DNA from: Terriglobia bacterium
GTDB taxonomy: Bacteria > Acidobacteriota > Terriglobia > 20CM-2-55-15
Direction: 5' to 3'
NCBI GenBank assembly: GCA_965262675.1
Contig: OZ253554.1
Coordinates: 3,220,640-3,284,639, forward strand
DNA length: 64,000 nt
Of this stretch, positions 1 to 64,000 are shown piece after piece. The notes under the pieces are model-generated. The model was given only the letters and a program-made list of their open reading frames with translations, had not been told where the DNA came from and made no database searches. The position numbers were made by a program, and so were the translations under genes. How positions within the stretch are numbered: the stretch's first letter is position 1; the number at the start of each line of letters is the position of its first letter.

Positions 1-2
1 TG

Positions 3-761
3 GTGGGATCCGTTGGAGAGTTCCTGACGATCATCATCGCGACGATCTATAACATCGTGTTCTCGGTGGGGATCGGCATCGTGTTCGTTGTCGAGATACT
101 GGGTCTGGCGGGCGTTTTCGCGATCGCCTACCTCGTCCTGAAGACGCTACGCCTGCTGGTGTGGTGGTTCCCTTCCCAGTTCTCCCGCCTGGTGGACAGT
201 GAAGATCCTTCCGAGATTGGGGTTCGCGCCGGTCTGGCACTGATGATTGCGTTTGTGGCGGTCACGGAGTTGCTGGGAATGGAGGCCATTCTAGGAGCGT
301 TCCTGGCGGGCGCACTGTTCACTTTCGTGTTCCGGGAAAAGGGGATTCTCGAAACCAAACTTGCGGGAATCGGACACGGGTTTTTCATCCCCGTCTTCTT
401 CATTCATGTCGGTGTGGAATTCAATCTCCAGGCTCTGGGCACACTGGAAATCTACCCGCTGATGGGGCGCGTCATTCTCGTCTCGCTGGCAGTCAAGATA
501 CTGGCATCGCTAGTGTTCGTAACGATGGGTTTCTCTATCCGGCAAATCGCCGGCGCCGCGCTTCTGCTGGCGACACCTCTGACGCTGCTGGTGGCCATTG
601 CCGAGATTGGCCTCGATCTGGGCACGCTAACGGAGTTGGAAAACGCGACGATCATCCTGGTCGCGGTACTTTCGGGTCTGCTTTTCCCGACGGCGTACAA
701 GTGGTTGGCAAAAAAATCCAAAGCCGGCGCGCAAATATCGGAAGAAATTCAGCAACCCTGA
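3..761 (+). CDS. Cation:proton antiporter (CPA-family Na+/H+ exchanger), C-terminal fragment; 5' end lies outside the window
   Basis: Polytopic membrane protein. Motifs GAFLAGALF and FFIPVFFIHVGVEFNL are typical of the KefB/NhaP-type exchanger core. The ORF runs into the window edge. Confidence 0.6.
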   Translation: MGSVGEFLTIIIATIYNIVFSVGIGIVFVVEILGLAGVFAIAYLVLKTLRLLVWWFPSQFSRLVDSEDPSEIGVRAGLALMIAFVAVTELLGMEAILGAFLAGALFTFVFREKGILETKLAGIGHGFFIPVFFIHVGVEFNLQALGTLEIYPLMGRVILVSLAVKILASLVFVTMGFSIRQIAGAALLLATPLTLLVAIAEIGLDLGTLTELENATIILVAVLSGLLFPTAYKWLAKKSKAGAQISEEIQQP

Positions 762-784
762 CGGCGCCATTAAGGGCAACAGAC

Positions 785-1696
785 CTATCTGGCAGCGATG
801 ATCAGCGGTTCGCTCAGGGTAAACCCCAGCAAAGTCTCTGCCGGTATATACAGTTGCTCGCCACCGGTCAGCACCTGAACGGTGGCGGCGGCTCCGGCGC
901 CGACGCCGGCGCCGATAGCGGCGCCCTGCCCTCCCCCGGCGATTGCGCCGATGATAGCCCCGATCCCAGCGGCCGTACCGACGCGGCGCGCCGTTTCCTC
1001 GCCGCGCCCTTCCCTCACTTCAGCGTATTCCGCCGTATTCAGAGCGTAAGGCACGCCGTTGACGACGATTCGGGTCAATTCGAGCCGCAACTCCACGGCC
1101 CCTCGAACTCGCCCGCCGCTGGAAACCTGTGCAATCCTGCCGCGGATATCGACCCCTCGCGGCGCCACTTCAATACCTTCAACCAGTAGAGGCTGCTCCA
1201 GCGTCGCGGCGAAGGTTTCTCCGACCTCGTTCTCTTCGCTATCGATGGCGTCGATCATGCGGACCATCAGCCTCGAACCGCTCGGAATCGTCCAGGCGGT
1301 ATTCAGGGCGTTTTCAGCCTCCGGGCTTCGGCCAACCTCTTCACGCGTCCGGAGCCGCACGGACTCGTCATCCGTTTCCGGATTTGCCCTGACCAGCGCC
1401 GGCGGTTCGGTCCCGGTATCGGACGGCGGGACCGCCGCGGCCTGTTCCACTACCGCCGGTGTGGATGAAACCACGTCGTCGCCGAAGCGAATCTCCTGGA
1501 CGGTAAGAAGATCGTATTCGCCAACGCCCGTGTCGGTCCGGAAGCGAATGACTCGCGAACTTCCGCCTTCATAGTATCCGGAGATCCGGTTGCCGTTTCT
1601 GAGCACCAGGGTGTCGGCATAACCGATCCCGGACAGCGATATTGCCGCCGCCGGCAAAACCATCAGCAATAATATGTATTTGAAAGCCTGCCGCAT
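785..1696 (-). CDS. Secreted protein with C-terminal glycine-zipper (GxxxG-rich) segment; paralog of 61631..62272
   Basis: The track ORF 785..1873 was trimmed to an internal ATG (MRQAFKYILLLMVLPAAAISLS signal peptide). C-terminal AGIGAIIGAIAGGGQGAAIGAGVGAGAAATVQVL glycine zipper. Same architecture as the ORF at 61631. Confidence 0.5.
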   Translation of the reverse strand: MRQAFKYILLLMVLPAAAISLSGIGYADTLVLRNGNRISGYYEGGSSRVIRFRTDTGVGEYDLLTVQEIRFGDDVVSSTPAVVEQAAAVPPSDTGTEPPALVRANPETDDESVRLRTREEVGRSPEAENALNTAWTIPSGSRLMVRMIDAIDSEENEVGETFAATLEQPLLVEGIEVAPRGVDIRGRIAQVSSGGRVRGAVELRLELTRIVVNGVPYALNTAEYAEVREGRGEETARRVGTAAGIGAIIGAIAGGGQGAAIGAGVGAGAAATVQVLTGGEQLYIPAETLLGFTLSEPLIIAAR

Positions 1697-1905
1697 GGGA
1701 CCCTCCATCTGGACATACTGGACATACGCGTTGAACAACCGGCAACTCGGCGTCTTAGACGCCTGAATTGACCGAATGTTACCATCCCAGCCAAGCCCGG
1801 ATCGGGGATTCGGACGATGGATTGAGCCGACGGCACGTGGCCCGACCCCCACGGGTTGTGCTACGGGCCGCAAGACCCCCGTCCGAACTGCTAGAATCGT
1901 TCCAT

Positions 1906-1978
1906 GCGCCCGTAGCTCAGAGGATAGAGCACCGGCCTTCTAAGCCGTAGGTCGCAGGTTCGAATCCTGCCGGGCGTA
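1906..1978 (+). tRNA. tRNA-Arg (anticodon TCT)
   Basis: Manual fold: acceptor GCGCCCG/CGGGCGT (G-U at pair 1), D-arm GCTC-AGAGGAT-AGAGC, anticodon stem CCGGC with loop CTTCTAA (TCT), T-arm GCAGG-TTCGAAT-CCTGC, discriminator A. Confidence 0.85.
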
Positions 1979-2209
1979 TTCATTCAGCAGGCACTTCGGC
2001 GGTCACCGCAAAAAGCTCGATCGCCCCCGGCATTCCGGTGCCTGGGAACCGAATCCGTGGGCGATTCGGGCAGACGATTCATGTTATAGTTATCGGCTGT
2101 GTGCGGTCCCAAACCGCGCGTCTGGAACAAGCCTGCAATACATTGTTTTCCGAACAGGCGTACAGGAGAGGTCCAGAAGAAAGCAGAAGAAAGAAAGAAG
2201 GAGCCAGAA

Positions 2210-4063
2210 GTGTCACAGCAGTCCCCCGGCACTGCGGTGCTGGACGAAGGTGGTGGAGGAGAAACGGCCCCTGCAATAAACGACTTCAGTATTCAGGTGG
2301 CCACAATCAACGGTTCGGGCAGTCAGTCTGCCAACATGGTGCTGATGCGATCCATCTTTCAGATGGGCATCCCGGTCAGTGGCAAGAACCTGTTCCCTTC
2401 CAACATCGCCGGCCTTCCAACCTGGTTCACGATCCGCGCCAACAAAGATGGCTGGACAGCTCGCCGGAAGGATCTCGACTTCCTGATTGCGATGAATCCG
2501 GCGACGGCCCGCGAAGACGTCATGAATCTGGGCCCGGGACGCGTCGTCGTTTACGAAGAGCGGTTGAATCTGTCCGATCTGCGCGACGACCTGATCTTTT
2601 ACCCTGTCCCCTTCGCCAAGCTGGCTACCAAAATCACCTCCGACTCGCGGTTGCGCAAGCTGCTGGCCAACATGCTGTACGTGGGTGTGGTCGGCGAGTT
2701 GCTGGCCATCGACACGAACGAGATCGAAACAGCCATCAAGAAACAGTTCAAAAGCAAGAAGAAAGCCGTCGAACTCAACATGCAGGCGATCGCGATCGGA
2801 ATGCGATACGCGCGGGAACAAATCGCCAAGGCCGACCCGTTTCGCTGCGAACGCATGGACAAGACGGTCGGCAAGATCATTGTTGACGGCAACTCCGCAT
2901 GCGCGCTGGGCGCCATGTTTGCCGGTGTGACTGTCGCCACCTGGTACCCGATCACACCGTCGTCGGCGCTTTGTGAAAGTCTGATGGGCTACATGGACCA
3001 GTACCGGCGTGACAAGGATGGCAACGCCACCTATGCGATCGTCCAGGCCGAAGACGAACTCGCCGCCGTGGGCATGGCGATCGGTGCAGGTTGGGCTGGG
3101 GCACGGGCGATGACCAGCACTTCCGGACCCGGCATCTCACTGATGTCCGAGTTTGTGGGTCTGGCGTATTACGCTGAAATCCCGATTGTCATCTACGACG
3201 TCATGCGCGTAGGCCCCAGCACGGGCCTTCCGACCAGAACTCAGCAATCGGACCTGCTCTCCCTGGCTCTGTTATCTCACGGGGACACCAAGCATGTCGT
3301 CATCATTCCCGGCAACATCGAAGAATGCTTCACCCTTTCGCTGGAAGCATTCAACCTTTCGGAGGGACTCCAGACACCGATCTTCGTCATGACGGATCTG
3401 GACCTGGGGATGAACAACTGGATGGCCGATCCGTTCGAGTACCCCACGGGAACAATCGATCGCGGCAAGGTGCTTTCGGCGGAAGACCTGGAACGCATTG
3501 GCGAATTCGGACGTTACCGGGACGTGGACGGCGATGCCATACCCTACCGGACAATCCCCGGAACCCATCATCCTCTGGCGTCGTACTTTACGCGCGGCAG
3601 CGGGCACGATGCCGATGCCAGGTACAGCGAACGCGCCGACGACTATGTGAACAATCTGGATCGACTGAACCGCAAGTACCAGACCGCGCGAAAGATGGTG
3701 CCGGCGCCCGTCGTCGATTACGTCGACGGTGCGAACGTGGGCCTGATTGCATTCGGTACGACTGATGTCGCGGTCGAGGAAAGCCGGGCAGAGCTGGAAG
3801 AGCAGCACGGCATGCGGGTGCACTACCTTCGGCTCCGCGCGCTTCCCTTTACCAGCGAACTCGCCGAATTTATCGATCGGTGCGACCGTGTTTACGTGAT
3901 CGAACAGAATCGCGATGCCCAGATGGCAGGCCTGATGCGGATGGAGTTATCGGGCGACAGAATCGCCAAGATCCGAAACATGCTGCACTATTCAGGTATC
4001 CCGCTTGACGCGCGCTTCATTACCGACGAGTTGATTGCGAGTGAACAGAAGGAGAACCGCTAG
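2210..4063 (+). CDS. korA: 2-oxoacid:ferredoxin oxidoreductase alpha subunit (fused gamma/alpha domains, KorA-like)
   Basis: OFOR gamma-like N-terminal domain (ATINGSGSQSANMVLMRSIF) followed by the alpha catalytic domain. Start trimmed from the track's 2099 to GTG 2210, which has a GAAGGAG Shine-Dalgarno 6 nt upstream. The stop overlaps the next gene. Confidence 0.85.
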   Translation: MSQQSPGTAVLDEGGGGETAPAINDFSIQVATINGSGSQSANMVLMRSIFQMGIPVSGKNLFPSNIAGLPTWFTIRANKDGWTARRKDLDFLIAMNPATAREDVMNLGPGRVVVYEERLNLSDLRDDLIFYPVPFAKLATKITSDSRLRKLLANMLYVGVVGELLAIDTNEIETAIKKQFKSKKKAVELNMQAIAIGMRYAREQIAKADPFRCERMDKTVGKIIVDGNSACALGAMFAGVTVATWYPITPSSALCESLMGYMDQYRRDKDGNATYAIVQAEDELAAVGMAIGAGWAGARAMTSTSGPGISLMSEFVGLAYYAEIPIVIYDVMRVGPSTGLPTRTQQSDLLSLALLSHGDTKHVVIIPGNIEECFTLSLEAFNLSEGLQTPIFVMTDLDLGMNNWMADPFEYPTGTIDRGKVLSAEDLERIGEFGRYRDVDGDAIPYRTIPGTHHPLASYFTRGSGHDADARYSERADDYVNNLDRLNRKYQTARKMVPAPVVDYVDGANVGLIAFGTTDVAVEESRAELEEQHGMRVHYLRLRALPFTSELAEFIDRCDRVYVIEQNRDAQMAGLMRMELSGDRIAKIRNMLHYSGIPLDARFITDELIASEQKENR

Positions 4064-4065
4064 TC

Positions 4066-5106
4066 ATGTCACCCACGACTGCTTCGCCACCGAAGACGAA
4101 TCGGATCGGCCTCGCCATCAACCAGTACAAGGGCGGCGACTCGACTCTATGCGCGGGCTGCGGTCACGATGCGATTACCAGCCAACTGATCCGGGCTTTC
4201 TGGGAGTACGGGGTCGAACCCCATCGTGTCGCCAAACTCAGCGGCATCGGATGCTCAAGCAAGACTCCGGCGTATTTCCTGAACCAGTCCCACGGGTTCA
4301 ACAGTGTTCATGGACGTATGCCTGCCGTCGGAACCGGCGCGATGCTGGCCAACAAGGATCTGATCGCGGTGGGCGTGAGCGGCGACGGCGACAGCGCCTC
4401 GATTGGTCTGGGACAGTTTTGTCATCTGCTGCGCCGCAACGTTCCGATGATCTACATCGTTGAAAACAACGGCGTCTATGGCCTCACGAAGGGTCAGTTT
4501 TCGGCAACAGCCGATTACGGATCGAGATCCAAGGGCGGGACGTTGAATAACCTGCCCGCAATCGACGTCTGCGCCCTTGCCATCCAGATGGGGTGCAATT
4601 TTGTCGCGCGCTCCTTTGCCGGCGACCCCAGGCAACTCGTCGCCCTGATCAAGGCGGCAATCAGCCACCGCGGCACCGTCCTTCTGGATGTGGTCAGCCC
4701 TTGTGTCACGTTCAACAACCATGAGGGATCGACCAAGAGCTATCCGTTCGCGAAACAACACGAAGAACTGCTGCACGAAATCTCATACGTGCCTTTTTTC
4801 GAGCAGATCGAAGTGGACTACGACGAAGGAACGGTGGCAAACGTCAAGCTGCATGACGGTTCGCATCTGAAGTTGCGCAAGGCCGACCGAAGCTACGACC
4901 CCACCAACAAGGCCGAAGCGCTGCAAATGCTGATCCAGACCAATACCGACGAGGAGCTTCTGACCGGGTTGATTTACGTCAGGGAAAACCAACCGGACTT
5001 CCTGTCCACGCTCGATCTCTGCGACAAGCCGCTGGCGCACCTGGGCCCGAAAGATATCGTCCCCAGTGCGGACGTTCTCCGCGAAGTCATGGAATCGCTG
5101 ATGTAG
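4066..5106 (+). CDS. korB: 2-oxoacid:ferredoxin oxidoreductase beta subunit (TPP-binding, KorB-like)
   Basis: TPP-binding motif region GDGDSASIGLGQFCHLLRRNVPMIYIVENNGVYGLTKGQ. ATG at 4066 sits immediately after the korA TAG, which fits translational coupling. Confidence 0.9.
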   Translation: MSPTTASPPKTNRIGLAINQYKGGDSTLCAGCGHDAITSQLIRAFWEYGVEPHRVAKLSGIGCSSKTPAYFLNQSHGFNSVHGRMPAVGTGAMLANKDLIAVGVSGDGDSASIGLGQFCHLLRRNVPMIYIVENNGVYGLTKGQFSATADYGSRSKGGTLNNLPAIDVCALAIQMGCNFVARSFAGDPRQLVALIKAAISHRGTVLLDVVSPCVTFNNHEGSTKSYPFAKQHEELLHEISYVPFFEQIEVDYDEGTVANVKLHDGSHLKLRKADRSYDPTNKAEALQMLIQTNTDEELLTGLIYVRENQPDFLSTLDLCDKPLAHLGPKDIVPSADVLREVMESLM

Positions 5107-5154
5107 TCCCTGGACCAGGCGCGCAACCCTCCGACGGATCTATTACGAGATGAA

Positions 5155-5546
5155 CCGGTTCGATGGGCAGGATCGACCGCGCAATCAACTGTGCGTTTCC
5201 CCAGAATGTGCCGGTCGATGGGCAGGATCGACCGCGCAATCAACTGTGCGTTTCCCCAGAATGTGCCGGTCGATGGGCAGGATCGACCGCGCAATCAACT
5301 GTGCGTTTCCCCAGAATGTGCCGGTCGATGGGCAGGATCGACCGCGCAATCAACTGTACGTTTCCCCAGAATGTGCCGGTCGATGGGCAGGATCGACCGC
5401 GCAATCAACTGTACGTTTCCCCAGAATGTGCCGGTCGATGGGCAGGATCGACCGCGCAATCAACTGTGCGTTTCCCCAGAATGTGCCGGTCGATGGGCAG
5501 TGTCGAGCGCGAATTTAACCGTGTATTTCCGCCCCCCATTCCACCA
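5155..5546. repeat. 55-bp perfect tandem direct repeat array, 6 full copies (5162, 5217, 5272, 5327, 5382, 5437) plus a degenerate seventh
   Basis: Unit GATGGGCAGGATCGACCGCGCAATCAACTGTGCGTTTCCCCAGAATGTGCCGGTC repeats head-to-tail with period 55. Copies 4-5 carry a single G>A variant (tgtacg). There are no spacers and no forward-frame stop codons. The array sits in the korB 3' intergenic region. Confidence 0.9.
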
Positions 5547-5793
5547 ATGTCTTCTCGGTGACTTCTCCGCGGCATCGCGGGCACCGGGCCGGTTCCGAAA
5601 GGATGTAGTCCACGTCGGATCCGTCACTCCCGGTCACTTCGTCCAGGAGCCAGTCGAACGGCGTTTCGGCCTCGGAAGAGCAGAATTCGCAGGCGAGGAT
5701 CAGGGATTGGGCGCGGTAGGCGGTTGACTGAGACAGAGCAAGGACCCGGGACATGCGAGGGTCGATGCACCCGCGAATCCAATCCTCAAACAC
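5515..5793 (-). CDS. Small hypothetical protein with CxxC...CPRC zinc-ribbon-like Cys pairs
   Basis: 92-aa ORF with two Cys pairs (CEFC and CPRCRGE). Coding status not independently supported. Confidence 0.35.
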   Translation of the reverse strand: MFEDWIRGCIDPRMSRVLALSQSTAYRAQSLILACEFCSSEAETPFDWLLDEVTGSDGSDVDYILSEPARCPRCRGEVTEKTLVEWGAEIHG

Positions 5794-5983
5794 TGTCGAA
5801 TCAATCGATTAGGGCTTCGAGTATTCGGGATTGTCACAGAAATCGCGCCATAACGGTCACGTTTTTCCGTCGCGGTTCATCCGCCCCGGTCGTCGGCCGG
5901 GCACAGCAGCATCCGCCAAAGCCGCTACGGACGAATGTTGGCAGATGTGGTAAATTACAGGTTTCACCTACTAAGGTTATTCC

Positions 5984-6895
5984 ATGCGTAACGTCATCAT
6001 CATTGGATCTGGCCCGGCCGGACTGACAGCGGCTGTATATGCCGCCCGAGCCAGTCTGAAACCCCTTTTGATCGAAGGTGCGGAACCTGGCGGGCAACTC
6101 ACGCTCACAACCATGGTTGAAAACTATCCCGGCTTTCCGGAAGGAATCATGGGACCGCAACTCATGGAGGACATGAAGAAGCAGGCCGAACGGTTCGGCA
6201 CCGAATTTCTTACGGGCTATGTCGACCGTGTGGAACTGGACGCAAGCCCGTTCCGGATCTTTGTCGACGAACAGAAATTCGAAGCCCGAACCGTGATCAT
6301 CTCGACCGGTTCTTCGGCAAAGCTGTTGGGTCTCGATAACGAGCGTCGTTTGATGGGCCATGGCGTATCCACCTGCGCCACCTGCGATGGGTTCTTCTTC
6401 AGAGGCAAGAAGATAGCAGTCATCGGCGGCGGCGACTCGGCGATGGAAGAGTCGACGTTTCTGACCAAATTCGCCACCGATGTCCAACTCATTCACCGCC
6501 GGGATGCCTTCAGGGCCTCGACGATCATGGCCGAGCGTGCACTGTCGAACGAGAAAATCAACGTGCACTACAGCACCGTGGTCGAAGACGTACTTGGAGA
6601 TAACGAAGTCACCGGAATCCGGATACGGAACAACAAGGCTGACAAGACTCGGGAGATCGATCTCGACGGTGTTTTCGTGGCGATCGGGCACAACCCGAAT
6701 ACCGGAATTTTAAGGGGATATGTCGACCTGGACGAGAAGGGCTACGTGAAGACCGTTCCAGGCTCGACTGCGACGAACATCCCGGGCGTATTTGCTTGCG
6801 GTGACGTTCAGGATCCCGTATTCAAGCAGGCGGTGACTGCCGCGGGGACCGGATGCATGGCCGCCCTGGAAGCTGAAAAATTTCTGGAACACTGA
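5984..6895 (+). CDS. trxB: Thioredoxin-disulfide reductase
   Basis: N-terminal FAD GxGxxG motif (IIGSGPAGLTAAVYAAR), redox-active CATCDGFFF motif, second NADPH GGGDSAMEE motif. Length 303 aa is typical. Confidence 0.95.
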   Translation: MRNVIIIGSGPAGLTAAVYAARASLKPLLIEGAEPGGQLTLTTMVENYPGFPEGIMGPQLMEDMKKQAERFGTEFLTGYVDRVELDASPFRIFVDEQKFEARTVIISTGSSAKLLGLDNERRLMGHGVSTCATCDGFFFRGKKIAVIGGGDSAMEESTFLTKFATDVQLIHRRDAFRASTIMAERALSNEKINVHYSTVVEDVLGDNEVTGIRIRNNKADKTREIDLDGVFVAIGHNPNTGILRGYVDLDEKGYVKTVPGSTATNIPGVFACGDVQDPVFKQAVTAAGTGCMAALEAEKFLEH

Positions 6896-6908
6896 TAGGC
6901 AAACACCC

Positions 6909-7307
6909 ATGGAAGACGCAGAACACATATTCACTCGCGGCGAGGCCAGGAGCGTCCTGCCCCGCCTGAAGCCGCTACTCCGGGAAATTCGTGAAGAGTG
7001 GCTCCGGATCAAGGAACTGAACCCCGAGATCCAGAAGACCCGTGAAAAGGCCATGCTGGACGGGTACAGCCCCTACGGTGTCGAATATGTGGAGTCCGTG
7101 TCCCACCTGATGCACGTAATGAGTCAGGTTCGGGAAATGGGCGTACTGATCAAGGATCTCGACAAGGGGCTGGTCGATTTCCCTTATTTGAAACACGAGC
7201 GTGTGGTCTATCTGTGCTGGCACCTGGGTGAGGAATCCATCGACTACTGGCACGAAACGGAGTCTGGTTTTTCGTCGAGAGAACCGCTCGACGAAAACGA
7301 CGTATAA
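6909..7307 (+). CDS. Conserved hypothetical protein (DUF2203-like)
   Basis: 132-aa ORF with a VYLCWHLGEE segment reminiscent of the DUF2203 family. Family assignment is from memory only. Confidence 0.55.
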   Translation: MEDAEHIFTRGEARSVLPRLKPLLREIREEWLRIKELNPEIQKTREKAMLDGYSPYGVEYVESVSHLMHVMSQVREMGVLIKDLDKGLVDFPYLKHERVVYLCWHLGEESIDYWHETESGFSSREPLDENDV

Positions 7308-7322
7308 CTTCCCATTCATTTC

Positions 7323-7703
7323 ATGACCGGGCAATCCGACAGGGTTTTCGTTTCCGAGATCGAATGTGCTTCCGCCATCGGCGTCACGGACGAAGAGCGT
7401 GCCGCGCCCCAGCGCTTGTCCATCGATGTCGAGGTCATGACCGACCTGCGCGCCGCAGCTGCCAGCGATGACGTTGCCGATTCCGTGGATTACGGGCAAA
7501 TCGTCCGAATGGTGGCGGACATGGCCGGCAATCGGGAGTACCGCTTGTTGGAATCTCTGGCCGAGCGCATTGCCGGTGGCGTTCTCACTGTACTGGGCGG
7601 CGATTCCGTCCGGGTTCTCGTGCGAAAACTGTCGGCCCCGATACCGACGCCGCTGAAATTTGTATCGGTGGAAGTCGTGCGGCAGAGCAAGAATCGAGCG
7701 TAA
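7323..7703 (+). CDS. folB: Dihydroneopterin aldolase
   Basis: Approximately 120-aa FolB-like pattern: IGVTDEER, QRLSIDVEV, ASDDVADSVDYGQIV, YRLLESLAERIA. Confidence 0.8.
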   Translation: MTGQSDRVFVSEIECASAIGVTDEERAAPQRLSIDVEVMTDLRAAAASDDVADSVDYGQIVRMVADMAGNREYRLLESLAERIAGGVLTVLGGDSVRVLVRKLSAPIPTPLKFVSVEVVRQSKNRA

Positions 7704-7921
7704 CCGATTCTGAACGAAAGCCGCTTGGGCCCATATTTCTATTGAAGAACCCGAAAAAGCTGCGCTATTCTACGTCCCACCTATATGACAGCTCGGCAAA
7801 CTGTACCTGTCAGACTGAAAACGGAAATCTTAATCAAATCTGACCGGTTTCAATCGACCGGAAAGCGCTTTCAAGACTACTGTTCAGGCGGAGAGAAGCG
7901 CGCGTTCCCAAGGAGGCACCT

Positions 7922-10018
7922 TTGGCACCCTTAACCAAGCAACAATCAGTCGGTACCCGGGCAATGAAGTTTGTGGACGCCGCTGTCTGCTATTCGGCGG
8001 GAAAGACCCTTGACACGATTCAATACGTGGCGAAGTATGACGTGAAGGCCTCATTCACTCCGAAATGGGCCGAAAAACCCCTCCAGAAGTCATGGCAGAA
8101 GACCAAACCTGCTCTGGGGTGGCCACGGCAAACCGACTCGCTCTGTCCGAAGTGCGTACTGGAAGCCCGCGAAGCGATCATCAACGGCACGCAGGACTGG
8201 ACAACGCTGCTCCACGAAAAAGTCGGCGAAGTGAAAGCCGACATTATCGAGCGCGACGGGCAGGTGTGGATGGTCAAGGATTGCCCGCTCCACGGTAAGG
8301 TCGAAGACATGATGGCGGTGGATGTCCGCTTCCTGGAATGGATCGAAAAGAATTTCCCGGGACGGGACATGCCGTCGCACAACGACGAAGACCTCCACAA
8401 TCATGGCTCGAGCACGATCAAGCATGGGCGGGGCTCGGTGCTGACCGTCGATCTCACGAACCGCTGCAACATGATGTGCGATCCGTGTTTCATGGACGCC
8501 AATCAAGTCGGTTACGTGCATGAACTGACATGGGACGACGTCAAGGAAATCATGGACAACGCGATGGAAATCAAGCCGCGTCGTCAGATGTCGATCCAGT
8601 TCTCCGGCGGCGAACCGACGATGTCTCCGTTTTTCCTGGATGCCGTCAGTTACGCCCGGAAGTTGGGTTTTTCAAGTACGCAAGCCGCGAGCAACGGTAT
8701 CGAGTTCGCCAAGAGCAAGGAGTTCTGCCGCCAAGCGGCGGAAGCCGGTCTGCGGTTCGTCTACCTGCAGTTCGACGGCGTCGGAAACGATGCCAACAGC
8801 CACCGCCAGGTGGGCAACCTGTTCGATGTGAAACTTCGGGCAATCAACAACCTGCACGAAGCTGGCGTGGAGATCATCCTGGTGGTGACGCTGGTCAACG
8901 GCGTCAACAACGATCAGGTGGGTTCCATTCTGCGTTTCGCGATGGACAACCCCAAGAAGATCGCGTTCATCGCGTTCCAACCCGTCTCGTTCACGGGGCG
9001 TGACGAAGAGGTGACCCCCGAACGGCGTTTGCGGCAACGGTATACGCTGTCGCATCTGGCGCATGACGTGAAACAGCAGGTCGGTATCACCGAACCCACA
9101 CGCGACTGGTTTCCCCTGTCCCTGATGGGCTCCTTTGCCGACTTTGCCGACCTCGCTCATGGCCCGGGCCGCGAATGGGGGCAGGTCAGTTGCGGTTGCC
9201 ACCCGAACTGCGGTGTCGGTACGGCGCTGATGATCAACAAGGAAACCAAGGAGATGGCACCCGTCCCGCAGTTCCTGAATATCCCGGGACTGGTCTCCGA
9301 CATGCAGAAAATCACGGACATGGGCCGTGGCAAATGGATGTCCAACGGTCTGATGGGACTGGCGCTGCTGAAGCACTACAACCCCCACAAGGCGCCCGGC
9401 GGCCTCACATTGTCCGCCCTGTTCAAGAAGTTCGACAAATCGTTCGGTCTGACCGGAAGAAACTATGGTTCCATCGATGGAAATTCCCGTTTGGATGACG
9501 TCGAGAAACGTCGTTCAGACCCCTGGAACTTCCTTTTCGTTGCGGGCATGTGGTTCCAGGATCTGTTCAACTATGACTTCCGCCGCACCGAGATGTGCAT
9601 CATTCCGTACGCGACACAGTTGGGAGAGATCTCCTTCTGTGCGTACAACACCGGAATCGGCTGGCGGAACATCATCGAAAACATGTTCAAGACCCACACG
9701 GTCGCCGAATGGTATCGGGAGCATGGAAAGCACGGCGTCTATGCGGGCGGCAAGAACGTTGAACTTGAAACCACCGAACACAGCCTCAAGATTCGCGCCG
9801 AGGATGCAAACCGGGTCCGCGACCGCGGCGAACTTCCCATGACGGCTGCCGATGAAGAAAAGCAACGCCGGCAGGCCGAGCGTGAAGCGCAAAAAGCCCG
9901 GGAGATCTACGAAGAGATGGTGATGGGCAAACGCCCGAGCAAGATGGATCTGATCAAGATCGAAGTCCTGAACCGCAGGGAAGAAGATAAAGAAGAGGCC
10001 CTTTCCGCCAGCAAGTAG
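7922..10018 (+). CDS. Radical SAM protein with N-terminal rubredoxin-like Cys motif; possibly Tes/GDGT-MAS-like membrane-spanning lipid synthase family
   Basis: CX3CX2C radical SAM motif (CNMMCDPC), SAM-binding GGEPT (QFSGGEPT), N-terminal CPKC...CPLHG motif, C-terminal CGCHPNC motif. TTG start with an AAGGAGG Shine-Dalgarno 5 nt upstream. The family call rests on architecture only. Confidence 0.75.
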   Translation: MAPLTKQQSVGTRAMKFVDAAVCYSAGKTLDTIQYVAKYDVKASFTPKWAEKPLQKSWQKTKPALGWPRQTDSLCPKCVLEAREAIINGTQDWTTLLHEKVGEVKADIIERDGQVWMVKDCPLHGKVEDMMAVDVRFLEWIEKNFPGRDMPSHNDEDLHNHGSSTIKHGRGSVLTVDLTNRCNMMCDPCFMDANQVGYVHELTWDDVKEIMDNAMEIKPRRQMSIQFSGGEPTMSPFFLDAVSYARKLGFSSTQAASNGIEFAKSKEFCRQAAEAGLRFVYLQFDGVGNDANSHRQVGNLFDVKLRAINNLHEAGVEIILVVTLVNGVNNDQVGSILRFAMDNPKKIAFIAFQPVSFTGRDEEVTPERRLRQRYTLSHLAHDVKQQVGITEPTRDWFPLSLMGSFADFADLAHGPGREWGQVSCGCHPNCGVGTALMINKETKEMAPVPQFLNIPGLVSDMQKITDMGRGKWMSNGLMGLALLKHYNPHKAPGGLTLSALFKKFDKSFGLTGRNYGSIDGNSRLDDVEKRRSDPWNFLFVAGMWFQDLFNYDFRRTEMCIIPYATQLGEISFCAYNTGIGWRNIIENMFKTHTVAEWYREHGKHGVYAGGKNVELETTEHSLKIRAEDANRVRDRGELPMTAADEEKQRRQAEREAQKAREIYEEMVMGKRPSKMDLIKIEVLNRREEDKEEALSASK

Positions 10019-10043
10019 CTACCGCATTCAGCCAAATATAGAA

Positions 10044-10069
10044 GGCGGCCCGAAAGGGTCGCCTTTTTT
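10044..10069 (+). terminator. Rho-independent terminator after the radical SAM gene
   Basis: GGCGGCCC-GAAA-GGGTCGCC hairpin (8 bp, one G-U pair) followed by TTTTTT. Confidence 0.6.
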
Positions 10070-10160
10070 GCTGGCCCAGCCGGCCGCCCCGGCAAATTCG
10101 TCAATCGGTATCTGCCTCTTTGCGGTATATCCTATGGTTCAGGTTGTTAGAGGACAGGAA

Positions 10161-10502
10161 ATGAGTTGGGTCACCTTAGCGTTGGGATTGATCCGTGATG
10201 TCGCGACCACCGAACAGGGTCAGGAGATCATTAACGACATCAGATCGGGAACAACCGGAAAGCGCCCGCCAAACCCCGTACCGCCTCGGGAAGAGGAACT
10301 GGGCAAGTGGCGTCAATCGGTAGAAGAACGCTTTTCGGTGACGGATCGGAACATCGGGATGTTGGTCGGCATAGTCAATGCCCAGAACGAAGCACTGGTC
10401 CGGATCCAAAAACGGCAGCGCGTGTGGAACATCGTCCTTGCCGCCGCCGTTCCGATTGTGGTCTCCGGTGCGAGCCTCTGGTGGTTCTTCTTTCGAGGCT
10501 GA
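10161..10502 (+). CDS. Hypothetical protein with C-terminal transmembrane helix
   Basis: Track ORF 10068..10502 trimmed to ATG 10161, which has a GAGGACAGGAA Shine-Dalgarno. C-terminal hydrophobic segment NIVLAAAVPIVVSGASLWWFFF. Confidence 0.35.
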   Translation: MSWVTLALGLIRDVATTEQGQEIINDIRSGTTGKRPPNPVPPREEELGKWRQSVEERFSVTDRNIGMLVGIVNAQNEALVRIQKRQRVWNIVLAAAVPIVVSGASLWWFFFRG

Positions 10503-10551
10503 CTGAAACCGACCGCTTAGAGCCTTTCGATAGACGATCCCACGAAACGGC

Positions 10552-10947
10552 TCATGGCGTTTCGATAGACGATCCCGCGAACAGGCGCCGACCATCCTGG
10601 GTAATAACCCGGGCATTGCAGGTATCGGTTCCATCGTGAGCGCGGAAACCCTCGATCTGCACGTCATCTCCGGTCTTCAGCGTTTCGCTGGTCCACCCAA
10701 GACGGCGTAACGAATTGGGCGTCCCGCCCTCGCACTGCCAGTTCTCGACATCCCCATCCGCATTTCTGACATCCAGATAGAACCAGATATGCGGATTGGT
10801 CCACTCCACCTTCGTGATCTCTCCATCGAGTTCAACGGATTGGTCGGAATCGAAGACCGCCGCAAACGAGTGATGGGCCAACGCCGCGGCCGGTAGTAAC
10901 AGGGCGACTGTACAAAGTGTCAGTATTGCTTTCATCATTCCTTTCAT
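10552..10947 (-). CDS. Small secreted protein, paralog family B (mature N-terminus HHSFAAVFD)
   Basis: Signal peptide ends ...AAALA, then HHSFAAVFD, followed by W.NPH and DGRRLFAGSS motifs. Paralogous to 26764..27186 and 35796..36221. GGAGG Shine-Dalgarno 5 nt upstream of ATG 10947. Confidence 0.7.
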   Translation of the reverse strand: MKGMMKAILTLCTVALLLPAAALAHHSFAAVFDSDQSVELDGEITKVEWTNPHIWFYLDVRNADGDVENWQCEGGTPNSLRRLGWTSETLKTGDDVQIEGFRAHDGTDTCNARVITQDGRRLFAGSSIETP

Positions 10948-11109
10948 CCGGGCCTCCGACCGGCTGAATGTTTCTTCCACCGCAGTGGACGGACCGGCCA
11001 GAACGGATGGTACAAGTGGCCGTTGAAGAGGTCAAGGAAAAGGCTGAAATACGTCCCTCCTGAACATCTTGGAGAGCCAATCCGATGCAACGTCTCTTGA
11101 CACCCGCTC

Positions 11110-11139
11110 TTGACACCCGCGAACAACCGTACCCATAAT
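11110..11139 (+). promoter_or_regulatory. Sigma70-like promoter for the family A gene at 11181, with a duplicated -35 element
   Basis: TTGACA (11110), 18-nt spacer, CATAAT (11134). The 13-bp segment tcttgacacccgc is tandemly duplicated, giving a second TTGACA at 11097. Confidence 0.4.
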
Positions 11140-11180
11140 CGGGGCCACTATCGATCGCCACACCAGACAAGGGGTTCCCA

Positions 11181-11942
11181 ATGAAAATTCGCTTCTCGAA
11201 TTGGACCGTTGTATTCGCTGCCGTTGCCACGATCCTGCTGCTCGTACCAACTGCGACCGAAGCCCAGGACTCGATACCGCGACTCCAGAACGGCAAGCCC
11301 GACTTCAGCGGCATCTGGGACAAGCCGCGTGTGGGCAACATCGTCACGGACTCGAACACCTGCGGTGCGGCGAGCACGGGATGCGTTCAGGAAGGCGCCG
11401 GCGAACCCCCCTACACGGAACTGGGTCAGGCACGTTGGGACGGATATCGAAACGACTGGACCGGCTATTGTCTGCCCTGGGGATATACGCGGGCCTTGCA
11501 GACCTCATATCCGGTCGAGATCGTCCATACCCCCCGTCGCATGGCGTTCCTGTACGAATCCAACAACATTTTTCACGTCGTGAATGTGGACGGAGAACAG
11601 CCAGAAAACCTGGAAGCAACATGGATGGGACGATCGGTATCGCGCTGGGAAGGCGATACGCTGATTATCGATACCCGCGGATTCAACGGAAAGACCTATA
11701 TTGACACGGCGGAACATCCGATGAGTCCCGACATGGTCATCACTGAACGCATCGGCTATATCGATGCCGATCACCTCTCCTATCAGGTCACCTGGAACGA
11801 CCCCGTCATGTACACCCAGCCATTATCTAACAACCGCATCTTCGTTCGAATGGCGCCCGACGCCGAGCTTTTCGAATACTGGTGCATGGAAAACAACAAG
11901 GATCTGCTTGAAGGCCGGCTGCCGCCGCTGATCGAACAGTAG
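11181..11942 (+). CDS. Secreted protein, paralog family A (PDFSGIW / CLPWG / WEGDTLIID motifs)
   Basis: Signal peptide followed by PDFSGIWD, WEGDTLIIDTRGFNGKTY and a C-terminal EYWCMENN Cys. Four other paralogs lie in the window. Confidence 0.75.
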   Translation: MKIRFSNWTVVFAAVATILLLVPTATEAQDSIPRLQNGKPDFSGIWDKPRVGNIVTDSNTCGAASTGCVQEGAGEPPYTELGQARWDGYRNDWTGYCLPWGYTRALQTSYPVEIVHTPRRMAFLYESNNIFHVVNVDGEQPENLEATWMGRSVSRWEGDTLIIDTRGFNGKTYIDTAEHPMSPDMVITERIGYIDADHLSYQVTWNDPVMYTQPLSNNRIFVRMAPDAELFEYWCMENNKDLLEGRLPPLIEQ

Positions 11943-12093
11943 GTCGAACGGTAAGGAAATATCTGTGCGCACAAAAGTGAGTGCGCACTAACATACGACT
12001 CTTCGATTCGGAAATCCGCGATTTCCAATGGTCAACGTCCGGGCGTCGATCCTCCGCTCCTCAAACACTCTGATTCGGGACACCGTACCTTCT

Positions 12094-12600
12094 CTACTGA
12101 ATCGCATCCACGCCCGCTTGCGCCGCCACGCCGTCCTGCGCTCCACTTCCGCCGGAAACGCCAATGCCGCCAATCACCTGTCCATCCACGATAATCGGCA
12201 CGCCGCCATCGAGTGGGACGGCGCCCCGCAGGTTGAGAAGACGCACGCCCTGGCCTCCGGTTGCGACACCATCTTCGAAAACCCGGGTCGGACGCCGGAA
12301 CAGCGCCGCCGAACGCGCCTTGTCGACCGCAACCTCGACACTGCCCGTCTGAGTGCCGTCCATCTTTTCGAAATACACCAGGTGTCCCCCTGGATCCACG
12401 ATCGCAATCGCCATCGTCCAACCGTTCGACCGGGCCTCTTCCGCCGCGGCCGACGCCACGGCCCTGGCGTTCTCGAGGTCGACCGGCATACCGTAGGGGA
12501 TCTGTGGAGGAGGAGCGAAACCCTCCTGCGCGCGAACGGTTGGAGCCAATATCGCCAAAACGCACAGCAAGAGGTGGAAACGAACGAATTGCCGAACCAT
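12094..12600 (-). CDS. GlcG/HbpS-like heme-binding protein (DUF336), secreted
   Basis: Signal peptide. Motif MAIAIVDPGGHLVYFEKMDGTQ and the Gly-rich C-terminus GGIGVSGGSGAQD are typical of GlcG. Confidence 0.75.
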   Translation of the reverse strand: MVRQFVRFHLLLCVLAILAPTVRAQEGFAPPPQIPYGMPVDLENARAVASAAAEEARSNGWTMAIAIVDPGGHLVYFEKMDGTQTGSVEVAVDKARSAALFRRPTRVFEDGVATGGQGVRLLNLRGAVPLDGGVPIIVDGQVIGGIGVSGGSGAQDGVAAQAGVDAIQ

Positions 12601-12758
12601 AGACCTTTTCTCCTCGTCAGCGGGGACGTTATCAGAATTCGGGGTTCGAATTGTATCACCCGCGCAAAGCTTGTCAACCGAGCAGCAGTCGTTGCGCCCG
12701 GCGGTCTATTCTGAAAGAATCCCCACAGTTTCTTGACCGGCCGAGAGGGTCGTGACCA

Positions 12759-14177
12759 ATGCAATCTACCAATACAAATAACCGTTCCCTTCGGTTCGCG
12801 GTCATTCTGACAGTCGTGGCCGTCCTGTGGTTCATACCCGCACCCGAGGGAGTCCAGATCGAGGCCTGGCATCTGCTTGCCATCTTTCTGGGCACCATAT
12901 TGGGACTCATCCTGCAACCGGTACCCATGGGCGCGGTGGTCATCATGGGTTTGACAGCCACGGTATTCACGGGAACGCTCGAAATGGCCGACGCCCTGCT
13001 CGGCTATCAGAGCGCAACCGTGTGGTTGATCGTTTCGGCGTTCCTTTTCGCCCGATGCCTGAACAAGACGGGCCTCGGACGAAGAATTGCGTTTTTTTTC
13101 ATTCGACTGTTTGGCCACAAGACTCTGGGACTGGGTTACGCGCTGGGAATGGCCGACCTTGTTCTGGCGCCCGGCATCCCTTCCGGGACGGCCCGTACCG
13201 GGGGCGTTCTGTTTCCCGTCGTCAAAAGCCTGTCCGTCGCATACCGATCCGAACCCGGGCCCTCGGCGAAGCGCATCGGCGAATTCCTGATGATCTGTAC
13301 CTATCAAATCCATTGCATCACCTGTGCCATGTTCCTGACTGCAATGGTGGCCAACCCATTCATGGTGGAAATGGCCCAGGCGGTTGCCGGCATCGAGATT
13401 ACCTGGACCGGTTGGGCCTTCGCGGCTTTCGTTCCCGGAATCGTCAGCTTCATCGCCTTGCCGCTGATGTTGTTCGCAATGATCAGGCCAGAGATTCGCG
13501 AAACGCCGGAAGCGTCCGAGCTGGCTCGGGACGAACTCGACAAAATGGGTCCCATGAGCCGGGCCGAACGTTCGGTGATGGCCGTGTTCGGACTGGTTTT
13601 CCTGCTTTGGATCACCGGTTCCTTGACCGATCTGCATCCAACGGGTGTCGCGTTCCTGGGGCTATGCCTGATGCTCGTGCTCGAAGTCATCACATGGAAC
13701 GATGTCCTCGAAGAAAGGGCAGGCTGGGACGCGTTGGTGTGGTTTGGAGGATTGGTCGGCATGGCGACCATGCTCAGCCGGCTCGGGCTCACCGAATGGT
13801 TTTCGATGTTTGTCGGCGGATACATGGAAGGCTGGCCATGGCTGTACGTGTTGGCGGTGCTGACCCTGGTGTATCTGTACGCGCACTACTTCTTTGCGAG
13901 CCTGACGGCGCATACAACCGCCTTGTTCGCGCCGTTCCTCGTAACAGCCGTCGCGGCAGGGGCCCCGCCGTATCTTGCGGCGCTCACGCTCGCGTATTTC
14001 TCGAGCCTCTGCGCATCGCTGACCCACTACGCGGGCGGGCCATCGGCCATCTTCTGGGGTGCGGGATATACCGACATCAAGGGGTGGTGGAGTACGGGGT
14101 TCGCGACCTCCGTTCTGTTTGTCGTTATCTGGATGGGAATCGGACCGATCTGGTGGCGAACGCTGGGTCTTTTCTAG
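12759..14177 (+). CDS. DASS-family (divalent anion:Na+ symporter-like) anion transporter
   Basis: 472-aa polytopic membrane protein with DASS/SLC13-like repeated hairpin segments, for example GIPSGTARTGGVLFPV and SLTHYAGGPSAIFWGAGY. Confidence 0.8.
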   Translation: MQSTNTNNRSLRFAVILTVVAVLWFIPAPEGVQIEAWHLLAIFLGTILGLILQPVPMGAVVIMGLTATVFTGTLEMADALLGYQSATVWLIVSAFLFARCLNKTGLGRRIAFFFIRLFGHKTLGLGYALGMADLVLAPGIPSGTARTGGVLFPVVKSLSVAYRSEPGPSAKRIGEFLMICTYQIHCITCAMFLTAMVANPFMVEMAQAVAGIEITWTGWAFAAFVPGIVSFIALPLMLFAMIRPEIRETPEASELARDELDKMGPMSRAERSVMAVFGLVFLLWITGSLTDLHPTGVAFLGLCLMLVLEVITWNDVLEERAGWDALVWFGGLVGMATMLSRLGLTEWFSMFVGGYMEGWPWLYVLAVLTLVYLYAHYFFASLTAHTTALFAPFLVTAVAAGAPPYLAALTLAYFSSLCASLTHYAGGPSAIFWGAGYTDIKGWWSTGFATSVLFVVIWMGIGPIWWRTLGLF

Positions 14178-14229
14178 CGCGAGTTTACTGAAACAGTCCT
14201 TCAGGTTCCAAATATACGTAAACTCGCGC
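14177..14229 (+). other. 12-bp perfect inverted repeat (GCGCGAGTTTAC ... GTAAACTCGCGC) with a 29-nt loop, overlapping the transporter stop codon
   Basis: Left arm 14177-14188, right arm 14218-14229. Candidate terminator-like or protein-binding structure. Confidence 0.4.
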
Positions 14230-14285
14230 GAGCCTGCTTTTCTCACGGGTTGTCTGCTACAGCGCCGGATTCATGCGCCCTGGCG

Positions 14286-14420
14286 CTTGATCCGGCGCGA
14301 GGAACGCGCCGCTACGCGCCCGGCGCGAGGAACGCGCCGTAGAACGCGCCCGCGCTTGATCCGGCGCGAGGAACGCGCCGCTACGCGCCCGGCGCGAGGA
14401 ACGCGCCGCTACGCGCCGTA
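14286..14420. repeat. REP-like GC-rich palindromic repeats: two 69-bp-spaced copies of a segment carrying two hairpins each
   Basis: CTTGATCCGGCGCGAGGAACGCGCCGCTACGCGCCCGGCGCGAGGAACGCGCCG occurs at 14286 and 14355. The motif CGGCGCG-AGGAA-CGCGCCG (7-bp stem) occurs four times. Confidence 0.6.
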
Positions 14421-14477
14421 GCTCTGACGGCGTCTCCGACTCTTCGCGACGAAAACCCGAAAAAAAGGCAGCCTGAA

Positions 14478-15611
14478 TCAACGCACGTATACCTGTCCGT
14501 CCATGATCCGGCGCGCCGTTCCCGCGACCGCGGCCTTCGTCAACTCGAACCCCGAATCCGTCGCTTCGACCTGTATCAGAAAACTGGACACTCCCGACGG
14601 GTGTCCCACGCGGACGACACCGCCGTCGCCGGCCGCGGCACGGGTCACCCGCTCAACAACCGTTCCCTCGATGCGCGCCGCGGCGCCGAGACAAATCCCG
14701 CCGGTCACGGCATATGCCTTGTGCAGCACCCCGAAAGCCAACGTCCGAGCCAAGAGATCGCAAGCCGAACCCGAAACCGTCTCGCCACCGATCGTCCGGT
14801 AATCGTCCGGGGGCGCGACTATTCCGACCTTCGGAATAGCGGGCGATACACTGTCGGCATCCGGCGCCAACTTCATCATCAAGGCGCCCTGAACGCGGAT
14901 CTCATCCATGACGGCCAGAATTCGACGATCGCGTTCGAAATCGTCCGGCAGCTCGCGAGCCGTGAGCCCGACATCGGCGGCACGAGCGAAAATCGCCGGC
15001 GCCGCGGCATCGACCAAACTGACCGCTACCGGACCACAGCCCTTCACGTCGATCGTGTCCACTACATTGCCGGTTGGCAACAGACTGCCCGTCTTCGACC
15101 CCGAAGCGTCGAGAAAGTTGACGATGATCCTGGCACCGGTTCCCGGCACGCCATGAATCGAATACCCACCTTCGGTAACGGCGCGTCCGTCCCGAACCGG
15201 CACCTCGGCCACCATCCGCTTTCCGGTGTTCGTGTTGAAGATGCGGACTGGAGTGAACGGCTCCACGGCGGGCACGAGGCCTTCGTCAACCGCGAACGGC
15301 CCGACACCCTGCGAGATGTTTCCGCAGTTCCCCTGATAGTCCACCAAGCCCTTCTCGATCCCAACGTATCCCAGCGTGTAATCCACGTCGGAATCGGATC
15401 TGGAGGACGATTCGACAATCGCAACCTTGCTGGTGAGCGGGTCCGCACCGCCCAGGCCATCGATCTGTCTCGGATCTGGACTGCCGAAGATTGAAAGGAT
15501 CACGCGGTCGCGGGCCGCCGGATCGGTGGGCAGATCCCGGGCATGCACGAACACGCCCTTGCTGGTTCCTCCGCGAATAACCGCTGCCCGAATACGTTTG
15601 TTCTCATTCAC
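14478..15611 (-). CDS. PrpF/AcnD-accessory family isomerase (2-methylaconitate isomerase-like, DUF453)
   Basis: IRGGTSKG hallmark motif near the N-terminus. Track ORF 14478..15884 trimmed to GTG (MNENKRIRAAVIRGGTSKG), which has a GAGG upstream. Confidence 0.8.
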   Translation of the reverse strand: MNENKRIRAAVIRGGTSKGVFVHARDLPTDPAARDRVILSIFGSPDPRQIDGLGGADPLTSKVAIVESSSRSDSDVDYTLGYVGIEKGLVDYQGNCGNISQGVGPFAVDEGLVPAVEPFTPVRIFNTNTGKRMVAEVPVRDGRAVTEGGYSIHGVPGTGARIIVNFLDASGSKTGSLLPTGNVVDTIDVKGCGPVAVSLVDAAAPAIFARAADVGLTARELPDDFERDRRILAVMDEIRVQGALMMKLAPDADSVSPAIPKVGIVAPPDDYRTIGGETVSGSACDLLARTLAFGVLHKAYAVTGGICLGAAARIEGTVVERVTRAAAGDGGVVRVGHPSGVSSFLIQVEATDSGFELTKAAVAGTARRIMDGQVYVR

Positions 15612-15751
15612 GAATGGGGGCCTCGGCGGATGGTGGCCAAACTCGCGGGGCCCTGCAGGGTTCCGCCACTGAATGCGGTTCGCTCGTATTCCCGGCGGGT
15701 GACGACGCCATCGGCCATCCGTCAAGCCCGCCATCCCGGGAGACCAGGCTC

Positions 15752-15994
15752 CTAGTGGTAGTGCTGGTGCTCCTCGGACCACACACCCGAAGGGCGAGCT
15801 TCGTCGGCATCGCGATTGGACAACGCGTTCAGGAAACCGAGCGCGCCAAGAAGAAGGACACCGCCCAGAACGATCGCAAGCCACTTCCCACTCGACTCAA
15901 TTCGATCCGCGGATTGCTCGCCGTGACACTGCTTGTATTTCTTGCCACTGCCGCAGGGACAGGGAGCATTGCGCCCAACCTTTTCAGTCTTCAT
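15752..15994 (-). CDS. SEC-C motif small protein with one transmembrane helix
   Basis: [14 protein letters not shown] metal-binding SEC-C motif, plus hydrophobic segment [17 protein letters not shown]. Confidence 0.55.
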
Positions 15995-16235
15995 GGTGTT
16001 CGACAGTTTATCCGATCTTCAATATTCGTTTGCAATCAAAAATCGAGGCGGCTTCACTGGTCCCGGCCAGTCGATTGCCCGAAGTTCCCGCCCGGTCCGG
16101 CATGCGCGTTTCCCACCTTCGAATGTGTACTTTCAACGGGGCCATACGGCCTCGATATCAATGGTGGAACCAGAAAACCTTCGGCCACGTCTTCGACTGA
16201 CCGCTAACGCCGGTCGAGAAATCGGCCCAGGCGTC

Positions 16236-18443
16236 TCAGAACCGGAACGTGTACTGCAGCTTTGCCGTTACTCCGCGGTCCGCCATATCGAATCGCATTC
16301 GCCCGTCCGGCTGCTGTTCCCGGATCCATCCCTGATTGAAGACGAAAAACAGATCGCGGCCCGGATCCAGGATCCACTGGACGCGGCTCTGCCATCCCAG
16401 ATTGTTCGAGTCGTTGTCGAACTGGATCAGGTTGAAGAAAGTCAGAAATGGCGTTACCGAATAGTCGGCCCGCAGAGTGAAGATCCGGGCGGCGAAGTTG
16501 CCTTCAGGGAGACGTGCGAATGTCAGATTGTAGGACGCGGCGGCATCGAGGTTCGGGGCCAGTTTGTACTGGAACTGACCGGACAACTCGTTGGCCCGGC
16601 CCGACCAATACGATCCGAACCACCAGGTGGCGCCCACTTTCCAGGGACGATTGTCCGACGAAGAGAACTCGACGCGGTACCGGTCGAAACGGTAGTCGCC
16701 CGGCTGCAGTTCGATGCCGTCCGATATTTCGAACGGTTCGAAGAGTCGTTCGGACTGGCCCCGCCAATTCAACTCGAACCGGTCGCCGGAGTTCCACGTC
16801 CAGTTCAGCGGTGCGGTGAAGAACTGCCAACTTTCGACCTGGCCGGTGTCTATCCGCGTATGCCGTGTGAACGCGAACTGGTGCAGCATCTGGCGAATTC
16901 CGAAGAAATCGCCGGGGCGTGGAGCGAATTCAACGGTGAAATCCAGACGCGTGGTGTCGGGACGTTGAACGAACCCCATTGCCGGATCGAAATTCTTCTC
17001 GGCACGAAGCCAGGCGCCTTCCAGCGACCAGAGGTCGTTGGGATAGGCCACCGCCACCCGGTATGCGCCGGAATCTCCCGATATCCCCTCGTTGCGGACG
17101 CCCACCGCGAACGCCTGGATGTTGAAGTTGCGCCCGGTACCCAGAAAGTTCGATGTTCCCAAGAGCAGGTCGCCTCCGTAGGTGTGCGCCGAACGGCCGG
17201 TTTCCGAGCTTCCTTCCGTGTAGATCATTCCCACATAGGACTGGTTCAGGATGTTCCGCTTGACGCGCGCCGCCAGGTAGTTCTGCGCGTCGGTAAATCC
17301 GGTTTCCCGAGTGCGTGCGTCCAGAATGCCCACGTCGAAACGACCGGCCTTGCCGGCAAGTTTGACGCCGGCGAGGATCGGGACCTCCCGACCGCCGAGC
17401 AGGCCGATCTTTCGACTGAAAAAGGGCAGCAGGGTCGGTCCGAAGCCACCGCTGACACCAAAATCGAACACGCCGGCATTCTCAAGGAAGAACGATCGTT
17501 TCTCCGGGAAAAACAGGGGAAAGCGGTCCAGATTGATCTGGCGATCGTCCACCTCGGTCTCCGCGAAGTCGGTGTTGAGCGTGGTCGTCAACCGGAGGCT
17601 GGGCGTGATGTTGTAGAAGAAGTCCCCGCCGACGTCACCTTCCCGCAGGTTGTTTTCGTCAAAGCGAGAGTCGATCCATCGGCCCGAAACGAACGGACGC
17701 ACATCCAGTCCTCGCCCCTCGTCGATTCCGGTCAGGCCCTCCATGTCGCCGGCCTCGGAAACCTGAACGAAATCCGCGTCCAGACGGGCTCCGGACCAAC
17801 GATCTTCCTCGCGTTTTCGGCCGATCGTGCGGGAGACGTTGAAGCCCCATGCCTGTAGTCCCTGCGAAAAACTCAGGCTCTTGAACGGGATGGCGAACTC
17901 GGCCGTCCATCCATCGTCGTTCTGCCGGATGCGGACGTTCCAGATCGCGTTCCAGTCACTGTTGATTTCGCCATTCTCGATGATCAGGCCGTCGACCAGG
18001 GCACCGGCCGGATTTGTCGAAAAGTAGAAGGCGTTGCGCCGGTCCCTGAATGTGTCCAACAGGACTTCGATCCGATCGTCGACCGAGAGGTCGGCATCGC
18101 GGGACATCTGGGTCGCAACGATCCCTCCGGGGTCGGAGTCGAAACAGACGATGCCAATATAGAGTGTCGCGCTGTCATACAGGACGCGGACCTCGGTGCG
18201 CTCGGTTGGCGCAGCGCCTTCCACGGGCTCGCGCTGCAGGAACTCTCCGATCGGCGCGGTAGATTGCCAGTCCGATTCCGACAGGTCCCCGTCCAGAGTG
18301 ATCGGCGACATCGTCCGGACCGCGATTCCGCGCCGCGCTCCGCCGGTTTGACCGCCGGGTTCGGCGCCCCAGGCGGGCTCCAGACCGAGAATCAGGATAA
18401 CGATGGTTTGGATGAGAATCGTGACTCGGAATGTGGTTTTCAT
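16236..18443 (-). CDS. Secreted CBM9-like/DUF5916 family protein (large beta-rich outer-membrane-associated protein)
   Basis: Signal peptide, N-terminal carbohydrate-binding-family-9-like segment (ITLDGDLSESDWQS...VLYDSATLYIGIVCFD), then a long Tyr/Gly/Asp-rich beta region. Family call is from memory. Confidence 0.7.
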   Translation of the reverse strand: MKTTFRVTILIQTIVILILGLEPAWGAEPGGQTGGARRGIAVRTMSPITLDGDLSESDWQSTAPIGEFLQREPVEGAAPTERTEVRVLYDSATLYIGIVCFDSDPGGIVATQMSRDADLSVDDRIEVLLDTFRDRRNAFYFSTNPAGALVDGLIIENGEINSDWNAIWNVRIRQNDDGWTAEFAIPFKSLSFSQGLQAWGFNVSRTIGRKREEDRWSGARLDADFVQVSEAGDMEGLTGIDEGRGLDVRPFVSGRWIDSRFDENNLREGDVGGDFFYNITPSLRLTTTLNTDFAETEVDDRQINLDRFPLFFPEKRSFFLENAGVFDFGVSGGFGPTLLPFFSRKIGLLGGREVPILAGVKLAGKAGRFDVGILDARTRETGFTDAQNYLAARVKRNILNQSYVGMIYTEGSSETGRSAHTYGGDLLLGTSNFLGTGRNFNIQAFAVGVRNEGISGDSGAYRVAVAYPNDLWSLEGAWLRAEKNFDPAMGFVQRPDTTRLDFTVEFAPRPGDFFGIRQMLHQFAFTRHTRIDTGQVESWQFFTAPLNWTWNSGDRFELNWRGQSERLFEPFEISDGIELQPGDYRFDRYRVEFSSSDNRPWKVGATWWFGSYWSGRANELSGQFQYKLAPNLDAAASYNLTFARLPEGNFAARIFTLRADYSVTPFLTFFNLIQFDNDSNNLGWQSRVQWILDPGRDLFFVFNQGWIREQQPDGRMRFDMADRGVTAKLQYTFRF

Positions 18444-18475
18444 TTCTTCTGGTGTCGTTTCCGCGGGTATCGATC

Positions 18476-19102
18476 TTACAGGTGTCGATCCAAAGCGGCC
18501 GTGGCATCCGCCTTGCGCAGTTCCCGGAGGACGTTCCTGCTCCTGGCACGAATGCCTGGACTCTCCTCCCTGCCCGTTGCTTCCAACGTCAATCGCAACT
18601 CGCGGCGCAGTTCGGCGTAGGGGAGGGCGATGTTGCGGGCGGTGAATATCGCATGCGCGCGAACAGCGATAGGCTGCCGTGGGGACGCGGTGATTTCGAT
18701 GGCGGCGTCGAAGACCTCACCGGCAATATCGTCATCGATCTCGATGAATGAAAGCGCGCGCCACAACTCGCGCCGCATGCTCGCATTCTCGCAGTCCACG
18801 AGCATTTGCCAGATCAGGCGTTGCGCTCGGGCGCCGTCGGGCCGGTTGCGTTCGACGAAACGAGAGAACATCCACGTCATGTACCACTTCACTGGGAGCT
18901 TCCGGCGGCGCATCTCGTCGAAAAACGCTTCGAAGTCTATCCCTTTGCGCGCCATGAGACCGGCCCAACGCGCGACGTTCGGCGTCGTGCGGTCCGAAGC
19001 CAGCGAGTCGGCCAATTCCCGAGGCGAGAGCGGCGAATGGGAACCAGCGGCCGTCAACGCTTGCGAAGCCTTGACGACGGGTCCGGATCTTTCGGCATTC
19101 AT
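18476..19102 (-). CDS. DNA alkylation repair enzyme-like (HEAT-repeat, AlkD-like) protein
   Basis: Helical repeat protein resembling the AlkD/AlkC family. Start ambiguous: internal ATG (MNAERSG) chosen over the TTG at 19165. Confidence 0.45.
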   Translation of the reverse strand: MNAERSGPVVKASQALTAAGSHSPLSPRELADSLASDRTTPNVARWAGLMARKGIDFEAFFDEMRRRKLPVKWYMTWMFSRFVERNRPDGARAQRLIWQMLVDCENASMRRELWRALSFIEIDDDIAGEVFDAAIEITASPRQPIAVRAHAIFTARNIALPYAELRRELRLTLEATGREESPGIRARSRNVLRELRKADATAALDRHL

Positions 19103-19335
19103 GACACCAAAAACTCGGTAATGTCTCGGTTCGAATGCCGTCAGAGACAAACTCCACAATCTCAAACCTGGACACTACGAACAGTTCTTTTTCCTATGCA
19201 GTAGCCCTCAGCTAAAATACCATGCTTGGAAGCTTTGGAACGGGTTGCATAGTTCTCTTGATAAACGACTTCGCCCACGGGGAATTGCTCGTGATCGAGT
19301 GCTTGGGAACGCTCAACGTTAAGGAAGGGTGGTCG

Positions 19336-20997
19336 ATGATTCGTAGTCTGCAATTTGCTGTTGTGCTCCTGTCGGTGGCTGTATTGGGCGGCACGATCGT
19401 CCGGGCTGCGCAGAATAGTGCCGTGGCCGACGCTGCACAGGCGGGCGATCTCATTGGTCTCGGCAACCTCATCGCGTCGAACGCGGATGTGAACGCACCA
19501 TCGGGCGACGGATCCTCTCCGCTGCTTTGGGCGGCCTACAGGTTCGACGTCGAGATGGCCGAGGTTCTCATCGCTGCCGGCGCCGATCTGAACCTTGCCA
19601 ATAACTACGGGATCACGCCTCTTCTCCAGGCGGCTCGGACCGGCGACGCGGCGATGACCGAAGTCCTGCTCCAGGCCGGCGCCAATCCCAATCTCGCCCA
19701 CACCGAGGGCGAAACACCCTTGATGGCCGCATCGCGCGCGGGCAGTGTTGCCGCCGTGCGCCTGCTGATCGACAACGGCGCCATCGTGAATGCTGTGGAT
19801 ACGTTTCAGAACCAGACCGCGCTGATGTGGGCCTCGGTGGAAGGGCAACTCGATGTCGTGGATGTGCTGCTTTCCGAAGGCGCCAATCCCAATCATCGGG
19901 CTCGGGTATCGTCGATCGCCTCACGCAGAAACGCGGATCATCCGACAGGGGGCTTCACGGCCCTGATGTGGGCTGCAAGAAACGGCGAGGAAGATACCGC
20001 GCGGCGGTTGGTCGAAGGGGGAGCGGACCTCAACCTCAAGAACGGCGACGGCGCTTCAGCTACCATGATCGCCATCTACAATGACCGCTTCGATACGGCG
20101 GGGACACTGATCGACCTAGGCGCCGACGTCAATGACGGATCGCTGTACACCGCAGTCGAGATGCGTCGGTCGACGACAGACCAGTTTGCTTTCGACGGCT
20201 CGCGCCTGCGCCCGAATCACGAGAACAGGCTAATGGCTCTGAATCTGATCGCCACCTTGCTCGAGCGCGGCGCCGACCCGCACCAGTGGTTTCAGGGCCA
20301 GTTTCATTCGACGTCGATGCCCAACGGCGACCGATTCGCCAATTCGCCGTTTTTCCGCGCGGCGGTTTCCGCAGACGTCGAAACACTGAAGGTCTTTCTT
20401 CCCTATGTATCCGATATCGATCAGGCGCTGGTTGTCCCGGAGGTTGAAGACGACGGTGGGAGCGGCGGTCCGGGCGGCCGCGGCCGGGCCAATCCCAACG
20501 CCGGCCGGACTGCGGCCATGGCGGCTATGACCGGAGGTCGCGCTCCGGCAATGACGGGTGGTCCGGGATACATCCGATCCGGCGAGGCGCCCTATCGCGA
20601 ACCGGGGAGCCGGAAGCCCGAAGACGCGTTTGCCCTGTTGCTCGACGCCGGTGCGAACCCCGATGCCAAAGCGCCGGATGGTTCGACGTTGCTGCACCAA
20701 GCCGTCCGGTCTCGCAATCTCGACATCATTCGGGCGCTCGGCGATGCCGGCGTCGACTACAACCAGGCCGACGATGACAGCTTGACGGCACTCGACGTTG
20801 CCGAAGGCAGACGACCCGAGGGCGAGGAAGACCCTGGCGCCGGCCCGGCTGGCGGGGGCGGCGGTCGCGGGGGTCCCCCTCCTCCTGAAGTCGCGGCGCT
20901 GCTGCGTGAACTGATGGGCTTGCCGCCGGCGCCCGAACCGCCAGCGGTTATCGAAGATGAAGACGCACCTTTGACGCCGGCCGGAGACGCTCAATGA
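19336..20997 (+). CDS. Secreted ankyrin-repeat protein
   Basis: Signal peptide, then at least 8 ankyrin repeats (G.TPL..AA..G......LL..GA..N motifs). C-terminal Gly/Pro-rich tail. AAGGAAG Shine-Dalgarno 9 nt upstream. The stop overlaps the next gene (ATGA). Confidence 0.8.
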   Translation: MIRSLQFAVVLLSVAVLGGTIVRAAQNSAVADAAQAGDLIGLGNLIASNADVNAPSGDGSSPLLWAAYRFDVEMAEVLIAAGADLNLANNYGITPLLQAARTGDAAMTEVLLQAGANPNLAHTEGETPLMAASRAGSVAAVRLLIDNGAIVNAVDTFQNQTALMWASVEGQLDVVDVLLSEGANPNHRARVSSIASRRNADHPTGGFTALMWAARNGEEDTARRLVEGGADLNLKNGDGASATMIAIYNDRFDTAGTLIDLGADVNDGSLYTAVEMRRSTTDQFAFDGSRLRPNHENRLMALNLIATLLERGADPHQWFQGQFHSTSMPNGDRFANSPFFRAAVSADVETLKVFLPYVSDIDQALVVPEVEDDGGSGGPGGRGRANPNAGRTAAMAAMTGGRAPAMTGGPGYIRSGEAPYREPGSRKPEDAFALLLDAGANPDAKAPDGSTLLHQAVRSRNLDIIRALGDAGVDYNQADDDSLTALDVAEGRRPEGEEDPGAGPAGGGGGRGGPPPPEVAALLRELMGLPPAPEPPAVIEDEDAPLTPAGDAQ

Positions 20998-23423
20998 AGA
21001 GGATGCTTCTCCAAACGGCGGCGCTGATCCTCGTCCTCGCCGGCCTTCCGGCCCTCAGCGAAGCCCGGCAATCGCTGGCGGACTACCAGGGGTTGGTTGA
21101 TCAATACTGTGTCACCTGCCATAACCAGCAGACGCGCATACCCGCAGGGGCGCCGCTCGCGCTGGACACGGTAAACCTTCAAGACCCCAGTGCGGATGCC
21201 GGGATTTGGGAGAAAGTCGTTCGCAAGCTCGGCCTGGGCGCGATGCCTCCACAGGGTGCGCCGACACCTGGTCCGGACGAATTGACGGCGTTCCGATCGA
21301 CATTGATCGCCAGCCTCGACGACGCCGCGGCGCAAACGGACAGCCCGGGACGCTACGTCCTGCACCGTCTGAATCGCAGCGAATACGGCAACGCCGTCCG
21401 CGACCTGTTGGGTGTCGAAGTGGATGTCAGCGAACTCCTCCCGAGCGATGGCGGCGACTTCGGGTTCGACAACATCGCATCGGCGCTCACGATTACCCCG
21501 ATCCTTCTCGAGGGATACCTCTCGGCCGCGTTGCGCATTGCCGATCTTGCGATCGGCGATGTCGAGGCCGAACCGGGCACGTCGACCTATTCGATCAGCA
21601 CGATCGTCACACAGAGGGAGCACGTGGAAGGACTGCCGCTCGGGACGCGAGGCGGCATTGCGGTGACCCATACGTTCCCGGCCGACGGCGAGTACGTGTT
21701 CTATGGACGGCTCCTGCGCACGGTTGCGGAAGGCTACGTCGGGGTCGAGGGCCATGAATCGCCGTTTGACTTCATCGTGACGGTCGATGGCGAGCAGGTG
21801 TTTTCGGCGCCGGTCGGCGGGAGAGAAGACCACGAGTCCAGTTCGGAAAACATCACAGTATCGAAAGATGAAATCGACGAGCGCATGACCTCGCCGCCGA
21901 TCCCGGTTACGGCGGGTCCGCACAAGATCGGATTCACGTTCATCGATCGGCCCACTCAGGAACAGAACGTGTGGAAACCGGTGCTGCGCGAGAGCCTGGA
22001 AGCACACAACCCCTCGGGCATTCCGAGGTTGCGAGCCGGAAACGTCGAAGGACCTTACAACGTCACGGGCATCGGCGACACGCCGACGCGCCGGCGCCTG
22101 TTTACGTGTCAGCCGGCATCGGCGGCCGACGAAGCCCCGTGCGCTGCTGAAATATTGTCCAATGTGGCAAGACGCGCCTTCCGGCGGCCCGTCGACGCCC
22201 CGGACATACAGGCGCCGATTGCCTTCTACGACGCTGCTCGATCCGAAGGTGGCGACTTCGACGCCGGAATCCGCGCGGGTCTGGTTCGGATCCTGGCCAG
22301 TCCGTCATTCGTATTTCGTGCGGAAGAAGACCCGGCGAACCTTCCGCCCGGCGCCGCGCATCGCATCACCGATATCGAACTGGCTTCACGCCTGTCGTTC
22401 TTCCTCTGGAGCAGCATTCCCGACGATGAGTTGCTGGATCTGGCCATCGCTGGCCGATTGAGTGAGCCGGACGTTCTGGAGGCTCAGGTCGGGCGAATGA
22501 TCGCCGATGGCCGGGCCGACGCAATGATCACCGAGTTCGTCGGACAGTGGCTCCAACTCCGCAACATCGACAAGGTAACGCCCGATCTTCTGATGTTCCC
22601 GGACTTCGACGACAACGTCCGGCAGGCGTTCCGCCGCGAAACCGAACTGTTCTTCACGAGCATCGTTCGCCAGAATCGAAGCGCGCTGGAGCTTCTGGAT
22701 GCCGACTATACGTACCTTAACGAACGGCTCGCACGGCACTACGGCATCCGGGGCGTCCTTGGTTCCCAGTTCCGCCGGGTGCGGGTGGAAGATCCGAATC
22801 GGCGGGGCCTGTTGGGCCATGGCAGTGTCCTTACGCTGACCTCGGCCGCGAATCGGACCTCGCCCATCATCCGCGGGAAGTATGTGATTTCGAATCTTCT
22901 GAACACGCCGCCGCTGCCGCCGCCGGCCAACGTGCCGTTGCTGGAGGAGAGCGCGCCGGCGGACCGGCCTTCAACGGTCCGTGAACAACTGGAACTGCAT
23001 CGTGCGAATCCGGCATGCGCGGCTTGCCATCGCAATATCGACCCCGTCGGATTTGCGCTGGAGAACTTCAATGCGGTGGGCCAGTGGCAGGATACGACTC
23101 GAGAGGGGCTGGAGATCGATTCCGCGGGAGTTCTGGTCGACGGTACGTCGGTCGACGGTCCCCTGGAACTGAGGAACGCACTCCTCGCCAGACCCGAGGT
23201 GTTCGTTGGCACGGTCACCGAAAAGTTGATGACCTACGCCTTGGGGCGGGGACTCGAACCCATCGATCTGCCCGTGGTACGCCGCATCATGAACGACGCC
23301 GCGACAGATGATTACGCCATGCAATCGATAATTCTGGGGATCGTCCGAAGTTCCGCCTTTCAGATGCGTACCAAGTTGACGGATACTGTTCCAATCAATC
23401 GACAGACAGCAGAGAGGGATTAG
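20994..23423 (+). CDS. DUF1587/DUF1592/DUF1595/DUF1588/DUF1585 multidomain protein with N-terminal CxxCH (PSD1-like)
   Basis: Signal peptide and a CVTCHN heme-binding motif. The classic partner of DUF1552 proteins in Planctomycetes, Acidobacteria and Verrucomicrobia. Confidence 0.85.
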   Translation: MKRMLLQTAALILVLAGLPALSEARQSLADYQGLVDQYCVTCHNQQTRIPAGAPLALDTVNLQDPSADAGIWEKVVRKLGLGAMPPQGAPTPGPDELTAFRSTLIASLDDAAAQTDSPGRYVLHRLNRSEYGNAVRDLLGVEVDVSELLPSDGGDFGFDNIASALTITPILLEGYLSAALRIADLAIGDVEAEPGTSTYSISTIVTQREHVEGLPLGTRGGIAVTHTFPADGEYVFYGRLLRTVAEGYVGVEGHESPFDFIVTVDGEQVFSAPVGGREDHESSSENITVSKDEIDERMTSPPIPVTAGPHKIGFTFIDRPTQEQNVWKPVLRESLEAHNPSGIPRLRAGNVEGPYNVTGIGDTPTRRRLFTCQPASAADEAPCAAEILSNVARRAFRRPVDAPDIQAPIAFYDAARSEGGDFDAGIRAGLVRILASPSFVFRAEEDPANLPPGAAHRITDIELASRLSFFLWSSIPDDELLDLAIAGRLSEPDVLEAQVGRMIADGRADAMITEFVGQWLQLRNIDKVTPDLLMFPDFDDNVRQAFRRETELFFTSIVRQNRSALELLDADYTYLNERLARHYGIRGVLGSQFRRVRVEDPNRRGLLGHGSVLTLTSAANRTSPIIRGKYVISNLLNTPPLPPPANVPLLEESAPADRPSTVREQLELHRANPACAACHRNIDPVGFALENFNAVGQWQDTTREGLEIDSAGVLVDGTSVDGPLELRNALLARPEVFVGTVTEKLMTYALGRGLEPIDLPVVRRIMNDAATDDYAMQSIILGIVRSSAFQMRTKLTDTVPINRQTAERD

Positions 23424-23426
23424 CCC

Positions 23427-24755
23427 ATGATCATTACAAAGAAGCATCTGCCTCGCCGGTCGTTCCTGCGGGGGGCCTTGGGGACGATGGTGGCGTTGCC
23501 GTTTCTGGACGCCATGGTTCCGGCCTTGTCGGCCCAGACCACGGCGCGGCCGTTCCGATTCGGCGCGATTTACGTGCCGAACGGAATCTACCCGCAATTG
23601 TGGCATCCGGACACGACGGGAAGCGACTTCGAATTCAAGTCGATCATGGCGCCGCTCGAGCCGTACCGCGACTACTTGGTCACGCTCAGTCAGATGAAGG
23701 CTCCGGACGGGAATCCGGAGATGGGTGGTGTGCACATGGGTGCCAGCGCGGCATGGCTGAACGGCGTCGGTCCACTCACCGGCCAGGCAAACTATACCGT
23801 CATCCAATCCAAGAAGACCATCGACCAGTTCATCGCCGACGGGATCGCCGGAGACACTCCCCTGCGGTCCCTCCAGGTGGGAACCGAGGACATGGGAACT
23901 TCCGCGGGCGCCTGCGACGGCTTTCCCTGCGTCTTCTTCAACACCGTTTCATGGCGCGACGACACCAGTCCGCTGCCCATGGGTATCAACCCGCGTGTGA
24001 CTTTCGAACGCATGTTTGGAGAAACCGGTTCGGCGCGTAAACGGCTTTCGAACCTCAAGCTGAAGCAGAGCGTGCTGGATTCGATCGCCGAGGAAGCGGC
24101 CAATATGCAGCGAAGGCTGGGGGCCGCCGATAACGCCATTCTCGATGAGTACCTGACGAACGTTCGCGATGTCGAACAGCAACTTGACCGCATGGAAACC
24201 CGCTCCGACGCCGTTCCCGAGGGCACGTCCGCTCCGACGGGGATCCCCGATACCTTCGACGAACACATGACGGTAACCTACGACCTGATGCGCTTGGCGT
24301 TCCAGGGCGACATCTCACGCGTGTTCACGTTCATGGTCGGTCACGAGGGAAGCAGTCGGAGTTATTCCCACATCGGAATTCCCGAGCCGCACCATCCGGT
24401 ATCGCACCACGCGGACAACCCCGAAAACATCGAGCGGTACGCGAAGGTCACCACCTACCATTCCGTCAAGCTCGCCGAGTTCATCGGCAAGCTCCAGGCG
24501 ACCCCAGACGGCGATGGGACGCTCCTGGACCGATCGGTCATCTACTATGGCAGCGGCATGAGCAACGGCAATGCCCACGACCGCAACAATGCCCCGGTCC
24601 TCCTGATGGGCGGTGCGAATGGCCGGTTGAAGGGCAATCGCCACATCGCCGTGGAAAACAAGGAACCGACAGCCAATCTTCTGCTCGGCATCGCCGATCT
24701 GGCCAATGTTGAGGTCGAACAGATCGGCCACAGCACCGGCCGGCTTGTCCTTTAG
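23427..24755 (+). CDS. DUF1552 family protein with Tat signal
   Basis: RRSFLRGALGTMVALPF Tat motif. Conserved DUF1552 segments such as FGAIYVPNG and HHPVSHH. Confidence 0.85.
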   Translation: MIITKKHLPRRSFLRGALGTMVALPFLDAMVPALSAQTTARPFRFGAIYVPNGIYPQLWHPDTTGSDFEFKSIMAPLEPYRDYLVTLSQMKAPDGNPEMGGVHMGASAAWLNGVGPLTGQANYTVIQSKKTIDQFIADGIAGDTPLRSLQVGTEDMGTSAGACDGFPCVFFNTVSWRDDTSPLPMGINPRVTFERMFGETGSARKRLSNLKLKQSVLDSIAEEAANMQRRLGAADNAILDEYLTNVRDVEQQLDRMETRSDAVPEGTSAPTGIPDTFDEHMTVTYDLMRLAFQGDISRVFTFMVGHEGSSRSYSHIGIPEPHHPVSHHADNPENIERYAKVTTYHSVKLAEFIGKLQATPDGDGTLLDRSVIYYGSGMSNGNAHDRNNAPVLLMGGANGRLKGNRHIAVENKEPTANLLLGIADLANVEVEQIGHSTGRLVL

Positions 24756-24995
24756 TCGCACGAGTTCAAAGAAAGGGGCGGGGGCGCTGTTCTCCTACAG
24801 TTTCGGAATGCTGTCGGTGCGGTTTCGGACTTGATTCGGGCGGTCATAGACCGCCCCTACAATAAGAGTTACGGAGTTGGGCCCAGTTTTTCCGGAATAC
24901 TCCAGACCGGTCGCCACGAGGGAACCATTTTCGCGTTTCTTACGTTGCGCTTGATCCGCGTTTTGCCTCATGCTTCAATTCTGGAGTTGAAGGCA

Positions 24996-25838
24996 ATGAG
25001 ATCCATCGTTTCAAAGTTCCCGAAGACATCGGGGTGTGCCACGGCCGCCATCGTCCTGATTGCCGCGGCCTGCGTCTGGACCGAAGAGGCCACCGCGAGG
25101 CAGACCGGCGATGCCGCCGGTGCAACGATTCCACGAACCGCGGATGGACGTCCGGACTTTCAGGGCATCTGGCAGGTTCGGAACCGGGCCTCGTACAACC
25201 TGGAAGATCACGCCGCGGGGTACGGCATGCCTCCCGGCCGGAGCGTGGTCGATGGCGGGCGAATTCCCTACCAGGCGGCCGCGGTCGAACAAAGGGACGC
25301 GAACTTCAGAGACCGGGAAACCGCCGATCCGCTTTCAAAGTGCTACATGCCAGGCGTTCCGCGGATCATGTACATGGAGCATCCCTTTCAGATTTTTCAA
25401 ACCCCCGACCACATTGCGATGACTTTCGAATGGTCGCTGGTCCACCGACTGATCTACACCGATGGGGAACCGCAACGATATTCCGGACTGGAGTTCTGGA
25501 TGGGGGATTCGCGCGGCCGCTGGGAAGGCGACACGCTGGTCGTTGACGTGACCGGCCACAACAACCGCACATGGTTCGACATGTCCGGCAACTTTCACAG
25601 TGAGGCGATGCGACTGGTTGAGCGGTATACGATGCTCGACCCGGACACCATCGAATACGAGGCGACGATCGAGGATCCCCAGGTGTTCACCCAGCCATGG
25701 ACGATCCGTATGCCGATCTATCGGCACAAGGACATGGACCGGGTCCTCGAGTATCATTGCCAGGCCGAAGTCGAAGAGGCGAACGGGGCGTTCGAACGCG
25801 ATGAACGCACCTGGTATCCTGGGCGGTCGGAGCCATGA
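24996..25838 (+). CDS. Secreted protein, paralog family A
   Basis: PDFQGIWQ, CYMPGVPR, WEGDTLVVDVTGHN and EYHCQAE motifs. Track ORF trimmed to ATG 24996, which has a GGAG Shine-Dalgarno. Confidence 0.75.
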   Translation: MRSIVSKFPKTSGCATAAIVLIAAACVWTEEATARQTGDAAGATIPRTADGRPDFQGIWQVRNRASYNLEDHAAGYGMPPGRSVVDGGRIPYQAAAVEQRDANFRDRETADPLSKCYMPGVPRIMYMEHPFQIFQTPDHIAMTFEWSLVHRLIYTDGEPQRYSGLEFWMGDSRGRWEGDTLVVDVTGHNNRTWFDMSGNFHSEAMRLVERYTMLDPDTIEYEATIEDPQVFTQPWTIRMPIYRHKDMDRVLEYHCQAEVEEANGAFERDERTWYPGRSEP

Positions 25839-26767
25839 GTCACATTCCGAACGCCCCTTCGAGCACCCTTTTCAATCGAGCAATCCGAATGAACCACCCG
25901 AGAAATCCGATGAAACGACGGCGCAATTTCCTGCTTCGAGCCGTTCTGGCGGCAGCGATAACGACACCCCTGGCGATGGCGCCGCAATCCTATGCGGCCC
26001 AGGGACGTGGGAGTGCGGATTCGGCGCCGTCCGGACCCATTCGCCGACTGCCGGATGGCACGCCCGACATTTCGGGCCTCTACCAAGCCGACGGAGGAGG
26101 CGCAAACTACGGACTCGAACAGAAACCCCGGGACTTTCTGACTCCGGCGTCAAGAGGCGTGGTTGTCGATCCGCCCGATGGCATACTGCCGTACCAGGAA
26201 TGGGCGCGAGCGGAACGGATCGACCGCTATCTTCCTCACCGTGGATATGACGATCCGACGGCACATTGTTTCGTGGCCGCAGGCGTCCCACGTTCCCATT
26301 ACGTACCGTCCCCGTTCCAGATACTGCTGCCTCCCGGATATGTCGTTATTCTGTTCGAGCGGATGGCCTGGCGCCAGATTCCCCTTGACGGGCGGGATCA
26401 CATTCCGGAAGACATCCGGCTATGGAACGGCGACTCCGTGGGCCGATGGGAAGGCGATACGCTGGTCGTCGAGACCACGAACATGAACGGCAAGACATGG
26501 CTGAACGAAGTCGGAGACGTGGTCAGTCACGCGCAGACCACCGTCGAACGGTTCACGCCTCTGGATGCCGATACCATCACATACCAGGCCACGGTGACCG
26601 ATCCCATCGCCTACACGGCGCCGTGGACGATGGAAATACCATTGAACCGCAGGGACGACGAAATCCTCGAGGTCGCGTGTCTCGAAGACAATCAGGATCT
26701 GGAACATCTCAAGGATGTCCGCGACGCATGGCGGGCGGAACAAGGACAAGGAGAGACTGGACGATGA
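25835..26767 (+). CDS. Secreted protein, paralog family A (Tat-like RRRNFLLRA signal)
   Basis: PDISGLYQ, CFVAAGVPRS, WEGDTLVVETTNMN and EVACLEDN motifs. Start ambiguous (25835, 25889 or 25910). The stops overlap the neighbouring genes. Confidence 0.7.
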   Translation: MSHIPNAPSSTLFNRAIRMNHPRNPMKRRRNFLLRAVLAAAITTPLAMAPQSYAAQGRGSADSAPSGPIRRLPDGTPDISGLYQADGGGANYGLEQKPRDFLTPASRGVVVDPPDGILPYQEWARAERIDRYLPHRGYDDPTAHCFVAAGVPRSHYVPSPFQILLPPGYVVILFERMAWRQIPLDGRDHIPEDIRLWNGDSVGRWEGDTLVVETTNMNGKTWLNEVGDVVSHAQTTVERFTPLDADTITYQATVTDPIAYTAPWTMEIPLNRRDDEILEVACLEDNQDLEHLKDVRDAWRAEQGQGETGR

Positions 26768-27186
26768 GGGTTAATTTCAGCAGAACGATACGCGCGCTCG
26801 CCACGATTGCGTTCGCCGTGGGCGTGTTTGCCGTTTCGGCCGGCGCACATCACGCCTTCACCGCGGAGTTCGACCCGAACAGCCCGATCGAGGTCACTGG
26901 CAAGGTGACGGATATGTTGTGGTCCAATCCACATGCCTGGATCTATATCGATGTCGAAGGACCCGATGGCGAGGTCGTCAACTGGTCATTCGAGTCGGGT
27001 TCGGCGAACGGGTTGATCCGGCGCGGATGGCGGAAAGAAGACCTGATCTTCGGCACCGAACTTGTGATCACGGGCTGGCAGGTACGCAGTGGAGGACCCT
27101 CCGGGAACGCCAGCAGCATCACTCTTCCGGACGGGCGCCGACTGTTTGCCGGCACGTCCAACCCCGACGCTCAGGAGAACGAGTAA
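26764..27186 (+). CDS. Small secreted protein, paralog family B (mature N-terminus HHAFTAEFD)
   Basis: Signal ...VSAGA, then HHAFTAEFD; WSNPHAWIY; DGRRLFAGTS. ATGA overlap with the upstream family A gene. Confidence 0.75.
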   Translation: MRVNFSRTIRALATIAFAVGVFAVSAGAHHAFTAEFDPNSPIEVTGKVTDMLWSNPHAWIYIDVEGPDGEVVNWSFESGSANGLIRRGWRKEDLIFGTELVITGWQVRSGGPSGNASSITLPDGRRLFAGTSNPDAQENE

Positions 27187-27245
27187 CCCCCAAGCGGACT
27201 GAGCGCGCGCCTTTGGGACTATGGGCTCTGTCGGGAACTGTCTCG

Positions 27246-28976
27246 TTATTCCGGCAACGCGAACACGTAGATCTCATTGTGGCCGCTTGGCGGATTGACG
27301 CCCGCGCCCCGTGCCAGGGCACCGCCCTTGTCGCCTGTTGTGACCGCGACATATTGCGTACCGTCCACGGCATAGGTGATGGTGCTGATCGAAATCGGCC
27401 CGCCCAGGACGGATTCCCAGAGCTGTTCCCCCGTATCCACATCATAGGCACGGAAACGGCGGTTCACGTCGCCGTGAAATACGACGCCGCCTGCCGTCGC
27501 GAGAGTGGATCCCGTGCTGGGAATGGCACTGACCCCGAAGCGCATGATTTCGCCCGTATCCAGATTCACCTTCGCGACACCTGCGAACTCGTCGGGATTC
27601 CCTTCGGGACGTGCCTCGCCGAACCGCCGTTCGCGGTTGTCACCGTCGGCTCGAGTCATGTTGAGGCAGTTGTCGACATAGGGAATGTATAGCGAATTTG
27701 TGCCGGGGTGGAACGAAGACGGCCAGAAACTGGTCGTGTTGAAGAAGCAGATCAGATGGTTTTCGCCCGGTTCCTTCAGGACGAGGTCCCAGTTGAGCTC
27801 GGTCCGGCCCGTGGCGCCATCGATGTTCGAAATCAGGAATCGTTCGGTGTCGAACGGAAACGGCGTGGCCCAGAGGAACTCGCCCGTTCGGCGGTCGTTC
27901 ACAAATATACCTCCGCCCTCTCCCACCATTACCGTGGCGTCGCGTTCCTCGCCGCGAGGAACGTTCGGATTGAACCACTTGACGTATTCCGGCTCGGGGT
28001 TGAAACGGATCGTGGTCAAGATCCGTTCGTTGGTGTAGTCCTCGTCCCAGTCGTCCCCGGGAAGGTGTTGGAAATACCATTTCAACTCACCGGTGTCCGG
28101 GTCCAGCGCCAGCGTGGAGTTACTGTACAGATCCGAAGGCGACGTGCGCGGAATCGTGTCGACTTCGCCGTCATGACGCGCCGCCCGCGTGTTTGGCATC
28201 GGATTGGCGACGCCCCACAGCACGGTATTGGTTTCGGGGTCGTAGGATCCGGGCAGGCCCCAGGTCGATGCCATGTTCCTGTCGTGCGTTTCAGGAGACG
28301 GGTTGCCCCAGGTTTCGTATCCTGGCTCGCCCGGACCGGGAACCGTAAAAAACTTCCACAGTTCCTCGCCGGTTTCGATGTCGTGGGCAGCGATGAAGCA
28401 GCTCTCGCGGGTCCGTGCGCATGCGCGTCCGGAAATCACCTTGCCGTTGACGGCCACGGGGCCGGAAGTGTGGTCGGCTTCACCGGCATAGGTCTGCCAC
28501 CGGACCTCGCCATTGACCGCGTCCAGAGCGACAATGTAGCCGTCGGGCGCCGTGTATAAGATCACGTCGCCATAGATCGCCAGGGTCTTGGTTCGTGCCC
28601 GCCCGGCGGCATCGCCCGCATCGTGGCGATATTCCCACAAGCTGTCGCCGTTGGTGGCATCGACCGCGCGCACGACGGCGCCGGGCTCGACGATATACAT
28701 CACGCCGTCGTGGACTATCGGAATCGCTTCGGCGCTGCCATTGTTCATTCCCCGAGACCAGGCCAGGGTGAGCCCCTCGACATTGTCCCTGTCGATCTGT
28801 TCCAGCGGGCTGAACCGTTGCGCATCGTAGGTGCGACTGAACATGAGCCAGTCGTCGGGACTCGGGTTCTGGAGCATCGCGTCGGAAACCGGCTGGTAGT
28901 CCGGAACCTGAGCGATGGCGGAAGGAACGAACAACAGGAACAATGAAATAGCGGTCAAGTGTCGAGTGAGTCTCAT
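27246..28976 (-). CDS. PQQ-dependent alcohol dehydrogenase-type quinoprotein (8-bladed propeller)
   Basis: Signal peptide. Tryptophan docking repeats and overall similarity to the methanol/ethanol dehydrogenase family. Trimmed to ATG 28976, which has a GGAGG Shine-Dalgarno. Confidence 0.85.
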   Translation of the reverse strand: MRLTRHLTAISLFLLFVPSAIAQVPDYQPVSDAMLQNPSPDDWLMFSRTYDAQRFSPLEQIDRDNVEGLTLAWSRGMNNGSAEAIPIVHDGVMYIVEPGAVVRAVDATNGDSLWEYRHDAGDAAGRARTKTLAIYGDVILYTAPDGYIVALDAVNGEVRWQTYAGEADHTSGPVAVNGKVISGRACARTRESCFIAAHDIETGEELWKFFTVPGPGEPGYETWGNPSPETHDRNMASTWGLPGSYDPETNTVLWGVANPMPNTRAARHDGEVDTIPRTSPSDLYSNSTLALDPDTGELKWYFQHLPGDDWDEDYTNERILTTIRFNPEPEYVKWFNPNVPRGEERDATVMVGEGGGIFVNDRRTGEFLWATPFPFDTERFLISNIDGATGRTELNWDLVLKEPGENHLICFFNTTSFWPSSFHPGTNSLYIPYVDNCLNMTRADGDNRERRFGEARPEGNPDEFAGVAKVNLDTGEIMRFGVSAIPSTGSTLATAGGVVFHGDVNRRFRAYDVDTGEQLWESVLGGPISISTITYAVDGTQYVAVTTGDKGGALARGAGVNPPSGHNEIYVFALPE

Positions 28977-29256
28977 GGACCCTCCTGAAAGAGTGCGAGC
29001 CGATCGCCGATCGATCGTCCGGCCTGAAATTCCTGTTTGACAATCGGTTTCCCGACAACGATACAGATTGCGGTCCAGGGAGTCGATCTCTCGATCCGGT
29101 TTTTCGTCTCGGCCGGTTGAGCGTTCCGGCGAGACTTTCTGGTTTGCCAGGTTCACTCGCCCGCGGACGGAGGTGCCGTCTTGTTCACGCACGCGATGGC
29201 CGGCCTGCTGGCGTTCGGCATGCTCGGCCAGATGGGGTAACGCGTCTCTCGGGCCG

Positions 29257-30552
29257 CTACTGATCTTCTTCGTCGAACTCTTCTTCTCCCAGGCGGAAAG
29301 CCTGGGCCAGTTCCGGGTCGTCGTCGATCCCTAGCGCACGCCGAGCGATGTACTCCCCGATTACCGGTCCCGACTTGAAGGCCTCGGCCGAACCGCCTCC
29401 GGCCAGCCAGACGTTGTCGAAGTCGGGGTGTTGATCGATGATGAAGTTGCGGGTCACGCTGAACTCGTAGTGGCAGGACCGCGTTTCGTTGATTGCGGCG
29501 CCCACGAGATCGGGGAAATGCCGTTCCAGAATCTGACGCGGCTGATCGTGATACCGGGAATCGATCCATCGATCGCTCACGTCGGGGTCGGCGGGCGGGC
29601 GGCCGCCCGTTCGTACGCGGAAACCCCTGTAATCGGGTCCCAGCGCGGGCCAGCCCGTAACCCCGGGGATGCCATAGCTGGGCATGTTGGGGTAGACCCA
29701 CCGCGGGTCTCCGGGCGGCGTGGCGAAGTAGTAGACATGGCCCATCGGAATGCGGATACGGCGTCCCATCAGTTCGGGAAACACTTTGGGAAACCAGGGG
29801 CCGCAAGCGAAAACGAACGTCGACGATGCGATCGAATCCCCGGTTTCGAGCGTGACCGTTTGAAGAGCGCCGCCGGACCGGCTGCCGACGGAAGCGCGGC
29901 CCAAGACCAGCGCGCCGCCCTCCTGTAGAAACACCTGGGCCACGGATTCGATCGCACGGCGCGCCCGGACCACACCCGCGCCGGGTTCGTAGAGAGCGGC
30001 CCCGAGGTTTTCGAACCGGATCCAGGGCCACCGATTAGTGACTTCGTCAGGGCTCAGGAACTCGTAGGGAATCCCCAGGGCGTCCCAGTTTGCGGCGGAC
30101 CGCTCCAGATAGGGGATCATCTCCTCACGAAGGATCAGGTCTCCGGTGTTGTAGAACAACGGCGGCAGGAGCCGGTCGGTGTTTTCCTCGTCCCAGTCTC
30201 TCCAGCGCCGGATCGACTCGACGGCCCAGCGTGTCCAGAGCAGTCCGTGCGCCTCGTCGCCGTATGCGCTGCGGACGCCGCGGGTTTCCCCTCCCGAACT
30301 GGACCTGGAGTTTGCCGGCCCATACGGGTCGACCACGGTGACCGACGCGCCGAGGCGGAGCAGGTGGAGCGCCGTCCACATCCCGAACGAGCCCGCGCCG
30401 ACAACGACCACATCGGGAGAGCCGGCCTGGGGTTTGCCGACGGATGTGAGGCTGAACGTTCCCCGCGCGGCACCCGGAGCCGCGAGGCCGAGAGCCGCTG
30501 TCTTGAGGAAGGTCCGACGGTGGAGCGACGCCTCTTTTCTTCTGGAAGTCAT
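29257..30552 (-). CDS. FAD-dependent oxidoreductase (DAO/sarcosine-oxidase-like), Tat-exported
   Basis: Tat motif HRRTFLKTAALGLAA followed by the VVVVGAGSFGMW Rossmann motif. Track ORF 29257..31341 trimmed to the internal ATG. Confidence 0.8.
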   Translation of the reverse strand: MTSRRKEASLHRRTFLKTAALGLAAPGAARGTFSLTSVGKPQAGSPDVVVVGAGSFGMWTALHLLRLGASVTVVDPYGPANSRSSSGGETRGVRSAYGDEAHGLLWTRWAVESIRRWRDWDEENTDRLLPPLFYNTGDLILREEMIPYLERSAANWDALGIPYEFLSPDEVTNRWPWIRFENLGAALYEPGAGVVRARRAIESVAQVFLQEGGALVLGRASVGSRSGGALQTVTLETGDSIASSTFVFACGPWFPKVFPELMGRRIRIPMGHVYYFATPPGDPRWVYPNMPSYGIPGVTGWPALGPDYRGFRVRTGGRPPADPDVSDRWIDSRYHDQPRQILERHFPDLVGAAINETRSCHYEFSVTRNFIIDQHPDFDNVWLAGGGSAEAFKSGPVIGEYIARRALGIDDDPELAQAFRLGEEEFDEEDQ

Positions 30553-30752
30553 TCCCCACCCCCGCCGATCAAACCCGTCGTATACGCCTTGCCCGGGGGG
30601 ATCTGGATGGGGGCGAGGTCGTTCACGTTGTGCTCGTTGATCTCGGTCCAGTTGATGTAGCTGTTTATACCGGCTCCCGGCCACCCGTGCAAAAAAAGCG
30701 CATCCGATGACGGCCGCCCCGCACGCGGACAGAGGCTGGAACCCCGTTTTTT

Positions 30753-32735
30753 TCAGGGAAGCGCCATCGCCGTCAGCGTGCTTCCGGTTTGAAGCATCAC
30801 ATACTGTTTGCCATCGTAAACGTACGTCATCATACCGTAACGACTGCCGGCCGGAACATCCACCGTACCCACGCGCTCTCCCGTCGCCTTGTCGACCGCA
30901 TAGAGGCGTGGGGAACCGTCGCCCGCGGCGCCGGCATAGATCAGCAACGTTTCGGTCACGGTCATCGGCGCGACGTTGCCCGAGCCCGTGTTCGGGATGT
31001 CCATTCCCTGTAAGTCGGGATGATTCGCGACGCGGTCGGGCGTATCGCCGACCGGAATCCACCAGAGGTGATCCCCGGTGTTCATGTCGATTGCCGTGAT
31101 CCGGCTGTAGGGTGGCTTGTACAGAGGCAAACCGTCGGGTCCGCGAGCCGCCGCGCTTCCCCCCACCGCGAAATCGGCGATCGTCGTGCCGGTGGGTGCG
31201 TCCTCGCGTGCATCGCGCTCGGCGCCTGGGACAATGATCCGCGAGGTGCATGCCTTGCGCGAGGTCACGTACAGGATTCCCGTTGCGGGATCGGCGGCCG
31301 CCGGCCCGTCGATGTTCACGCCGCCGACATCTCCGGGACACCAGAGCGCCCCGCGCTTGTCGAGGTCGTTATCCCGATGAAGCGGGGGATTGAACAAGGG
31401 GCCGATCTGGAACGGCTCGAGCGCTTGGAGCGCCCGCTCCCTCAACTCGGGAGTGAAATCGATCAGGTCGTCGACCGTGAGCCCTTGCATATCGTACGGC
31501 GCCGGGCGGGTCGGGAAAGGCTGGGTCGGGGACAGTTGTTCGCTTGGAACGAGCGATGCCGGGACCGGGCGCTCCTCGATCGGCCAGAGGGGCTCCCCGG
31601 TCTCGCGGTGGAACGCGTACGCGAAGGCCTGCTTCGTCACCTGCACGACGGCGGGAACCTCTTCCCCGTCGACGGTCACGTCGAGCAGCACGGGCGCCGT
31701 CGGTGTGTCGTAATTCCAGATGTCGTGATGCACGAGTTGGTAGTGCCAGGCTCGCTCTCCGGTCTGCACGTCCAGTGCGATCAGGCTGGTGCTGAACAGG
31801 TTGTCCCCGGGCCGGAACCCCCCGTAGAAGTCGATCGTGGCCCCGTTGGTCGGAATGTAGACGATGCCCCGCTCCGGGTCCGCCGCCATCGGCGCCCATG
31901 ACGACACGTCGCCGGTCCATTCCCATGCGTCGTTTTCCCACGTTTCGTGACCGAACTCGCCGGGGCGGGGAATGACGTTGAACTTCCACAGGAATTCTCC
32001 CGTCCGGGCGTCGTAGGCCAGAATGTCTCCCGGAATATTCTCGATGCGCGACTGGTTGTAGCCTTGTTCCGCCGAATTGCCCACGATCACGACATCGTTG
32101 ATGACGATGGGCGGGGACGACGCGGTGATGTAGCCGACTTCCAGCGGGATACCGTCATAGACATCGTACTCGTGGCCCAGATCGGCGAGCAGGTCGACCG
32201 AGCCGGTCGGCCCGAACCCGTCAATCGGAACGGACCCGCCGAAGCCTTCCAGAGGCTGGCCCGTCCCGGCGTCCAGGGCATGGAGGAAGAACGCCGGTGT
32301 CGTGATGTACACGACGCCGCGGCCGTCGATCTCCGCGTATGCGACGCCCTTTCCGTAGTCCTGCCGCATGGAGTATTCCCACCGGCCGGTGTTGGGCTCG
32401 CGGAACGACCAGAGCGTCTCTCCGCTTGCGGCATCGAGTGCGACGACGTGGCGGCGTGGACCGGCGACCGTATACAGCTTGCCGTCGGCGTAGACCGGGG
32501 TCGAGCGCCCGCTGGCGGCGTCAAAGCTGGCGCCGTCCCAGACCCATGCTTCCTGAAGGTTCTCGAAGTTGGAAGCGTCAATCTGGTCGGCCGGAGAGTA
32601 TCGCGTGTGCCGGGCATCGCCTCCGACGAAGCGCCACTGGCCGTCTTCGGTCCCGGTCTGCGCTCCGAGCAGGGCGGGGGTCCACAGGATGCCGGCGGCA
32701 ATGAGCGCCGTTGCGTATCGTCCGGGTAGGATCAT
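30753..32735 (-). CDS. PQQ-dependent dehydrogenase (quinoprotein), secreted
   Basis: Signal peptide MILPGRYATALIAAGILWTPALLGAQ. PQQ propeller repeats (for example AxDxxTGExLW ...). Trimmed from 33308 to ATG 32735, which has an AAGGAGAG Shine-Dalgarno. Confidence 0.85.
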   Translation of the reverse strand: MILPGRYATALIAAGILWTPALLGAQTGTEDGQWRFVGGDARHTRYSPADQIDASNFENLQEAWVWDGASFDAASGRSTPVYADGKLYTVAGPRRHVVALDAASGETLWSFREPNTGRWEYSMRQDYGKGVAYAEIDGRGVVYITTPAFFLHALDAGTGQPLEGFGGSVPIDGFGPTGSVDLLADLGHEYDVYDGIPLEVGYITASSPPIVINDVVIVGNSAEQGYNQSRIENIPGDILAYDARTGEFLWKFNVIPRPGEFGHETWENDAWEWTGDVSSWAPMAADPERGIVYIPTNGATIDFYGGFRPGDNLFSTSLIALDVQTGERAWHYQLVHHDIWNYDTPTAPVLLDVTVDGEEVPAVVQVTKQAFAYAFHRETGEPLWPIEERPVPASLVPSEQLSPTQPFPTRPAPYDMQGLTVDDLIDFTPELRERALQALEPFQIGPLFNPPLHRDNDLDKRGALWCPGDVGGVNIDGPAAADPATGILYVTSRKACTSRIIVPGAERDAREDAPTGTTIADFAVGGSAAARGPDGLPLYKPPYSRITAIDMNTGDHLWWIPVGDTPDRVANHPDLQGMDIPNTGSGNVAPMTVTETLLIYAGAAGDGSPRLYAVDKATGERVGTVDVPAGSRYGMMTYVYDGKQYVMLQTGSTLTAMALP

Positions 32736-33115
32736 GGCTGGGTCTCTCCTTATCGGGCGGCGCCGTTGGCCGCCACGCTTCCGCATTGTCACCGGGATCG
32801 GCTCGGTTGTCGACAAGGATCGTCCGGTCGGGCGCTCACAGGGCGTGGACGACACGGGCGCGATATTTTCGACCCGCCCTGACTCGTCGGCATGACATTC
32901 CAGACAAATGTCGCCGAAGTCATTCACGTCGTCGCAGGTACAGTCCTGGTACATCCGAGGGCCGCGATTCGCGCTTACGTTGGATGCGCAGAGCAGTTCT
33001 ACGGGCAGCTGGGCGACGCTGATGCCAACTGCAAACCGAAGGAACAGAGCCGACGTTGTCGCCGCTGATGTGGCGGTTTCCTCAAACAGATCGATTCGGC
33101 GCCGAAGCCATCTTC

Positions 33116-33146
33116 TTGACTGTATGGCCGTTGCCAACCTATATAT
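33116..33146 (+). promoter_or_regulatory. Sigma70-like promoter for the family A gene at 33205
   Basis: TTGACT (33116), 18-nt spacer, TATATA (33140), in a 470-bp divergent intergenic region. Confidence 0.35.
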
Positions 33147-33204
33147 GAACCTGCGAATCGCCGGGTACCGAGTCGACGTATCGAGCCAAGGGGAGATCGA
33201 CCAC

Positions 33205-34035
33205 ATGAAAGACGGGTTGCGTGGTGGAATCATGGTCCTGGCCGTGGCGGCGGCGATCGTCTCGATAGGGGTGGGAACCACAGCCGCACAGTCGGCGGGC
33301 TCGGACATTCAACGTGCCTGGGACGGCAACCCCGATCTGAACGGGATCTGGCAGGCAATCGGTACCGCACATTGGGACATCCAGGATCATGCGGCCGCCG
33401 CGGGGCTGCCCGAAATGGGAGCGATCGGTGCGATTCCTCCGGGCCAGGGCGTAGTGGACGGCAACGAAATCCCGTATCGGGAATGGGCTCTCGAACAAAG
33501 GCGACAGAATTTCGAGAACCGCTTCACCGAGGATCCCGAGATCAAGTGCTACATGCCGGGCGTCCCACGCTCGACCTATCTCCCGTATCCATTCCAGATC
33601 GTCCAGGGAACCGGCAAGATGATGATGGTCTACGGGTTTGCCGAAACCAATCGCACCATTCACATGGACAAGGAAAACCCTGAGCCCGCGCCTATCGACA
33701 GTTGGATGGGGCGGTCCCACGGGCAATGGGAAGGCGACACGCTCGTCGTGGATGTCGCCGGTTTCAATGGGCAGTCGTGGTTCGACCGGGCAGGTAACTT
33801 TGCCAGCAGCACGTTGCACGTGGTCGAGCGGTATACCCCGATGGGCGCCAATGCAATCATGTACGAGGCCGTCATCGAAGATCCGAACGTGTTCACACGC
33901 CCATGGACCATGCGGATGCCCCTGTATCGACGTCTGGAAGACAACATCCAGATCCTGGAATTCAAGTGCGTCGAATTCTCCGAAGAACTTCTTTATGGCC
34001 ATCTGCGCCGGCAATCGCCAGACCGAGACCAGTAA
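33205..34035 (+). CDS. Secreted protein, paralog family A
   Basis: PDLNGIWQ, CYMPGVPRS, WEGDTLVVDVAGFN and EFKCVEFS motifs. AAGGGGAG Shine-Dalgarno. Confidence 0.75.
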   Translation: MKDGLRGGIMVLAVAAAIVSIGVGTTAAQSAGSDIQRAWDGNPDLNGIWQAIGTAHWDIQDHAAAAGLPEMGAIGAIPPGQGVVDGNEIPYREWALEQRRQNFENRFTEDPEIKCYMPGVPRSTYLPYPFQIVQGTGKMMMVYGFAETNRTIHMDKENPEPAPIDSWMGRSHGQWEGDTLVVDVAGFNGQSWFDRAGNFASSTLHVVERYTPMGANAIMYEAVIEDPNVFTRPWTMRMPLYRRLEDNIQILEFKCVEFSEELLYGHLRRQSPDRDQ

Positions 34036-34050
34036 CGAGGTAAACACGCC

Positions 34051-35790
34051 ATGAAAGCGAAACGTGCAGTCCATATGCTCCTTATCGGAATCGCGTTGGC
34101 CGCCGCCGTGTCAGGCGTGGCCCGCGCAGCCGATTATCATCATGTCCACCTCGCGGTCCCGAGCCCGACCGAAGCGGTCGCATGGTATGAGCGGTACATG
34201 GAGTGTGAGGCGATTCCGGAACGCACGGACGCCGTCTCGTGCGGCGGTGTGGAGATCCATTTCGATGTCCTCATCACGGTGGGCGGGAGCCAGGGCACCG
34301 GCGTGAACCATATCGGCTTCTCGTTCGCGGATCTGACAGGCAAGATGACGGAACTCGAAGGAGTGGGCGTCGGGGGCCGGGGCGTGCGACTCCAACGGTT
34401 CGACGACGGCTCGACTCTGAGCGACGTACCGGGACTGTTCACTCACGGCTTTGTGTTCGATCCGTGGGGGACGCGCATCGAACTCGTGGAGGACCCGAAT
34501 TATCTCGGGTTCCATCATGTCCACCTGAGTTCCACCGACCCGGAAGCGAGCCTGGACTGGTATCGGGAGAATCTGGGGGGCGAGAGAGCCCGCCTCAACG
34601 GACAACTCGACGGACTGTTGTTCGACAACGTGTGGCTCATCGTTTCGGCCCACCCCGAGGGTACGCCCCCGCCGGCGCCTACCGTGGGCCGGGCAATCGA
34701 TCACATCGGTTTTCTCGTATCCGACCTGGACGAGGCAGCGGCCGACATGAGTGAACGCGGGGTTGCGCTCGAGGGCACGGAGACTGGCCGGACATCGGCG
34801 AGACGGGCCTTCATTGCGGGTCCGGACAACGTGGCTCTCGCGGTTGTGGAGCCGGGATGGGAGGGGGTCGTTGCAAATTCTCTGGCAGCGGACATCGGCG
34901 CCGTTCCACTTGGAGAACCGTACACGGTGCCCAGAACGCCGTGGGGCACCCCGGATCTGCAGGGCGTCTGGACTTCGAACCGGGCACACGGCATTCCTCT
35001 CGAACGCCCCCTGGACCTGGCGGACATCGAGGAACTGACTCCCGAAGAAGCCGCCGCGCGCCGCGAACGGGGAACGCTGGGAAGCATTTGGGGTTACGAA
35101 CGGGAATGGCGCGATACGACACTGGGGTTGGTCGGTTCGTCGCCGTCGACCCAGGTGGCCATGGTGGTCGACCCGCCCGACGGACGCGTCCCCCCGCTGA
35201 CGCCGGAAGCCCAGGCGCGGACCGGCGGGGGACGCGGAGGCCGAGGCGGCCTGCCGGCGGGGCCCGAAGACCTGAGCAATTACGTGCGGTGCATCACGCG
35301 GGGTCTGCCCAGCCTGATGATGCCGGGCATCTACAACAACGGCCTGCAGATCGTGCAAAGCCCCGGTCATGTCGCGATTCAGAAGGAGATGATCCACGAA
35401 ACCCGGATCGTTCCAACCGACCCGAAACCGTATCTGGGAGAGAACCTGACCCAGTGGCTCGGCGATTCGCGCGGCCGCTGGGAAGGCGACACGCTGGTGG
35501 TCGAGGTGACCAACTTCAATGGAAGGGCCGTATACCGGAATTCCAGCACGGCGATGAAACTGACCGAGCGTTTCACGCGCATCGGTCCCGAGACGCTGAT
35601 GTACGAATTTACCATCGACGATCCGTCCACGTGGACTCGGCCATGGACCGCGATGTTCACGTTCGAGAAGGACGACGACCAGTATGAACTGGTCGAATAC
35701 GCCTGCCATGAAGGCAACTACGGAATGACAAACATCCTGAACGGCGCCCGCGCGCAGGAATTGGCCGCCGACGAAGACACCGGGAGATAA
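34051..35790 (+). CDS. Fusion protein: two VOC (glyoxalase/dioxygenase-like) domains plus a C-terminal family A domain
   Basis: The N-terminal half has two HVHLAV/HVHLSS ... HIGFSF/HIGFLV VOC-type repeats. The C-terminal half carries PDLQGVW, CITRGLPS, WEGDTLVVEVTNFN and EYACHEGN motifs. Confidence 0.75.
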   Translation: MKAKRAVHMLLIGIALAAAVSGVARAADYHHVHLAVPSPTEAVAWYERYMECEAIPERTDAVSCGGVEIHFDVLITVGGSQGTGVNHIGFSFADLTGKMTELEGVGVGGRGVRLQRFDDGSTLSDVPGLFTHGFVFDPWGTRIELVEDPNYLGFHHVHLSSTDPEASLDWYRENLGGERARLNGQLDGLLFDNVWLIVSAHPEGTPPPAPTVGRAIDHIGFLVSDLDEAAADMSERGVALEGTETGRTSARRAFIAGPDNVALAVVEPGWEGVVANSLAADIGAVPLGEPYTVPRTPWGTPDLQGVWTSNRAHGIPLERPLDLADIEELTPEEAAARRERGTLGSIWGYEREWRDTTLGLVGSSPSTQVAMVVDPPDGRVPPLTPEAQARTGGGRGGRGGLPAGPEDLSNYVRCITRGLPSLMMPGIYNNGLQIVQSPGHVAIQKEMIHETRIVPTDPKPYLGENLTQWLGDSRGRWEGDTLVVEVTNFNGRAVYRNSSTAMKLTERFTRIGPETLMYEFTIDDPSTWTRPWTAMFTFEKDDDQYELVEYACHEGNYGMTNILNGARAQELAADEDTGR

Positions 35791-35795
35791 GACCC

Positions 35796-36221
35796 ATGCG
35801 AACGACTCTTGCCGTCATTCTGGCCTCTGCTCTCATCCTTACGGGCACCGCCCCGTTGATGGCGCACCATGCGTTTTCCGCGGAGTTCGATTCCACCAAG
35901 CCTGTCCGAATACGTGGCAAGATCACGCGCATGGAATGGATCAATCCCCATGCCTGGATGCACCTCGACGTGACACAGGATGACGGCACGGTAGAAAGCT
36001 GGATGATCGAGGCCGGCCCCCCGGGCGCGCTTGTCCGCAGGGGATGGAACAGGGATTCGGTGGTTGTCGGCACGGAGGTGCTGGTGGAAGGCTATCGGGC
36101 TCTGGACGGGTCGAACCGGGCCAACGGCCGCGATGTGACGTTCCCGGACGGCCGCCGGTTGTTCGCGGGATCCTCCGGCACGGGCGCGCCAATCGATGGG
36201 ACCGACCCCACCGAGCGGTAG
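35796..36221 (+). CDS. Small secreted protein, paralog family B (mature N-terminus HHAFSAEFD)
   Basis: Signal ...APLMA, then HHAFSAEFD; WINPHAWMH; DGRRLFAGSS. Confidence 0.75.
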   Translation: MRTTLAVILASALILTGTAPLMAHHAFSAEFDSTKPVRIRGKITRMEWINPHAWMHLDVTQDDGTVESWMIEAGPPGALVRRGWNRDSVVVGTEVLVEGYRALDGSNRANGRDVTFPDGRRLFAGSSGTGAPIDGTDPTER

Positions 36222-36319
36222 CCGCCCCCTTCGGCTTTCGCGCTCGGACCTGCAAACCCGGCACCAATTCCGATTGTTCCATATTGAGAGAGGCCCGCCT
36301 GACGCGCTAAAATAACGCC

Positions 36320-36508
36320 ATGATTCGGAAAGTCATTCACAAGACCCGCCTGCAGGACAGCCAATCGCTGCAACGAGATCTGGACTATTGGCTCAGCCGT
36401 TCCCCCAAGGAACGAATCGACGCCGTCGGGCGCTTACGAAAGCAGGCCCATGGATCTGGAATCCGACTTCAAAGAACTGCTCGAGTTATTCAACGCCCGG
36501 AGCGTTGA
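36320..36508 (+). CDS. Small ORF of unknown function overlapping the start of the next gene
   Basis: 62-aa ORF whose last ~59 nt overlap the NTase-fold gene start in another frame. Coding status uncertain. Confidence 0.2.
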   Translation: MIRKVIHKTRLQDSQSLQRDLDYWLSRSPKERIDAVGRLRKQAHGSGIRLQRTARVIQRPER

Positions 36509-36896
36509 ATTCCTCATCGTCGGCGCCTACGCGCTGGCTCAACACGGCATTCCAAGGTATACCGGCGATCTGGATATCCTCGTCCGGCCCAGCGCGGACA
36601 ATGCCGTGCGAGTGATGGAGGCGCTAAAGGCATTCGGATTCGGAGAGATCGGCTTGGCCCGCCAAGACTTCGAAAAGGCCGGCAACGTCATTCAGCTTGG
36701 TGTGCCACCGGTCCGTATCGACATTGTCACCTCGATTTCCGGTGTTTCATGGGAAGAGGCCGATGGCGAACGGATTGAAGGGCGCTACGGAGACATCGCG
36801 GTCGGCTTCCTGGGCCGGGAACAAATCATCGCAAACAAGCGCGCTTCGGGACGAAAAAAGGACCTCGCCGACCTGGAAGCTCTGGGAGAAGAATAG
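36450..36896 (+). CDS. Minimal nucleotidyltransferase-fold protein
   Basis: GAYALAQHGIPRYTGDLDILV matches the hG[GS]...D.D signature of the nucleotidyltransferase fold. 148 aa. Confidence 0.5.
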   Translation: MDLESDFKELLELFNARSVEFLIVGAYALAQHGIPRYTGDLDILVRPSADNAVRVMEALKAFGFGEIGLARQDFEKAGNVIQLGVPPVRIDIVTSISGVSWEEADGERIEGRYGDIAVGFLGREQIIANKRASGRKKDLADLEALGEE

Positions 36897-37306
36897 TGAC
36901 CGTGAATCCTCATCTTGTTTTCAGCGGTCAGTGCGAAGAGGCGTTCAAATTCTATGAACGCTGTCTTGACGCCAAGATCAAGTTCACCCTTACCTGGGGC
37001 GACTCGCCCCTTGCAAACCAGGTACCGCCGGAATGGGGCGGCAAGGTCCTGCATGCGACTCTGTGGGTCGGCGACACGGTGTTGACGGGAGTGGATGTTG
37101 TTCCCGAGGAGTACGAACCGCCGAGGGGCTTCTCCGTAATGCTTGGCCTCGACGATCCGGTAGCCGCGGAACGTATCTTTGACGTGCTGGCGGAAAATGG
37201 AACGGTGGGAATGCCGCTACAAGAGACTTTCTGGGCCGCACGTTTCGGGGGAGTTGTGGATCGGTTCGGGATACCCTGGGAGATAAACTGCGAAGCAGCG
37301 ACCTGA
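36896..37306 (+). CDS. VOC-family protein (PhnB-like glyoxalase/bleomycin-resistance fold)
   Basis: 136 aa with LHATLWVGDTVLTGVD and MLGLDDPVAAERIFDVLAENG segments typical of PhnB-like VOC proteins. GTG start overlaps the upstream stop. Confidence 0.7.
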   Translation: MTVNPHLVFSGQCEEAFKFYERCLDAKIKFTLTWGDSPLANQVPPEWGGKVLHATLWVGDTVLTGVDVVPEEYEPPRGFSVMLGLDDPVAAERIFDVLAENGTVGMPLQETFWAARFGGVVDRFGIPWEINCEAAT

Positions 37307-37424
37307 CCTGAAACTTAACCATAAGTCATTGATTTTATTGACTTTAAATGGGAGCCTCAAGTGGTTGAGATTCACTCTTGAATGATCTGCCGCAGGCGGG
37401 GGCGCGACTAACCCGCGTTTCGCG

Positions 37425-38192
37425 TCAATCGTCGGCGGCGCCTTGTTTCGCCTCGGGCCGAAAGATCCTGAAGAGCCTGCGAATCGGGTCGTAGAAGTCG
37501 TCGTCGACGCGTTCCTTCAACGGGATGATCGCATTGTCGGTGATCGTGATGTTTTCGGGGCACACCCGGGTGCAGCATTTCGTTATGTTGCAGTATCCGA
37601 TCTCCTGAGCCTTGGCAAGTTCCGCCGTACGATCTTCGGTATCCAGCGGATGCATCTCGAGTGCCGCGGCATGGACAAAAAACCGCGGTCCGATGAACTC
37701 GTCGTGAAGCCGGCGCTCCCGCAGCACGTGGCATACGTCCTGGCACAGGTAGCATTCGATGCATTTCCGGAATTCCTGAACCCGATCCACGTCTTCCTGA
37801 GACATCCGCCAGGTTCCATCCGCGGCGTCGGGAGGACGGGGTTTGAACTTCTTGATCCCGGTCTTGACCTTGAAATTCCAGGACACGTCCGTGACCAGAT
37901 CGCGGATGAGCGGGAAGCTCTTCATCGGTTCGACAACGACGGGCTGGCCGGGTGGCAACTCATTCATCCGTGTCATACACATCAACCGGGGCATTCCGTT
38001 GATTTCAGCCGAACACGACCCACACTTCCCCGCCTTGCAGTTCCACCGTACGGCAAGGTCCGGCGCGTCTTCGGCCTGTATCCTGTGGACGGCATCCAGG
38101 ACGACCATGCCTTCGGAAATCTCGGTTGCGTACGTCTCGAAACCGCCGTCTTCCCCGCTTCCGCGCCATATCCGAAAGGTTACCCAGCTCAT
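37425..38192 (-). CDS. sdhB: Succinate dehydrogenase/fumarate reductase iron-sulfur subunit
   Basis: 2Fe-2S motif CKAGKCGSCSAEING...C, 4Fe-4S motif CIECYLCQDVC, 3Fe-4S motif CNITKCCTRVCP. Confidence 0.9.
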   Translation of the reverse strand: MSWVTFRIWRGSGEDGGFETYATEISEGMVVLDAVHRIQAEDAPDLAVRWNCKAGKCGSCSAEINGMPRLMCMTRMNELPPGQPVVVEPMKSFPLIRDLVTDVSWNFKVKTGIKKFKPRPPDAADGTWRMSQEDVDRVQEFRKCIECYLCQDVCHVLRERRLHDEFIGPRFFVHAAALEMHPLDTEDRTAELAKAQEIGYCNITKCCTRVCPENITITDNAIIPLKERVDDDFYDPIRRLFRIFRPEAKQGAADD

Positions 38193-40009
38193 TGCTGCTC
38201 CTCTATCACCCGTTTCAGTTCCTCCGGCATTTCCCCGATTCTCCGGGCCTCAATCTGCATTTCGCCGTCGGGGCCTTTCCGCACTCTGAAGTTCAGCTTT
38301 CCGAAGGCTGGGTTCTTGCCAGGATAGTCGTCGCGGAAATGGCCTCCGCGGCTCTCCTGCCGCCTGAGCGCCGACCGCGCGATGGCTTCGGACACGACCA
38401 GAAGATTCCCAAGATCGAGCGCCGTATGCCACCCCGTGTTGTATTCGCGGTTACCGTTGACGGCGACCCGATGCGCTCTCTGTTTCAGGGCTTCGATTCC
38501 CTCGAGCGCCTTGACGATTTCCGATTCGGTTCGGACAATACCCACCTGTTCCTGCATCATGCCTTGAAGATCGGCCTGAATCGCATAGGGCGCTTCGGCG
38601 CCGTCCTGAGCGGCCCGGTCGAAAGGCGCCAGCGTGTCGGCAGCGATCTTGTCGACCCGATCCGAATCGATCCGGCCGGGCGCGTTCTCCCTGGCAAACC
38701 GTGCGGCAAACTCCCGCGCGCGTTTCCCGAAAACCAGCAGATCGGACAGCGAATTGCCTCCCAGGCGATTGGCGCCGTGTAGTCCGGTCGCGCACTCGCC
38801 GGCGGCAAAAAGCCCCGGGACCGTCGACATCTGGCTTTCGGGATCCACGAAGATACCGCCCATGACGTAGTGTGTCGTCGGCCCCACTTCCATCGGAGTC
38901 GTGGTGATATCGATGTCGGCAAGTTGCTTGAACTGGTGATACATGCTCGGCAGCTTGCGCTTGATATGGTCGGCCGCGTTCGGGAGCTTTTCCTTGATCC
39001 ATGAGATGTCGAGGTACACGCCCCCATGCGGACTCCCGCGGCCTTCCTTGATCTGCTTCACGATGCACCGCGCAACGTGATCCCGGGTCAGCAGTTCGGG
39101 CGGGCGGCGGGCTGTCTTTTTGCCCTGCGTGTAATCCCACCCTTCCAGTTCATTGTCCGCCGTCTGGTTACGGTAAGCCTCGGGAATGTCATCGAACATG
39201 AAGCGCCGGCCTTCGCTGTTTCGAAGGATGCCGCCTTCCCCGCGAACGCCTTCGGTGACCAGAATGCCGGCGACGCTCGGAGGCCACACCATACCGGTCG
39301 GATGGAACTGCACGAACTCCATGTCCATCAGATCCGCGCCAGCATCGTAGGCCAGGGAATGACCGTCGCCGGTGTACTCCCAACTGTTGCTCGAGATACG
39401 GTAGGCTCGGCCAATGCCGCCGGTTGCCAGGACAATCGCAGGCGCGTCGAACCGCATGAAGCGCCCCCGCTGCCGATCGAAGCCGAAAGCTTCGGCCACA
39501 CGGCCGTCATCTTTCAACAGCGACGCCAAGTTGCATTCCATGTGGACTTCGATCCCCTGATGGATACCATGATCCTGAAGCGTGCGGATCATTTCGAGGC
39601 CGGTTCGGTCACCGACGTGGGCCAGGCGGGGGTACCTGTGTCCGCCGAAGTTCCGTTGCAGGATTCGGCCGTCGACGGTCCGGTCGAACACCGCTCCCCA
39701 GGCTTCGAGTTCGCGAACGCGTTCGGGAGCTTCCTTCGCGTGCAGCTCGGCCATCTTCCAGCTACTAAGGTATTGTCCACCGCGCATGGTGTCCGCGAAG
39801 TGGACCTTCCAGTCGTCGTCCGAGTTGACCGTACCCAGAGATGCCGCAATACCGCCCTCGGCCATCACCGTGTGGGCTTTACCGAGAAGCGATTTGCAAA
39901 TCAGGCCCACTCGCGCACCGGACGATGACGCTTCGATCGCCGCGCGGAGACCGGCCCCTCCGGCGCCCACGACCAGGACGTCGTACTTGAAGGTCTGGTA
40001 CTCCGGCAT
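38189..40009 (-). CDS. sdhA: Succinate dehydrogenase/fumarate reductase flavoprotein subunit
   Basis: FAD motif DVLVVGAGGAGLRAAIEA, covalent-FAD His region (HTVMAEGG), C-terminal capping domain. Trimmed to ATG 40009, which overlaps the sdhC TGA (TGATG). Confidence 0.9.
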   Translation of the reverse strand: MPEYQTFKYDVLVVGAGGAGLRAAIEASSSGARVGLICKSLLGKAHTVMAEGGIAASLGTVNSDDDWKVHFADTMRGGQYLSSWKMAELHAKEAPERVRELEAWGAVFDRTVDGRILQRNFGGHRYPRLAHVGDRTGLEMIRTLQDHGIHQGIEVHMECNLASLLKDDGRVAEAFGFDRQRGRFMRFDAPAIVLATGGIGRAYRISSNSWEYTGDGHSLAYDAGADLMDMEFVQFHPTGMVWPPSVAGILVTEGVRGEGGILRNSEGRRFMFDDIPEAYRNQTADNELEGWDYTQGKKTARRPPELLTRDHVARCIVKQIKEGRGSPHGGVYLDISWIKEKLPNAADHIKRKLPSMYHQFKQLADIDITTTPMEVGPTTHYVMGGIFVDPESQMSTVPGLFAAGECATGLHGANRLGGNSLSDLLVFGKRAREFAARFARENAPGRIDSDRVDKIAADTLAPFDRAAQDGAEAPYAIQADLQGMMQEQVGIVRTESEIVKALEGIEALKQRAHRVAVNGNREYNTGWHTALDLGNLLVVSEAIARSALRRQESRGGHFRDDYPGKNPAFGKLNFRVRKGPDGEMQIEARRIGEMPEELKRVIEEQQ

Positions 40010-40731
40010 CAGAAGATTCTCCAATCGGCGACGACGCCCATGGAGCACATCCGTACGTAGAAATCGGAAAACCCGACCCAGAAAAGGCTGCACCATGCCC
40101 ACTTCATGTGCCCGCGGTTGAGGCAACTCGCGCAGTTGTATCCGGCGCGCCCGAAAATGCCGTTGCTCGGCCGGTCCTTGCCCCCGCCCAGCAGATGCCT
40201 CATCGAGTGACACCCAAGAGCGTACCCTCCCAACATGACGACGTTGACGGCCAGGACGATCGTTCCGACGCCAATGCCGAACGACACCTCGCCGGCGGCA
40301 TCTGTAAACCAGAGGGCATTCCAGACATCCGTGGTGAGAAACACAAGAAAGACGATGGCCAGGTACAGAAAGTATCGATGCAGGTTCTGGACGATCAGCG
40401 GGAACGAATTCTCACCCAGGTAGCTCTTCCGCGGTTCACCGACCGCGCAGGAGGGCGGGTCGGCCCAGAAGGCCTTGTAGTAGCTGCGGCGGTAGTAGTA
40501 GCAGGTGAGTCGAAACCCGCCGGGTGCCCACAGAATGAGCAGTGCCGGTGAAAACGGCAGCCAGACGGGCCATGCGGAAGGGACGGAACCGAAAAGGCTG
40601 TGGGGTGAATCCCCGAAGATCTCCGGCGAATAGAAGGGAGAAAGGTACGAGCCAAAATAGTAGTGCTCACCCTGGAACGCCGCCCAGGTTCCGTAAACGA
40701 TAAAGGCGGAAAGTCCCAGGAAAATCGCCAA
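40009..40731 (-). CDS. sdhC: Succinate dehydrogenase cytochrome b subunit (single-subunit membrane anchor type)
   Basis: Approximately 5-TM hydrophobic protein with conserved His residues, located immediately upstream of sdhA/sdhB. TTG start. Confidence 0.7.
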   Translation of the reverse strand: MAIFLGLSAFIVYGTWAAFQGEHYYFGSYLSPFYSPEIFGDSPHSLFGSVPSAWPVWLPFSPALLILWAPGGFRLTCYYYRRSYYKAFWADPPSCAVGEPRKSYLGENSFPLIVQNLHRYFLYLAIVFLVFLTTDVWNALWFTDAAGEVSFGIGVGTIVLAVNVVMLGGYALGCHSMRHLLGGGKDRPSNGIFGRAGYNCASCLNRGHMKWAWCSLFWVGFSDFYVRMCSMGVVADWRIF

Positions 40732-40895
40732 TGGCTCGACCCACCAGCGGTCCCTGCGCTACGTGTGAGCGAAGCCTTGTCCATGAAGCGAAGACGCTGA
40801 TTGGGCCACGCTATGACTCCTCACAAGTGTGTTGAAAAAAAGCAGGCCCACTATAGGCAAGTGAGTCGGCGTTTGCAACAGCCGCTCGGAATCGC

Positions 40896-42350
40896 CTACC
40901 CGAGTTGGACATCCGATTTCCCGGGCGGCGCCTCTTCCTCGGGCAGCAGCAAACCCAGCACCGCCTTCGACGCTGTCGCATCGCCGCTCGTATGGTAGGC
41001 TTCGTGATTTTTTGCAATATCGTCGAGTTCGTAACGGTAGTTCACCATCAGCCCGGCCGAGGGCCGCATCCCTTTCTCCGAAACGTCGGCGAGCCAATTG
41101 ATACGCTCCAATCGCGCGCCGTTGTTGAGGTGGAAATTGCCCACCCGGTCCACGGCACGACCGTCCTCCCGTTCGTAGAGCAGGAACTCGGCACACAGCC
41201 TCATCAGCGGTCCCTTCAGCGCGTTGGCGGCTCTCGGGTCCAGATGCCAGTTCGCGGATTGGACGAGGTCGGCGAGCGATTCCTTGTTCGCAGCACGAAT
41301 CGCTCCTTCCAGCGCCTCATGCTCGGCCGGCGTCAAACGGAGGCCGTCGACATCCCGAACGCGAACGCTCATGTAACGCCCGAAATCCGGGACCGGAGAC
41401 AGCGTCGCGAAGGTCCGCAAGTTGGGAAGCTCGCTCACCAGGCGGTCGACGACGCGCTTGATAAGGAAGGTTCCCAGATTTACGCCCTTCAATCCCTTCT
41501 GCGTATTCGAAATCGAATAGAAGATGGCCGTGTTGGCAGTGGCCGGGTCGCGGCGGGCGTCTCTTTCGCCGAGCAGTGCCTGAATACTGTCGGACATGCC
41601 CGACACCAGCGCAACCTCAACGAATATGAGGGGCTCCGTGGGCATTCTGGGGTGGAAGAAGGCGTAACAGCGCCGATCCTCTCCAAGGCGATTCTTGAGG
41701 TCATCCCACGATTGGATTTCGTGGACGGCTTCATAGGCGATCAGCCGTTCCAGCAACGCCGCCGGCGACTCCCAGGCAATTCGCTCCAGATTCAGAAACC
41801 CGACATCGAACCACGATGCGAGCAGTCCCTTGAGATCTCTTTCGAGGCTTCGCAAGTACGGGTCCGAACCCTCGAAGCGCCGCAGGTCGGCACGCAAGTC
41901 GACCAGAAACTTCACTCCCGACGGCAAAGAGTTGAACTGTGTCAGCAGTTTCAGGCGGCCTGGAGTCAGAACGGTCCGCAGGCGTTCCTCGATCTCGAGC
42001 GCGGAAGCTCGGTCGTCGTTTTCGCGGATCTCGCCGGCCGCGGCCACGAGCGCCTTCCAGTCGACACCAAAATCGTTCGCTAGGATCTGCAGGAAACGCT
42101 TGCGGCCCGAATCGTTCAGATCCATGTACGATTGCCCCAGAGCGGCGGCTCGGGCACGGCCGGACACCTCGCCGCCTCTGCTTTCAAGGCATTCGCGCAT
42201 CAGGCGCCGCAAGGTTTCGGCGTCCTTGTCGGGCAAGTCGGCGCGGAGACGCGGGACGTCACCTGCTCGAGCCGATTGGCTGATCGAACGCCAAGCGTTA
42301 CGAATATTGACCAGCGTCCGCTGCAGGATGCCCGCGACAGGTGAAGTCAT
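40896..42350 (-). CDS. Malonyl-CoA decarboxylase
   Basis: AIFYSISNTQKGLKGVNLGTFLIKRVV matches the conserved MCD catalytic-domain segment. Length 484 aa. Confidence 0.85.
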   Translation of the reverse strand: MTSPVAGILQRTLVNIRNAWRSISQSARAGDVPRLRADLPDKDAETLRRLMRECLESRGGEVSGRARAAALGQSYMDLNDSGRKRFLQILANDFGVDWKALVAAAGEIRENDDRASALEIEERLRTVLTPGRLKLLTQFNSLPSGVKFLVDLRADLRRFEGSDPYLRSLERDLKGLLASWFDVGFLNLERIAWESPAALLERLIAYEAVHEIQSWDDLKNRLGEDRRCYAFFHPRMPTEPLIFVEVALVSGMSDSIQALLGERDARRDPATANTAIFYSISNTQKGLKGVNLGTFLIKRVVDRLVSELPNLRTFATLSPVPDFGRYMSVRVRDVDGLRLTPAEHEALEGAIRAANKESLADLVQSANWHLDPRAANALKGPLMRLCAEFLLYEREDGRAVDRVGNFHLNNGARLERINWLADVSEKGMRPSAGLMVNYRYELDDIAKNHEAYHTSGDATASKAVLGLLLPEEEAPPGKSDVQLG

Positions 42351-42433
42351 TTCGTGCGCCCCCTGGCGTTTGCGGAAAGCTTGGTATTCGTCAGTTCAGA
42401 CGGTCGTCGGCACGGTAGCGGAACCGATCGGCT

Positions 42434-42553
42434 TCAGTGCTCAGCGCTCTCGTACCGGTCGGCAAACTTCTCGATCGAATATCCGGCCGCGGCCAGAACG
42501 GCGACGGATGCGGCAACCACGCCGACTACTTTAAGGACCAAACCCCAATCCAT
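42434..42553 (-). CDS. Unannotated 39-aa hydrophobic peptide (MDWGLVLKVVGVVAASVAVLAAAGYSIEKFADRYESAEH)
   Basis: Not in the ORF track (under 60 aa). Strong GGAGGGGG Shine-Dalgarno 7 nt upstream of the ATG. Single predicted TM helix. Lies between the membrane protein gene and the MCD gene on the same strand. Confidence 0.3.
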   Translation of the reverse strand: MDWGLVLKVVGVVAASVAVLAAAGYSIEKFADRYESAEH

Positions 42554-42574
42554 TGGGTACCCCCTCCGGACACG

Positions 42575-43507
42575 TTAGAACGAGTTGCCGAGAAAGGGCA
42601 ACATCCGCCCGAAGTAGATGACGCCAAGCCAGAGTGCGATCGTAGAAACGGCTATGACCTTCCCGTGCAGCGGCGGGTCATCCTGCGCTCTCAGCTTCCA
42701 GGCATCGTCGAAGATCGTAAAGTAGATGACGTTGACGCCCGCGATCACTATCAACAGCATCTTCAGATGGAACGACAGGTTCTGCGTATACTGCCCCGGC
42801 GCCGCGATGAAAAACAGCATCCCCGTAATGCCGTTGAGTGCGAAACCCAGCACGCCCCATGGCAGCAGCCGGTGCAACGTCGAAAAAGGAAGGTTCTTCA
42901 CGATGCCCAGCATTCGCAGGTTGACCAGCAACACCACGCCGAACAGAAGCCAAAGACCGATGAAATGGAGCGTTTCGCTCGCCGGCCACGCCCATGTTTT
43001 TTCGACAAACCAGATTCCCAAAGCGGTGCTCCAGCCCACGGCCTCTTCACTGGCAACGATCTCCGCCCCCTGACGAACCTCCGTGTGACGGATTTCTCCC
43101 CCAAAACTCGCCGCACGGGCCATCAATCCGACCGCGATCAGCGCAACGACGAGGACGGCCGACAGGTTCCAGGTAGTCGTGCGTGCGATCCGGCGGTATT
43201 GCCACAGCCCGAACCATGCCAGAGCGCCCGCAATCTGCATGAAAATGAAGGCAAGCAGCGCCGCATCCTGATGGCGGTGGACGTAGGCTTCGGATACCCC
43301 GGGTCCCTCCAGCAGCACTTCCTCCGCCATGTTGCCGGTGACATACGCCGGAATGGTGAGCAGTCCGATGACCACGAACAGGCCCAGGCTGGCGCGGGTC
43401 AGATCCTTACTCTTCCAGACGAGAGCGACGATGAACAGTCCCACTCCAACAATGGCGCCGATGGTCGGAAAGTGATTCAGGAGGATGTGCAGATGCGCAA
43501 GATTCAT
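42575..43507 (-). CDS. Polytopic membrane protein of unknown function (about 8 TM)
   Basis: 310 aa and highly hydrophobic, with regular TM spacing. Confidence 0.6.
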   Translation of the reverse strand: MNLAHLHILLNHFPTIGAIVGVGLFIVALVWKSKDLTRASLGLFVVIGLLTIPAYVTGNMAEEVLLEGPGVSEAYVHRHQDAALLAFIFMQIAGALAWFGLWQYRRIARTTTWNLSAVLVVALIAVGLMARAASFGGEIRHTEVRQGAEIVASEEAVGWSTALGIWFVEKTWAWPASETLHFIGLWLLFGVVLLVNLRMLGIVKNLPFSTLHRLLPWGVLGFALNGITGMLFFIAAPGQYTQNLSFHLKMLLIVIAGVNVIYFTIFDDAWKLRAQDDPPLHGKVIAVSTIALWLGVIYFGRMLPFLGNSF

Positions 43508-43858
43508 GATTTACCTTCGGACTCCGCCACCAGCGGCCCGTGGCAAAACCCCGCGGGGTCCCGGCACCAAAAACTGGGCCGAGTCTACAGAACGATCCAG
43601 TGGAGCGCAACCCGCTCTCCGGATGTGTCGGGAACCGCGCAGCTGGCCGTCGGCCACTCCATCGGTTCCCGACGCCTCACGCCGCAACAGGCGAATCCGG
43701 CTTACCGCTTCGGCGCGTTGTTCGAAGCGCTCGGTTTGGGATATTGGTCGAAATGCCGGTCGCCGAACGGATTCCACATTACAGTGGCCCCGGCACGGCT
43801 CCGAACCACTCCAGATTGTTAACTCCAGAGCTTAACCATTGCCGTTACTATCAAAGTC

Positions 43859-44146
43859 ATGACCGGTATCGAACCGATTCATCCTGGAGAACATTTGGCC
43901 GATTTTCTCGAAGAACTCGGAATCAGCCAATACCGTTTGGCGAAAGCGATCGGCACGCCGCCGCGGCGCATCAACGAGATCGTCCACGGACGCTGATCGA
44001 TCATGGCGGACACGGCGCTACGGTTGGGGCGGGCTTTCGAATTGACACCGGAGTTCTGGCTGAACTTGCAAAACTTGTACGACCTCGATCTTGCCCGCGC
44101 CTCGATCGATACCGGGACCATCGAAGCGCTGCGTACGGCCCAATAG
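43859..44146 (+). pseudogene. higA: higA-family (XRE HTH) antitoxin gene interrupted by an in-frame TGA at 43994-43996; no higB partner
   Basis: Translation [45 protein letters not shown]-stop-SIMADTALRLGRAFELTPEFWLNLQNLYDLDLARASIDTGTIEALRTAQ is colinear with HigA. The stop sits where a conserved Arg/Lys is expected, so a CGA>TGA change is likely. Confidence 0.6.
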
Positions 44147-44382
44147 CCGGGCGGGTCCATTCCGCGGCGGACGATCCGGAAGTTGAAGTCCACGAACGAA
44201 AAAGCACGGGGCCAATGAATAGGAAGTTCGACTTTGTGAGGCGGTTCCGGTGATCGAGGAGTCTGTCGGGAATTGGCTCCCTCGAACTAAGAATCAACAA
44301 CTTACGAGCCATCCTTGGTCTGTAAGTTGTTGATTCTTGGTTGCAGACTTCTTATTCCCGACAGGCTCCGAGATGGCTGCCT

Positions 44383-45672
44383 TTACACAAACGCTCCGAA
44401 TACTCCACCATCGCTTGTAGCAACGCCGAGCAACTTCGCGCGAACCCGGTGAGCTGTGTCTAACGAGATCGGTCCGCCGTGCACTGCTCGGTTCCGGTAG
44501 GGTTTCACTACTTCTATTGCCTTCCGCAACCTATGAAGGTCAATCCCACGCGTGTCGCAAAACTCCTGCAGTTCCGTACGCGGCGATTCCAACGCCAGCG
44601 CAATCTCACCCAGGTTGAGTCGATCCTTCTGACGCCCCCCGATTAGAATCCTCGGGCGGCGACTACCATTTTTGAGCAGTTCGGAATCAGGAAAATTCCG
44701 GAGTCCGCGCCTTCTGAGAAATTCGCAGAGATCATCCAGAATCCCCGTCTTGAGTTGAGTTTCGAAGGCAAAACCGAATCCGGCTATACCGAGGCCAGGA
44801 TCAGGGCAATCGGGATCCTGCAGGGTTCGCTCAGCGGCAAGGGCCTTTGTCTGGGCATCCTCAGACAGGACGTCCCACACCTGACAGGTGAGCTCTGTCT
44901 TGAGCGAATCTTCAACTGCGCGCATTTCAGGCGGATTGCATTTCATCTGATCCACGACAAGCTCGATGCAACGCTCAAGACGCTCGTATTGGTCAATAAG
45001 GGGAATCTGTGAAGCGCTTATCGAATCTAACCTGTCCATCACCTGCTGAAAACGTACGGCATAGGGGTCGTCACGGGGCGCCGTGGCCGAGGCCTCCACC
45101 GACGCCGCGCACCATGCCAAATACAGGATATGCCGCCAATCGAGTTCGCTGATATCGGAGGGATTCCCAGATGATCCTCGGACGAAGTTATCCATCAGGA
45201 TCTGCTGCCAATCGCTACGTTCGGTTTTGACTTCAATGGAAACAACGCCTTCGAGATCGTTCAGGTCTCGATCTGTTGCTGTTGGCAACGTCAATGGCAA
45301 CTTTGGCATCCAATGACCATTCCGTGTCGTGACATCACCGTGTACTCCAATGACGTTCCTGGCGGTCAGGAGACAGAGAAACTCGTCGTCCTTCAATCTC
45401 TGCACGAACATCGCGACCGGACTGCGATCTTCTGACAAACGCCACACGCACCAGGGATGGCGAAGAGACTCCTCGTTGTCGTCCTCGCTTCGAAACCGCG
45501 GGAGGTGAGTCTCTTCGTAACGGCGTATGGCACCGCCGGCGGGCATGTACATCTGGGCGGCTCGAATCCCGAGGAGCCGGAACCACTCATCGACTTGCCT
45601 TCCTTCTGAATTCAATGGATCTTTCCACTTATAGTCGGTGATGCCATTTGCTTGCGCCTCGCTTGGCAGCAC
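44383..45672 (-). CDS. Hypothetical protein with C-terminal HEPN-like Rx4HG motif (candidate RNase effector)
   Basis: 429 aa. Near the C-terminus, LRKAIEVVKPYRNRAVHGG contains R-N-x3-H, which is the HEPN catalytic signature. Sits immediately downstream of the Cys-rich gene and near zorD. Confidence 0.5.
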   Translation of the reverse strand: MLPSEAQANGITDYKWKDPLNSEGRQVDEWFRLLGIRAAQMYMPAGGAIRRYEETHLPRFRSEDDNEESLRHPWCVWRLSEDRSPVAMFVQRLKDDEFLCLLTARNVIGVHGDVTTRNGHWMPKLPLTLPTATDRDLNDLEGVVSIEVKTERSDWQQILMDNFVRGSSGNPSDISELDWRHILYLAWCAASVEASATAPRDDPYAVRFQQVMDRLDSISASQIPLIDQYERLERCIELVVDQMKCNPPEMRAVEDSLKTELTCQVWDVLSEDAQTKALAAERTLQDPDCPDPGLGIAGFGFAFETQLKTGILDDLCEFLRRRGLRNFPDSELLKNGSRRPRILIGGRQKDRLNLGEIALALESPRTELQEFCDTRGIDLHRLRKAIEVVKPYRNRAVHGGPISLDTAHRVRAKLLGVATSDGGVFGAFV

Positions 45673-45705
45673 AGGATACCCGGCCGCTTTCCATTCCAGG
45701 GAAAG

Positions 45706-46428
45706 CTATTCCGTCGCTCGGTCTTGGTCACAGTTCATGCAGGAAACGCATCGGGCCAGAAGTTCCGAGATGGTCTTCAGATTTGTATGATCGAATTTGT
45801 CTAAAGCCTGCTTCAGGGCCAGACGTTCCGTATCGCAGTGGGCACAATCCGCCAAGTGTTGGCGATAATATCCCAGTGGCCAACCGTCGAAATTGTCAAG
45901 GCAACCGCGAGTCAGAAGCGTTTCTTGTTGCCCCAGCTTTTCGCAAACGTCCGTGCCTTCTATTAACTCCTCTCCCCAGGCGATGTCATCATCGGGAAAC
46001 AGGATCGTCCCCCACGTTCCGACGAAATCGAGATCGAAATCCGGCAATTCATCCGGCGTCTGCATCGCGAGGGGAACGGCTGTATCCGAGTAGGGCATGT
46101 CGGAAAGACGCCGCGCAGCTTCCGCCCGTAGTTCTTCCGAAAACAGTGTTTTCCACTCTTCGTTCAAGACTATGGCCTCGATCGTCAGGTCGGGCCGGCC
46201 GCGAGCGCAGATATCGACGGAATCGTCGGACGGTGGCTCCGAAAGCAGTTGCTTGGCGGCGCGCGCCCCGCCCAACTCGCGCACGCGCTCGATGTACTGG
46301 TTGGGAGCGTACTTACAGTCCGCAATAACATGCCGAATGAAATTCATGATTCGATCATTGAAGTTGTTCTCGACAAGTTCGCGTTCGGTCCATCTCAGCA
46401 GCATCTCAGTCTCCATCGCGCGTGACAT
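45706..46428 (-). CDS. Hypothetical Cys-rich protein (CAHCDTERL / CVSCMNC pairs), likely co-transcribed with the HEPN-like gene
   Basis: 240 aa with several CxxC pairs near the C-terminus. 33-nt gap to the downstream gene, 204-nt gap after zorD. Confidence 0.45.
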   Translation of the reverse strand: MSRAMETEMLLRWTERELVENNFNDRIMNFIRHVIADCKYAPNQYIERVRELGGARAAKQLLSEPPSDDSVDICARGRPDLTIEAIVLNEEWKTLFSEELRAEAARRLSDMPYSDTAVPLAMQTPDELPDFDLDFVGTWGTILFPDDDIAWGEELIEGTDVCEKLGQQETLLTRGCLDNFDGWPLGYYRQHLADCAHCDTERLALKQALDKFDHTNLKTISELLARCVSCMNCDQDRATE

Positions 46429-46632
46429 TCATCACGGCTCCATAGCAGTCGTCTTCCGATTTCCGTGCTTCGAGCACGAGCATCTCGTGAGTCTATTCCT
46501 TCGTCGAATTACTTCGCTCTCTACCGCATCGTATCTGTGCGTCCGCGGACCGACGCGAGAGCTTCATCAATGACCGCCGCGCCATGCGTGGTGTCCGACC
46601 GCACGTGCTTGCGCAGAACAACGCCAGAGAGC

Positions 46633-49581
46633 TCAATCCTCAAAGGCCGACCGTTCCATCACATCGACCCGAACCTCCGGCGCATCAGGCACTTTGCCGC
46701 CACGCGCCTCGGTCATCGTGCTGCGGTAGAGATCTTGCACATCACGCTCGGTGGCGGTGGTCGGCGCAAGCACGCGGCGGTTCATCGCCCGTTTCCGTTC
46801 CATCAGGCTGTCGAGCTTCAAATCGAAGCTGTATTCGCCGAAACGCGGGTGCCGTGCCAACGGCAGGTAGACGTGCACGGTCCGGCGTTGTCCGATACGG
46901 AAGACGCGATCGGTGCACTGATCCTCCACGGCCGGATTCCACCACCGCGAAAGATGAATGACGTGGTTCGCCGCCGTCAGCGTCAGACCGACGCCGCCGG
47001 CACGAGGCGACAGGAGCATAACGTCAAAACCCATACGGTCCTGGAACATGTCGACGCGCGCCTTGCGCCTTCCACCGGAGACCGCGCCGTTGATGACGAG
47101 CACATCCTCGCGAAGCCGAAAGCGGTGTCTGAGCGCGCCGATCAGGAAGTCCTGCATTTTGAGCGACTCGACGAAGATCAACACTTTCTCGCCTTGGTCG
47201 GCGACCCCCTCCAGAATCGCGAATGTCTCGGATAACCGCGCCGATTCCCGTATGTACTGATCGACGCTGCGATCGCCCGGCACCGCGGGATGCAGGGAGG
47301 TATTTCGAAGTTTCTGGAGCGTCTGAAGCACACCGCCATCCTGTCGGCCGCGCAGCACGATCTCCGCGTACGCCTCGGCCTGGAACGGCGGCATCTCAAC
47401 CACGCGCCGGTGCACCCGCTTCTCCGGCAGCGTCGCGAGATGGTCTTCCTTGAGCCGGCGCAACATCAGCGCAGGACCCGTCGACTCCGCCGGCTTCGTC
47501 AGCGTGCGATGCAAATCCTCGAGTATCGCGTGGCCTTCCGCGTCTCGTCTTTCGTATCTCCCGCTGAAATCCTTCAGGGTTCCGAACATCCCGGGTTCGG
47601 TCCGGTCCAGCAACGACCAGATATCCGCCGGGCGATTCTCCACGGGCGTGCCGGTCATCAGCAGGGCAAAGTCGACGTTCATGGCAAGCGCCGCGTCCGT
47701 CAGGCGAGCGTTCGGGTTTTTGATTTTCTGGGCTTCGTCAAACACACCGGCGCGCCAGTGGATACGTCCGAAACTGTGCTGATAGTCGCGAAGAGTTTCG
47801 TAGGTGGTCAGCACCCAGTGGGCATCCTTCAGTAGAGCAATGTCCAGGAGCGGTTGTCCGAAAGCGAGATCGTCGCCACGATCCGCCGCGTGTTTCTTTC
47901 GGAGACGCCGCAATTCGCCGCCATGCGCTTCAACGGCCCGGCCGAGTCCTTCTCCGGCGAGATGTTTCGCATGTTCGTCCTTCCAGTTCTTGAGCAATCC
48001 GGTCGGAGCGACAACGAGCGTGGGCTGTTGCGGCAACCCCTCGTTTACGGAATGCGTCTTCAGGCAGGAAAGAAAAGCCAATGCTTCGAGCGTCTTGCCG
48101 AGTCCCATGTCGTCGGCAAGCAGGGCACCCCAACTGCCGGCTTCCCATCTGGTTTCGAGCCAGGCAAGACCCTCCTGTTGGTGGGGAAGAAGTTCGGTCC
48201 GCAAGCCGGGCTTGGACGTCGAAATGCCGGGCCGGCGCCGCTTCCGCTCACGGGTGAACCGAACGGTTTCCAGGTTGTCGATAACGATCAAGATCTGATC
48301 GTCATCGTCGCGTCCGACGGGTGCTTTGTCCGGTTCGGTGCTCGTCCTCGGACGCTGGGCTGACTGATGCCTGCGGATCAGTGCCTCGACGGCGCTGATT
48401 GTGGCCGAATTCGCCGGGATATCGGCGCCGCTATCGGTCCGCACGGTCGGTTCGCCACGCTCGACCGCGCTCTGGATTCGTTCGAGCAGGCCGGACAGGT
48501 CGTCGGGAGACAGCGGCACCATCTGCGAACCGATGCGAAGTCCCGATTCGTCTGGAGGCAACCACGGTTCCGCGGCGTGCCGGATCCACGGAACCGTCTT
48601 GTCGACCCAGATGCCGACGCCGCTGACACGGTCGCTCAATCCGTCATCGCTGAAGACGCTGTCGAGTTCAAACTCGTGCGTGTCGAATGCGCCGCGCAGG
48701 TAGCCCGAAGCGTTCCGCAGGAAATCTCGACGCTCATCGGGCGTGCCCGACTGTGCGCGTTGCACGATGGCGAGAGCCTGTTGGACCTCCGGCGTAAGCA
48801 CGACAAAGGCCCCGCCCCCGGCCGGGTATCGATGCCTGACGCCGGACAGGGCGCGGAAGCGCCGTGCGAAATCCTGCTGGCGGGCCTCTGGCAGCGTGCG
48901 GTCGAACGCTTGCTCGTGATCACCCACATCGGTCGCGCGAGTCGCCCGCCTGCCGACGACCGGGTCGAAGTCCGGTTCGCCGTCCTCGTTCACAAACGGA
49001 TCCAGCTCGAAGCTCGAAGCTACGACGATCTTCAGCGAACGCAGATTGTCGTCACCGACAACGGCGTCGGCCGGCAACATCTCGGCGATCCGTCCCCATC
49101 GAAGCATTCGCGATTCCAGATCCGCCTCGTCCGCCCGGTTGAACAGGTCGATGGCATCGGCGATGGAGTACAGAGGATCGAGCAGCACGAAGTCGCCGCC
49201 GCCCGCATGCAGCCATGCCCCCTCACGTCGCGTGCCGAGGACGCGCCGTCCGTTGCGGAGAAAGCCGTAACGGATCTGGAAGTCGGCGTCGTGTATGGCG
49301 TTGTTCGCGACGACCTCGATCGCGAACGGCGATGCATCGGGAAGCCCGATGTACCGCAGTTCGCCGGGGGTCAATCCGGCGACGCTCGGCCAGGAAACCG
49401 ACAATGAACAACCATCGTCCTTCTCGACGGCGCCGCCGTCATCCCGAAGTCGAATCAGCGCGCCCACGCCGGCCGATCCGTCGGCGATCGATGTCCACTC
49501 GCGGACGGAAACCGGTGGATCGCCCTGCATCCGGACGATCAAGCCGTCCGGCGTCGGCTTGAACCTGAGGCTGTTAGTCAT
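46633..49581 (-). CDS. zorD: SNF2-family helicase with large N-terminal domain (ZorD-like)
   Basis: SNF2_N motifs (LLADDMGLGKT, DEAQKIKN) and helicase-C motifs (RAGGVGLTLTAANHVIHLSRWWNPAVEDQCTDRVFRIGQ). Preceded by ~470 aa of unknown function. Last gene of the zorABCD-like operon. Confidence 0.75.
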   Translation of the reverse strand: MTNSLRFKPTPDGLIVRMQGDPPVSVREWTSIADGSAGVGALIRLRDDGGAVEKDDGCSLSVSWPSVAGLTPGELRYIGLPDASPFAIEVVANNAIHDADFQIRYGFLRNGRRVLGTRREGAWLHAGGGDFVLLDPLYSIADAIDLFNRADEADLESRMLRWGRIAEMLPADAVVGDDNLRSLKIVVASSFELDPFVNEDGEPDFDPVVGRRATRATDVGDHEQAFDRTLPEARQQDFARRFRALSGVRHRYPAGGGAFVVLTPEVQQALAIVQRAQSGTPDERRDFLRNASGYLRGAFDTHEFELDSVFSDDGLSDRVSGVGIWVDKTVPWIRHAAEPWLPPDESGLRIGSQMVPLSPDDLSGLLERIQSAVERGEPTVRTDSGADIPANSATISAVEALIRRHQSAQRPRTSTEPDKAPVGRDDDDQILIVIDNLETVRFTRERKRRRPGISTSKPGLRTELLPHQQEGLAWLETRWEAGSWGALLADDMGLGKTLEALAFLSCLKTHSVNEGLPQQPTLVVAPTGLLKNWKDEHAKHLAGEGLGRAVEAHGGELRRLRKKHAADRGDDLAFGQPLLDIALLKDAHWVLTTYETLRDYQHSFGRIHWRAGVFDEAQKIKNPNARLTDAALAMNVDFALLMTGTPVENRPADIWSLLDRTEPGMFGTLKDFSGRYERRDAEGHAILEDLHRTLTKPAESTGPALMLRRLKEDHLATLPEKRVHRRVVEMPPFQAEAYAEIVLRGRQDGGVLQTLQKLRNTSLHPAVPGDRSVDQYIRESARLSETFAILEGVADQGEKVLIFVESLKMQDFLIGALRHRFRLREDVLVINGAVSGGRRKARVDMFQDRMGFDVMLLSPRAGGVGLTLTAANHVIHLSRWWNPAVEDQCTDRVFRIGQRRTVHVYLPLARHPRFGEYSFDLKLDSLMERKRAMNRRVLAPTTATERDVQDLYRSTMTEARGGKVPDAPEVRVDVMERSAFED

Positions 49582-49651
49582 GGAATCACCACACGGAACG
49601 GGATTAATTCACCCGCCGGACCCGGCGGCGGCACCGTCGAGCGGGACGCGG

Positions 49652-51157
49652 TCATCGAAACGTTGAGCGCCATGAGCGGCTGCGTTCCGATCGGCGCAGC
49701 GTGGGTGGGAAGTACCGATCGCGTTCGATTCTGACACCGGTGTTGTCTCGCAACCATTTCGCGATCTTGTCCTGCCACCGGCCGTATTCGCTGCCCATGT
49801 GCGCTTGCAAATGTGCTCCGGCGATCCGATGGTATTGGCGCGTATGTCTCAGTTCGTTGGCGAAGTAGGTATTCTTGTACAACCCGGGTGTTCCAGAAGT
49901 CCCGTCGAGCCACATGTGGCACGAGCCGTTGTGGCTCCATTCGGCTATGGTCACTCCAGGCATGCGAAAGAGCAGGACGGACTGGTCACTCTGGCCGCCG
50001 CGCAACGCGCTTGTCGTTCCGAGCCCCCCGTCGTTCTTGTTCATCTTGCGGAGCACATCCGCCGCGCGACGACCCAGCACGAACCAGATGTCCTCGATCA
50101 GTTCCCTGGCGAGAAACGCCCGCCAGAAGGCTTCCCGGTAACGCCAATGTCTGTCGAGTGCGGTCTCCTTGACGAGAAGGAAGAACTGCTCCAGCACACG
50201 TTCGACGAGCCATCGGATCACGACGCGCGTGACGTCGTCTGGCACGCCGGACCATTTGTGTTTCCCGGACCGCAGGCGGGGGTCGCCGAAGTGACGCAGA
50301 AAGAACGATTGCAGCCGTTCCTTGACTTCGGGCTTCGGAGACTGGTCAACGAAAGGACCGAGCAACTCAACCGCGGTCCTTACCCGCACGGCCGGTTCGT
50401 CGAAGCGCAATTTGCCGTCGCACTCCAAAAGGGACAGCAACCGCTCGAGGCGGGCATCGCCGAAGCGATTGTTCGTCAGCCGGGCTCGTACGTCCGGGAG
50501 ATACGAGCGAACGCCCGATTCGAGAAACCCGCAACGCGCGAGTCCGGCATCGATCCCGGCTTGGCGCAGGATTTCTTCGGGAGCCGCGTCCGCGGCCGTC
50601 ATCAACTGGTTCACGAACGACCGGCCACCGTTATTCTTCAGAAACCCATAATCCTTGCAGCGCTGACGCCACCGTTTCAGTGACGGCGGAGGTGCTGACG
50701 AAGGACCTTGGATGGTGTTTTCGAGCAACCGGCGTAGATCGTCGAACGTCGGCAGGTCGACCGGATAGACGCGCAAGAACTCGTGCAGCAGCGCCAGTGT
50801 GGACCGCGTGCGGCCGCCCTCCGACAGCCAGCGCCCGTATTCCTGTACGAAGCGGGGGCGCGCGCCCAACCACCGGGCACGGCCCGCGTCCGGCGGTGAG
50901 TAGAACAAAACCCATGGCAATCGCCGGAGGTCGCCGGTTGAGAGGCGGTCGAGAGAATGGTAACGGCGCCACGATTCATTGGCTCGCCGATGCAACGTCT
51001 CCAAGTCGTAGGGCTCGGGCGCTTTGGGCTGAACGTCGCCCAACCGCTTCGCTATACCGGCCGCCGCAGCCCGCGTCCGGCGGGGTTCGAAAGCGCGGTC
51101 AATTTTCGGGAAGCCGACCCAGCGATCGAGCGAATCCCTCAGCGAAGGCGTGTTCAC
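49652..51157 (-). CDS. zorC: ZorC-like protein (EH-signature-type domain)
   Basis: 501 aa, positioned between the MotB-like and SNF2 genes. C-terminal segment IAEWSHNGSCHMWLDG carries conserved E/H as in the ZorC EH-signature domain. Assignment is by context plus motif. Confidence 0.55.
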   Translation of the reverse strand: MNTPSLRDSLDRWVGFPKIDRAFEPRRTRAAAAGIAKRLGDVQPKAPEPYDLETLHRRANESWRRYHSLDRLSTGDLRRLPWVLFYSPPDAGRARWLGARPRFVQEYGRWLSEGGRTRSTLALLHEFLRVYPVDLPTFDDLRRLLENTIQGPSSAPPPSLKRWRQRCKDYGFLKNNGGRSFVNQLMTAADAAPEEILRQAGIDAGLARCGFLESGVRSYLPDVRARLTNNRFGDARLERLLSLLECDGKLRFDEPAVRVRTAVELLGPFVDQSPKPEVKERLQSFFLRHFGDPRLRSGKHKWSGVPDDVTRVVIRWLVERVLEQFFLLVKETALDRHWRYREAFWRAFLARELIEDIWFVLGRRAADVLRKMNKNDGGLGTTSALRGGQSDQSVLLFRMPGVTIAEWSHNGSCHMWLDGTSGTPGLYKNTYFANELRHTRQYHRIAGAHLQAHMGSEYGRWQDKIAKWLRDNTGVRIERDRYFPPTLRRSERSRSWRSTFR

Positions 51158-52065
51158 CGCGCCCCTTCGCCGACCCGTTCACGAACATCGGTCTGGACAT
51201 CGGGTTCGCCCGTCGTCAGCACGCCCTCGGGAGGTTCAAGAAGGAACCGCAGATCAATGCGACGGTGGATGCGTCCGGCGTCGTCGGCCGCGGCACCGAG
51301 TGGCGCCGACTGGAATTCGCCGCCGGGTACCGGCCGCGTGGCGCCGTAACCGCTGGTGCTCAGAATGGGATAGTTCTCTGTGTTCAGCAGGCGCGCCACG
51401 CCCGGTTCGCAAGCGGCGATCATGCCATGCACAGTCGCCGCCCGCATCGAGGACAGTTCGAGATTGTCTCTGAAGCGGTTGCCGGCCGCGACGGGCACAT
51501 CGTCGGTGTGGCCCTCAATCAGCAGGGTCTCGAGGAGCCACGGAAACCGCTGTTCCCCGCATTCATACGCGGATGGATCTGCGGGAAGTTGACAATAGGA
51601 CAGCGCGACGGCGTCTTCGCTCGCCAGTGCGTTCCCGTCCGTCGCCGGAAGCCCGATCAGTTCGCCCGAGACGTAGCATGGTACGACCTCGGCGATGGCC
51701 TCGGCGAGACGTCCGACGTTGACGTGATGTTCAGGGACCGGAGTATCGCTGCCCGACGGGAAGTTGATGGCGTTGTCGGAAAGGCGCAGGACGCCCTGTT
51801 CGTACAGCACTTCGACCCGGATACCGGAATCCTGGAGCAGGCCGGCGATGTCCCCGAGGATCCGGTCGCGCGTTTCATCCGCGGCGGTGAGTTCCTCGGT
51901 GACGTTGGCCTGTTCCTCGGTGATGTTGGCGAGTTGATACGCAAAGACGGCCAGCATGATGATGAAGACGAAGATGAGCGACGAGACGAGGTCGCTCACA
52001 CTGGCAAGATAACTCTGCCCGCCCTGGCCGGCGTCCGGCGAGGGTCTGGATCCGCCGACCATCAC
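51154..52065 (-). CDS. zorB: MotB/OmpA-like protein (ZorB-like): N-terminal TM anchor plus C-terminal OmpA-type peptidoglycan-binding domain
   Basis: TM helix LVSSLIFVFIIMLAVFAY. OmpA-like motifs LIEGHTDDVP, NLELSSMRAATVHGMI and LSTSGYGATRPV. Confidence 0.7.
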   Translation of the reverse strand: MMVGGSRPSPDAGQGGQSYLASVSDLVSSLIFVFIIMLAVFAYQLANITEEQANVTEELTAADETRDRILGDIAGLLQDSGIRVEVLYEQGVLRLSDNAINFPSGSDTPVPEHHVNVGRLAEAIAEVVPCYVSGELIGLPATDGNALASEDAVALSYCQLPADPSAYECGEQRFPWLLETLLIEGHTDDVPVAAGNRFRDNLELSSMRAATVHGMIAACEPGVARLLNTENYPILSTSGYGATRPVPGGEFQSAPLGAAADDAGRIHRRIDLRFLLEPPEGVLTTGEPDVQTDVRERVGEGAR

Positions 52066-53768
52066 GCACGCCTCCGGAGATGCTCGCTCAGATCCTCGAT
52101 CGACGAATGGAGTTCGTTCGTTGCGCCGGCCAGATCCTGTGTGATCTTCGACGTAGTCCCGTCCAGTTCGTTGACAAATTGCGTCACCTGTTTGCAGTAT
52201 CCCGACAGACCTTCGTCGAGCTTCTGGAACACTTGGGCCAGCGAGCCATCGATGCCCTCGAAGCGTTCCCGATACCGGTCCCAGTTGCCGGCCACCGTTT
52301 TCTGGTGCTGTTCGAGCGTATTGACCGCGGCGTCGATACGGCCGACGAGTTCGCTCGTCCGCCCCAGCGCTGCGGCCGCCTTGTCGCTGGAGGCACGGAT
52401 CTCGCTTGCCGCGCGGCCCATAGGTTCAGCGACATCCGCGATCTGACGGTGGGCGACTTCAATCGTCTCGCGCAACGTGTTGATCCGATCAACGAAACTT
52501 GTCATGCTGGCCAGCACCTGCTCGCTCTGTCGTGTGGACCGGTCGAGACTGTGCGCGGCGGCCAGCAGGCCGTCGAGCGATCCGGAGATCTGCGAGGCGG
52601 CCTCGACGCCGGCCGCGGCGGCGGCCGTCCCGGCGCCTGTCAGCCGTTCCGCCAGTTGATGCGAAGCATCCGCCATGATGCGGGTGACATCGCCGAGCGA
52701 TTGTTGCAACGTCTCGGTCATCGCGGTCGCGCCTGCGTCCATCGATGTCCTGACCGTAGTCATGACCGAACTGAGCGCCGCTTGGACGTCCCGTTGCGAC
52801 TGGGCCAGCCCGTCGGATGAGTCCTTCAGGGTGCGGTTCAACTCGGTGACAATAGCGGCCATCTCGTCGAACTGCGATCCGGCGCGTTCCTGCATGGCCG
52901 AGGTAAACCGCTCGAGCGTCTCCTCGATCATCCTTCCGGAGTCGGTCGACCGATCGACGCGAAGTCCCTCGACGGCTTCGACGAGCCGTTCGAGTTGCGG
53001 CGACAATCGGCCGGCGATCTTCTCCTCGAGTGCCTGTTCGAGAGAGAAAATCAATTCACTGTTGAAGCGTTCGAGCTGCATTGTCGCGCGTGTCGCCTGT
53101 TCGAGTTGCTTCAGGGCGACGCCTTCCGGCGTGACGCGCTGCAGGCGGGTCTCGATCGATCCGACCCACTCGTCCAATGCGATGTGGAGTCGCCGGGAAG
53201 CGAAGCGTTCCCCAAGTACGAACAATATGGAACAGACAATTCCGACGATCGATGTCCAGAAAGCCAGCGACGCACCGCCCAGAAGCTGCTGCAGGGAGGC
53301 TGTTATCTCCGCCGGATTGCTGGAGGACAGACCCGAGCTTGCCGATCCGACCCCGCCTGCCAAACCCAAGAACGTACCCAGGATGCCGGCGCCTGTCAGC
53401 AGGTTCGGCACGGCTTGGTAAAAACCGAAAGGGATTTTGGGGAAAATGACGGTAGTGTCGTTCAGATATTGCGACACCACTCCGGTGTTCCGGATCGGGT
53501 CGCCGGAATCCGGTTCAGGAAGAACCAGCGTTTCGACGAATTCCTTCCACGGCAGACCGAAGGCCTTTTCGACGCGCATGTTGTATTCGTCGAATGCGCC
53601 GACAAAGCCTTTTTCTCCGTCAACGCGCTCAAGTTGTTCGCGCACCCCGCGAAGCCTTCGATATAGCGGGCGCGCGCCCAAAGCCAGCATTATCGCGCAG
53701 ACAACAGCTGACAGAGCAATGATCCCGCAGTACCACCATACGAAGCTTTCGGTGAGGAAGAAGCTCAT
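52062..53768 (-). CDS. zorA: MotA/TolQ/ExbB-like proton-channel protein with long coiled-coil tail (ZorA-like)
   Basis: N-terminal TM segments with MotA-like TGAGILGTFLGLAGG and LAFWTSIVGIVCSILFVLG. Followed by ~370 aa of Ala/Gln/Glu/Leu-rich heptad-like sequence. Overlaps the zorB start. Confidence 0.7.
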   Translation of the reverse strand: MSFFLTESFVWWYCGIIALSAVVCAIMLALGARPLYRRLRGVREQLERVDGEKGFVGAFDEYNMRVEKAFGLPWKEFVETLVLPEPDSGDPIRNTGVVSQYLNDTTVIFPKIPFGFYQAVPNLLTGAGILGTFLGLAGGVGSASSGLSSSNPAEITASLQQLLGGASLAFWTSIVGIVCSILFVLGERFASRRLHIALDEWVGSIETRLQRVTPEGVALKQLEQATRATMQLERFNSELIFSLEQALEEKIAGRLSPQLERLVEAVEGLRVDRSTDSGRMIEETLERFTSAMQERAGSQFDEMAAIVTELNRTLKDSSDGLAQSQRDVQAALSSVMTTVRTSMDAGATAMTETLQQSLGDVTRIMADASHQLAERLTGAGTAAAAAGVEAASQISGSLDGLLAAAHSLDRSTRQSEQVLASMTSFVDRINTLRETIEVAHRQIADVAEPMGRAASEIRASSDKAAAALGRTSELVGRIDAAVNTLEQHQKTVAGNWDRYRERFEGIDGSLAQVFQKLDEGLSGYCKQVTQFVNELDGTTSKITQDLAGATNELHSSIEDLSEHLRRRA

Positions 53769-54219
53769 TGCGGCGTAAGATAACCTGGAAAGATCCGCCC
53801 GACGGGAGGGCGATAGGACCGTCGGCGAGTGCGTGTTGCGGCCGTGTTACCGACATACCAAGACGTTGTCATTTTCAGATGTCAAACAAGTTCGATACGA
53901 AGCGTGATAATTCGCGCTGGCGGGTCAACATTTCTTCCGGGAAGGCACAAGCATACATCAAGGAAGAGGGTGCGGCAACGAGGGCAAATTCGTATCGGGA
54001 GTTCCGCTTCGAGTTGGGAGGGGTCGCGGTCTGCGGCTCAGTGAATGCGCCGTCGGTAGCGCCTAGCATGGTGGGAGGCGGCGGGAGAGGAACGCGTACC
54101 GTGGATTGCCGGGACGGGCGGGGACATTCCCTTGCGCGTCCGAGAACGGGCGACGCTTCATGGACCGTGCGCCCCTGCATCCGCTCCCTACGCCTCACTC
54201 CGCGCCAGGCCAAGCCGGC

Positions 54220-55173
54220 TTATCGACTTGGGTAGTACACGCTGTCGATTGGCTGGGGCTCGGTCAGATAGTCCAGTTCCTTGAACGGATAGGTCGGACG
54301 GTCGTGCGAATTGATGAACGCCGACAGATGCTGGGCTTCTTCGTCGGTCGTGCTGCCCGGATCCATGTACGGCATCATGTGACGGATGATCCCGGCCAGC
54401 GTATAGATGCGTGCCGCGCCGGCGCCGTCGTTCCACGAGTCCGGCCCCCACAACGGCCCGGCCTTCTTTGTGCCGATCTGGACTCCCTGCCCGTCCTCGC
54501 CGTGACAGTTGGTACAGCGCTCCAGGAAAATGGTCTCGCCAAGCATGGGGTCGAGTTCATCCAGAGGCAGTCTGTTTTCGGGAGGGATCGTGTTCTGACG
54601 CCGCCAAGGTGCATTCTCTCCCGGCTCGAATCCTCGTGAAAGCCAGCGCAGATACGTTGCCAACGCCTGGACTTCCAGTGTCTCCGGCGTTGGAAGGATC
54701 GTATCGTCGACTGCCGGGTCGCGTGCCGGAAGGTGGCCCGTGGAATTCTGGCTGCGGAAAAAGCAGCCGACGATTCGATCCTCGATCGTAAAGTCCCGGC
54801 CCGCCCGCCGGTTGTATTCCGGGAACATGGCCGTCACTCCGATCAGGGGAAGCGATTTTTCGCGTTGTCCGGCATTCAGGTGGCAGTTGTTGCACGACAT
54901 GTTCCCCCCGCTAAGATGGGGGGCTTCGCCGGGTGTATCGGTGAAGATGCGGTAACCCAATCGGATCCGTTCCGCCAGATCCGAATCGCCCAACGTTGGG
55001 TCGGCGATCGGGTCATTGGGAACGTCCCAAGCCGTGGCCATCGTCGTCGACGAGGAAATTATCGGGGCCGGAAGCTTGCCCAATGCCGGATCGAGAGGAT
55101 CGATTTCGGGCGCGCAAGCCGTTGCCGTCAGGCCTGCAAGCACCAGAACAGTCGCGCGAAAAGGCTCGTTCAT
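54220..55173 (-). CDS. Diheme c-type cytochrome (TsdA-like), lipoprotein-type signal
   Basis: Two CxxCH motifs (CNNCH and CTNCH). Signal ending LAGLTATAC. Confidence 0.8.
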   Translation of the reverse strand: MNEPFRATVLVLAGLTATACAPEIDPLDPALGKLPAPIISSSTTMATAWDVPNDPIADPTLGDSDLAERIRLGYRIFTDTPGEAPHLSGGNMSCNNCHLNAGQREKSLPLIGVTAMFPEYNRRAGRDFTIEDRIVGCFFRSQNSTGHLPARDPAVDDTILPTPETLEVQALATYLRWLSRGFEPGENAPWRRQNTIPPENRLPLDELDPMLGETIFLERCTNCHGEDGQGVQIGTKKAGPLWGPDSWNDGAGAARIYTLAGIIRHMMPYMDPGSTTDEEAQHLSAFINSHDRPTYPFKELDYLTEPQPIDSVYYPSR

Positions 55174-55227
55174 ATCGTTCGAGAGTATAATCTTTGGCGA
55201 AAATCCGAATCAAGAAAGCGAGGACCC

Positions 55228-55938
55228 ATGCCCGAAAAGCCTTTGAAATCGCCCGTGGCACGCCGTTCATTCCTGAGGCGCCTGAGTACAGGCGCAACCG
55301 CATTCGGCGCCGCTTTCGCCGCCGGAACAGCATCGGCGTCACCGCAGACCGGATCGATTGGAAGCGATTGGACGCCAACCCTTCACGAACTGGACGACTG
55401 GTTCGACCGGATGCCCGGTGGCCACCGATTTATCCTCGACAACACCACCGCGGACGGATTCGCCGGAGCGATGGCGTACGCGAACAACTTTTTCCAGGTG
55501 AACAACGACTTTTATGACCTCTCCGACAGCGACTTGGCCGTCGTCCTGCTCGCCCGGCACTTTTCCACGCCATTCGCGTTCAACGACGCGATGTGGGAAA
55601 AATACGGCGCGAGTTGGGCCGATATGGCCCGCTTCAACGATCCGCGGACCAATCAGGCGCCCACGGCCAACCTGTACAACGCGGGTCCGATAACGGGATT
55701 GGGGAACCGTGGCCTGACGCTGGACGGTCTGGTTGGGCGAGGAATGAAAATTGCCCTTTGCCAGGTGGCCGCGCGTGGATTCGCCGGAGGCGCCGCGCGC
55801 GCAGCCGGTGCGGACGCCGACGAGGTGTTCGAAGAGGTCATGGACAACCTGCTCGACGGGGTCCAGCCGGTTCCGGCCGGCATCGTCGCGATCGGCCGCG
55901 CCCAGGAACGCGGGTTCACGTTCAGTTTCACGGCGTGA
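55228..55938 (+). CDS. Tat-exported hypothetical protein
   Basis: RRSFLRRLSTGATAFGAAFAAG twin-arginine signal. Trimmed from the track ORF 54733..55938 to ATG 55228, which has a GAGGA Shine-Dalgarno. Confidence 0.55.
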   Translation: MPEKPLKSPVARRSFLRRLSTGATAFGAAFAAGTASASPQTGSIGSDWTPTLHELDDWFDRMPGGHRFILDNTTADGFAGAMAYANNFFQVNNDFYDLSDSDLAVVLLARHFSTPFAFNDAMWEKYGASWADMARFNDPRTNQAPTANLYNAGPITGLGNRGLTLDGLVGRGMKIALCQVAARGFAGGAARAAGADADEVFEEVMDNLLDGVQPVPAGIVAIGRAQERGFTFSFTA

Positions 55939-56977
55939 CCGGCTGCTGCTGACTGCAGCAGTGAAGGGTTCCGAGACCATGGAGCAGGGCCGTGGAACCG
56001 ACGCCCACAACCCGGTGGGACGGAAAACAGGACTGGATCGCCGCCAAGGCGGTCCGGTCTTTTTGGGGTTGTCCGAACGTCGGCACGACCACGACACCGT
56101 TTCCAATATAGAAGTTGGCATAGCTTGCCGGCAACCGGCCCTCGGGTCCGATGATCGGATCCGGCATCGGAAGTTTCAGCACGCCAAGTTTCCGACCCTC
56201 TTCATCCCTTGCCGCAACCAGACGTGCGTAACAGTCCTTGAGAATCCCATGGTTTTCGTCGGCCGGATCGTCCTCGAAAGCAACCAGAACGGTTGTCGGA
56301 TCGACGAACCGCGCGATGTCGTCGATATGGCCGTCGGTGTCGTCGCCGGCGATGCCCTCCGACAGCCAGATCGCGTTCGAGGCGCCAAGAAATTCTCTCA
56401 GGATGTTCTCGATTTCGGAACGCCCCAGATGCGGATTCCGGTTCGGGTTTAACAGGCACTGTTCGGTTGTCAGCACCGTCCCGCGCCCGTTCACATCGAT
56501 CGAACCGCCTTCGAGTACGATGCCGGGGTCGAACACGGGCAAATCCAGATGCCGGTTCATCTGGGCCGGCACGCGGGCGTCGGCCTTCAGGTCCGCGTAC
56601 TTGTCTCCCCACGCATTGAACGTCCACCGGACCATGGCCGTCTTCCGGGTCCGATCGTTTACTACGAAGGTTGGACCGTAGTCCCGGATCCAACTGTCCA
56701 CGGTCTCGATCGGGTAAAAACGGAGCCGCGATTCGACACCGCGATGACCCAGGGATTCGACCGCGGTGGCCCGAACCTCTTCATTGTCGACCAGGAGTGC
56801 AACGCGTTGCCGATTCGAAAGGGCGGCAATAACCTCGACATAGGTCTGTCGAACATCGGCGATCCGATCCCGACCCCAGGTTTCGAGGTTCGTCGGCCAC
56901 GCCAACCAGACGCATTCCTGCCGCTCCCACTCGGCCGGCATCCGGTAACCGAGCGACCACGGTGTGGGCCGATTCAT
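55928..56977 (-). CDS. aguA: Agmatine deiminase
   Basis: MPAEWE...WLAWP N-terminal signature. DYGPTFV and GGSIDVNGRGT motifs, plus the C-terminal GTLHCCSQQ catalytic Cys region of the agmatine deiminase/PAD superfamily. Confidence 0.85.
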   Translation of the reverse strand: MNRPTPWSLGYRMPAEWERQECVWLAWPTNLETWGRDRIADVRQTYVEVIAALSNRQRVALLVDNEEVRATAVESLGHRGVESRLRFYPIETVDSWIRDYGPTFVVNDRTRKTAMVRWTFNAWGDKYADLKADARVPAQMNRHLDLPVFDPGIVLEGGSIDVNGRGTVLTTEQCLLNPNRNPHLGRSEIENILREFLGASNAIWLSEGIAGDDTDGHIDDIARFVDPTTVLVAFEDDPADENHGILKDCYARLVAARDEEGRKLGVLKLPMPDPIIGPEGRLPASYANFYIGNGVVVVPTFGQPQKDRTALAAIQSCFPSHRVVGVGSTALLHGLGTLHCCSQQQPVTP

Positions 56978-57852
56978 CGAACAAGATCCCGATAGGTATC
57001 CGGACGCCGGTTTTTGAGAAATCCCCAGCCGTCCCGGGACTCTCGCACCCGGTCGAGGTCGATCTCGACGACCAGCACCTCCTCGCGGGTCGATGACGCC
57101 CGGGCGATAACCTGACCGAACGGATCGGCAACGAACGAACCGCCCCAGAACGTCAGGCCGCCCTCCTTTCCGACACGGTTGACGGCAACTGCAAATACAC
57201 CGTTCATGGACGCGTGAGCCCTCATCGCGTCTTCCCAACGCCGGGCCGAAAACGGTTCCTCCCGACGCAGTTCACCGAACCAGCCAATGGCCGTCGGATA
57301 AAAAAGCACTTCCGCACCACGTATGGCGTTGGCCCTGGCCGCCTCCGGAAACCACTGGTCGTAACAGACCAGGGGCGCGACCCGGGTTTTGGGCGTATCG
57401 GCCTGTACGTATCCCAGATTCCCCGGCGCAAAGTAATACTGCTCGTAGTACATGGGGTCGTGTGGGATATGCACCTTGCGGTACTTGGCTGCCCGATTTC
57501 CATCGGGACCAAGGACGAGGGTCGTGTTGTACCGCCTTCCATCGCGCCCCTTCTCGTACATCGAACCGCCCACCAACGTCACACGGTTATTGGCGGCTGC
57601 GGACGACAGAAACCGGGAAATTTTTCCTGGAATCGGCTCCGCGGTGTCCAGAACAGAGGGGTCTTCGGACTGCGCGAAGTAGGGACCGGCGAAGAGTTCC
57701 TGAAGACAAACGATCTCGGCGCCCCGTTCCGCCGCATCCCGAATGCAGGCGGCGGCATGCGCGAGATTGAGATCCATGCCGCGCGTAGATCGCATCTGGA
57801 CAAGGCCAATCCGCAACGGTCTGTTTCGGTGCTGTTCGGACGGCTTCGTCAC
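56974..57852 (-). CDS. aguB: N-carbamoylputrescine amidase (CN-hydrolase family)
   Basis: Nitrilase-superfamily catalytic triad context (E in QELF, K in KYRKVH, C in LVCYDQWFPE). Trimmed to GTG 57852, which has a GGAGGAAG Shine-Dalgarno. 4-nt overlap with aguA. Confidence 0.85.
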   Translation of the reverse strand: MTKPSEQHRNRPLRIGLVQMRSTRGMDLNLAHAAACIRDAAERGAEIVCLQELFAGPYFAQSEDPSVLDTAEPIPGKISRFLSSAAANNRVTLVGGSMYEKGRDGRRYNTTLVLGPDGNRAAKYRKVHIPHDPMYYEQYYFAPGNLGYVQADTPKTRVAPLVCYDQWFPEAARANAIRGAEVLFYPTAIGWFGELRREEPFSARRWEDAMRAHASMNGVFAVAVNRVGKEGGLTFWGGSFVADPFGQVIARASSTREEVLVVEIDLDRVRESRDGWGFLKNRRPDTYRDLVR

Positions 57853-58056
57853 GGTACTTCCTCCGGGCAACCCATCGTCGCATACCCGGATGACAGCTTC
57901 CAACCGACGGGACCTTCGTTGACCCAACCTTGCTACACTACGCAATATGAAGCGTGTGCTCAAAAAGCCCGAGAGGCGCTTCCCGGGAACAGGCATGCAT
58001 GCAAACCGGGAACCGGCCAAGGGATGGCGGCACTCCGGCGCCAGGAATTCAATCGA

Positions 58057-59523
58057 ATGAGCAGTCCTCCGAAAACCGTTCCGCCCACGATGGTTGCCGC
58101 GGGCCTCTTGGCCTGCCTGCTGGTTGGCTTCGGAACGCAGTTTCTTGCCACGCAAACCGGCGACGAAGCCGGCCGCCTGGCGATCTACTTCGAAGACGGA
58201 CCGTTTATTGCGGAAACGTCCGTTCGAAACGGAACCACGTACCTGTCGGTCATCGAACTGGTCCGCCGCATGACCCTTCCCTACACGGATGCCACGGCAA
58301 CTGAAACTTTTACGATCCGGGGGCCGGGAGCGACGCTCGAAATTCGCAATGGCAGCACGACGCTGACACTCGGTACGCGCAGTATCGAAATGGGGGCGCC
58401 GGCGTCGCGGGAAACGGGGCGATGGTGGGTTCCCATGGAGTTTCTGACACTCGGTTTGGCCGACGCCTCAGGCGTCCGTTTTCGGTACGACGATCCGAGC
58501 CCCCGCGTGTTCGCGGGTACGGTCGTCCCGACGTTGCTCGACATGAACGCCGCACAAACTGAAGCCGGCACCCGTCTGACGATCCGCACCGGCCAGAGCG
58601 TGAACGTCCGCGTCCAGCAGGATCCGGCGGCGAATCGCGTCGTCCTCTCCATTGACCCTTCCCCGCTCGACCCCACGCGGGAAGCGTTGGAATATCGCGA
58701 TGGTTCGATCCGCGCGGTCAGGTTCGACGACTCGGAGGGCGTGGCCCGGATCGTGATCGATACCACCGAACAGTTGGCAAACGTCCGTCTCGTACCGACA
58801 GATGAGAACCGAACCTTTCATTTGGATTTCGTCCCCGAGAACACGCCTCCTGAAACCGTCACGGGCCAACCCGCCACCTCGCCGGATCCGCTGTCGTCTG
58901 CCGGCACGGCACGAGTGATCCTGATTGACCCGGGACACGGTGGACTCGATAACGGCGCCAGTGCCCACGGCATTCTGGAAAAGGATCTGACCCTGGCTTT
59001 TGCCCGTCGATTGCGCTCCGCGCTCCAATCCCGGTTCGATGCCACGGTGATTATGACCCGCGATGACGATCGCGAAATGAGCCAGGAGGAACGGGCCACC
59101 ATCGCGAACAATAGCGCCGGGGACCTCTTGATCGGTCTGCATGTTGGGTATTCGTTCGATCGCACCGAATCCAGTTCGTCGCTCTTTGTCATGCACCCGA
59201 TTCCAGGCCGGGACGGCGAGGCGCCATCTGAAGAGGCTCTCTTTCAGCCGTGGTACCGGGCATACATGCAAACCGGCGCCGAAAGCCGGCGTTTCGCCGA
59301 AATCCTTCACCGGAATCTGGACTCCGCGATCCGGCGCTGGGAGTTTCCGGTCCGGCAAGCGCCCGTGGGACTTCTGGCCAGTACGACGATGCCCGCGGTA
59401 ATCGTCGAGCTCGGGAACGCGAATAACGAGGGTGATCTGGCAATGCTCAACGATCCGGACGTTCAGGACGGTATCGTCGCAGCGATCCTCGATACGATCG
59501 GGACGTACGGCGGAGGGACGTGA
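58057..59523 (+). CDS. N-acetylmuramoyl-L-alanine amidase (Amidase_3) with N-terminal AMIN-like domains
   Basis: VILIDPGHGGLDNGA and the ELGNANNEGD motif of the AmiC/CwlD-type amidase. N-terminal TM/signal segment. Confidence 0.85.
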   Translation: MSSPPKTVPPTMVAAGLLACLLVGFGTQFLATQTGDEAGRLAIYFEDGPFIAETSVRNGTTYLSVIELVRRMTLPYTDATATETFTIRGPGATLEIRNGSTTLTLGTRSIEMGAPASRETGRWWVPMEFLTLGLADASGVRFRYDDPSPRVFAGTVVPTLLDMNAAQTEAGTRLTIRTGQSVNVRVQQDPAANRVVLSIDPSPLDPTREALEYRDGSIRAVRFDDSEGVARIVIDTTEQLANVRLVPTDENRTFHLDFVPENTPPETVTGQPATSPDPLSSAGTARVILIDPGHGGLDNGASAHGILEKDLTLAFARRLRSALQSRFDATVIMTRDDDREMSQEERATIANNSAGDLLIGLHVGYSFDRTESSSSLFVMHPIPGRDGEAPSEEALFQPWYRAYMQTGAESRRFAEILHRNLDSAIRRWEFPVRQAPVGLLASTTMPAVIVELGNANNEGDLAMLNDPDVQDGIVAAILDTIGTYGGGT

Positions 59524-59526
59524 ACG

Positions 59527-60168
59527 ATGAGGCGGCAAATGCTCCTCAGTCTCGGAATCATGGCGGTCGCCACGTTATTGAGCGTGATCTACCTTTTCGA
59601 CGTCACCCGTATGGTTCGGACCAGCGCGGAAATCGACGAAGAAGATGCCGGTTTCACCGAACCGGAGCCGCCGCTTTTCGAGCCAACCGACCTCCCGAGG
59701 GAGATCCGGATGTTCTTTCCCGCCACGAACAACGACCTGCTCGTTCGAACCCGCAGGATGACCATTTACGAGTCTTCGGAACCGGTCAACCAGGCGCGGC
59801 AGATCATCGATCACCTGATCGCGGGGCCCGGAAACAACAACCTGTTCATGTCACTACCGGAGGGAACCGAACTCAACGAACTGTTCATTTCCGAAGACGG
59901 CGTCGCGTACGTCGATTTCAACAGCGCCCTGTCGGACAATCATCCCGGCGGAATACTCCCCGAACAGGCGACGATTTATTCCATCGTCAATTCCCTCGCC
60001 TACAACCTCGACAGCATCGAACGGGTGAAAATCCTGATCGGCGGAACCGAAAAAGAGACGCTGGCTGGGCATTGCCTCATTCTGTTACCGTTGCAGACTG
60101 ATCTGACGATCACCGATATTGCCTACCAAGCCGAGTCGGTGGCGGAAAACGCCGGCCAGATACCGTGA
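59527..60168 (+). CDS. GerMN-domain protein
   Basis: 213 aa with an N-terminal TM anchor, located directly downstream of the amidase as is common for GerM-like proteins. Domain call is moderate. Confidence 0.6.
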   Translation: MRRQMLLSLGIMAVATLLSVIYLFDVTRMVRTSAEIDEEDAGFTEPEPPLFEPTDLPREIRMFFPATNNDLLVRTRRMTIYESSEPVNQARQIIDHLIAGPGNNNLFMSLPEGTELNELFISEDGVAYVDFNSALSDNHPGGILPEQATIYSIVNSLAYNLDSIERVKILIGGTEKETLAGHCLILLPLQTDLTITDIAYQAESVAENAGQIP

Positions 60169-60222
60169 CGGCGATAGCCTTCGTAACGGCACCGAACGGA
60201 ACGCGCTGACTGAAAGGAATCG

Positions 60223-60951
60223 ATGCGAGACGACGGACGACGGCCCGACCAACTGCGACCGGTAATCATCACACCCGATTTCATTCCCCACGCCGAAGGC
60301 TCGGTTCTGATCGAGGTCGGCCGGACACGCGTAATCTGCACCGCGACGGTCGAAGACGCTGTTCCCCGGTTCATGAGGGGATCGAACAAGGGTTGGGTCA
60401 CGGCCGAATATTCGATGCTGCCACGCGCAACCGAAAGCAGAACCCCCAGAGAGGCGTCGGTTGGAAAACGGTCCGGTCGAACCCAGGAAATTCAACGATT
60501 GATCGGACGTTCGCTGCGCTCGTCGGCCAATCTGGAGCGGTTGGGCGAACGCACGATATGGGTCGACTGCGACGTCATCGAAGCCGATGGCGGGACCCGC
60601 ACCGCGTCGATCACCGGGGCGTTCGTGGCAATGGTCCGGGCAATGGATACGCTCGTGTCCGACAAGGTCGTCGAGTCGCTTCCATTGCGGTCCAGCCTGG
60701 CCGCCGTCAGTGTCGGGATCGTCAAGGGTACGCCGATGCTGGATCTGAACTACGAAGAAGACTCCGCCGCGGAAGTGGATTTCAATGTCGTCATGACCGG
60801 TGGCAGCGAGTTTGTCGAAGTTCAGGGCACGGCCGAACGTCAGCCGTTTCCACGGCAACGCCTGGACGAGCTTCTGGATCTCGCCCAATCGGGCATCGCC
60901 CAGCTGATCGAAGCGCAACGGTCGATCATCGGCACGGTTCCCCAATGGTGA
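60223..60951 (+). CDS. rph: Ribonuclease PH
   Basis: RPDQLRPV...[16 protein letters not shown]...[22 protein letters not shown] signature segments. Confidence 0.9.
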
Positions 60952-61538
60952 AGCGGCTCGTCGTTGCCAGTACCAACCCGGGTAAGGCCCACGAAATCAC
61001 GGCTGGATTGGAAGGTCTGGATGAATGGTCCGTCGAGGCGCTGCCCGCCGGCCTGCCGGTCGCCGAAGAAACTGGCGCCGCCTTTACCGAAAATGCCATC
61101 CAGAAAGCCGAGTTCTACAGTGGACTCCTGGGAAACACGGTCTGGGTGGTCGCCGACGATTCAGGGCTGGTCGTGGACGCGCTTGGCGGGCGGCCCGGCA
61201 TCAAGTCCTCCCGCTACGCGCCCACCGACGACGCGCGCAATCTGAAACTCCTGGCGGAGATGAGGGGTGTCGAACCAAACCGGCGGTCGGCCCGTTTCAT
61301 CTGCGCACTGGCTCTTGCACGAAACGGCAGGACGCTCTGGAAAGCCGAGGCCCATGTCGACGGGGCGGTGGCAGTCGATCCGGCAGGAGAGAACGGCTTT
61401 GGATACGACCCCCTGTTCTGGGTTCCTGAATTCGGACAGACCATGGGACAGTTGCCGCCGGAAACCAAGAACCGAATCAGCCACCGCGGCCAAGCCCTCG
61501 CGATGCTGCGAACCTGCCTTGAAACCGGGAACTTTTAG
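60945..61538 (+). CDS. rdgB: dITP/XTP pyrophosphatase (Ham1/RdgB)
   Basis: [32 protein letters not shown] and [19 protein letters not shown] motifs. Start overlaps the rph stop. Confidence 0.85.
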
Positions 61539-61630
61539 TTGTTTTCAGCATGCGAGCGGCCATTGGCCGAACGCCGCATTAAACGCTATCAGATCTGGCA
61601 GGTCTAATCGGATATGACAGGAGGCCGCCC

Positions 61631-62272
61631 ATGACTTCGGTATTGATCGCCGTATTGCTTTTGGGACCGGTTGGCGCTACCGGCCAGGGTCCCAGAGATC
61701 TCGATTTGCCTGGAGAGATCCAGCCGTTTCTCGTCGTGCCGGAAGGCACTGTCATCCCGATCGTGTTGACAAGCGAAATCTCGACCAGGAACGCCAAGGA
61801 AGGCGACGGCGTTTACGGCCGCACGGTATTCCCCATCACCGTGGACAATCAGATCGTGATTCCGGTCAACAGCTATGTCCGCGGGCGTATTGTCGGTTCC
61901 GAGCGCGCGGGAAGAATCAGCGGGAAAGCCGAACTGACGATCAACTTCCAAACCATCGTGCTGCCCAGCGGTCTGACATTGTCGATCTTCGGCAGCCTGG
62001 GAGGAATTGGCGGTACGACGGGCGAACGGCGCGGTGAGGCCACCGTGGAGGCCGACTCGGGCACGGGCGCGGATGCGGCGACAATTGGAACCAACGCGGG
62101 AATCGGCGCAGGCGTTGGCGCCATCGGCGGGGGAGCGAGAGGCATCGGCATCGGCGCAGGCGTGGGCGCTGCCGCCGGAGTCGCCCAGGTCTTGCTGGGA
62201 CGCGGAGAAGATGTGGTCCTCCGGCCCGGCACGATGATCGAAATCGTTCTCGACGTACCTCTGGAACCTTGA
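61631..62272 (+). CDS. Secreted protein with C-terminal glycine zipper; paralog of 785..1696
   Basis: Signal peptide. GIGAGVGAIGGGARGIGIGAGVGAAAGVAQVLLG zipper. Colinear with the ORF at 785..1696. Confidence 0.5.
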   Translation: MTSVLIAVLLLGPVGATGQGPRDLDLPGEIQPFLVVPEGTVIPIVLTSEISTRNAKEGDGVYGRTVFPITVDNQIVIPVNSYVRGRIVGSERAGRISGKAELTINFQTIVLPSGLTLSIFGSLGGIGGTTGERRGEATVEADSGTGADAATIGTNAGIGAGVGAIGGGARGIGIGAGVGAAAGVAQVLLGRGEDVVLRPGTMIEIVLDVPLEP

Positions 62273-62485
62273 AGGTCGAGGCGCAACTCCGCACTCCGCC
62301 GGGTCGCCTTCCCACGACGAGATGACGCTTTCGAGGATTCCGATTCACGTCCCGGAAAACAGGAAGCGCGGCCCGTGCCAGGGCGATCGGAGGAGGGTCA
62401 AGGCATCGAAGCGAAAACCTTCCCTATGGAAATCCCATGGATCCGCCTTTGCAACCGTCCTCCTTTTGAATTACCTTGGACACGA

Positions 62486-62560
62486 CGGGGCGTAGCGCAG
62501 CCTGGTTAGCGCGCCTGCTTTGGGAGCAGGAGGTCCCCAGTTCGAATCTGGGCGCCCCGA
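62486..62560 (+). tRNA. tRNA-Pro (anticodon TGG)
   Basis: Acceptor CGGGGCG/CGCCCCG, D-arm GCGC-AGCCTGGTT-AGCGC, anticodon stem CCTGC with loop TTTGGGA (TGG), T-arm CCCAG-TTCGAAT-CTGGG, discriminator A. Confidence 0.85.
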
Positions 62561-63108
62561 CTTTTAGAATCAAAGAGATACATGGATTTTGGCATATCTG
62601 TTTGTACCGTAAACTCCGTCCGCACTGAAAACATTGCAGTTACAGGATTCCGGCGACAAGCTTCGGTGGCCATGATACGAGTGATTTGTTGCCTGATGGC
62701 CGCGCTGTGTTAAGTGTCTTTGCGCCGAACCCTGAAATTGTACTTTCTCTACTACTGGCATTCGCGGACTCACTTGGCGCTGGAGAAGGATTCCCCACAG
62801 ACGAGAGCAGTTCAGCTCCTCGGAACTGGGCCTGTTGTGGAACTGCCACAAGTCGGCGGGTTACACCATCGTTACGAACGCCGCGCCGCCTGAACCGTCA
62901 GACAGATCGTGACCGCACGCAATCGACGTACACAAAGTTTTGTCAATACCCTGCTGAATCTCCGAATCGGATCTCCGTATGAACGGTCATGCCGAACCTG
63001 ACGGTCATCTCGAACGCGGAAAGTAGCGTTTCGCCGTACACGATCTGACCGATTTCGAGTGCGATGGAGTTTCTGGTAGGGACAACCCGTTATGATGGAC
63101 GATTGACT

Positions 63109-64000
63109 GTGCCGCCCACCAACATCGCTGTTCTGGCAGAAAAGCCGTCCGTTGCACGAGACATCGCCCGCGTCCTGGGTGCCGGCAAGAAAGGCGATGG
63201 ATTTCTTCACGGCAATGGCTATGTAGTTACGTGGGCAATCGGGCACCTTGCATCGCTCGCTCAACCGCACGAGATCGATCCCACCTGGAAACAGTGGCGA
63301 CTCGACACACTCCCGATGCTGCCCAGCCGATGGCCGCTCGTGGTCTACGAGAAGACAAGTCACCAGTTTGAGGTCGTCAAGAGGATCCTGCGTTCCGAGA
63401 GAATCTCGGAACTCGTGTGCGCGACCGATGCCGGACGTGAAGGGGAACTGATCTTCCGGTACATCTACGAAGCCGTCGAATGTGGAAAGCCGTTCCGGCG
63501 TTTATGGATCTCCTCACTCACAGCCGATGCCGTTCGAAAAGGTTTTGAGACGTTGCAACCCGGTGCCGACTACGATTGGCTGGCCAACGCCGCGAGGGGA
63601 CGAAGCCGCGCCGACTGGCTGGTCGGTATGAATCTTTCGCGGGCGTACTCCCTCACATTCAACGAAGAGCTGTCGGTGGGCCGCGTGCAGACGCCAACGC
63701 TGGCGATGATCGTGGAGCGCGAACTGGCGATCCGGAGTTTCGTCGTCGAAGAGTATCTCGAAGTTCATGCCACGTTTCGGACCGGCGGCGGAGTCGATTC
63801 GTATCGAGGCGTGTTCGAAAAACGTCTCCCAAAAGACGGCGTCCAGGCCACGGCCATCGTCGAGCGCGCGCGAACGGGCACGGCTTCGGTCGAATCGGCC
63901 GAGGCCAACACGCGACGCCAGGAACCGCAACTGCTCTACGACCTCACCGAACTGCAGCGGTCTGCGAACCGTTTATTCGGGTTCAGCGCGCAGCGGACTC
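63109..64000 (+). CDS. topB: DNA topoisomerase III (type IA), N-terminal fragment running off the window
   Basis: Toprim and catalytic motifs: NIAVLAEKPS, TDAGREGELI, SVGRVQTPTLAMIVERE. GTG start at 63109 is uncertain (TTG at 63103 is the alternative). Not in the ORF track because no stop lies within the window. Confidence 0.8.
   Translation, partial: MPPTNIAVLAEKPSVARDIARVLGAGKKGDGFLHGNGYVVTWAIGHLASLAQPHEIDPTWKQWRLDTLPMLPSRWPLVVYEKTSHQFEVVKRILRSERISELVCATDAGREGELIFRYIYEAVECGKPFRRLWISSLTADAVRKGFETLQPGADYDWLANAARGRSRADWLVGMNLSRAYSLTFNEELSVGRVQTPTLAMIVERELAIRSFVVEEYLEVHATFRTGGGVDSYRGVFEKRLPKDGVQATAIVERARTGTASVESAEANTRRQEPQLLYDLTELQRSANRLFGFSAQRT

Follow-up and report, generated by a model that had tools for sequence, protein, structure and literature searches.

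The distributions of brGDGTs, a group of membrane-spanning lipids, are widely used as proxies for past temperature and pH. Their producers and biosynthetic enzymes are poorly constrained, and bacterial homologues of Tes, the archaeal tetraether synthase that joins two membrane-lipid tails, are the leading acidobacterial candidates.

As of 2025, none of the bacterial Tes homologues had been confirmed experimentally (PMC11868695). Later support, from Chen et al. 2025 as described in a citing paper, is the co-occurrence of Tes homologues with the lipids in cultures. The acidobacterium Candidatus Solibacter usitatus makes brGDGTs and carries both a 545-aa archaeal-like homologue (Acid_5929) and a 714-aa long homologue (Acid_2410), the latter showing 30% identity to archaeal Tes in BLAST (4e-62). 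Edaphobacter aggregans produces brGDGT and iso-diabolic acid and has one Tes homologue, with 32% identity and an E-value of 4e-61 (Zeng et al., PMC8941075). Iso-diabolic acid is produced by acidobacterial subdivisions 1, 3, and 4 (PMC13274423). With stringent criteria, Sahonero-Canavesi et al. recovered Tes homologues in only 3 of 14 iso-diabolic-acid-making acidobacteria, and the screening of acidobacterial genomes yielded no homologue of Mss (PMC13159169). The archaeal reference enzyme, MJ0619, was at one time assigned to pterin methylation; as the sequence-only reading of this locus had pointed out, that assignment was a mistaken one, and Lloyd et al. did not corroborate it (PMC9433317).

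Family, fold, and metal sites of the window protein

The window, that is, the whole 64-kb stretch of DNA analyzed here, contains a coding sequence at 7922–10018 (+) for a long-form Tes-like radical SAM enzyme of 698 aa, as first read from the sequence. TTG is the start codon, and a Shine–Dalgarno motif read from the sequence, AAGGAGG (7910–7916, +), lies 5 nt before it; the same AAGGAGG–TTG arrangement is found in the orthologous leaders L001, L002, and L003. Some public gene calls place the start at an ATG instead (Met15), which yields a product of 684 aa. The GC3 of 0.74 and the more than 8000 homologues of the protein establish the open reading frame as a real gene.

Tes/GDGT-MAS is the nearest relative by every test applied. 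Within NCBIfam, Tes (NF045702) ranks first, at E 8.9e-93 over profile positions 1–484 of 486; the score, 311.5 bits, does not reach the equivalog cutoff of 450 bits. The second-best model, the radical SAM (seleno)protein TrsS (NF045646), scores 209.9 bits versus a cutoff of 490 and covers positions 13–296 of 441. Among PDB sequences the top match is GDGT-MAS (7TOL), with an E-value of 2.2e-61 and 32% identity over 471 aligned positions. The AlphaFold model of the protein (pLDDT 83.9, pTM 0.85) displays the four-domain GDGT-MAS fold, and Foldseek superposes it on 7TOM/7TOL with a target-normalized TM of 0.86 (E 2e-36), the runner-up being MoaA (E 3e-9). The family proposed from the sequence is therefore borne out by the best profile, the best solved structure, and the best fold match.

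In the comparison with other radical SAM subgroups, Tes likewise came out best. A B12-binding domain gave no Pfam match at E up to 0.1 and does not appear among the best 25 of 51 NCBIfam hits, and a SPASM domain gave no Pfam match. SPASM-family NCBIfam models cover only the radical SAM core (approximately residues 173–380), with 29–80 bits versus cutoffs of 265–650. Since neither domain was found, the subgroups that the sequence-only reading had named as evidence against Tes are not those to which the protein belongs.

The first 70 residues (7922–8131, +) form an N-terminal extension that is absent from MJ0619. It comprises a predicted helix at residues 10–37 (pLDDT 84–92) and the conserved motif FTPKW..KPL.KSWQKTKP.LGWPR, and residues 45–70 show a mean identity of 81% to the window protein over 120 homologues; the PDB alignment with 7TOL begins only at residue 103. 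The extension is followed by a rubredoxin-like zinc-ribbon domain (8132–8314, +; PF23545 Zn_ribbon_HMPTM, E 1.6e-12) with a CX2C...CX2H site formed by C75, C78, C121, and H124, all conserved within the family. C121 and H124 align with C33 and H36 of MJ0619, and CPKC gives the CX2C half by motif. Both N-terminal cysteine motifs noticed in the sequence are present, CPKC at 75–78 and CPLHG at 121–125, but the gap between them is 42 residues rather than 38.

In place of the N-terminal auxiliary [4Fe-4S] domain stands a His-rich linker without cysteines, HNDEDLHNHGSSTIKHGRG (8315–8437, +), modeled at a pLDDT of 51–57, which is low confidence for the N-cluster loop. In MJ0619 this cluster is bound by C73, C77, and C80 together with a His. 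The three cysteines align with H159, S163, and a gap, and they have no counterpart, since the stretch from C121 to C182 holds no further cysteine. The missing ligands are a feature of the whole long-form subfamily. A further homologue, P0262, scores 584 bits, above the Tes cutoff, and likewise does not have the N-terminal cluster cysteines, so that this auxiliary cluster is not universal in the Tes family. The multi-cluster architecture of MJ0619 suggested from the sequence is thus preserved at the other sites but not at this one.

The radical SAM core (8438–9121, +; PF04055, E 1.2e-17) contains the motifs CNMMCDPC at 182–189 and QFSGGEPT at 226–233, where the sequence-only reading had recognized them. 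C182, C186, and C189 align with C98, C102, and C105 of MJ0619, and the GGE motif occupies residues 229–231. All nine SAM/5'-dA contacts that Lloyd et al. name (PMC9433317) are identical to those of MJ0619: G230, Y281, D285, V321, T323, Q353, S356, T358, and R360.

[quoted passage not shown] In an alignment of 28 sequences, C430, M543, C559, and C573 never vary, and conservation of Y563 reaches 90% or more; this invariance points to C430, C559, and C573 as the putative C-terminal cluster ligands. The CGCHPNC cluster reported earlier is indeed present at 424–430, but C430 alone corresponds to a conserved cysteine of the domain, and C424 and C426 are extra. C559, C573, and Met543 had been overlooked in that report. 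The protein ends in a charged extension (9728–10018 including the stop codon, +; residues 603–698) absent from MJ0619, with predicted helices at 642–668 and 675–696, 21 K/R, and 22 D/E; residues 603–675 are moderately conserved in the long-form subfamily.

Family, fold, and the conserved catalytic and metal-binding residues are direct observations. The window protein differs from a canonical Tes in its score below the cutoff, its lack of N-cluster cysteines, its extensions at both ends, and its place in a separate bacterial clade.

Proposed reaction and alternative roles

The reading that we favor, and consider fairly likely, is that the window gene encodes a soluble or peripheral long-form enzyme of the Tes/GDGT-MAS family that couples iso-C15 tails into iso-diabolic-acid membrane-spanning lipids. 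Substrate, product, and a cluster-adduct mechanism identical to that of MJ0619 are inferred by analogy. The CX3CX2C cluster (C182/C186/C189) would bind SAM and cleave it reductively. From a lipid tail in the hydrophobic tunnel, the 5'-deoxyadenosyl radical would then remove a hydrogen of the terminal carbon. [quoted passage not shown] A second SAM cleavage would create a radical on a second tail, which would attack the parked carbon and form a Csp3–Csp3 bond. The likely substrates would be iso-C15 chains of glycerolipids, and the products iso-diabolic-acid membrane-spanning lipids, either as tetraesters or, after ether formation, as brGDGT-type lipids. [quoted passage not shown] The predicted set is two [4Fe-4S] clusters and one mononuclear Fe, whereas MJ0619 has three such clusters and one mononuclear Fe.

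The long-form subfamily is bacterial, mostly acidobacterial, and forms its own clade; its sequences show very high conservation and are very common in soil metagenomes. Its members are 70–78% identical across Terriglobia and Blastocatellia/Pyrinomonadaceae, lineages that cover subdivisions 1, 3, and 4. Among the genome-scan matches listed, all of them MAGs, the best identity is 78% and the nearest relatives are Solibacteraceae/Bryobacterales, while the matches listed from a second protein search are Pyrinomonadaceae MAGs only. The window protein matches Acid_2410 and the E. aggregans homologue in length and BLAST statistics, which suggests that the three may be orthologous. The window gene is therefore a new member of a known, uncharacterized kind of enzyme, and the acidobacterial subgroup to which it belongs has already been noticed as a suspected maker of brGDGTs. 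The archaeal-like bacterial homologues (for example, P0189 and P0193) score 474–638 bits on the Tes model, keep the CPxxCGxC motif, and share a clade with MJ0619. This separates two kinds of bacterial Tes, an archaeal-like one with four metal centers and a longer one of approximately 700 aa with three.

The split has practical consequences. A gene survey with a stringent BLAST or equivalog cutoff catches the archaeal-like form and misses the long form, which may explain the reports of most iso-diabolic-acid acidobacteria lacking Tes. It also indicates which paralogue merits expression. More tentatively, and as a possibility that we put somewhat below even chances, the long-form clade, rather than Mss or archaeal-like Tes, would be the missing iso-diabolic acid synthase of the aerobic Acidobacteria (subdivisions 1, 3, and 4). 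In that case, the loss of a surface-exposed N-terminal [4Fe-4S] cluster and the conserved extensions would represent an adaptation to oxygen or to a different electron donor, and the long form would serve as a gene marker specific to the principal source of brGDGT precursors in soils.

The co-occurrence of a 545-aa archaeal-like and a 714-aa long homologue in S. usitatus raises an alternative, namely that the long form performs the same radical C–C coupling on hydrophobic chains in a role specialized relative to the archaeal-like paralogue. Such a role could be the second coupling only (trialkyl to dialkyl tetraether), action on ester- or ether-linked lipids only, formation of a macrocyclic diester, or another cross-link. 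The two types do differ in clade, cofactor set, and Tes-model score, and in some lineages the long form adjoins a second radical SAM gene, a pairing similar to that of published bacterial gms–tes clusters (PMC11214058); radical SAM genes lie beside tes in Gemmatimonadota and at the loci L008 and L035. However, E. aggregans makes iso-diabolic acid and brGDGT with its one Tes homologue, which has the BLAST signature of the long form (Zeng et al.), and both couplings are carried out by MJ0619 alone (Lloyd et al., PMC9433317). Moreover, the window protein and MJ0619 have the same catalytic residues, so that nothing points to a different chemistry. We regard a specialized role as unlikely in comparison with the general coupling of iso-C15 tails.

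The genomic context bears on a second alternative, in which the protein merely has the Tes fold and acts on something other than a lipid, for instance a peptide or a cofactor. No lipid-biosynthesis genes were found in the window by Pfam and PADLOC scans, and clustering of the neighbors revealed no conserved lipid neighborhood in 81 related loci. The neighbors across these loci are lineage-specific housekeeping genes, the most widespread of which occurs in only 19 loci; from their sequences alone, we take them to resemble SurE, Pcm, DedA, phosphoglucomutase, and QueG. Lipid genes are likewise missing around the archaeal-like homologue P0193. A non-lipid substrate would also be compatible with the score under the Tes equivalog cutoff and with the second place, at 210 bits, of TrsS, a related family of different assignment. 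Yet the entire C-terminal lipid-pocket domain aligns with GDGT-MAS, and the residues corresponding to Met439 and Tyr459, neighbors of the lipid terminus in MJ0619, show little or no variation. The protein has no SPASM or peptide-recognition domain, no conserved neighbor resembling a precursor peptide was found, and the TrsS score is far under its own cutoff. A non-lipid substrate is, in our view, very improbable, and a lipid-coupling enzyme remains the preferred interpretation.

Upstream region and the folB neighbor

The 218-bp leader (7704–7921) is AT-rich, as had been described, with a GC content of 49.5% versus 60.5% for the window. It contains a conserved promoter-like block (7742–7771, +) composed of TTGAAG (7742–7747), an 18-nt spacer, and TATTCT (7766–7771). 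With 8 of 12 consensus matches, the block lies under the threshold of the promoter scan; its positions do not vary among five orthologous leaders, the most distant of which belongs to a protein of 76% identity, and we consider it a candidate promoter. We rejected a riboswitch or other structured leader on the lack of any Rfam match in the leader at E up to 1 and on a folding energy no better than that of shuffled sequence (z = +0.48).

The inverted repeat noticed in the leader, TGACAG-N15-CTGTCA (no strand assigned), exists and occurs once in the window, but its spacer is N15 rather than N16 and it spans 7786–7812 instead of approximately 7790–7820. The leader region (241 bp) holds nine inverted repeats of 6 nt or longer, this one included, and we estimate that chance would give about one such repeat in a region of this size (200 positions x 21 spacings/4096). 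The palindrome survives only in a strain of 98% identity, is degraded to 4/6 in L082, and is absent in L001, L002, and L003, with no compensating changes in these leaders. Being neither significant nor conserved, it is not supported as a regulatory site, and we rejected it as an operator.

Directly upstream lies folB, encoding dihydroneopterin aldolase (7323–7703, +; PF02152, E 2e-29), in the position given by the sequence-only reading; we place it outside the system. It adjoins tes in 4 of 81 related loci (L001, L002, L003, and L081), and also in L082 and L084. The order trxB–DUF2203–folB–tes is shared by relatives down to 76% protein identity. This adjacency is clade-specific synteny and not functional evidence: it is confined to the closest clade, and the promoter-like block lies between both genes, whose separate promoter-like signals speak against a folB–tes operon. 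The functional hint that had been read into folB is accordingly not upheld. A role for the protein as a radical SAM methylase of pterins or related folates, in concert with folB (the old HMPTM assignment), seems to us barely conceivable, since the same-strand position of folB 218 bp upstream, the shared gene order, and the annotation of some members in public databases as 7,8-dihydro-6-hydroxymethylpterin dimethyltransferase are outweighed by the absence of folB beside tes in 77 of 84 loci (L082–L084 included), the intervening promoter-like block, a family range far wider than that of the expected methanopterin makers, and the hydrophobic tunnel with bound lipids described by Lloyd et al., who deemed that annotation incorrect (PMC9433317).

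Comparison with known systems

Mss of Thermotoga maritima and Thermoanaerobacter ethanolicus, likewise of the radical SAM type, couples fatty acyl chains tail to tail into diabolic or iso-diabolic acid, the reaction proposed here for the window protein. It is separate from Tes according to the literature and has been found only in anaerobes (PMC13159169).

MJ0619, the GDGT-MAS/Tes of Methanocaldococcus jannaschii (7TOL and 7TOM), shares with the window protein the fold (TM 0.86), the absence of a transmembrane segment, the rubredoxin-like site, CX3CX2C and GGE, the SAM/5'-dA contacts, three C-terminal cysteines, the labile Met, and the active-site Tyr. In contrast to MJ0619, to which it is 32% identical, the window protein is devoid of the N-terminal auxiliary [4Fe-4S] cysteines and has the extra C424/C426. 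Its rubredoxin knuckle contains a 22-residue insertion (X42 versus X20, the latter from PMC9433317), and it is longer at both ends, by approximately 70 aa at the N terminus and by a charged stretch of approximately 95 aa at the C terminus. The host also differs, being a bacterium with fatty-acid rather than isoprenoid lipids.

The archaeal-like bacterial Tes proteins (such as Acid_5929, P0189, and P0193) have in common with the window protein the family, the domain order, the C-terminal cluster, the Met, and the Tyr. They differ in having the CPxxCGxC N-cluster motif and a score above the cutoff, and in not having the long extensions. In length and BLAST statistics, the window protein resembles Acid_2410 (Q025C7, 714 aa) and the E. 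aggregans homologue, uncharacterized proteins from the same phylum that are literature candidates for brGDGT or tetraether synthases and that share its length of approximately 700 aa and its 30–32% identity to archaeal Tes, at an E-value of about 1e-61.

Family and fold of the tes product

The tes gene (7922-10018, + strand) encodes a radical SAM protein of 698 aa. As read from the sequence, it starts at a TTG codon, with an AAGGAGG ending 5 nt before it, an arrangement common to the orthologous tes leaders; some public gene calls start instead at Met15, giving 684 aa. The open reading frame and all the motifs listed in the sequence-only reading are located in the translated protein: CPKC (residues 75-78), CPLHG (121-125), CNMMCDPC (182-189), QFSGGEPT (226-233), and CGCHPNC (424-430). 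CPKC and CPLHG are, however, separated by 42 residues and not 38.

Pfam places an HMPTM zinc ribbon (PF23545) at residues 68-131 and the radical SAM domain (PF04055) at residues 178-340. The top NCBIfam model is Tes, the tetraether synthase (NF045702, E 8.9e-93), matched nearly end-to-end; the score of 311.5 bits falls short of the curated threshold of 450, and the runner-up, TrsS, reaches 210 bits where 490 are required. Among PDB sequences, GDGT-MAS from M. jannaschii ranks first (7TOL, E 2.2e-61), with 32% identity across 471 aligned positions. An AlphaFold model computed with 28 homologues (pLDDT 83.9, pTM 0.85) matches 7TOM/7TOL with a target-normalised TM of 0.86 (E 2e-36), followed by MoaA (E 3e-9). 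No transmembrane segment and no B12-binding or SPASM domain were found in the protein. With profile, PDB and fold matches all led by Tes/GDGT-MAS and no sign of those other radical SAM subgroups, the main idea of the sequence-only reading, a Tes/GDGT-MAS-type enzyme, holds. The protein is not a canonical Tes.

Metal centres and the long-form subfamily

Lloyd et al. (PMC9433317) describe MJ0619, the M. jannaschii enzyme, as having four metal centres. A rubredoxin-like iron is bound by C9X2C12X20C33X2H36, and C73, C77, C80, and a His hold an N-terminal auxiliary [4Fe-4S] cluster; the other two centres are the radical SAM cluster and a C-terminal auxiliary [4Fe-4S] cluster with a labile Met439 and an adjoining Tyr459. 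These authors call the functions of the remaining metallocofactors not clear. The multi-cluster architecture suggested from the sequence is recovered in part. CPKC corresponds to the CX2C half of the rubredoxin-like motif and C121/H124 align with C33/H36, with a spacing of X42 compared to X20 in MJ0619. C182/C186/C189 align with C98/C102/C105, and C430/C559/C573/M543/Y563 with C338/C455/C470/M439/Y459; C430, M543, C559, and C573 are invariant in an alignment of 28 sequences from both clades. All nine SAM/5'-dA contacts named in that paper are identical in the window protein. In contrast, nothing corresponds to the N-terminal auxiliary cluster of MJ0619. Its three cysteines align with H159, S163, and a gap, none of the window protein's 13 cysteines lies between residues 121 and 182, and confidence in the AlphaFold model is low in this region. 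Since these ligands are absent, the window protein can accommodate no more than two [4Fe-4S] clusters plus a single mononuclear site.

An exhaustive HMMER search (E up to 1e-30) gave 535 homologue clusters at 50% identity, whose full-length representatives fall into two groups. The group containing MJ0619 keeps CPxxCGxC and scores 474-638 bits with the Tes model, whereas the group of the window protein lacks this motif and scores 251-414 bits. One family protein, P0262, passes the Tes cutoff yet lacks CPxxCGxC, so even among accepted Tes proteins this cluster is not a constant feature of the N-terminus. The window protein's subfamily is further defined by a conserved N-terminal extension of ~70 aa (comprising the motif FTPKW..KPL.KSWQKTKP.LGWPR and a helix that spans residues 10-37), a zinc ribbon lengthened by a 22-residue insertion, and a charged, helical C-terminal extension of ~95 aa. 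It is very abundant and unusually conserved, with 70-78% identity between Terriglobia and Pyrinomonadaceae/Blastocatellia among the matches listed, of which the closest (76-78%) are Solibacteraceae/Bryobacterales and one gp5 MAG; Gemmatimonadota MAGs also hold members. Public databases name these proteins "radical SAM protein", [quoted passage not shown], "tetraether lipid synthase", or "7,8-dihydro-6-hydroxymethylpterin dimethyltransferase", an outdated pterin name that is still propagating.

The window gene is a further member of a bacterial Tes-like subfamily already noticed and uncharacterised. What is new here is the clean split between a three-centre long form and a four-centre archaeal-like form, which bears on gene surveys and on the choice of experimental target.

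Leader and gene neighbourhood of tes

As previously noted, folB (PF02152) lies directly 5' of tes. Members of the closest clade (L001, L002, L003, L082, and L084), with protein identities as low as 76%, share the gene order trxB-DUF2203-folB-tes, and the other 77 loci lack it. Neighbour clustering of 81 loci revealed no widely conserved tes partner, and no lipid-biosynthesis genes were found in the 64-kb window. Local synteny is the best explanation for folB lying next to tes. A pterin link is rejected, as this synteny is confined to the closest clade and the pterin-methylase assignment of MJ0619 is not corroborated, the annotation being called incorrect by Lloyd et al.; the position of folB adds nothing as a functional clue.

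The 218-bp leader is AT-rich, as described (GC 49.5% compared to 60.5% window-wide). Its block TTGAAG (7742-7747), 18 nt, TATTCT (7766-7771) stays unchanged across five orthologous leaders (protein identities down to 76%), in which the remainder diverges, and is read as a putative dedicated tes promoter. Just downstream, the reported palindrome exists as TGACAG-N15-CTGTCA at 7786-7812, rather than with N16 at about 7790-7820. The leader holds nine short inverted repeats, of which this is one; it is kept in the 98%-identity strain, degraded without compensation in the 83% relative, and absent further out, and it adds nothing to the reading of the gene. The leader has no Rfam match and no excess of RNA structure.

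Genes 3' of tes differ between the window and the 83% relative, L082, where PF01883 (FeS_assembly_P), PF01521 (Fe-S_biosyn), and ThiC genes lie at 12336-14046; these Fe-S genes may be a coincidence. In six of six Gemmatimonadota loci (L011, at 8535-9785, L021, L031, L034, L037, and L069), long-form tes is immediately preceded, on the same strand, by a gene for a radical SAM protein of ~400 aa with a Cys-rich C-terminus. A 543-aa radical SAM/SPASM gene is found just 3' of tes in L008 (Terriglobia; 4956-6587) and L035 (12202-13812). These neighbours may represent the bacterial gms-tes clusters of PMC11214058.

Elsewhere in the window, a 55-bp tandem repeat (5155-5511; 6.5 copies, 98% matches) lies in the gap between trxB and the gene for a 2-oxoacid:ferredoxin oxidoreductase beta subunit, and the ORFs called over it are repeat artefacts. 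It is not present in the corresponding gap of L084, the strain with the 98%-identical tes product, and is therefore strain-specific. A DUF6152 protein occurs twice, at 10552-10980 (-; E 7e-30) and at 35796-36221 (+; E 2e-32), the latter downstream of two PQQ-dependent dehydrogenase genes (27246-33308). The region 19222-24755 (+) encodes, in this order, a 591-aa ankyrin-repeat protein, a PSD/PSCyt multidomain protein (DUF1592/1588/1587/1585/1595, with a weak cytochrome c domain match below cutoff), and a DUF1552 (HXXSHH) protein. By PADLOC, an operon at 46633-53768 (-) encodes a type I Zorya anti-phage system with all its components: ZorA (52062-53768, E 2e-44), ZorB (51154-52065, E 1e-59), ZorC with the EH signature (49652-51157, E 5e-114), and the SNF2 helicase ZorD (46633-49581, E 8e-292), all on the - strand.

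Proposed chemistry and known bacterial homologues

For a protein with this established family, fold, and set of catalytic residues, the best-supported reading is that it would work like GDGT-MAS. The radical SAM cluster would cleave SAM, hydrogen abstraction at the terminal carbon of a lipid tail would give a substrate radical, and this radical would be captured by the C-terminal cluster, where attack by a second radical would form the C-C bond. In an acidobacterium, the substrate would probably be iso-C15 chains and the products iso-diabolic-acid membrane-spanning lipids.

As of 2025, a role of bacterial Tes homologues in membrane-spanning lipid synthesis had no experimental confirmation (PMC11868695); according to a paper that cites them, Chen et al. 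(2025) link tetraester or brGDGT production in cultures to the occurrence of Tes and Ger homologues. Mss, the proven coupling enzyme of bacteria, did not turn up in the acidobacterial genomes that were screened, and of 14 acidobacteria producing iso-diabolic acid only 3 had Tes homologues under stringent search criteria (PMC13159169), a result that could be explained by a cutoff missing the long form.

Zeng et al. (PMC8941075) reported 456 bacterial Tes homologues, with a proposed role in brGDGT synthesis; their top matches came from Koribacter and Solibacter (40-42% identity, E about 1e-140), and E. aggregans has a single homologue (32%, 4e-61). For S. usitatus, Halamka et al. give two homologues, Acid_5929 (545 aa, 40%, 1e-139) and Acid_2410 (714 aa, 30%, 4e-62). 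Judged only from length and BLAST statistics, the window protein would be of the Acid_2410 and E. aggregans type.

Follow-up and report, generated by a model that had tools for sequence, protein, structure and literature searches.

A near-obligate, sometimes fused module of two secreted protein families in a Terriglobia bacterium: a putative periplasmic metal-dependent complex

Two families of secreted proteins, here called A and B, form a near-obligate and sometimes fused gene module. Three instances of this conserved, previously undescribed periplasmic protein module were found in the window, i.e., the whole 64,000-nucleotide stretch of Terriglobia bacterium contig OZ253554.1 that was analysed. 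The module was spread over many phyla of soil and sediment bacteria, and no literature on it was found. It would comprise one or two calycin-type barrel subunits (A and the B-proximal A') and one small OB-fold subunit (B), and is probably a new, putative periplasmic metal-dependent complex.

Searching all six frames of the window with family HMMs recovered exactly five A and three B copies and nothing further (Table 1). All eight genes were present where the initial annotation had placed them, and BLASTP and HMM comparisons bore out their paralogy. Within-window BLASTP matches ranged from E 1e-16 to 1e-78 with 29-45% identity for family A, and from E 1e-34 to 1e-41 with 42-51% identity for family B; A1 stood furthest from the rest of family A, at about 30% identity. 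The shared motifs first used to define the families were present with small deviations: A3 reads PDISGLY, lacking the W, and A1 reads CLPWGYTR. Two gene starts had to be moved. For B1 the most likely start is the ATG at position 10947, preceded by GGAGG, and 233 bp separate the start codons of the divergent A1/B1 pair. A3 probably begins at 25910, the start given by the gene caller, rather than 25835, and from 25910 carries a Tat-like RRRNFLL signal. Overlapping stop and start codons, proposed initially for each operon, were certain only at A3/B2 (ATGA), while A4 and A5 lie 15 nt apart and A5 and B3 lie 5 nt apart. Export signals were predicted on all A and B products, by eye for family A and by a family-wide -1/-3 rule for family B.

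Table 1. Genes of the A/B module and neighbouring genes in the window.
Feature	Position	Strand	Description
B1	10552..10947	-	DUF6152 OB-fold protein (predicted); PF19649 103.7 bits
A1	11181..11942	+	Family A; BLASTP E 1e-28 to 1e-31 vs A2-A4
Upstream block	19222..24755	+	Ankyrin-repeat protein, DUF1592 (PSD/PSCyt) and DUF1552 (HXXSHH), Pfam labels; upstream of A2
A2	24996..25838	+	Distal (position-1) A of A-A'-B operon
A3	25910..26767	+	B-proximal (position-2) A'
B2	26764..27186	+	DUF6152 OB-fold protein (predicted); PF19649 100.2 bits
PQQ-dependent dehydrogenase	27246..28976	-	PF01011 184 bits; convergent with B2; context
DAO-type FAD oxidoreductase	29257..30552	-	PF01266 164 bits; RRTFLK Tat motif
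PQQ-dependent dehydrogenase	30753..32735	-	PF01011 574 bits; divergent from A4; context
A4	33205..34035	+	Distal (position-1) A of A-(VOC-A')-B operon
A5	34051..35790	+	Secreted VOC-VOC-A' fusion; VOC about 34051-34900, A' about 34900-35790
B3	35796..36221	+	DUF6152 OB-fold protein (predicted); PF19649 111.9 bits

The proposal that A and B form a repeated secreted gene unit was borne out by reciprocal adjacency. B was present in 59 of 80 genome loci anchored on A and lay within 500 bp in 57 of these 80, nearly always on the same strand. A lay within 500 bp of B in 69 of 80 metagenome loci anchored on B, and was adjacent in 31 of the 33 B-anchored metagenome loci having enough flank. The initial annotation had named absence of co-occurrence in other genomes as grounds for giving up the unit; the 57 of 80 and 31 of 33 loci are decisive in the other direction. 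Thousands of homologues were found for each family, and neither maps to a characterised family, B matching only a domain of unknown function and A having no match. The chance that unrelated families merely lie near one another, or that the frames are not genes, is so small as to be negligible. High G+C gives many spurious long frames, and one false antisense-frame 'family' was seen in clustering. Such an artefact is effectively refuted by the reciprocal adjacency, which extends across phyla, and by the fusions described below; against it also stand the thousands of homologues, the moderate-confidence folds of both structure models, the agreement of public gene callers, and the RefSeq annotation of the genes in cultured strains.

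Fusions joined the families directly. Eleven reading frames encoded B-A fusions, each with a single signal peptide and always with B first; no fusion in A-B order was among those found. Where the genes are separate, A usually precedes B; the reversed order in the fusions is what one would expect if B needs its N-terminal His free. A-A fusions numbered six. Fusions of cytochrome c to A were found in L010 (one of 345 A reading frames in 160 loci) and in P0246 among the database representatives. Given the near-obligate neighbourhood and the natural B-A and A-A' fusions, the A, A' and B products very probably assemble as a single predicted complex. The unit 'A-B' as first described was real, but it was more often A-A'-B.

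Both A-A'-B and A-(VOC-A')-B were conserved operon types. The nearest relative of a position-1 A in another locus was again a position-1 A in 35 of 37 cases, and that of a position-2 A was a position-2 or single A in 40 of 42. In keeping with this pattern, A2 was closest to position-1 genes of loci L004 and L005 (352 and 345 bits), A3 to position-2 genes of the same two loci, where A and A' are one fused protein, and A4 to position-1 genes of L048 and L042 (437 and 433 bits). As judged from sequence relationships, the A subfamilies are ancient and position-specific (distal A, B-proximal A'), and the copies in the window are not recent local duplicates. Local duplication, implied by the description of the copies as expanded co-localised paralogs, thus gives way to two separately conserved operon types. 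Up to nine A and eight B domains occurred within 20 kb (L048).

Family B is Pfam DUF6152 (PF19649) by profile match; B1-B3 scored far above the gathering threshold of 27 bits and covered about 90 of 98 model positions. A His-His pair was present in 169 of 169 B domains, following a hydrophobic stretch in 167, with A, G, S or T at position -1 in all 169 and a small or aliphatic residue at position -3. Predicted signal-peptide cleavage always leaves His-His as the mature N-terminus (HHSFAAVFD in B1). The motif NPH was present in 167 of 169 domains, in 159 of them spaced 26 residues after HH. His2 and His29 were invariant, and an Asp, a Trp and a Glu were also conserved, among domains that share only about 25-35% identity. 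The model of B3 (m9445c69910af) was an OB-fold at moderate confidence, its N-terminal residues having pLDDT < 50; judging from the fixed spacing, His1 and His2 may lie close to His29. A conserved His that becomes residue 1 after signal-peptide cleavage is a mark of secreted metalloproteins (PMC12537917), and DUF6152 is absent from the families reported there.

Family A was large (about 20,400 representative clusters), and A1-A4 and the A domain of A5 had no Pfam or NCBIfam match at E <= 0.1; the best profile hit against the PDB was E = 0.28. The model of A2 (m3a0a381ed441) was a calycin-like barrel at moderate confidence, and by this model family A is structurally a calycin: an antiparallel beta-barrel of 8-10 strands that can be superposed on lipocalins and fatty-acid-binding proteins (FABPs). 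Conservation covered Q, R, E-R, Y and D besides an invariant Cys pair, which lies in low-confidence segments of the model; His, Met and free Cys were nowhere conserved across the family.

The composition claimed for A5 was confirmed: a signal peptide and two modules of the VOC (vicinal oxygen chelate; glyoxalase/dioxygenase) superfamily come first, and the A domain spans residues 290-579 or so. The Pfam Glyoxalase model (PF00903) reached 48.4 bits, above its cut-off of 20.6. The VOC half was far below every NCBIfam equivalog cut-off, so that a specific enzyme type is not assignable; H87, E144, H155, H158 and H218 were conserved at 90% or more in 19 homologues. About 20 of the 160 loci carried the VOC-A architecture, matching at E 1e-87 to 1e-130, and in L166 the VOC protein was encoded by a separate secreted gene.

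The identities given initially to the other neighbours, two PQQ dehydrogenases and a Tat-exported DAO-type oxidoreductase, agreed with Pfam. Their arrangement did not hold up as a tight operon, the genes being 200-280 nt apart, nor did the picture of a module built around them. Homologues of the 27246..28976 PQQ gene were found in 17 of 80 genome and 7 of 80 metagenome loci, those of the 30753..32735 gene in 15 of 80 and 6 of 80, and PQQ dehydrogenases altogether at 22 of 160 loci; the DAO oxidoreductase had a homologue in only one of 80 and is local context, without conserved linkage to the module. PQQ dehydrogenases were nonetheless the most frequent non-A/B neighbour, and 11 of 23 lay within 600 bp where 5.8 were expected by random placement (P about 0.009, roughly 2-fold); nine were on the same strand. 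The link to PQQ dehydrogenases is therefore real but confined to a minority of loci. Homologues of the upstream ankyrin, DUF1592 and DUF1552 genes occurred in nine, seven and six of 80 genome loci, respectively, a recurrent neighbourhood of A/B units, and the block was syntenic in L004. Overall, partner genes varied widely among loci and none occurred in more than about 20%. Redox-related neighbours included PQQ dehydrogenases, small CxxCH proteins and cytochrome c genes.

A joint reading of these observations is tentative and falls a little short of probable: an A/A'/B complex with a candidate N-terminal-His metal site and a barrel-held ligand would carry out metal-dependent small-molecule processing. 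The putative mononuclear transition-metal site on B would be formed by His1 (free amine and imidazole) with His2 and/or His29, and the conserved Asp9 or Glu may be additional ligands. The putatively disulfide-stapled A/A' barrel would hold a small ligand, probably hydrophobic or aromatic, beside this site. The complex may then carry out or assist periplasmic, probably redox, chemistry as partner to whichever periplasmic metalloenzyme is co-encoded, here the fused VOC enzyme and, more loosely, the PQQ dehydrogenases. With up to nine A and eight B domains per 20 kb, a substrate-diversified family fits better than a housekeeping chaperone. Several points count against this reading: an OB-fold is an unusual catalytic scaffold, family A conserves no His, Met or free Cys, cytochrome c fusions are rare, partner genes vary too widely to name a substrate, and characterised N-terminal-His proteins apart from the LPMOs are for the most part not enzymes (PMC12537917). 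The earlier suggestion of an oxidation or binding system is plausible.

A bolder version, distinctly unlikely, makes DUF6152 a new OB-fold histidine-brace copper or redox-metal oxygenase or peroxygenase, fed by cytochrome c or quinoproteins and presented with substrate by its calycin-barrel partner. If this version were true, the module would be a family of soluble periplasmic oxidases, of two or three components each, that has diversified into numerous paralogs. Soil Acidobacteriota, sphingomonads and sediment Gammaproteobacteria would use it against hydrophobic or aromatic small molecules, drawing electrons from cytochrome c or quinoprotein dehydrogenases.

Metal capture or trafficking is possible, if on balance doubtful. 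B would be a metallochaperone or an 'anglerase'-like binder analogous to CusF, CopC, YcnI or DUF4198, using its N-terminal His site to scavenge Ni, Cu, Zn or Fe and passing the metal on to co-encoded metalloenzymes or membrane importers, with A as an adaptor and no organic chemistry. The invariant His-His and NPH of B are consistent with this, as are the recurrent partners (PQQ dehydrogenase, VOC and metallo-beta-lactamase fold), all of which are metalloenzymes. CusF is itself a periplasmic OB-fold Cu(I)/Ag(I) metallochaperone. Of 80 loci, 14 had TonB-type outer-membrane barrels, and in several loci a gene for a DUF6644/CopD-like membrane protein followed B at 17-52 bp. Apart from the LPMOs, characterised proteins with a conserved His after the signal peptide bind metals and are linked to TonB receptors or permeases; most act in metal binding or transport rather than as enzymes (PMC12537917). 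The same reading does not explain why B should be so strictly paired or fused with a barrel of ligand-binding type, and expansions to 7-9 A with 6-8 B copies per 20 kb, together with ancient A/A' subfamilies, are atypical of metal chaperones. Adjacent regulators, where seen, were TetR and MarR rather than metal sensors, no metal riboswitch or other Rfam element was found, and the 169 B domains share no conserved Met of the CusF kind. In particular, B does not class as a CusF-type OB-fold metallochaperone, with no CusF family match and no conserved Met for an internal His/Met/Met/Trp Cu(I) site.

That A and A' are instead non-catalytic shuttles is unlikely. They would carry hydrophobic nutrients (lipids, sterols, aromatic compounds) from outer-membrane transporters to periplasmic enzymes, B being a lid or docking subunit whose His residues are structural or pH-sensing. 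The calycin/FABP-type fold, secretion, many paralogs and adjoining TonB-type barrels and catabolic enzymes suit such a role, as does the N. humi unit, which lies beside TetR and beta-oxidation genes. The invariance of His1, His2 and NPH at fixed spacing nevertheless far exceeds what a docking surface would lead one to expect in domains so divergent, and polar residues conserved across all A point to one common chemistry rather than diverse cargo. It is very unlikely that A and B are, as the initial annotation had it, dedicated accessories of the neighbouring PQQ/FAD genes (electron acceptor, substrate presenter or maturation factor). The above-random proximity of PQQ dehydrogenases, the lack of a cytochrome domain in both PQQ enzymes of the window and the rare cytochrome c-A fusions speak for it, but in about 86% of loci the fetched flanks contained no PQQ dehydrogenase, the A1/B1 pair of the same window has no PQQ neighbour, and conserved operon partners were more often VOC. 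The single DAO homologue and the absence of similarity to known quinoprotein accessories also weigh against it, and co-occurrence with PQQ dehydrogenases lacks the consistency expected of an accessory.

Among known systems, quinoprotein clusters with accessories (MxaJ/XoxJ, cytochrome cL/c550) resemble the module in that A/B are likewise periplasmic and in some loci share a transcript with a PQQ dehydrogenase; A/B differ in lacking homology to those accessories and in being associated in about 14% of loci. The two-module VOC half of A5, with its conserved His/Glu, resembles glyoxalase I, extradiol dioxygenases and methylmalonyl-CoA epimerase, but is secreted and is fused to or operonic with A'. 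Compared with calycins (lipocalins, fatty-acid-binding proteins, nitrobindin/Rv2717c, the Oplophorus luciferase 19 kDa subunit), family A shows only 8-17% identity, has no Pfam match, and adds a conserved N-terminal region of ~90 residues (G-x-P-D-x-x-G-x-W, C-x-x-x-G-x-P), an invariant Cys pair and an obligate OB-fold partner.

As in LPMOs, CopC, YcnI, DUF4198, DUF6702 and the anglerases Ang-1/Ang-2, predicted cleavage of B exposes a strictly conserved His1, and like histidine-brace proteins B is periplasmic or secreted with further conserved His/Asp downstream (PMC12537917, PMC10952591). B differs in having a predicted OB-fold rather than a beta-sandwich (Ig/FnIII-like), in its two successive N-terminal His, in its obligate pairing or fusion with a barrel protein, and in having no sequence relationship to those proteins. 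The metal site of CusF is formed by internal His, Met and Trp, not by the N-terminus, and its partner is an RND efflux pump. B is not matched by the CusF family in Pfam, lacks a conserved Met and has a calycin barrel as its partner; like CusF, it is small and secreted, with a predicted OB-fold and a proposed metal-handling role.

All eight genes that the initial annotation had assigned to families A and B, namely five encoding secreted calycin-type beta-barrel proteins (A) and three encoding small OB-fold proteins (B), were present on the ORF map of the window. Family profile HMMs, searched against all window reading frames of at least 50 codons in six frames, recovered exactly five A and three B domains and no others. 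Within-family BLASTP matches had E values of 1e-16 to 1e-78 for A (29-45% identity) and 1e-34 to 1e-41 for B (42-51% identity). The motifs described for each family were found in the window copies, with small departures in A1 and A3. A5 was, as first described, secreted, with its A domain placed C-terminal to two VOC (glyoxalase/dioxygenase-superfamily) modules; its VOC half was a VOC superfamily member whose reaction was not assignable from NCBIfam models. The flanking genes were likewise as described: a pair of PQQ-dependent dehydrogenases, and an FAD oxidoreductase of the DAO type that carries a Tat motif. Of the overlapping stop and start codons claimed throughout the operons, only an ATGA overlap at A3/B2 was certain; A4 and A5 were separated by 15 nt, and A5 and B3 by 5 nt. 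B1 most likely starts at 10947 and A3 at 25910, the latter also being the public gene caller's pick. A promoter and terminator consensus scan performed no better than on shuffled sequence.

Coordinates of module genes and neighboring features in the window and in homologous loci (L-numbers)
Feature	Location	Coordinates	Strand	Remarks
A1	Window	11181
A2	Window	24996
A3	Window	25910
A4	Window	33205
A5	Window	34051
B1	Window	10552-10947	-
B2	Window	26764-27186	+
B3	Window	35796-36221	+
PQQ-dependent dehydrogenases	Window	27246-28976; 30753-32735	-
Radical SAM protein	Window	7922-10018		698 aa, HMPTM-type N-terminal zinc ribbon; just upstream of B1/A1; 1/80 loci
HbpS-like (GlcG), DASS-family anion transporter and PrpF-like genes	Window	12094-15884		Between A1/B1 and the other units
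Ankyrin-repeat, DUF1592 (PSD/PSCyt, cytochrome-like) and DUF1552 (HXXSHH) proteins	Window	19222-24755		Directly upstream of A2
148-aa protein without Pfam match; small VOC/3-demethylubiquinone-methyltransferase-like protein without obvious signal peptide	Window	36450-37306		Directly after B3; neither conserved with the module
Cytochrome c-A fusion	L010	2941-4164		Monohaem domain (PF13442) N-terminal to distal-type A; rare; also in P0246, a database representative protein
Antisense ORF over A genes	L022	15796-19749		High-G+C locus
Local expansion	L048, Ca. Rariloculaceae	OZ250159.1:253081-273833		9 A + 8 B domains within 20 kb
A, VOC, A', B	L166-L171	6336-11725		Then 729-residue DUF6351 ('tannase-like') protein and GT4 glycosyltransferase
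DUF6644	L164	6119-7094
Cultured carrier	L164, Novosphingobium humi KACC 19094 plasmid	NZ_CP117419.1		GH39-like Tat protein, A, B, TetR; beside ETF and beta-oxidation genes; module genes PQ457_RS21825 and RS21820; B is WP_273620494.1
Cultured carrier	L165, Croceibacterium atlanticum 26DY36 plasmid	NZ_CP011453.2		B-B-A, TonB-dependent receptor, MarR; module genes WYH_RS16155-16165
Cultured carrier	L082, Derxia lacustris HL-12			B-A-A

Family B matched Pfam DUF6152 (PF19649) with scores of 100-112 bits, where the cut-off is 27. Family A had no match in Pfam or NCBIfam, even at E = 0.1, and PDB sequence-profile searches returned no significant match for either family. RefSeq labels were 'DUF6152 family protein' for B and 'hypothetical protein' for A. 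The initial annotation had allowed that both families might prove well characterized and functionally unrelated; B belonged to a DUF only and A was uncurated. More than 8,000 word-sharing candidates were found for each family in a 90% identity database, and A comprised 20,435 representative clusters (50% identity, E <= 0.001), 11,593 of them at E <= 1e-10. A homologues of 450-490 residues are explained by A-A fusion. Literature searches on DUF6152/PF19649, DUF6644 and a histidine brace combined with an OB-fold found no reports, and DUF6152 is not among the families of the signal-strapping paper (PMC12537917).

The initial annotation had made the A-B pairing depend on co-occurrence in other genomes, and this was strong in both directions. 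Among the best 80 A-anchored loci in GTDB reference genomes, B was present in 59; in 57, no more than 500 bp separated it from an A gene, with both genes almost always on one strand. At least two A genes were present in 76 loci. These loci came from Acidobacteriota (Bryobacterales, Vicinamibacterales, Holophagales) as well as Gammaproteobacteria (Steroidobacteraceae, Ca. Rariloculaceae), Rhodospirillaceae, Hyphomonadaceae, Gemmatimonadota, and Derxia. Anchoring on B instead, an A gene was found within 500 bp in 69 of 80 metagenome contigs, and of the 33 contigs extending 900 bp or more in both directions, 31 had an adjacent same-strand A, mostly upstream. Chance or artefact is excluded as the source of the pairing.

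The two families were also joined within single proteins. Eleven uninterrupted B-A reading frames in six loci carried a single signal peptide, with no separate signal peptide on the A part, and none of the fusion frames found had the order A-B. One natural B-A fusion is L070:1358-2536 on the minus strand. Unfused genes mostly ran A then B; the reversed order of the fusions is expected if the N-terminus of B has to stay free. Two A domains were fused in six further reading frames, and L004:6550-8181 encodes a natural A-A' fusion. Read from sequence, these domain fusions offer the strongest support for a functional A-B link, and the two A types (distal A and B-proximal A') and B very probably form one physical or functional unit. 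Extreme local expansion was seen in L048, L070, and L057, with several head-to-tail B-A fusion frames.

Over all 160 loci (80 A-anchored, 80 B-anchored), the arrangement A-B occurred 40 times, A-A-B 32 times, and A-(VOC-A)-B at least 13 times; B-A and B-A-A were also common. The first and second A genes of A-A-B runs belonged to different, position-specific subfamilies. The nearest neighbor of a first A in another locus was again a first A in 35 of 37 cases, and for a second A it was, in 40 of 42 cases, either another second A or an A standing alone next to B. A2 and A4 belonged to the distal type; the B-proximal type comprised A3 and the C-terminus of A5. In L004 and L005 the orthologues of A2 and A3 formed a single fused protein. 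About 20 loci shared the A5 architecture (E 1e-87 to 1e-130); in one lineage (L166-L171) it was split, and a stand-alone secreted VOC gene (L166:7187-7981, plus strand) stood between A and A'. Because the window copies fit position-specific subfamilies and conserved operon types, they do not represent a recent local expansion, contrary to what the description of expanded co-localized paralogs had implied. In the window this old module is present three times, once as a divergent B/A pair and twice as an operon, A-A'-B and A-(VOC-A')-B.

In family A proteins, the beta-barrel was preceded by a conserved N-terminal stretch of ~90 residues. The AlphaFold2 model of A2 had a mean pLDDT of 74, with barrel strands mostly at 85-96. 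Across 263 divergent A domains (median identity 34%), a Cys pair (C116 and C255 in A2 numbering) was invariant at 98-99%, and Q135, R151, E209, R210, Y221, D227, and E252 formed a conserved polar set. Taken from the start at 25910, the N-terminus of A3 (window 25910-25990), MKRRRNFLLRAV, was twin-arginine-like; the remaining window copies had Sec-type signals by appearance. Tat export was rejected as an A-wide trait, a Tat-like signal being found in 12 of 236 proteins even with a loose pattern, and the predicted export signals of A are of the Sec type.

In family B, a His-His pair was present in all 169 near-full-length domains, directly after a hydrophobic segment in 167. Position -1 was Ala, Gly, Ser, or Thr in all 169 and position -3 was small or aliphatic, which corresponds to a canonical signal-peptidase I site, so that mature B would start at His1-His2. 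An Asn-Pro-His motif was found in 167 of these domains, at a fixed 26-residue offset in 159, and conservation also exceeded 95% for one Asp (mature position 9), one Trp, and one Glu. B contains an invariant triad of histidines, one of which would become the mature N-terminus. The B3 model had an overall pLDDT of 79, falling below 50 at the N-terminus. In LPMOs, CopC, YcnI, and the newly described DUF4198, DUF6702, and anglerase proteins, a conserved His that becomes exposed when the signal peptide is cleaved chelates a transition metal through its free amine and imidazole (PMC10952591; PMC12537917). B is predicted, with moderate confidence, to bind metal via its N-terminus.

The proposed mechanism would place a mononuclear metal site in B, in which His1 is joined by His2 and/or His29 and possibly by Asp9 or the Glu. 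The N-terminal segment would pair back along strand 1, setting His1 beside the Asn-Pro-His turn; the fixed 26-residue spacing fits such a pairing. A and A' would form the body of the complex, with the barrel holding a small molecule. The enzymes fused to or co-transcribed with the module (VOC, cytochrome c, PQQ dehydrogenases, metallo-beta-lactamase-fold and NHL-propeller proteins, a tannase-like DUF6351, and a GH39-like protein) suggest that it takes part in metal-dependent, probably redox, chemistry on small molecules in the periplasm. Extreme paralog numbers, as in L048, would indicate substrate diversification. The proposal as a whole, joining the A/A'/B unit, the B metal site, and small-molecule periplasmic chemistry, is plausible and tentative.

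Metal trafficking by the module is the main alternative and a rather unlikely one. Non-LPMO N-terminal-His proteins provide a precedent for it, the partner enzymes are all metalloenzymes, TonB-type barrels occurred in 14 of 80 loci, and a DUF6644/CopD-like membrane protein came right after B in seven adjacent cases. The paralog explosions and the obligate barrel partner argue against trafficking, however, as do regulators of the TetR and MarR rather than metal type, and an Rfam scan of the window from 9.5 to 37.5 kb found no regulatory RNA, metal riboswitches included. A pure ligand shuttle, an improbable reading, would leave the invariant histidines unexplained. The initial annotation had centered the unit on the PQQ/FAD operon. 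PQQ dehydrogenase was indeed the commonest neighbor, and 11 of 23 PQQ genes lay at 600 bp or less against 5.8 expected from random placement inside the same loci (P about 0.009), but it was present in only 22 of 160 loci, the DAO enzyme was kept in one of 80, and the A1/B1 pair of the window had no PQQ neighbor. A PQQ/FAD-centered unit has partial support and is very unlikely.

No universal third partner emerged from neighbor clustering; the apparent 'cluster 1', seen in 79 of 80 loci, was an artefact of long reading frames antisense to A genes, which group together in high-G+C loci such as L022 and so mimic a conserved 'family'. HbpS-like, DASS transporter, PrpF, radical SAM, small VOC (36896), and DAO proteins were rejected as conserved partners, each occurring in 0-1 of 80 loci. 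Genes of the ankyrin, DUF1592, and DUF1552 families lay within a few kb of A/B units, their order varying, in 7-9 of the 80 genome loci (L004, L021, L028, L041, L065, L071, L079); L004, a Bryobacteraceae MAG, was fully syntenic with this window neighborhood, PQQ gene included. Several loci (L030, L033, L040, L058, L059, L082, L164) encoded a weakly CopD-like DUF6644 membrane protein at a distance of 17-52 bp from A or B, often beside a small C-terminal-CxxCH protein without a Pfam match. In N. humi, two DUF6644 genes were divergent from the A-B unit.

The module is widespread and conserved, and the literature searched contained neither a description of it nor any system combining a calycin barrel with an N-terminal-His OB-fold. 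Its composition is one not seen before, with one uncatalogued family and a putative function. With up to nine copies per locus, it is among the larger uncharacterized periplasmic modules of soil and sediment bacteria, and offers a way into a very large periplasmic system rather than an oddity of one genome. Cultured hosts and natural fusions suited to structural work make it directly testable. It bears on the search for copper and nickel proteins beyond LPMOs and on periplasmic substrate or metal handling in poorly studied phyla such as Acidobacteriota. If the His-His of B is a metal site, the N-terminal-histidine metalloproteins would gain a new structural class, one that keeps to a known chemical theme and is the first with an obligate ligand-barrel partner.

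Among known systems, calycins resemble A by fold alone. CusF is nearest to B by fold and compartment, but B lacks the ligands and sequence features that define CusF. The nearest analogues of B by mechanism are the N-terminal-histidine metalloproteins, whose fold is a beta-sandwich, whereas that of B is an OB-fold.

Follow-up and report, generated by a model that had tools for sequence, protein, structure and literature searches.

The three DUF6152 proteins encoded in the 64-kb stretch of DNA analyzed here (the window) appear to be Sec-exported precursors that signal peptidase I would cut directly before a conserved His-His doublet (HH). The best reading of this doublet, to which a probability of roughly 0.45 is assigned, is a metal site built from the N-terminal amine and imidazoles. 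The predicted cleavage product is an OB-fold protein of ~12 kDa with a short N-terminal arm, H1-H2-x-F-x-A-E-F-D. In it, the free α-amine and the imidazoles of His1 and/or His2 would chelate a divalent transition metal, for which Cu(II), Ni(II), Zn(II), and Fe(II) are all plausible on chemical grounds. Further coordination may come from D9, E49, H29 of a conserved NPH turn, or a partner protein. Judged from the sequences, the doublet is a good lead to a putative function, and the odds that DUF6152 binds a metal at all are put at about even.

The gene at the center of the analysis, B2, is the last of a three-gene cassette in which it is preceded by two members of a family of secreted proteins, here termed family A. 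The features of this cassette are as follows.

24996..25838, plus strand: A1, the first family-A gene, encoding a secreted protein of 280 aa that matches no Pfam family
25889..26767, plus strand: A2, the second family-A gene (start placed 21 nt further downstream, at 25910, in the public gene call)
26750-26755: GGAGAG, a Shine-Dalgarno-like sequence before B2, read from the sequence
26764..26767, plus strand: ATGA overlap of the A2 stop (TGA) and the B2 start (ATG), read from the sequence
26764..27186, plus strand: B2, the DUF6152 gene, encoding a 140-aa precursor (open reading frame and translation; Pfam PF19649, E 7e-29; public gene call)
26764..26847, plus strand: predicted 28-aa signal peptide of B2, MRVNFSRTIRALATIAFAVGVFAVSAGA (n/h/c-region layout, A-x-A-type site)
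26848..26853, plus strand: His1-His2 codons of B2, CAT CAC, the predicted mature N-terminus
26848..26874, plus strand: N-terminal arm of B2, HHAFTAEFD (alignment)
26926..26934, plus strand: N27-P28-H29 motif of B2, β1-β2 turn (conservation; secondary structure from the model)

Translation of the B2 reading frame gives MRVNFSRTIRALATIAFAVGVFAVSAGA followed directly by HHAFTAEFD, and the gene as called independently on identical public contigs has the same start codon. The ATGA overlap suggests translational coupling of A2 and B2. A promoter and terminator scan of positions 24600-27400 was uninformative. Two paralogs of B2 are located elsewhere in the window (a slash marks the predicted cut).

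10552-10947, minus strand: B1, DUF6152 paralog, HH codons 10870-10875, ...AAALA/HHSFAAVFD
35796-36221, plus strand: B3, DUF6152 paralog, HH codons 35865-35870, ...TAPLMA/HHAFSAEFD

An HMM scan of all open reading frames in the window returns exactly three DUF6152 matches, namely B1, B2, and B3. The whole proteins score 100.2, 111.9, and 103.7 bits against the Pfam model (PF19649; gathering threshold 27 bits), and share only 42-46% pairwise identity. No other Pfam family is matched by the three paralogs, and NCBIfam has no model that matches them. PF19649 is carried by all of the homologs listed, and the family comprises 5072 clusters at 50% identity (E ≤ 1e-3). The first-pass annotation stated that no role is established for this family, and this agrees with the literature, in which no publication on DUF6152 or PF19649 was found.

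The N-termini of all three paralogs begin with one to three Lys or Arg residues, continue into a hydrophobic stretch, and form a Sec-type signal peptide ending in A/L/G-x-A immediately before HH; neither a lipobox Cys nor a twin-arginine motif is present. The (-3,-1) rule was used to scan the three paralogs and 204 family sequences for permitted cleavage sites. A cut directly before HH, where the first-pass annotation had placed the predicted signal peptidase site of all three paralogs, is permitted in each of them and in 190 of the 204 sequences (93%), and it is the only position so consistent. The next-best offsets are +5, which lies inside the conserved arm (146/204, 72%), -5 (131/204, 64%), and -2 (81/204, 40%). 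Other nearby positions likewise pass the rule in B1 and B2; B3 offers no alternative within five residues upstream of HH, and TGTA/P has Pro at +1. Position -1 is Ala in 73 of 81 sequences and position -3 is Ala, Leu, or Val in 70 of 81. Upstream of HH, both length and sequence are free to vary among homologs, and conservation begins exactly at the doublet. For comparison, His is the first mature residue in 2.6% of the SignalP 6 training set (PMC12537917). Cleavage is predicted, with considerable confidence, to fall exactly at HH.

The doublet itself is widely retained. Following a signal peptide of variable length and sequence, HH occurs in 120/120 close homologs, whose alignment shows H1, H2, F4, A6, and D9 to be invariant, and in 118 of the 119 members of a second subfamily. 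When the query was stripped of its HH segment, the doublet was present in 81, plus one indel-shifted case, of 93 evaluable matches (~92%); the 93 include four frameshift artefacts, leaving ~89 evaluable representatives. The pattern used to scan genome contigs contained HH, so the central matches of that scan are not taken as evidence for it, and HH was counted only in extra, unselected copies. All 17 of these, some of them very divergent, have the doublet, with arms such as HHGAAAHFD, HHPIEAKFD, and HHSTFNYYD. The conserved His-His claimed from the three paralogs thus extends to distant homologs, although genuine members without it exist (P0131, P0220, and P0239). With the boundary at HH and the doublet kept in distant homologs, the rule-based scan and homolog counts gave neither of the two outcomes named beforehand as contrary, i.e., cleavage elsewhere or loss of HH with distance.

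Conservation is highest elsewhere in the protein. Among 92 representatives at 60% identity, P28 is conserved in 100%, H29 in 98%, and N27 in 95%, making NPH the most conserved residues of the family; at 95-100%, NPH, E49, and W46 all surpass HH (~80-92%). The conserved polar residues H29, E49, D9, and D35 are potential further ligands. Tandem two-domain proteins (P0126, P0391, and P0392) are informative with respect to the arm. In these, the HH arm occurs only on the N-terminal domain, the one with a free N-terminus, and is dropped from the internal domains, which points to the free terminus mattering. The second domain has lost both HH and NPH, but since R58 and W61 are lost as well, this joint loss is weak evidence for a joint site.

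An AF2 model of DUF6152 (mean pLDDT 84) places strands at residues 8-26, 29-37, 43-51, 71-79, and 85-92 and a helix at 53-58. The resulting β1-β2-β3-α-β4-β5 topology, with the helix inserted between the third and fourth of five strands, is that of an OB barrel. The best PDB matches in Foldseek are OB domains of SSB, PriB, and LysRS (E 6e-4 to 1e-2, TM ~0.5), whereas a sequence/profile search of the PDB gave nothing below E 0.15. The fold is thus an OB barrel, and not the β-sandwich of LPMO, CopC, and PmoB. Residues 1-3 are modeled with a pLDDT <50, so that no preformed site is visible. Covariation analysis (MI-APC, Neff 129) recovers the hairpin contacts and only weakly hints at packing of the arm, with weak coupling of arm residues 4 and 5 to residues 33 and 31 of β2, the strand bearing H29. 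Going by OB topology, the modeled barrel may have the start of β1 at one end and the β1-β2 turn at the other, and an intramolecular site joining H1/H2 to H29 is consequently not assured.

Precedent for an N-terminal site of this kind comes from the DUF4198, DUF6702, Ang-1, and Ang-2 proteins (signal-strapping, Nat Commun 2025, PMC12537917), in which, as in DUF6152, a conserved His stands right after the signal peptide. These proteins bind Ni, Zn, or Cu through the N-terminal His bared by signal-peptide cleavage, and the site can sit on a flexible segment; the His is 79% conserved in DUF4198 and 65% in DUF6702 (PMC12537917). Metal binding by a signal-peptide-exposed His1 on unrelated folds is therefore a precedent for the chemical logic proposed for DUF6152, where the same sequence layout is found: a signal peptide, then a His conserved in most members, plus potential ligands (H29, D9, E49, and D35). 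DUF6152 differs from these families in having an OB fold rather than a β-sandwich, higher conservation (~92%), and two His residues. It also differs in its surroundings, being part of a three-gene cassette with a Pfam-less calycin-like family, whereas the signal-strapping families have TonB/NikR or permease neighbors. The text and supplements of that paper hold no DUF6152 entry, and no follow-up paper covers the family.

The second His of the doublet invites a further comparison. An NH2-X-His sequence binds Cu(II) through its amine, an amide nitrogen, and the imidazole, and His2 of DUF6152 would give this arrangement, as in N-terminal peptide motifs for Cu and Ni. An ATCUN motif (NH2-X-X-His) was rejected, as position 3 is Ser or Ala; it would need cleavage one residue upstream, at a site that the (-3,-1) rule permits in 42 of 204 sequences. 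The metal site of CusF is internal and of the His/Met2/Trp type, whereas the candidate site of DUF6152 is N-terminal. A CusF-like Met/His site was likewise rejected because DUF6152 has no conserved Met pair, M23 being found only in the closest subfamily and replaced by Val, Phe, or Leu elsewhere. CusF and SilF, Cu(I)/Ag(I) chaperones, are themselves small periplasmic OB-like β-barrels that carry metal (PMC10656224), and this indicates that an OB scaffold can serve as a metallochaperone.

DUF6152 rarely stands alone. Of 81 loci in Gammaproteobacteria, Acidobacteriota, and Alphaproteobacteria, 79 have family A within 4 kb of the DUF6152 gene; most are arranged A-A'-B, DUF6152 coming last, with ~80-100 bp between genes. 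Three such cassettes occur in the window, with the following additional members.

11181..11942, plus strand: family-A paralog, divergent from B1 (tblastn E 3e-27)
33205..34035, plus strand: family-A paralog that opens the third cassette (tblastn E 3e-71; orthologous 276-aa gene call in L001)
34051..35790, plus strand: secreted protein joining a VOC (glyoxalase/dioxygenase-like) domain to a family-A domain, directly upstream of B3

The product of the last gene matches Pfam Glyoxalase (E 1.5e-12), is A-like in its C-terminal part, and weakly matches VOC enzymes in the PDB and NCBIfam. Such VOC-A fusions occur upstream of B in several lineages, including other phyla. Family A, which is even larger than DUF6152 with at least 8000 matches, corresponds to no Pfam or NCBIfam model and is predicted to form a calycin/FABP-like barrel, for which Foldseek matches are weak (E 5e-4, TM ~0.55 on target). 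It has no invariant His of its own, and a sequence/profile search of the PDB gave nothing meaningful. Export of A' by the Tat pathway was rejected, as the RRRNFLL motif of A2 occurs in only 2 of 14 sequences. The partnership of DUF6152 with family A was absent from the first-pass annotation; both families are frequent in Acidobacteriota and Gammaproteobacteria of soil and sea, and a genome often has several copies.

Beyond the cassette, gene context is variable. Among 135 open reading frames flanking the cassette at 80 loci, no family recurs in more than three, the 25 most frequent families include none that handles copper, and copper or transport genes are not enriched. With no recurrent flanking family, the context gives no pointer to the identity of the metal. 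Neighbors in the window include PQQ dehydrogenases, DAO, DUF1552/DUF1592, and Ank proteins. As the last gene of A-A'-B, probably coupled translationally, B would be produced with two secreted calycin-like barrel proteins, the second of which is sometimes fused to a VOC-type metalloenzyme domain. It may form a complex with A/A' and act as the small subunit by which a periplasmic A/A' system captures, delivers, or carries a metal.

The strongest competing explanation, although it is rated clearly below an N-terminal metal site and is on balance unlikely, is that the arm serves in docking or structure without binding metal. In this case HHxFxAEFD would pack on the OB barrel or insert into the family-A partners, with the His residues serving in hydrogen bonding or pH sensing. 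Consistent with such a role are the A-A'-B synteny in 79/81 loci and the suggested translational coupling, F4, A6, and F8 being as conserved as HH, the weak covariation of residues 4 and 5 with barrel residues, and the lack of metal genes nearby; the low confidence of the arm in a monomer model would also be expected if it were ordered only in a complex. On the other hand, it would be unusual to find two adjacent His residues exactly at a free N-terminus if they served packing alone, internal domains lack the arm altogether, and metals are bound by published families built in this way (PMC12537917).

A canonical copper histidine brace (the NH2 and N-π of His1 with N-τ of His2 or H29, in a T-shape) is much less certain than an N-terminal amine/imidazole site, and improbable in itself. 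It would make DUF6152 a copper chaperone or an oxidative enzyme in the manner of CopC or LPMO. Known histidine-brace proteins (LPMO AA9-AA17, CopC, the CuB site of PmoB, PmoF1, and X325/Bim1) do resemble DUF6152 in being secreted, in having a His1 bared by cleavage whose amine and imidazole can chelate, and in possessing a further conserved His (PMC10952591). The brace definition given there is compatible with His1 at the predicted mature N-terminus and two more highly conserved His residues, H2 (~92%) and H29 (98%). These proteins, in contrast, have an Ig-like or cupredoxin-like β-sandwich, DUF6152 an OB barrel with a His-His doublet; there is no sequence homology between them in Pfam, DUF6152 has no copper-gene neighborhood (no CopD, CopA, multicopper-oxidase, or PCuAC-type genes), and its metal site is putative. 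Moreover, DUF4198, the nearest analogue by the same logic, prefers Ni over Cu (PMC12537917). The mono-histidine brace of YcnI (DUF1775) is similar in that an extracytoplasmic N-terminal His binds Cu after cleavage (PMC8424229; PMC10952591), but the YcnI gene is accompanied by those for a copper importer (YcnJ) and a regulator (YcnK), a context that DUF6152 lacks, and the two folds are unrelated. Of the CopC/LPMO logic invoked in the first-pass annotation, the N-terminal-His chemistry has direct precedent, while the OB fold and the lack of copper families among the 135 flanking reading frames count against the copper brace as such.

Two further possibilities are fainter still. By analogy, the N-terminal amine or imidazoles could coordinate an organic cofactor or substrate bound inside the A/A' calycin barrel, e.g., a hydrophobic ligand of the haem type or of another kind. 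Cytochrome f binds haem through its N-terminal amine, and the lipocalin-fold nitrophorins and the nitrobindins hold haem; family A, co-encoded with B in 79/81 loci, would be a ligand-binding barrel without an invariant His. Set against this purely analogical case, which is quite remote, are the absence of haem or cofactor-biosynthesis genes from the cassette and the weakness of the Foldseek matches of A. Least probable of all is cleavage that leaves HH away from the terminus, either 1-2 residues upstream (A-H-H or an ATCUN-like X-X-H-H) or after HHxFx with removal of HH: the rule does tolerate other positions in B1 and B2, and offsets +5 and -2 in part of the family, but only the cut at HH reaches 93%, the Ala at -1 is as well conserved as HH, B3 lacks a nearby upstream alternative, and the conservation of HH would go unexplained if it were lost with the signal peptide.

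An N-terminal amine/imidazole metal site at HH is, for a family without a literature, a concrete hypothesis that is cheap to pursue. If true, it would mean that the recently established principle of an N-terminal His as a metal site also covers the OB fold, a motif with two His residues, and a cassette of several proteins, and metal binding by DUF6152 would offer an entry to the function of two major families, DUF6152 and family A, together. A bolder and decidedly speculative extension is a very widespread and so far unrecognized periplasmic system of three components in Acidobacteriota and Proteobacteria. DUF6152 would be its metal-bearing subunit, an OB-fold protein with an N-terminal site resembling a His brace, and the two partners would be calycin-like barrel proteins, sometimes fused to a VOC dioxygenase-type domain; together the three would carry out metal-dependent chemistry, possibly oxidative, on small hydrophobic molecules. 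If real, such a system would give N-terminal-histidine metal centers a scaffold and a partner architecture that are both new.

Three members of the DUF6152 family occur in the window, and an HMM scan of every ORF recovered only these. Each matches the Pfam model (PF19649) far over threshold, and B2, tested for membership, belongs to the family; no NCBIfam model matches any of the three, which share 42-46% identity. Their predicted mature N-terminus is a histidine doublet (HH; residues are numbered from His1) that heads an arm, HHAFTAEFD in B2. Every copy also has a neighbour from a second secreted family, referred to as family A.

10552-10947 (-): B1, DUF6152 paralog, ...AAALA then HHSFAAVFD
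11181-11942 (+): family-A gene, divergent from B1
24996-25838 (+): A1, family A, upstream of B2
25889-26767 (+): A2, family A, upstream of B2
26764-27186 (+): B2, 140 codons, product MRVNFSRTIRALATIAFAVGVFAVSAGA, then HHAFTAEFD
33205-34035 (+): family-A gene, upstream of B3
34051-35790 (+): VOC and family-A fusion (A is the C-terminal half), directly upstream of B3
35796-36221 (+): B3, DUF6152 paralog, ...TAPLMA then HHAFSAEFD

Gene calls made on identical contigs from public metagenomes start B2 at the same codon. Adjoining B1 is a gene (7922-10018, +) for a radical SAM protein whose N-terminus carries an HMPTM-type zinc ribbon.

The N-termini of B1, B2 and B3 consist of one to three basic residues, a hydrophobic core and a small-x-small site, and neither a lipobox cysteine nor a twin-arginine motif was found in them. 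When cleavage positions were scored by the (-3,-1) rule, cleavage directly before HH was permitted in all three paralogs and in 190 of 204 full-length DUF6152 members (93%), with other offsets being less consistent across that sample (+5, 72%; -5, 64%; -2, 40%). The rule also permits some adjacent positions in B1 and B2, an ambiguity that is resolved because the family-wide scan favours the site before HH. In homologs, the segment preceding HH varies in sequence and in length (15-42 residues), and conservation begins at HH. Of 81 HH-bearing hits, 73 have Ala at -1 and 70 have A, L or V at -3. Judged from these sequences, signal peptidase likely cleaves before His1. The first-pass annotation had placed a predicted site immediately before HH in the three paralogs, in agreement with the rule, and the N-terminal strings it quoted are identical to the translations.

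HH is present in all 120 of the closest homologs. To avoid circularity, 1.84 billion cluster representatives were searched with a query beginning downstream of the arm, which returned 5072 clusters at E<=1e-3. The best 150 of these (35-72% identity) included 93 with an evaluable N-terminus, where HH stood at the expected position in 81 and was indel-shifted in one more. Four others are frameshift artefacts (ITRS... being HHSF... read in the +1 frame), a lone His is seen in three (HP, HP, RH), and four truly lack the doublet (P0131, P0162, P0220 and P0239), so that HH occurs in ~92% of real sequences within this set. Loss of HH in distant homologs, named beforehand as evidence against the metal-site proposal, was thus not the pattern within the sampled best 150 of 5072 clusters. 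A second subfamily, entered via the metagenomic protein P0126, has HH in 118 of 119 members. Additional DUF6152 copies were detected in fetched loci by arm-less HMMs and without selection on HH; in all 17 of them HH follows the signal peptide, even with arms as divergent as HHGAAAHFD, HHSASIFD, HHPIEAKFD, HHASAGIYD, HHSTFNYYD and HHSFAAYD. Central hits of a genome scan were kept out of these statistics because the scan pattern contained HH. In the SignalP 6 training set, by comparison, 2.6% of mature proteins begin with His (PMC12537917). Locus L016 (7277-7786, +) has a very divergent DUF6152-like ORF, detected only by iterating the HMM, in which the signal peptide is followed by HHSFAAYD and NPDANH stands in place of NPH.

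Three natural tandem proteins from public metagenomes (P0126, P0391 and P0392) contain two DUF6152 domains each. In the first, the signal peptide leads straight into HHSI(Y/F)AEYD; the second, being internal, is without the entire arm, and its NPH motif has decayed (MDPH, MDQRAH, none). This is consistent with an arm useful only at a free terminus, though the support is modest, since a single lineage is involved and other conserved residues are likewise missing from the second domain. In two apparent fusions, possibly assembly or frameshift artefacts, an arm-less DUF6152 domain follows either a C-terminal portion of family A (P0186) or a membrane-like segment (P0162).

The cassette was compared across 81 loci of Gammaproteobacteria, Acidobacteriota (Terriglobia, Bryobacterales, Vicinamibacterales) and Alphaproteobacteria, and 79 of them have family A within 4 kb of DUF6152. 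With B standing for DUF6152, the arrangement seen most often is A-A'-B with all genes on the same strand (38 loci); A-B (10) and B-A-A' (7) come next. The A2 stop overlaps the B2 start (ATGA, 26764-26767), and a Shine-Dalgarno-like GGAGAG lies 9-14 nt before that start (26750-26755); together these suggest translational coupling. Family A is very large and secreted, with at least 8000 homologs, every one labelled hypothetical, and no model in Pfam or NCBIfam. Its AlphaFold2 model (pLDDT 78) bears a weak resemblance to calycin barrels of the FABP, CRABP and lipocalin types (E 5e-4); across the family a Cys pair (C116/C255) is conserved, but no His is invariant. A secreted VOC domain (glyoxalase/extradiol-dioxygenase-like) is joined to the second A gene of the third cassette and of loci from other phyla, a fusion that recurs in Vicinamibacterales and Gammaproteobacteria MAGs (L049, L070 and others). 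The VOC superfamily comprises divalent-metal enzymes; the matches of the domain in 34051-35790 are all weak and are to models of L-DOPA extradiol dioxygenase, glyoxalase I and catechol 2,3-dioxygenase. The A2 N-terminus (25910-25960) bears a Tat-like motif, KRRRNFLLRA, but a conserved Tat motif was rejected, as it is present in the equivalent genes of just 2 of 14 other loci.

Among 135 flanking ORFs searched with Pfam, no recurrent family exceeded three occurrences, and copper, nickel, zinc or TonB families were not prominent. At other loci, PQQ dehydrogenases turn up beside the cassette more often than any other family, yet account for just 3 of the 135. Neighbours in the window include PQQ dehydrogenases, a DAO oxidoreductase, a DUF1592/DUF1552 pair and an ankyrin protein. 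Directly upstream of the B2 cassette (19222-24755) are ankyrin-repeat, DUF1592/DUF1588/PSCyt-type (cytochrome-c-like N-terminus) and DUF1552 (Tat signal, HXXSHH) proteins, an order repeated in the 91%-identical locus L001. The stretch separating the second cassette from the third (27246-33308, -) has a DAO-family FAD oxidoreductase gene with a PQQ-dependent dehydrogenase gene on either side.

AlphaFold2 modeling of mature B2 with 65 aligned homologs (mean pLDDT 84, pTM 0.77) predicts beta1 (8-26), beta2 (29-37), beta3 (43-51), a helix (53-58), beta4 (71-79) and beta5 (85-92). On this model the mature protein, tested for membership, has an OB fold. Foldseek matches in the PDB include SSB, PriB and the anticodon-binding OB domain of lysyl-tRNA synthetase (E from 6e-4, TM ~0.5); no sequence relative was found among solved structures there. 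The HH tip is placed without confidence, since residues 1-3 have pLDDT below 50. At 60% clustering, conservation is highest for P28 (100%), H29 (98%), W46 (97%), E49 (96%), N27 (95%) and R58 (91%), with H1 and H2 at 80-82% of all rows including artefacts, equal to Ala at -1. This pattern implies that the OB core has its own conserved polar site at the NPH turn and that the HH arm is an addition. Covariation (Neff 129) recovers contacts between beta2 and beta3, and weakly couples positions 4 and 5 of the arm with positions 33 and 31, which belong to the strand starting at H29.

The best reading, at a probability of roughly 0.45, is that Sec export and signal peptidase I cleavage would expose His1-His2, whose free amine and one or both imidazoles would chelate a divalent transition metal. 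The site might be completed by H29, D9, E49 or a partner, making B a metal-capturing or metal-bearing small subunit of an A/A'/B system. Alternatively, though it seems unlikely, the HH end could be a metal-free docking arm.

A canonical copper histidine brace is a narrower and rather improbable claim. Such a site coordinates Cu in a T-shape, with an N-terminal His contributing its NH2 and N-pi and a second His its N-tau (PMC10952591). A 2025 paper looked on purpose for bacterial proteins with His right after the signal peptide and demonstrated metal binding for DUF4198, DUF6702, Ang-1 and Ang-2; DUF4198 binds Ni (Kd 18 nM) in a facial, non-canonical brace with His18 (PMC12537917). DUF6152 shares the conserved His of this signal-strapping class, its own metal binding being putative. 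The low rating of copper follows from the nickel preference of DUF4198, the nearest analogue, and from a fold and context unlike those of every known brace protein. Since DUF6152 lacks the fold or homology and gene-context features of the LPMO, CopC, PmoB and YcnI lineages, it is not classed as a histidine-brace protein, although it may work like one; it also falls outside the CusF and ATCUN definitions. The CopC/LPMO analogy of the first-pass annotation therefore holds for the conserved His at the predicted mature N-terminus, but not for the OB fold or for the 135 flanking ORFs, which offer no copper-gene context. More improbable still is that HH ligates an organic cofactor carried in the calycin partners. 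Cleavage elsewhere than before HH is the least probable, since, for all the adjacent positions allowed in B1 and B2, no other offset nears the consistency of this one among the 204 members.

The annotation had stated that no role is established for the family, and indeed neither DUF6152 nor PF19649 is mentioned in any paper of the literature collection searched. The N-terminal-His metal principle is already published, but not for DUF6152, which is absent from the text and supplements of PMC12537917. With binding putative, what would be new here is the scaffold on which that known principle operates, together with the doubling of the His and the obligate cassette of three genes.

Follow-up and report, generated by a model that had tools for sequence, protein, structure and literature searches.

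Two-domain metalloproteins of the VOC (glyoxalase/extradiol-dioxygenase fold) superfamily carry two tandem VOC domains in each chain. They include a glyoxalase-family metalloprotein of Bacillus cereus (1zsw), human GLOD4 (3zi1/9csj), the 2,6-dichloro-p-hydroquinone 1,2-dioxygenase PcpA (4huz), a putative dioxygenase of B. subtilis (3oaj) and the two-domain glyoxalase I of maize (6bnz). Type I extradiol dioxygenases, such as BphC and catechol 2,3-dioxygenase, also have two VOC domains, with a 2-His-1-carboxylate set in the second. FosA-type enzymes are cytoplasmic homodimers, and the superfamily includes non-catalytic binders as well.

We analysed a window of 64,000 nucleotides from a Terriglobia bacterium (contig OZ253554.1), in which an initial annotation had described a gene joining VOC domains to a member of an otherwise anonymous family, here called family A. 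The VOC part of the encoded protein resembles the two-domain VOC metalloproteins in its tandem domains and in the placement of its candidate His and Glu ligands at canonical strand positions, at a sequence identity of only 14-16%. Unlike these proteins, it has a signal peptide and hence predicted export, a conserved disulfide-type Cys pair, a metal set kept in both domains, and a C-terminal domain of 290 residues that is absent from all of the two-domain proteins compared. It is unusual in VOC enzymology to find a predicted-exported protein that has two intact candidate metal sites along with Cys pairs of the disulfide type. The main new point is that the fusion occupies the second slot of a recurrent cassette, ordered family A alpha, family A beta and DUF6152.

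Organisation of the fusion gene and its product

The open reading frame listing of the window gave a single unbroken frame of 579 residues at 34051-35790 on the forward strand, with a GC3 of 0.75 and the codon bias usual for the window. The product begins with a predicted Sec signal peptide, which is followed by a pair of complete VOC domains and then, after a short linker, by a full family A module; all of these parts are read on the forward strand. The signal peptide (aa 1-26, MKAKRAVHMLLIGIALAAAVSGVARA; 34051-34128) was read from the sequence, with predicted cleavage after ARA and the residues ADYHH following directly. This predicted peptide is of the typical Sec type; its sequence varies among orthologues, yet it is present in them. 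Its recognition corrects the initial description of the N-terminal region. VOC domain 1 (aa 27-151; 34129-34503) was delimited by AlphaFold2 secondary structure, Foldseek matches to two-domain VOC structures and orthologue conservation, and VOC domain 2 (aa 152-270; 34504-34860) by Pfam PF00903, a profile alignment with FosA and conservation. The linker (aa 271-289; 34861-34917) showed no consensus among orthologues and a pLDDT below 50. The remainder (aa 290-579 and the stop codon; 34918-35790) is a family A module of the beta type, delimited using tblastn paralogues, a hidden Markov model (HMM), AlphaFold2 and coevolution.

All of the motifs on which the initial annotation rested were found in the translation: HHVHL (aa 30-34), NHIGF (aa 86-90), a second HHVHL (aa 155-159) and DHIGF (aa 217-221) in the N-terminal half, and PDLQGVW (aa 301-307), WEGDTLVVEVTNFN (aa 477-490) and EYACHEGN (aa 549-556) in the C-terminal half. 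The protein contains only four cysteines, C52 and C64 in VOC domain 1 and C414 and C552 in family A, and all are invariant among 216 orthologues. These pairs would fit disulfides in an exported protein, and we predict that the product is Sec-exported and periplasmic.

Distribution and authenticity of the fusion

A search of 5.8 billion clustered proteins identified more than 120 full-length clusters (557-591 aa, 64-97% identity, 92-100% query coverage), drawn from ENA, JGI, NCBI and Logan assemblies. Their existing annotations were only 'VOC family protein' or 'catechol 2,3-dioxygenase-like lactoylglutathione lyase family enzyme'. The fusion architecture was shared by 216 distinct full-length orthologues at 59-97% identity, and a scan that took a single genome for each species recovered the fusion from at least 253 species-level genomes, distributed over Acidobacteriota and Gammaproteobacteria. 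The gene in the window was 94% identical to that of a Terriglobia metagenome-assembled genome (MAG). Databases already list the gene, with a generic VOC name, and none of the papers that we found describes the architecture itself. From the 253 genomes we kept 80 species loci for counts of genomic context. These came from Vicinamibacterales, Bryobacterales, Thermoanaerobaculia, Terriglobia and the gammaproteobacterial Ca. Rariloculaceae, and many lie on closed long-read chromosomes.

The initial annotation had proposed a search of domain architectures and had named an assembly or frameshift artefact as one of two outcomes that would overturn it. That search returned the same continuous frame from independent assemblies, and the fusion is genuine. 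It is true that the linker is variable and modelled with low confidence, and that the two halves lie in different frames in one low-quality MAG locus (L057). Nevertheless, the frame is continuous in all 216 distinct sequences, including those from closed chromosomes, and the VOC and family A halves are equally conserved in the orthologue alignment, also across the junction. An error of assembly, frame or gene calling that joined two neighbouring genes is extremely improbable. As judged from this conservation, the fusion is under selection. We also looked for an unfused VOC2 gene adjoining family A; the sole candidate among 86 loci was the apparently frameshifted copy at L057, and it was rejected.

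Fold and candidate metal sites of the VOC half

AlphaFold2, run with an alignment of 127 sequences, predicted pairs of beta-alpha-beta-beta-beta modules at aa 28-147 and aa 153-267 with a pLDDT of 77-91 (77-90 for VOC domain 1). Foldseek matched this half to many VOC structures with a probability of 1.00, and about 290 columns could be aligned to two-domain VOC structures, with E values of 5e-11 to 7e-9 for 1zsw, GLOD4, PcpA and 3oaj. Both methods agree with the VOC fold proposed in the initial annotation, which had named a failure of this region to fold as VOC as the other outcome that would overturn it. The Pfam Glyoxalase profile PF00903 matched domain 2 (aa 154-263) with 48.4 bits against a cut-off of 20.6. 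Domain 1 had no Pfam match, being too divergent, and was recognised only through its structure and its similarity to domain 2 (24% identity, pairwise E 2e-7), so that the pair arose by internal duplication. The two HVHL...HIGF units of the initial annotation are present and supply sets of candidate metal ligands. However, each is a whole VOC domain with a site of its own, and not a half-domain as had been supposed.

Residues at the ligand positions of the superfamily were conserved in 88-99.5% of the 216 orthologues. In domain 1 the candidates are H31 (88%, with Tyr in 6%), E68 (89%), H87 (99.5%) and E147 (99.5%), and in domain 2 they are H156 (98%), H218 (99.5%) and E267 (98.6%), accompanied by H155 (100%) and H158 (94%). 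Both domains keep a His/His/Glu-type set that would be expected to bind metal. H31 is replaced in 12% of the orthologues, and the domain 1 site may be degenerate in some of them. Domain 1 is further marked by the C52/C64 pair, conserved in 100% of the orthologues, and by a conserved Gly/Arg-rich insertion of 30 residues (aa 105-133). Six arginines of the VOC half (R113, R116, R142, R214, R247 and R252) are invariant in the orthologue alignment.

Comparison with known VOC proteins placed the two-domain metalloproteins closest in structure, with Foldseek E values of 5e-11 to 1e-8 over about 270-296 columns and target-normalised TM scores of 0.53-0.60. In sequence, the best PDB matches of the VOC part were FosA/FosB-type and single-domain VOC proteins at an E value of only about 1e-3 and about 20 bits, and no characterised subfamily was matched. 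A profile alignment paired H7 and H64 of FosA with H156 and H218 of domain 2, and E267 is a conserved Glu at the usual place of the third VOC ligand, which suggests a three-ligand site in domain 2. The fusion differs from FosA-type enzymes in being a predicted-exported tandem protein rather than a cytoplasmic homodimer. Type I extradiol dioxygenases aligned poorly over their whole length (rmsd 18-19 A) and, unlike them, the fusion keeps candidate ligands in its first VOC domain also. The His/Glu/His/Glu pattern of domain 1 is reminiscent of glyoxalase I.

NCBIfam models gave scores that came nowhere near their cut-offs, whether for catechol 2,3-dioxygenase (TIGR03211, 16.9 bits against 320.2), the glyoxalase I equivalog (TIGR00068, 22.9 against 120), FosA (NF000094, 13.7 against 275) or methylmalonyl-CoA epimerase (TIGR03081, 13.4 against 115). 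A PROSITE-type signature for extradiol enzymes, spanning the region of their C-terminal Glu ligand, gave no match even when relaxed. Within the superfamily, the VOC half is a new and divergent member, which would work most like the two-domain VOC metalloproteins yet falls outside every subfamily against which it was compared.

Family A membership of the C-terminal half

The C-terminal 290 residues matched four other modules in the window (11181-11942, ~24996-25838, 25835-26767 and 33205-34035) with 32-34% identity and E values of 2e-16 to 6e-31 in tblastn. An HMM built from 117 diverse members scored the module at 246.5 bits and the gene at 33205-34035 at 386 bits. The module also carries the family motifs R..G.PD..G.W, a conserved Cys, W.G.S.G.WEGDTLVV, ER, Y, DP..T.PW and E..C, counted in that order over about 250 residues. 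These results bear out the initial description of the last ~290 residues as a full family A module. The half is a bona fide relative of the standalone and tandem family A proteins annotated as 'hypothetical protein', and the VOC head sets the fusion apart from them.

A profile of the five window modules retrieved 20,646 representatives of clusters at 50% identity at E <=1e-3, and 11,773 at E <=1e-10; most are 240-330 residues long with a signal peptide. A Pfam search with 117 diverse members found no relative, NCBIfam gave none, and neither a single sequence nor the 117-sequence profile found one in the PDB. For all its size, family A has no Pfam model, solved relative or name, and DUF6152 is just as uncharacterised. 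The two families are common among Acidobacteriota and among those Gammaproteobacteria that are marine or sponge-associated.

With 49 orthologues only as input, AlphaFold2 modelled the family A half at a pLDDT below 50. Once 78 standalone family A sequences had been added, the beta core was recovered, but aa 310-430 and the interface between the domains still had low confidence, and the pTM of the whole model was 0.50, with a low-confidence linker. The predicted core (aa 430-541, pLDDT 85-92) consists of eight consecutive antiparallel strands in a beta-meander, lying between aa 432 and 540, with the PDLQGVW segment as an additional N-terminal strand. Mean-field coevolution on 605 sequences (effective number 234) recovered the hairpin ladders between neighbouring strands, placed W298 and Q304 in contact with the sheet, and gave a single contact, 431-536, that links the first strand of the core to the last. 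A calycin/lipocalin-like eight-stranded barrel is a candidate fold for this modelled core.

Coevolution also coupled C414 with C552. We had considered a heme c site at the ACH motif (C552-H553) and rejected it, since the His is not conserved in paralogues and C552 covaries with C414. Five arginines of this half (R337, R338, R340, R351 and R354) are invariant in the orthologue alignment. The segment at aa ~310-400 is an insertion that alpha-type modules lack; it is seen too in standalone relatives, L087_1541_2509 among them. TPWG.PDL...EYACHEGN is shared by the family A domain of the fusion with its closest beta-type relatives.

A recurrent cassette of family A and DUF6152 genes

The fusion lies in the middle of a compact three-gene operon. 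It is preceded, after a gap of 15 nt and with a GAGG ribosome-binding site ahead of its ATG, by a standalone family A gene of the alpha type (33205-34035, forward strand; 276 aa, with its own signal peptide). A DUF6152 gene (35796-36221, forward strand; 141 aa; Pfam PF19649, E 1.6e-32) starts 5 nt past the fusion stop codon, and the gap holds a GGGAGA ribosome-binding site. The mature DUF6152 protein begins HHAFSAEFD, and the N-terminal HH is invariant across DUF6152. The window contains three such cassettes, one of them reduced. The second (24996-27186, forward strand) comprises an alpha family A gene (~24996-25838), a beta-slot family A gene (25835-26767) and a DUF6152 gene (26764-27186) that overlaps the preceding stop codon by 4 nt. 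In the third, reduced cassette (10552-11942), a DUF6152 gene on the reverse strand (10552-10980) is divergent from a family A gene on the forward strand (11181-11942). Modules of the first slot are of the alpha type, with 48% identity between 33205 and 24831, and those of the second slot, including the domain in the fusion, are of the more divergent beta type.

Across the 80 species loci, family A lay directly upstream of the fusion in 54 and DUF6152 directly downstream in 45, and both were present together in 40. The plan of two family A genes followed by DUF6152 was found also in unrelated loci (L001-L006, L013, L025, L051 and L087), and standalone and tandem family A systems keep the same order as the fusion cassette. 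Neither partner adjoined the fusion in 21 of the 80 loci. These belong to a subclade of Vicinamibacterales, in which an ankyrin-repeat gene and a PhnB-like VOC gene occur near the fusion. Either the proposed complex is not obligatory, or its partners are encoded elsewhere. A literature search found no papers mentioning DUF6152 or Rariloculus, and a small periplasmic protein described in a 2026 preprint on lanthanide PQQ enzymes proved to be different from DUF6152, having no conserved domain.

A PQQ dehydrogenase gene (30753-33308, reverse strand; Pfam PF01011, E 1e-171) is divergent from the fusion cassette, and the initial annotation had seen a functional fit with such neighbouring quinoprotein dehydrogenases. 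A PQQ dehydrogenase occurred within 10 kb of the fusion in only 17 of the 80 loci and is local context rather than a conserved partner; the constant partners are the second family A gene and DUF6152. When Pfam families were counted for the two genes nearest to the fusion on each side, no recurrent pathway emerged. The commonest families were short-chain dehydrogenases, in 11 of 124 genes upstream, and McrBC, in 10 of 130 genes downstream, and with flanks so heterogeneous we rejected the idea of a conserved catabolic neighbourhood.

Possible roles of the fusion protein

We consider it reasonably likely that the fusion is the beta subunit of a family A alpha/beta pair that has acquired a VOC head, with VOC catalysis and docking to the alpha protein and DUF6152 combined in one chain. 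In such a scheme, family A proteins would normally act as an alpha/beta pair encoded beside the small DUF6152 protein, and the beta subunit would have gained the head with its two duplicated domains, each with its own predicted metal site. The family A domain would dock the fusion to its alpha partner (33205-34035) and to DUF6152 (35796-36221), in a complex that would include or serve the latter, and might also hold a ligand within a beta-barrel. The VOC head would chelate a small substrate and carry out a metal-assisted reaction upon it. The substrate would probably be anionic, given the many invariant Arg residues.

A wider reading, close to that of the initial annotation, would place family A as a whole in VOC-type chemistry, with the cleavage of aromatic rings or isomerisation as part of a periplasmic pathway that the neighbouring PQQ dehydrogenases would feed. 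The real fusion, the 2-His-1-carboxylate candidate set of VOC domain 2, and the presence of the ring-cleaving PcpA and an MhqO-like protein among the best structural matches are in keeping with it, as are the PQQ dehydrogenases that flank both full cassettes of the window and several other loci (L001-L003, L007, L046 and L087). However, the VOC head was found in only one of the best 150 family A representatives (of 20,646 matches), so that the Rosetta-stone link to VOC chemistry is real but holds for one sub-branch. Together with the low catechol 2,3-dioxygenase score, the absence of the extradiol signature, the scarcity of PQQ dehydrogenases near the fusion and its heterogeneous flanks, this leaves ring cleavage or isomerisation with no specific support, and we regard the wider reading as unlikely. 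We hold it rather unlikely, too, that the head is not an enzyme but binds or sequesters a compound in the manner of bleomycin-resistance proteins, or buffers periplasmic metal on the family A complex. The existence of non-catalytic binders in the superfamily, the lack of a matching catalytic subfamily, the variation at H31, and the presence in the cassette of DUF6152, a probable metal binder with its invariant His-His, are points in its favour. Against it, the near-invariance of the His/His/Glu sets in both domains, together with the many Arg and Asp residues of the second shell that do not vary, is more what one expects of an active site.

Quite unlikely, in our estimate, is a more elaborate arrangement in which alpha and beta family A proteins and DUF6152 together form an unrecognised periplasmic metallo-redox machine, with the VOC head performing a follow-up step. 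The invariant mature N-terminus of DUF6152 (His1-His2, with E7, D9 and H29) would then bind a metal much as a histidine brace does. Cytochrome c, which is fused to alpha in some genomes, or neighbouring PQQ dehydrogenases would supply the electrons, and the double VOC head on the beta subunit would, in this lineage, carry out a metal-dependent step on the product.

Other fusions of family A

The physical pairing of alpha and beta proteins that our preferred reading, a beta subunit with an acquired VOC head, would entail is supported by two other fusions. Three independent fusions (the VOC head, cytochrome c and the alpha-beta tandem) and a fixed gene order provide a first testable handle on family A and an entry point into two uncharacterised families, and they point to a complex in the periplasm that would perform metal or redox chemistry. 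Tandem proteins of ~520-560 residues join modules of the 24831 and 25835 types in the order of the cassette, with about 70% identity in each half. A protein of 330 residues carries a class I cytochrome c ahead of an alpha module, and has seven members on contigs of up to 5.9 Mb. At the cytochrome c-alpha locus, a PQQ dehydrogenase gene is followed, divergently, by a CMD-like gene, the cytochrome c-alpha fusion, a beta gene and DUF6152.

Mature N-terminus of DUF6152 and its putative metal site

Three copies of DUF6152 (PF19649) are encoded in the window, at 35796-36221 (+), 26764-27186 (+) and 10552-10980 (-). We surveyed the N-termini of these copies together with those from loci L001-L086 of other genomes, comprising 73 ORFs, of which 66 were distinct. 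In every ORF examined, a small residue, mostly Ala, closed the signal peptide immediately ahead of a His-His pair, and the mature protein is therefore predicted to begin HH(A/S)F..EFD. Across this set H1, H2, E7, D9 and the motif W-x-N-P-H29-x-W were invariant, and Cys was absent. Histidine-brace metal sites are characterised by an N-terminal His that immediately follows the point of signal-peptide cleavage. The mature start predicted for DUF6152 would share this feature, suggesting a putative metal site.

Overlapping and fused cassette genes

The copy at 26764-27186, the third DUF6152 gene of the window (140 aa), overlaps by 4 nt the stop codon of the family A gene at 25835-26767. It was overlooked by simple longest-ORF calling because a longer, out-of-context ORF starts at 26422. 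The neighbouring family A genes within 24996-26767 share a 4-nt overlap as well, and elsewhere both of their modules are united, in the same order, in single tandem proteins of ~520-560 aa (P0121-P0140 and P0241 in our searches). A further fusion was seen at L087:6001-8420, where protein P0249 carries a class I cytochrome c domain N-terminal to an alpha-type (first-slot) family A module in one chain, followed by a beta-type (second-slot) family A gene and then DUF6152. Nearby lie a divergently oriented PQQ dehydrogenase gene and a gene for a separate cytochrome c. This cytochrome c-alpha family A fusion has seven member sequences, on contigs of up to 5.9 Mb.

Within the VOC-family A fusion, VOC domain 1 contains a Gly/Arg-rich insertion of 30 aa (GVGVGGRGVRLQRFDDGST...; window 34363-34449, aa 105-133), which was near-invariant across orthologues and modelled with low confidence. 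This insertion may act as a lid or form part of an interface. A low-complexity stretch, TGGGRGGRGG (window 35227-35256, aa ~393-402), lies inside the family A insertion, in a segment that varied between orthologues. At L057:2796-4263, in a low-quality MAG, the two halves of one fusion copy appeared as separate ORFs, one holding only the VOC part and the other family A, that do not share a reading frame; this probably reflects a frameshift rather than a natural unfused state.

Genes surrounding the cassettes

Downstream of the fusion cassette, window 36450-37306 (+) encodes a 148-aa protein without a match in Pfam and then a PhnB-like VOC protein (PF06983/PF00903), the stop of the former gene overlapping the start of the latter. 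In L001 and L007, the two closest genomes, the 148-aa gene likewise came after the cassette, as did the PhnB-like gene in L001; PhnB-like VOC genes were found close to the fusion in 19 of the 80 loci of the one-genome-per-species set.

The PQQ dehydrogenase ORF at 30753-33308 (-) measures 851 aa from its first ATG. Its Pfam match begins only at aa 225, so translation probably starts far downstream of that ATG, near MILPGRYATALIAAG. Where its catalytic Asp should be, the sequence reads HHDIWNYD.

The second cassette is preceded by a four-gene block (window 16236-24755) encoding a DUF5916/CBM9-like protein, an ankyrin-repeat protein, a PSCyt/PSD protein (DUF1585/1587/1588/1592/1595 and a cytochrome c domain) and a DUF1552 protein (HXXSHH, Tat-type leader). 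In several genomes of Vicinamibacterales (L004-L006, L024, L035 and L047), this block also adjoins the VOC-family A fusion.
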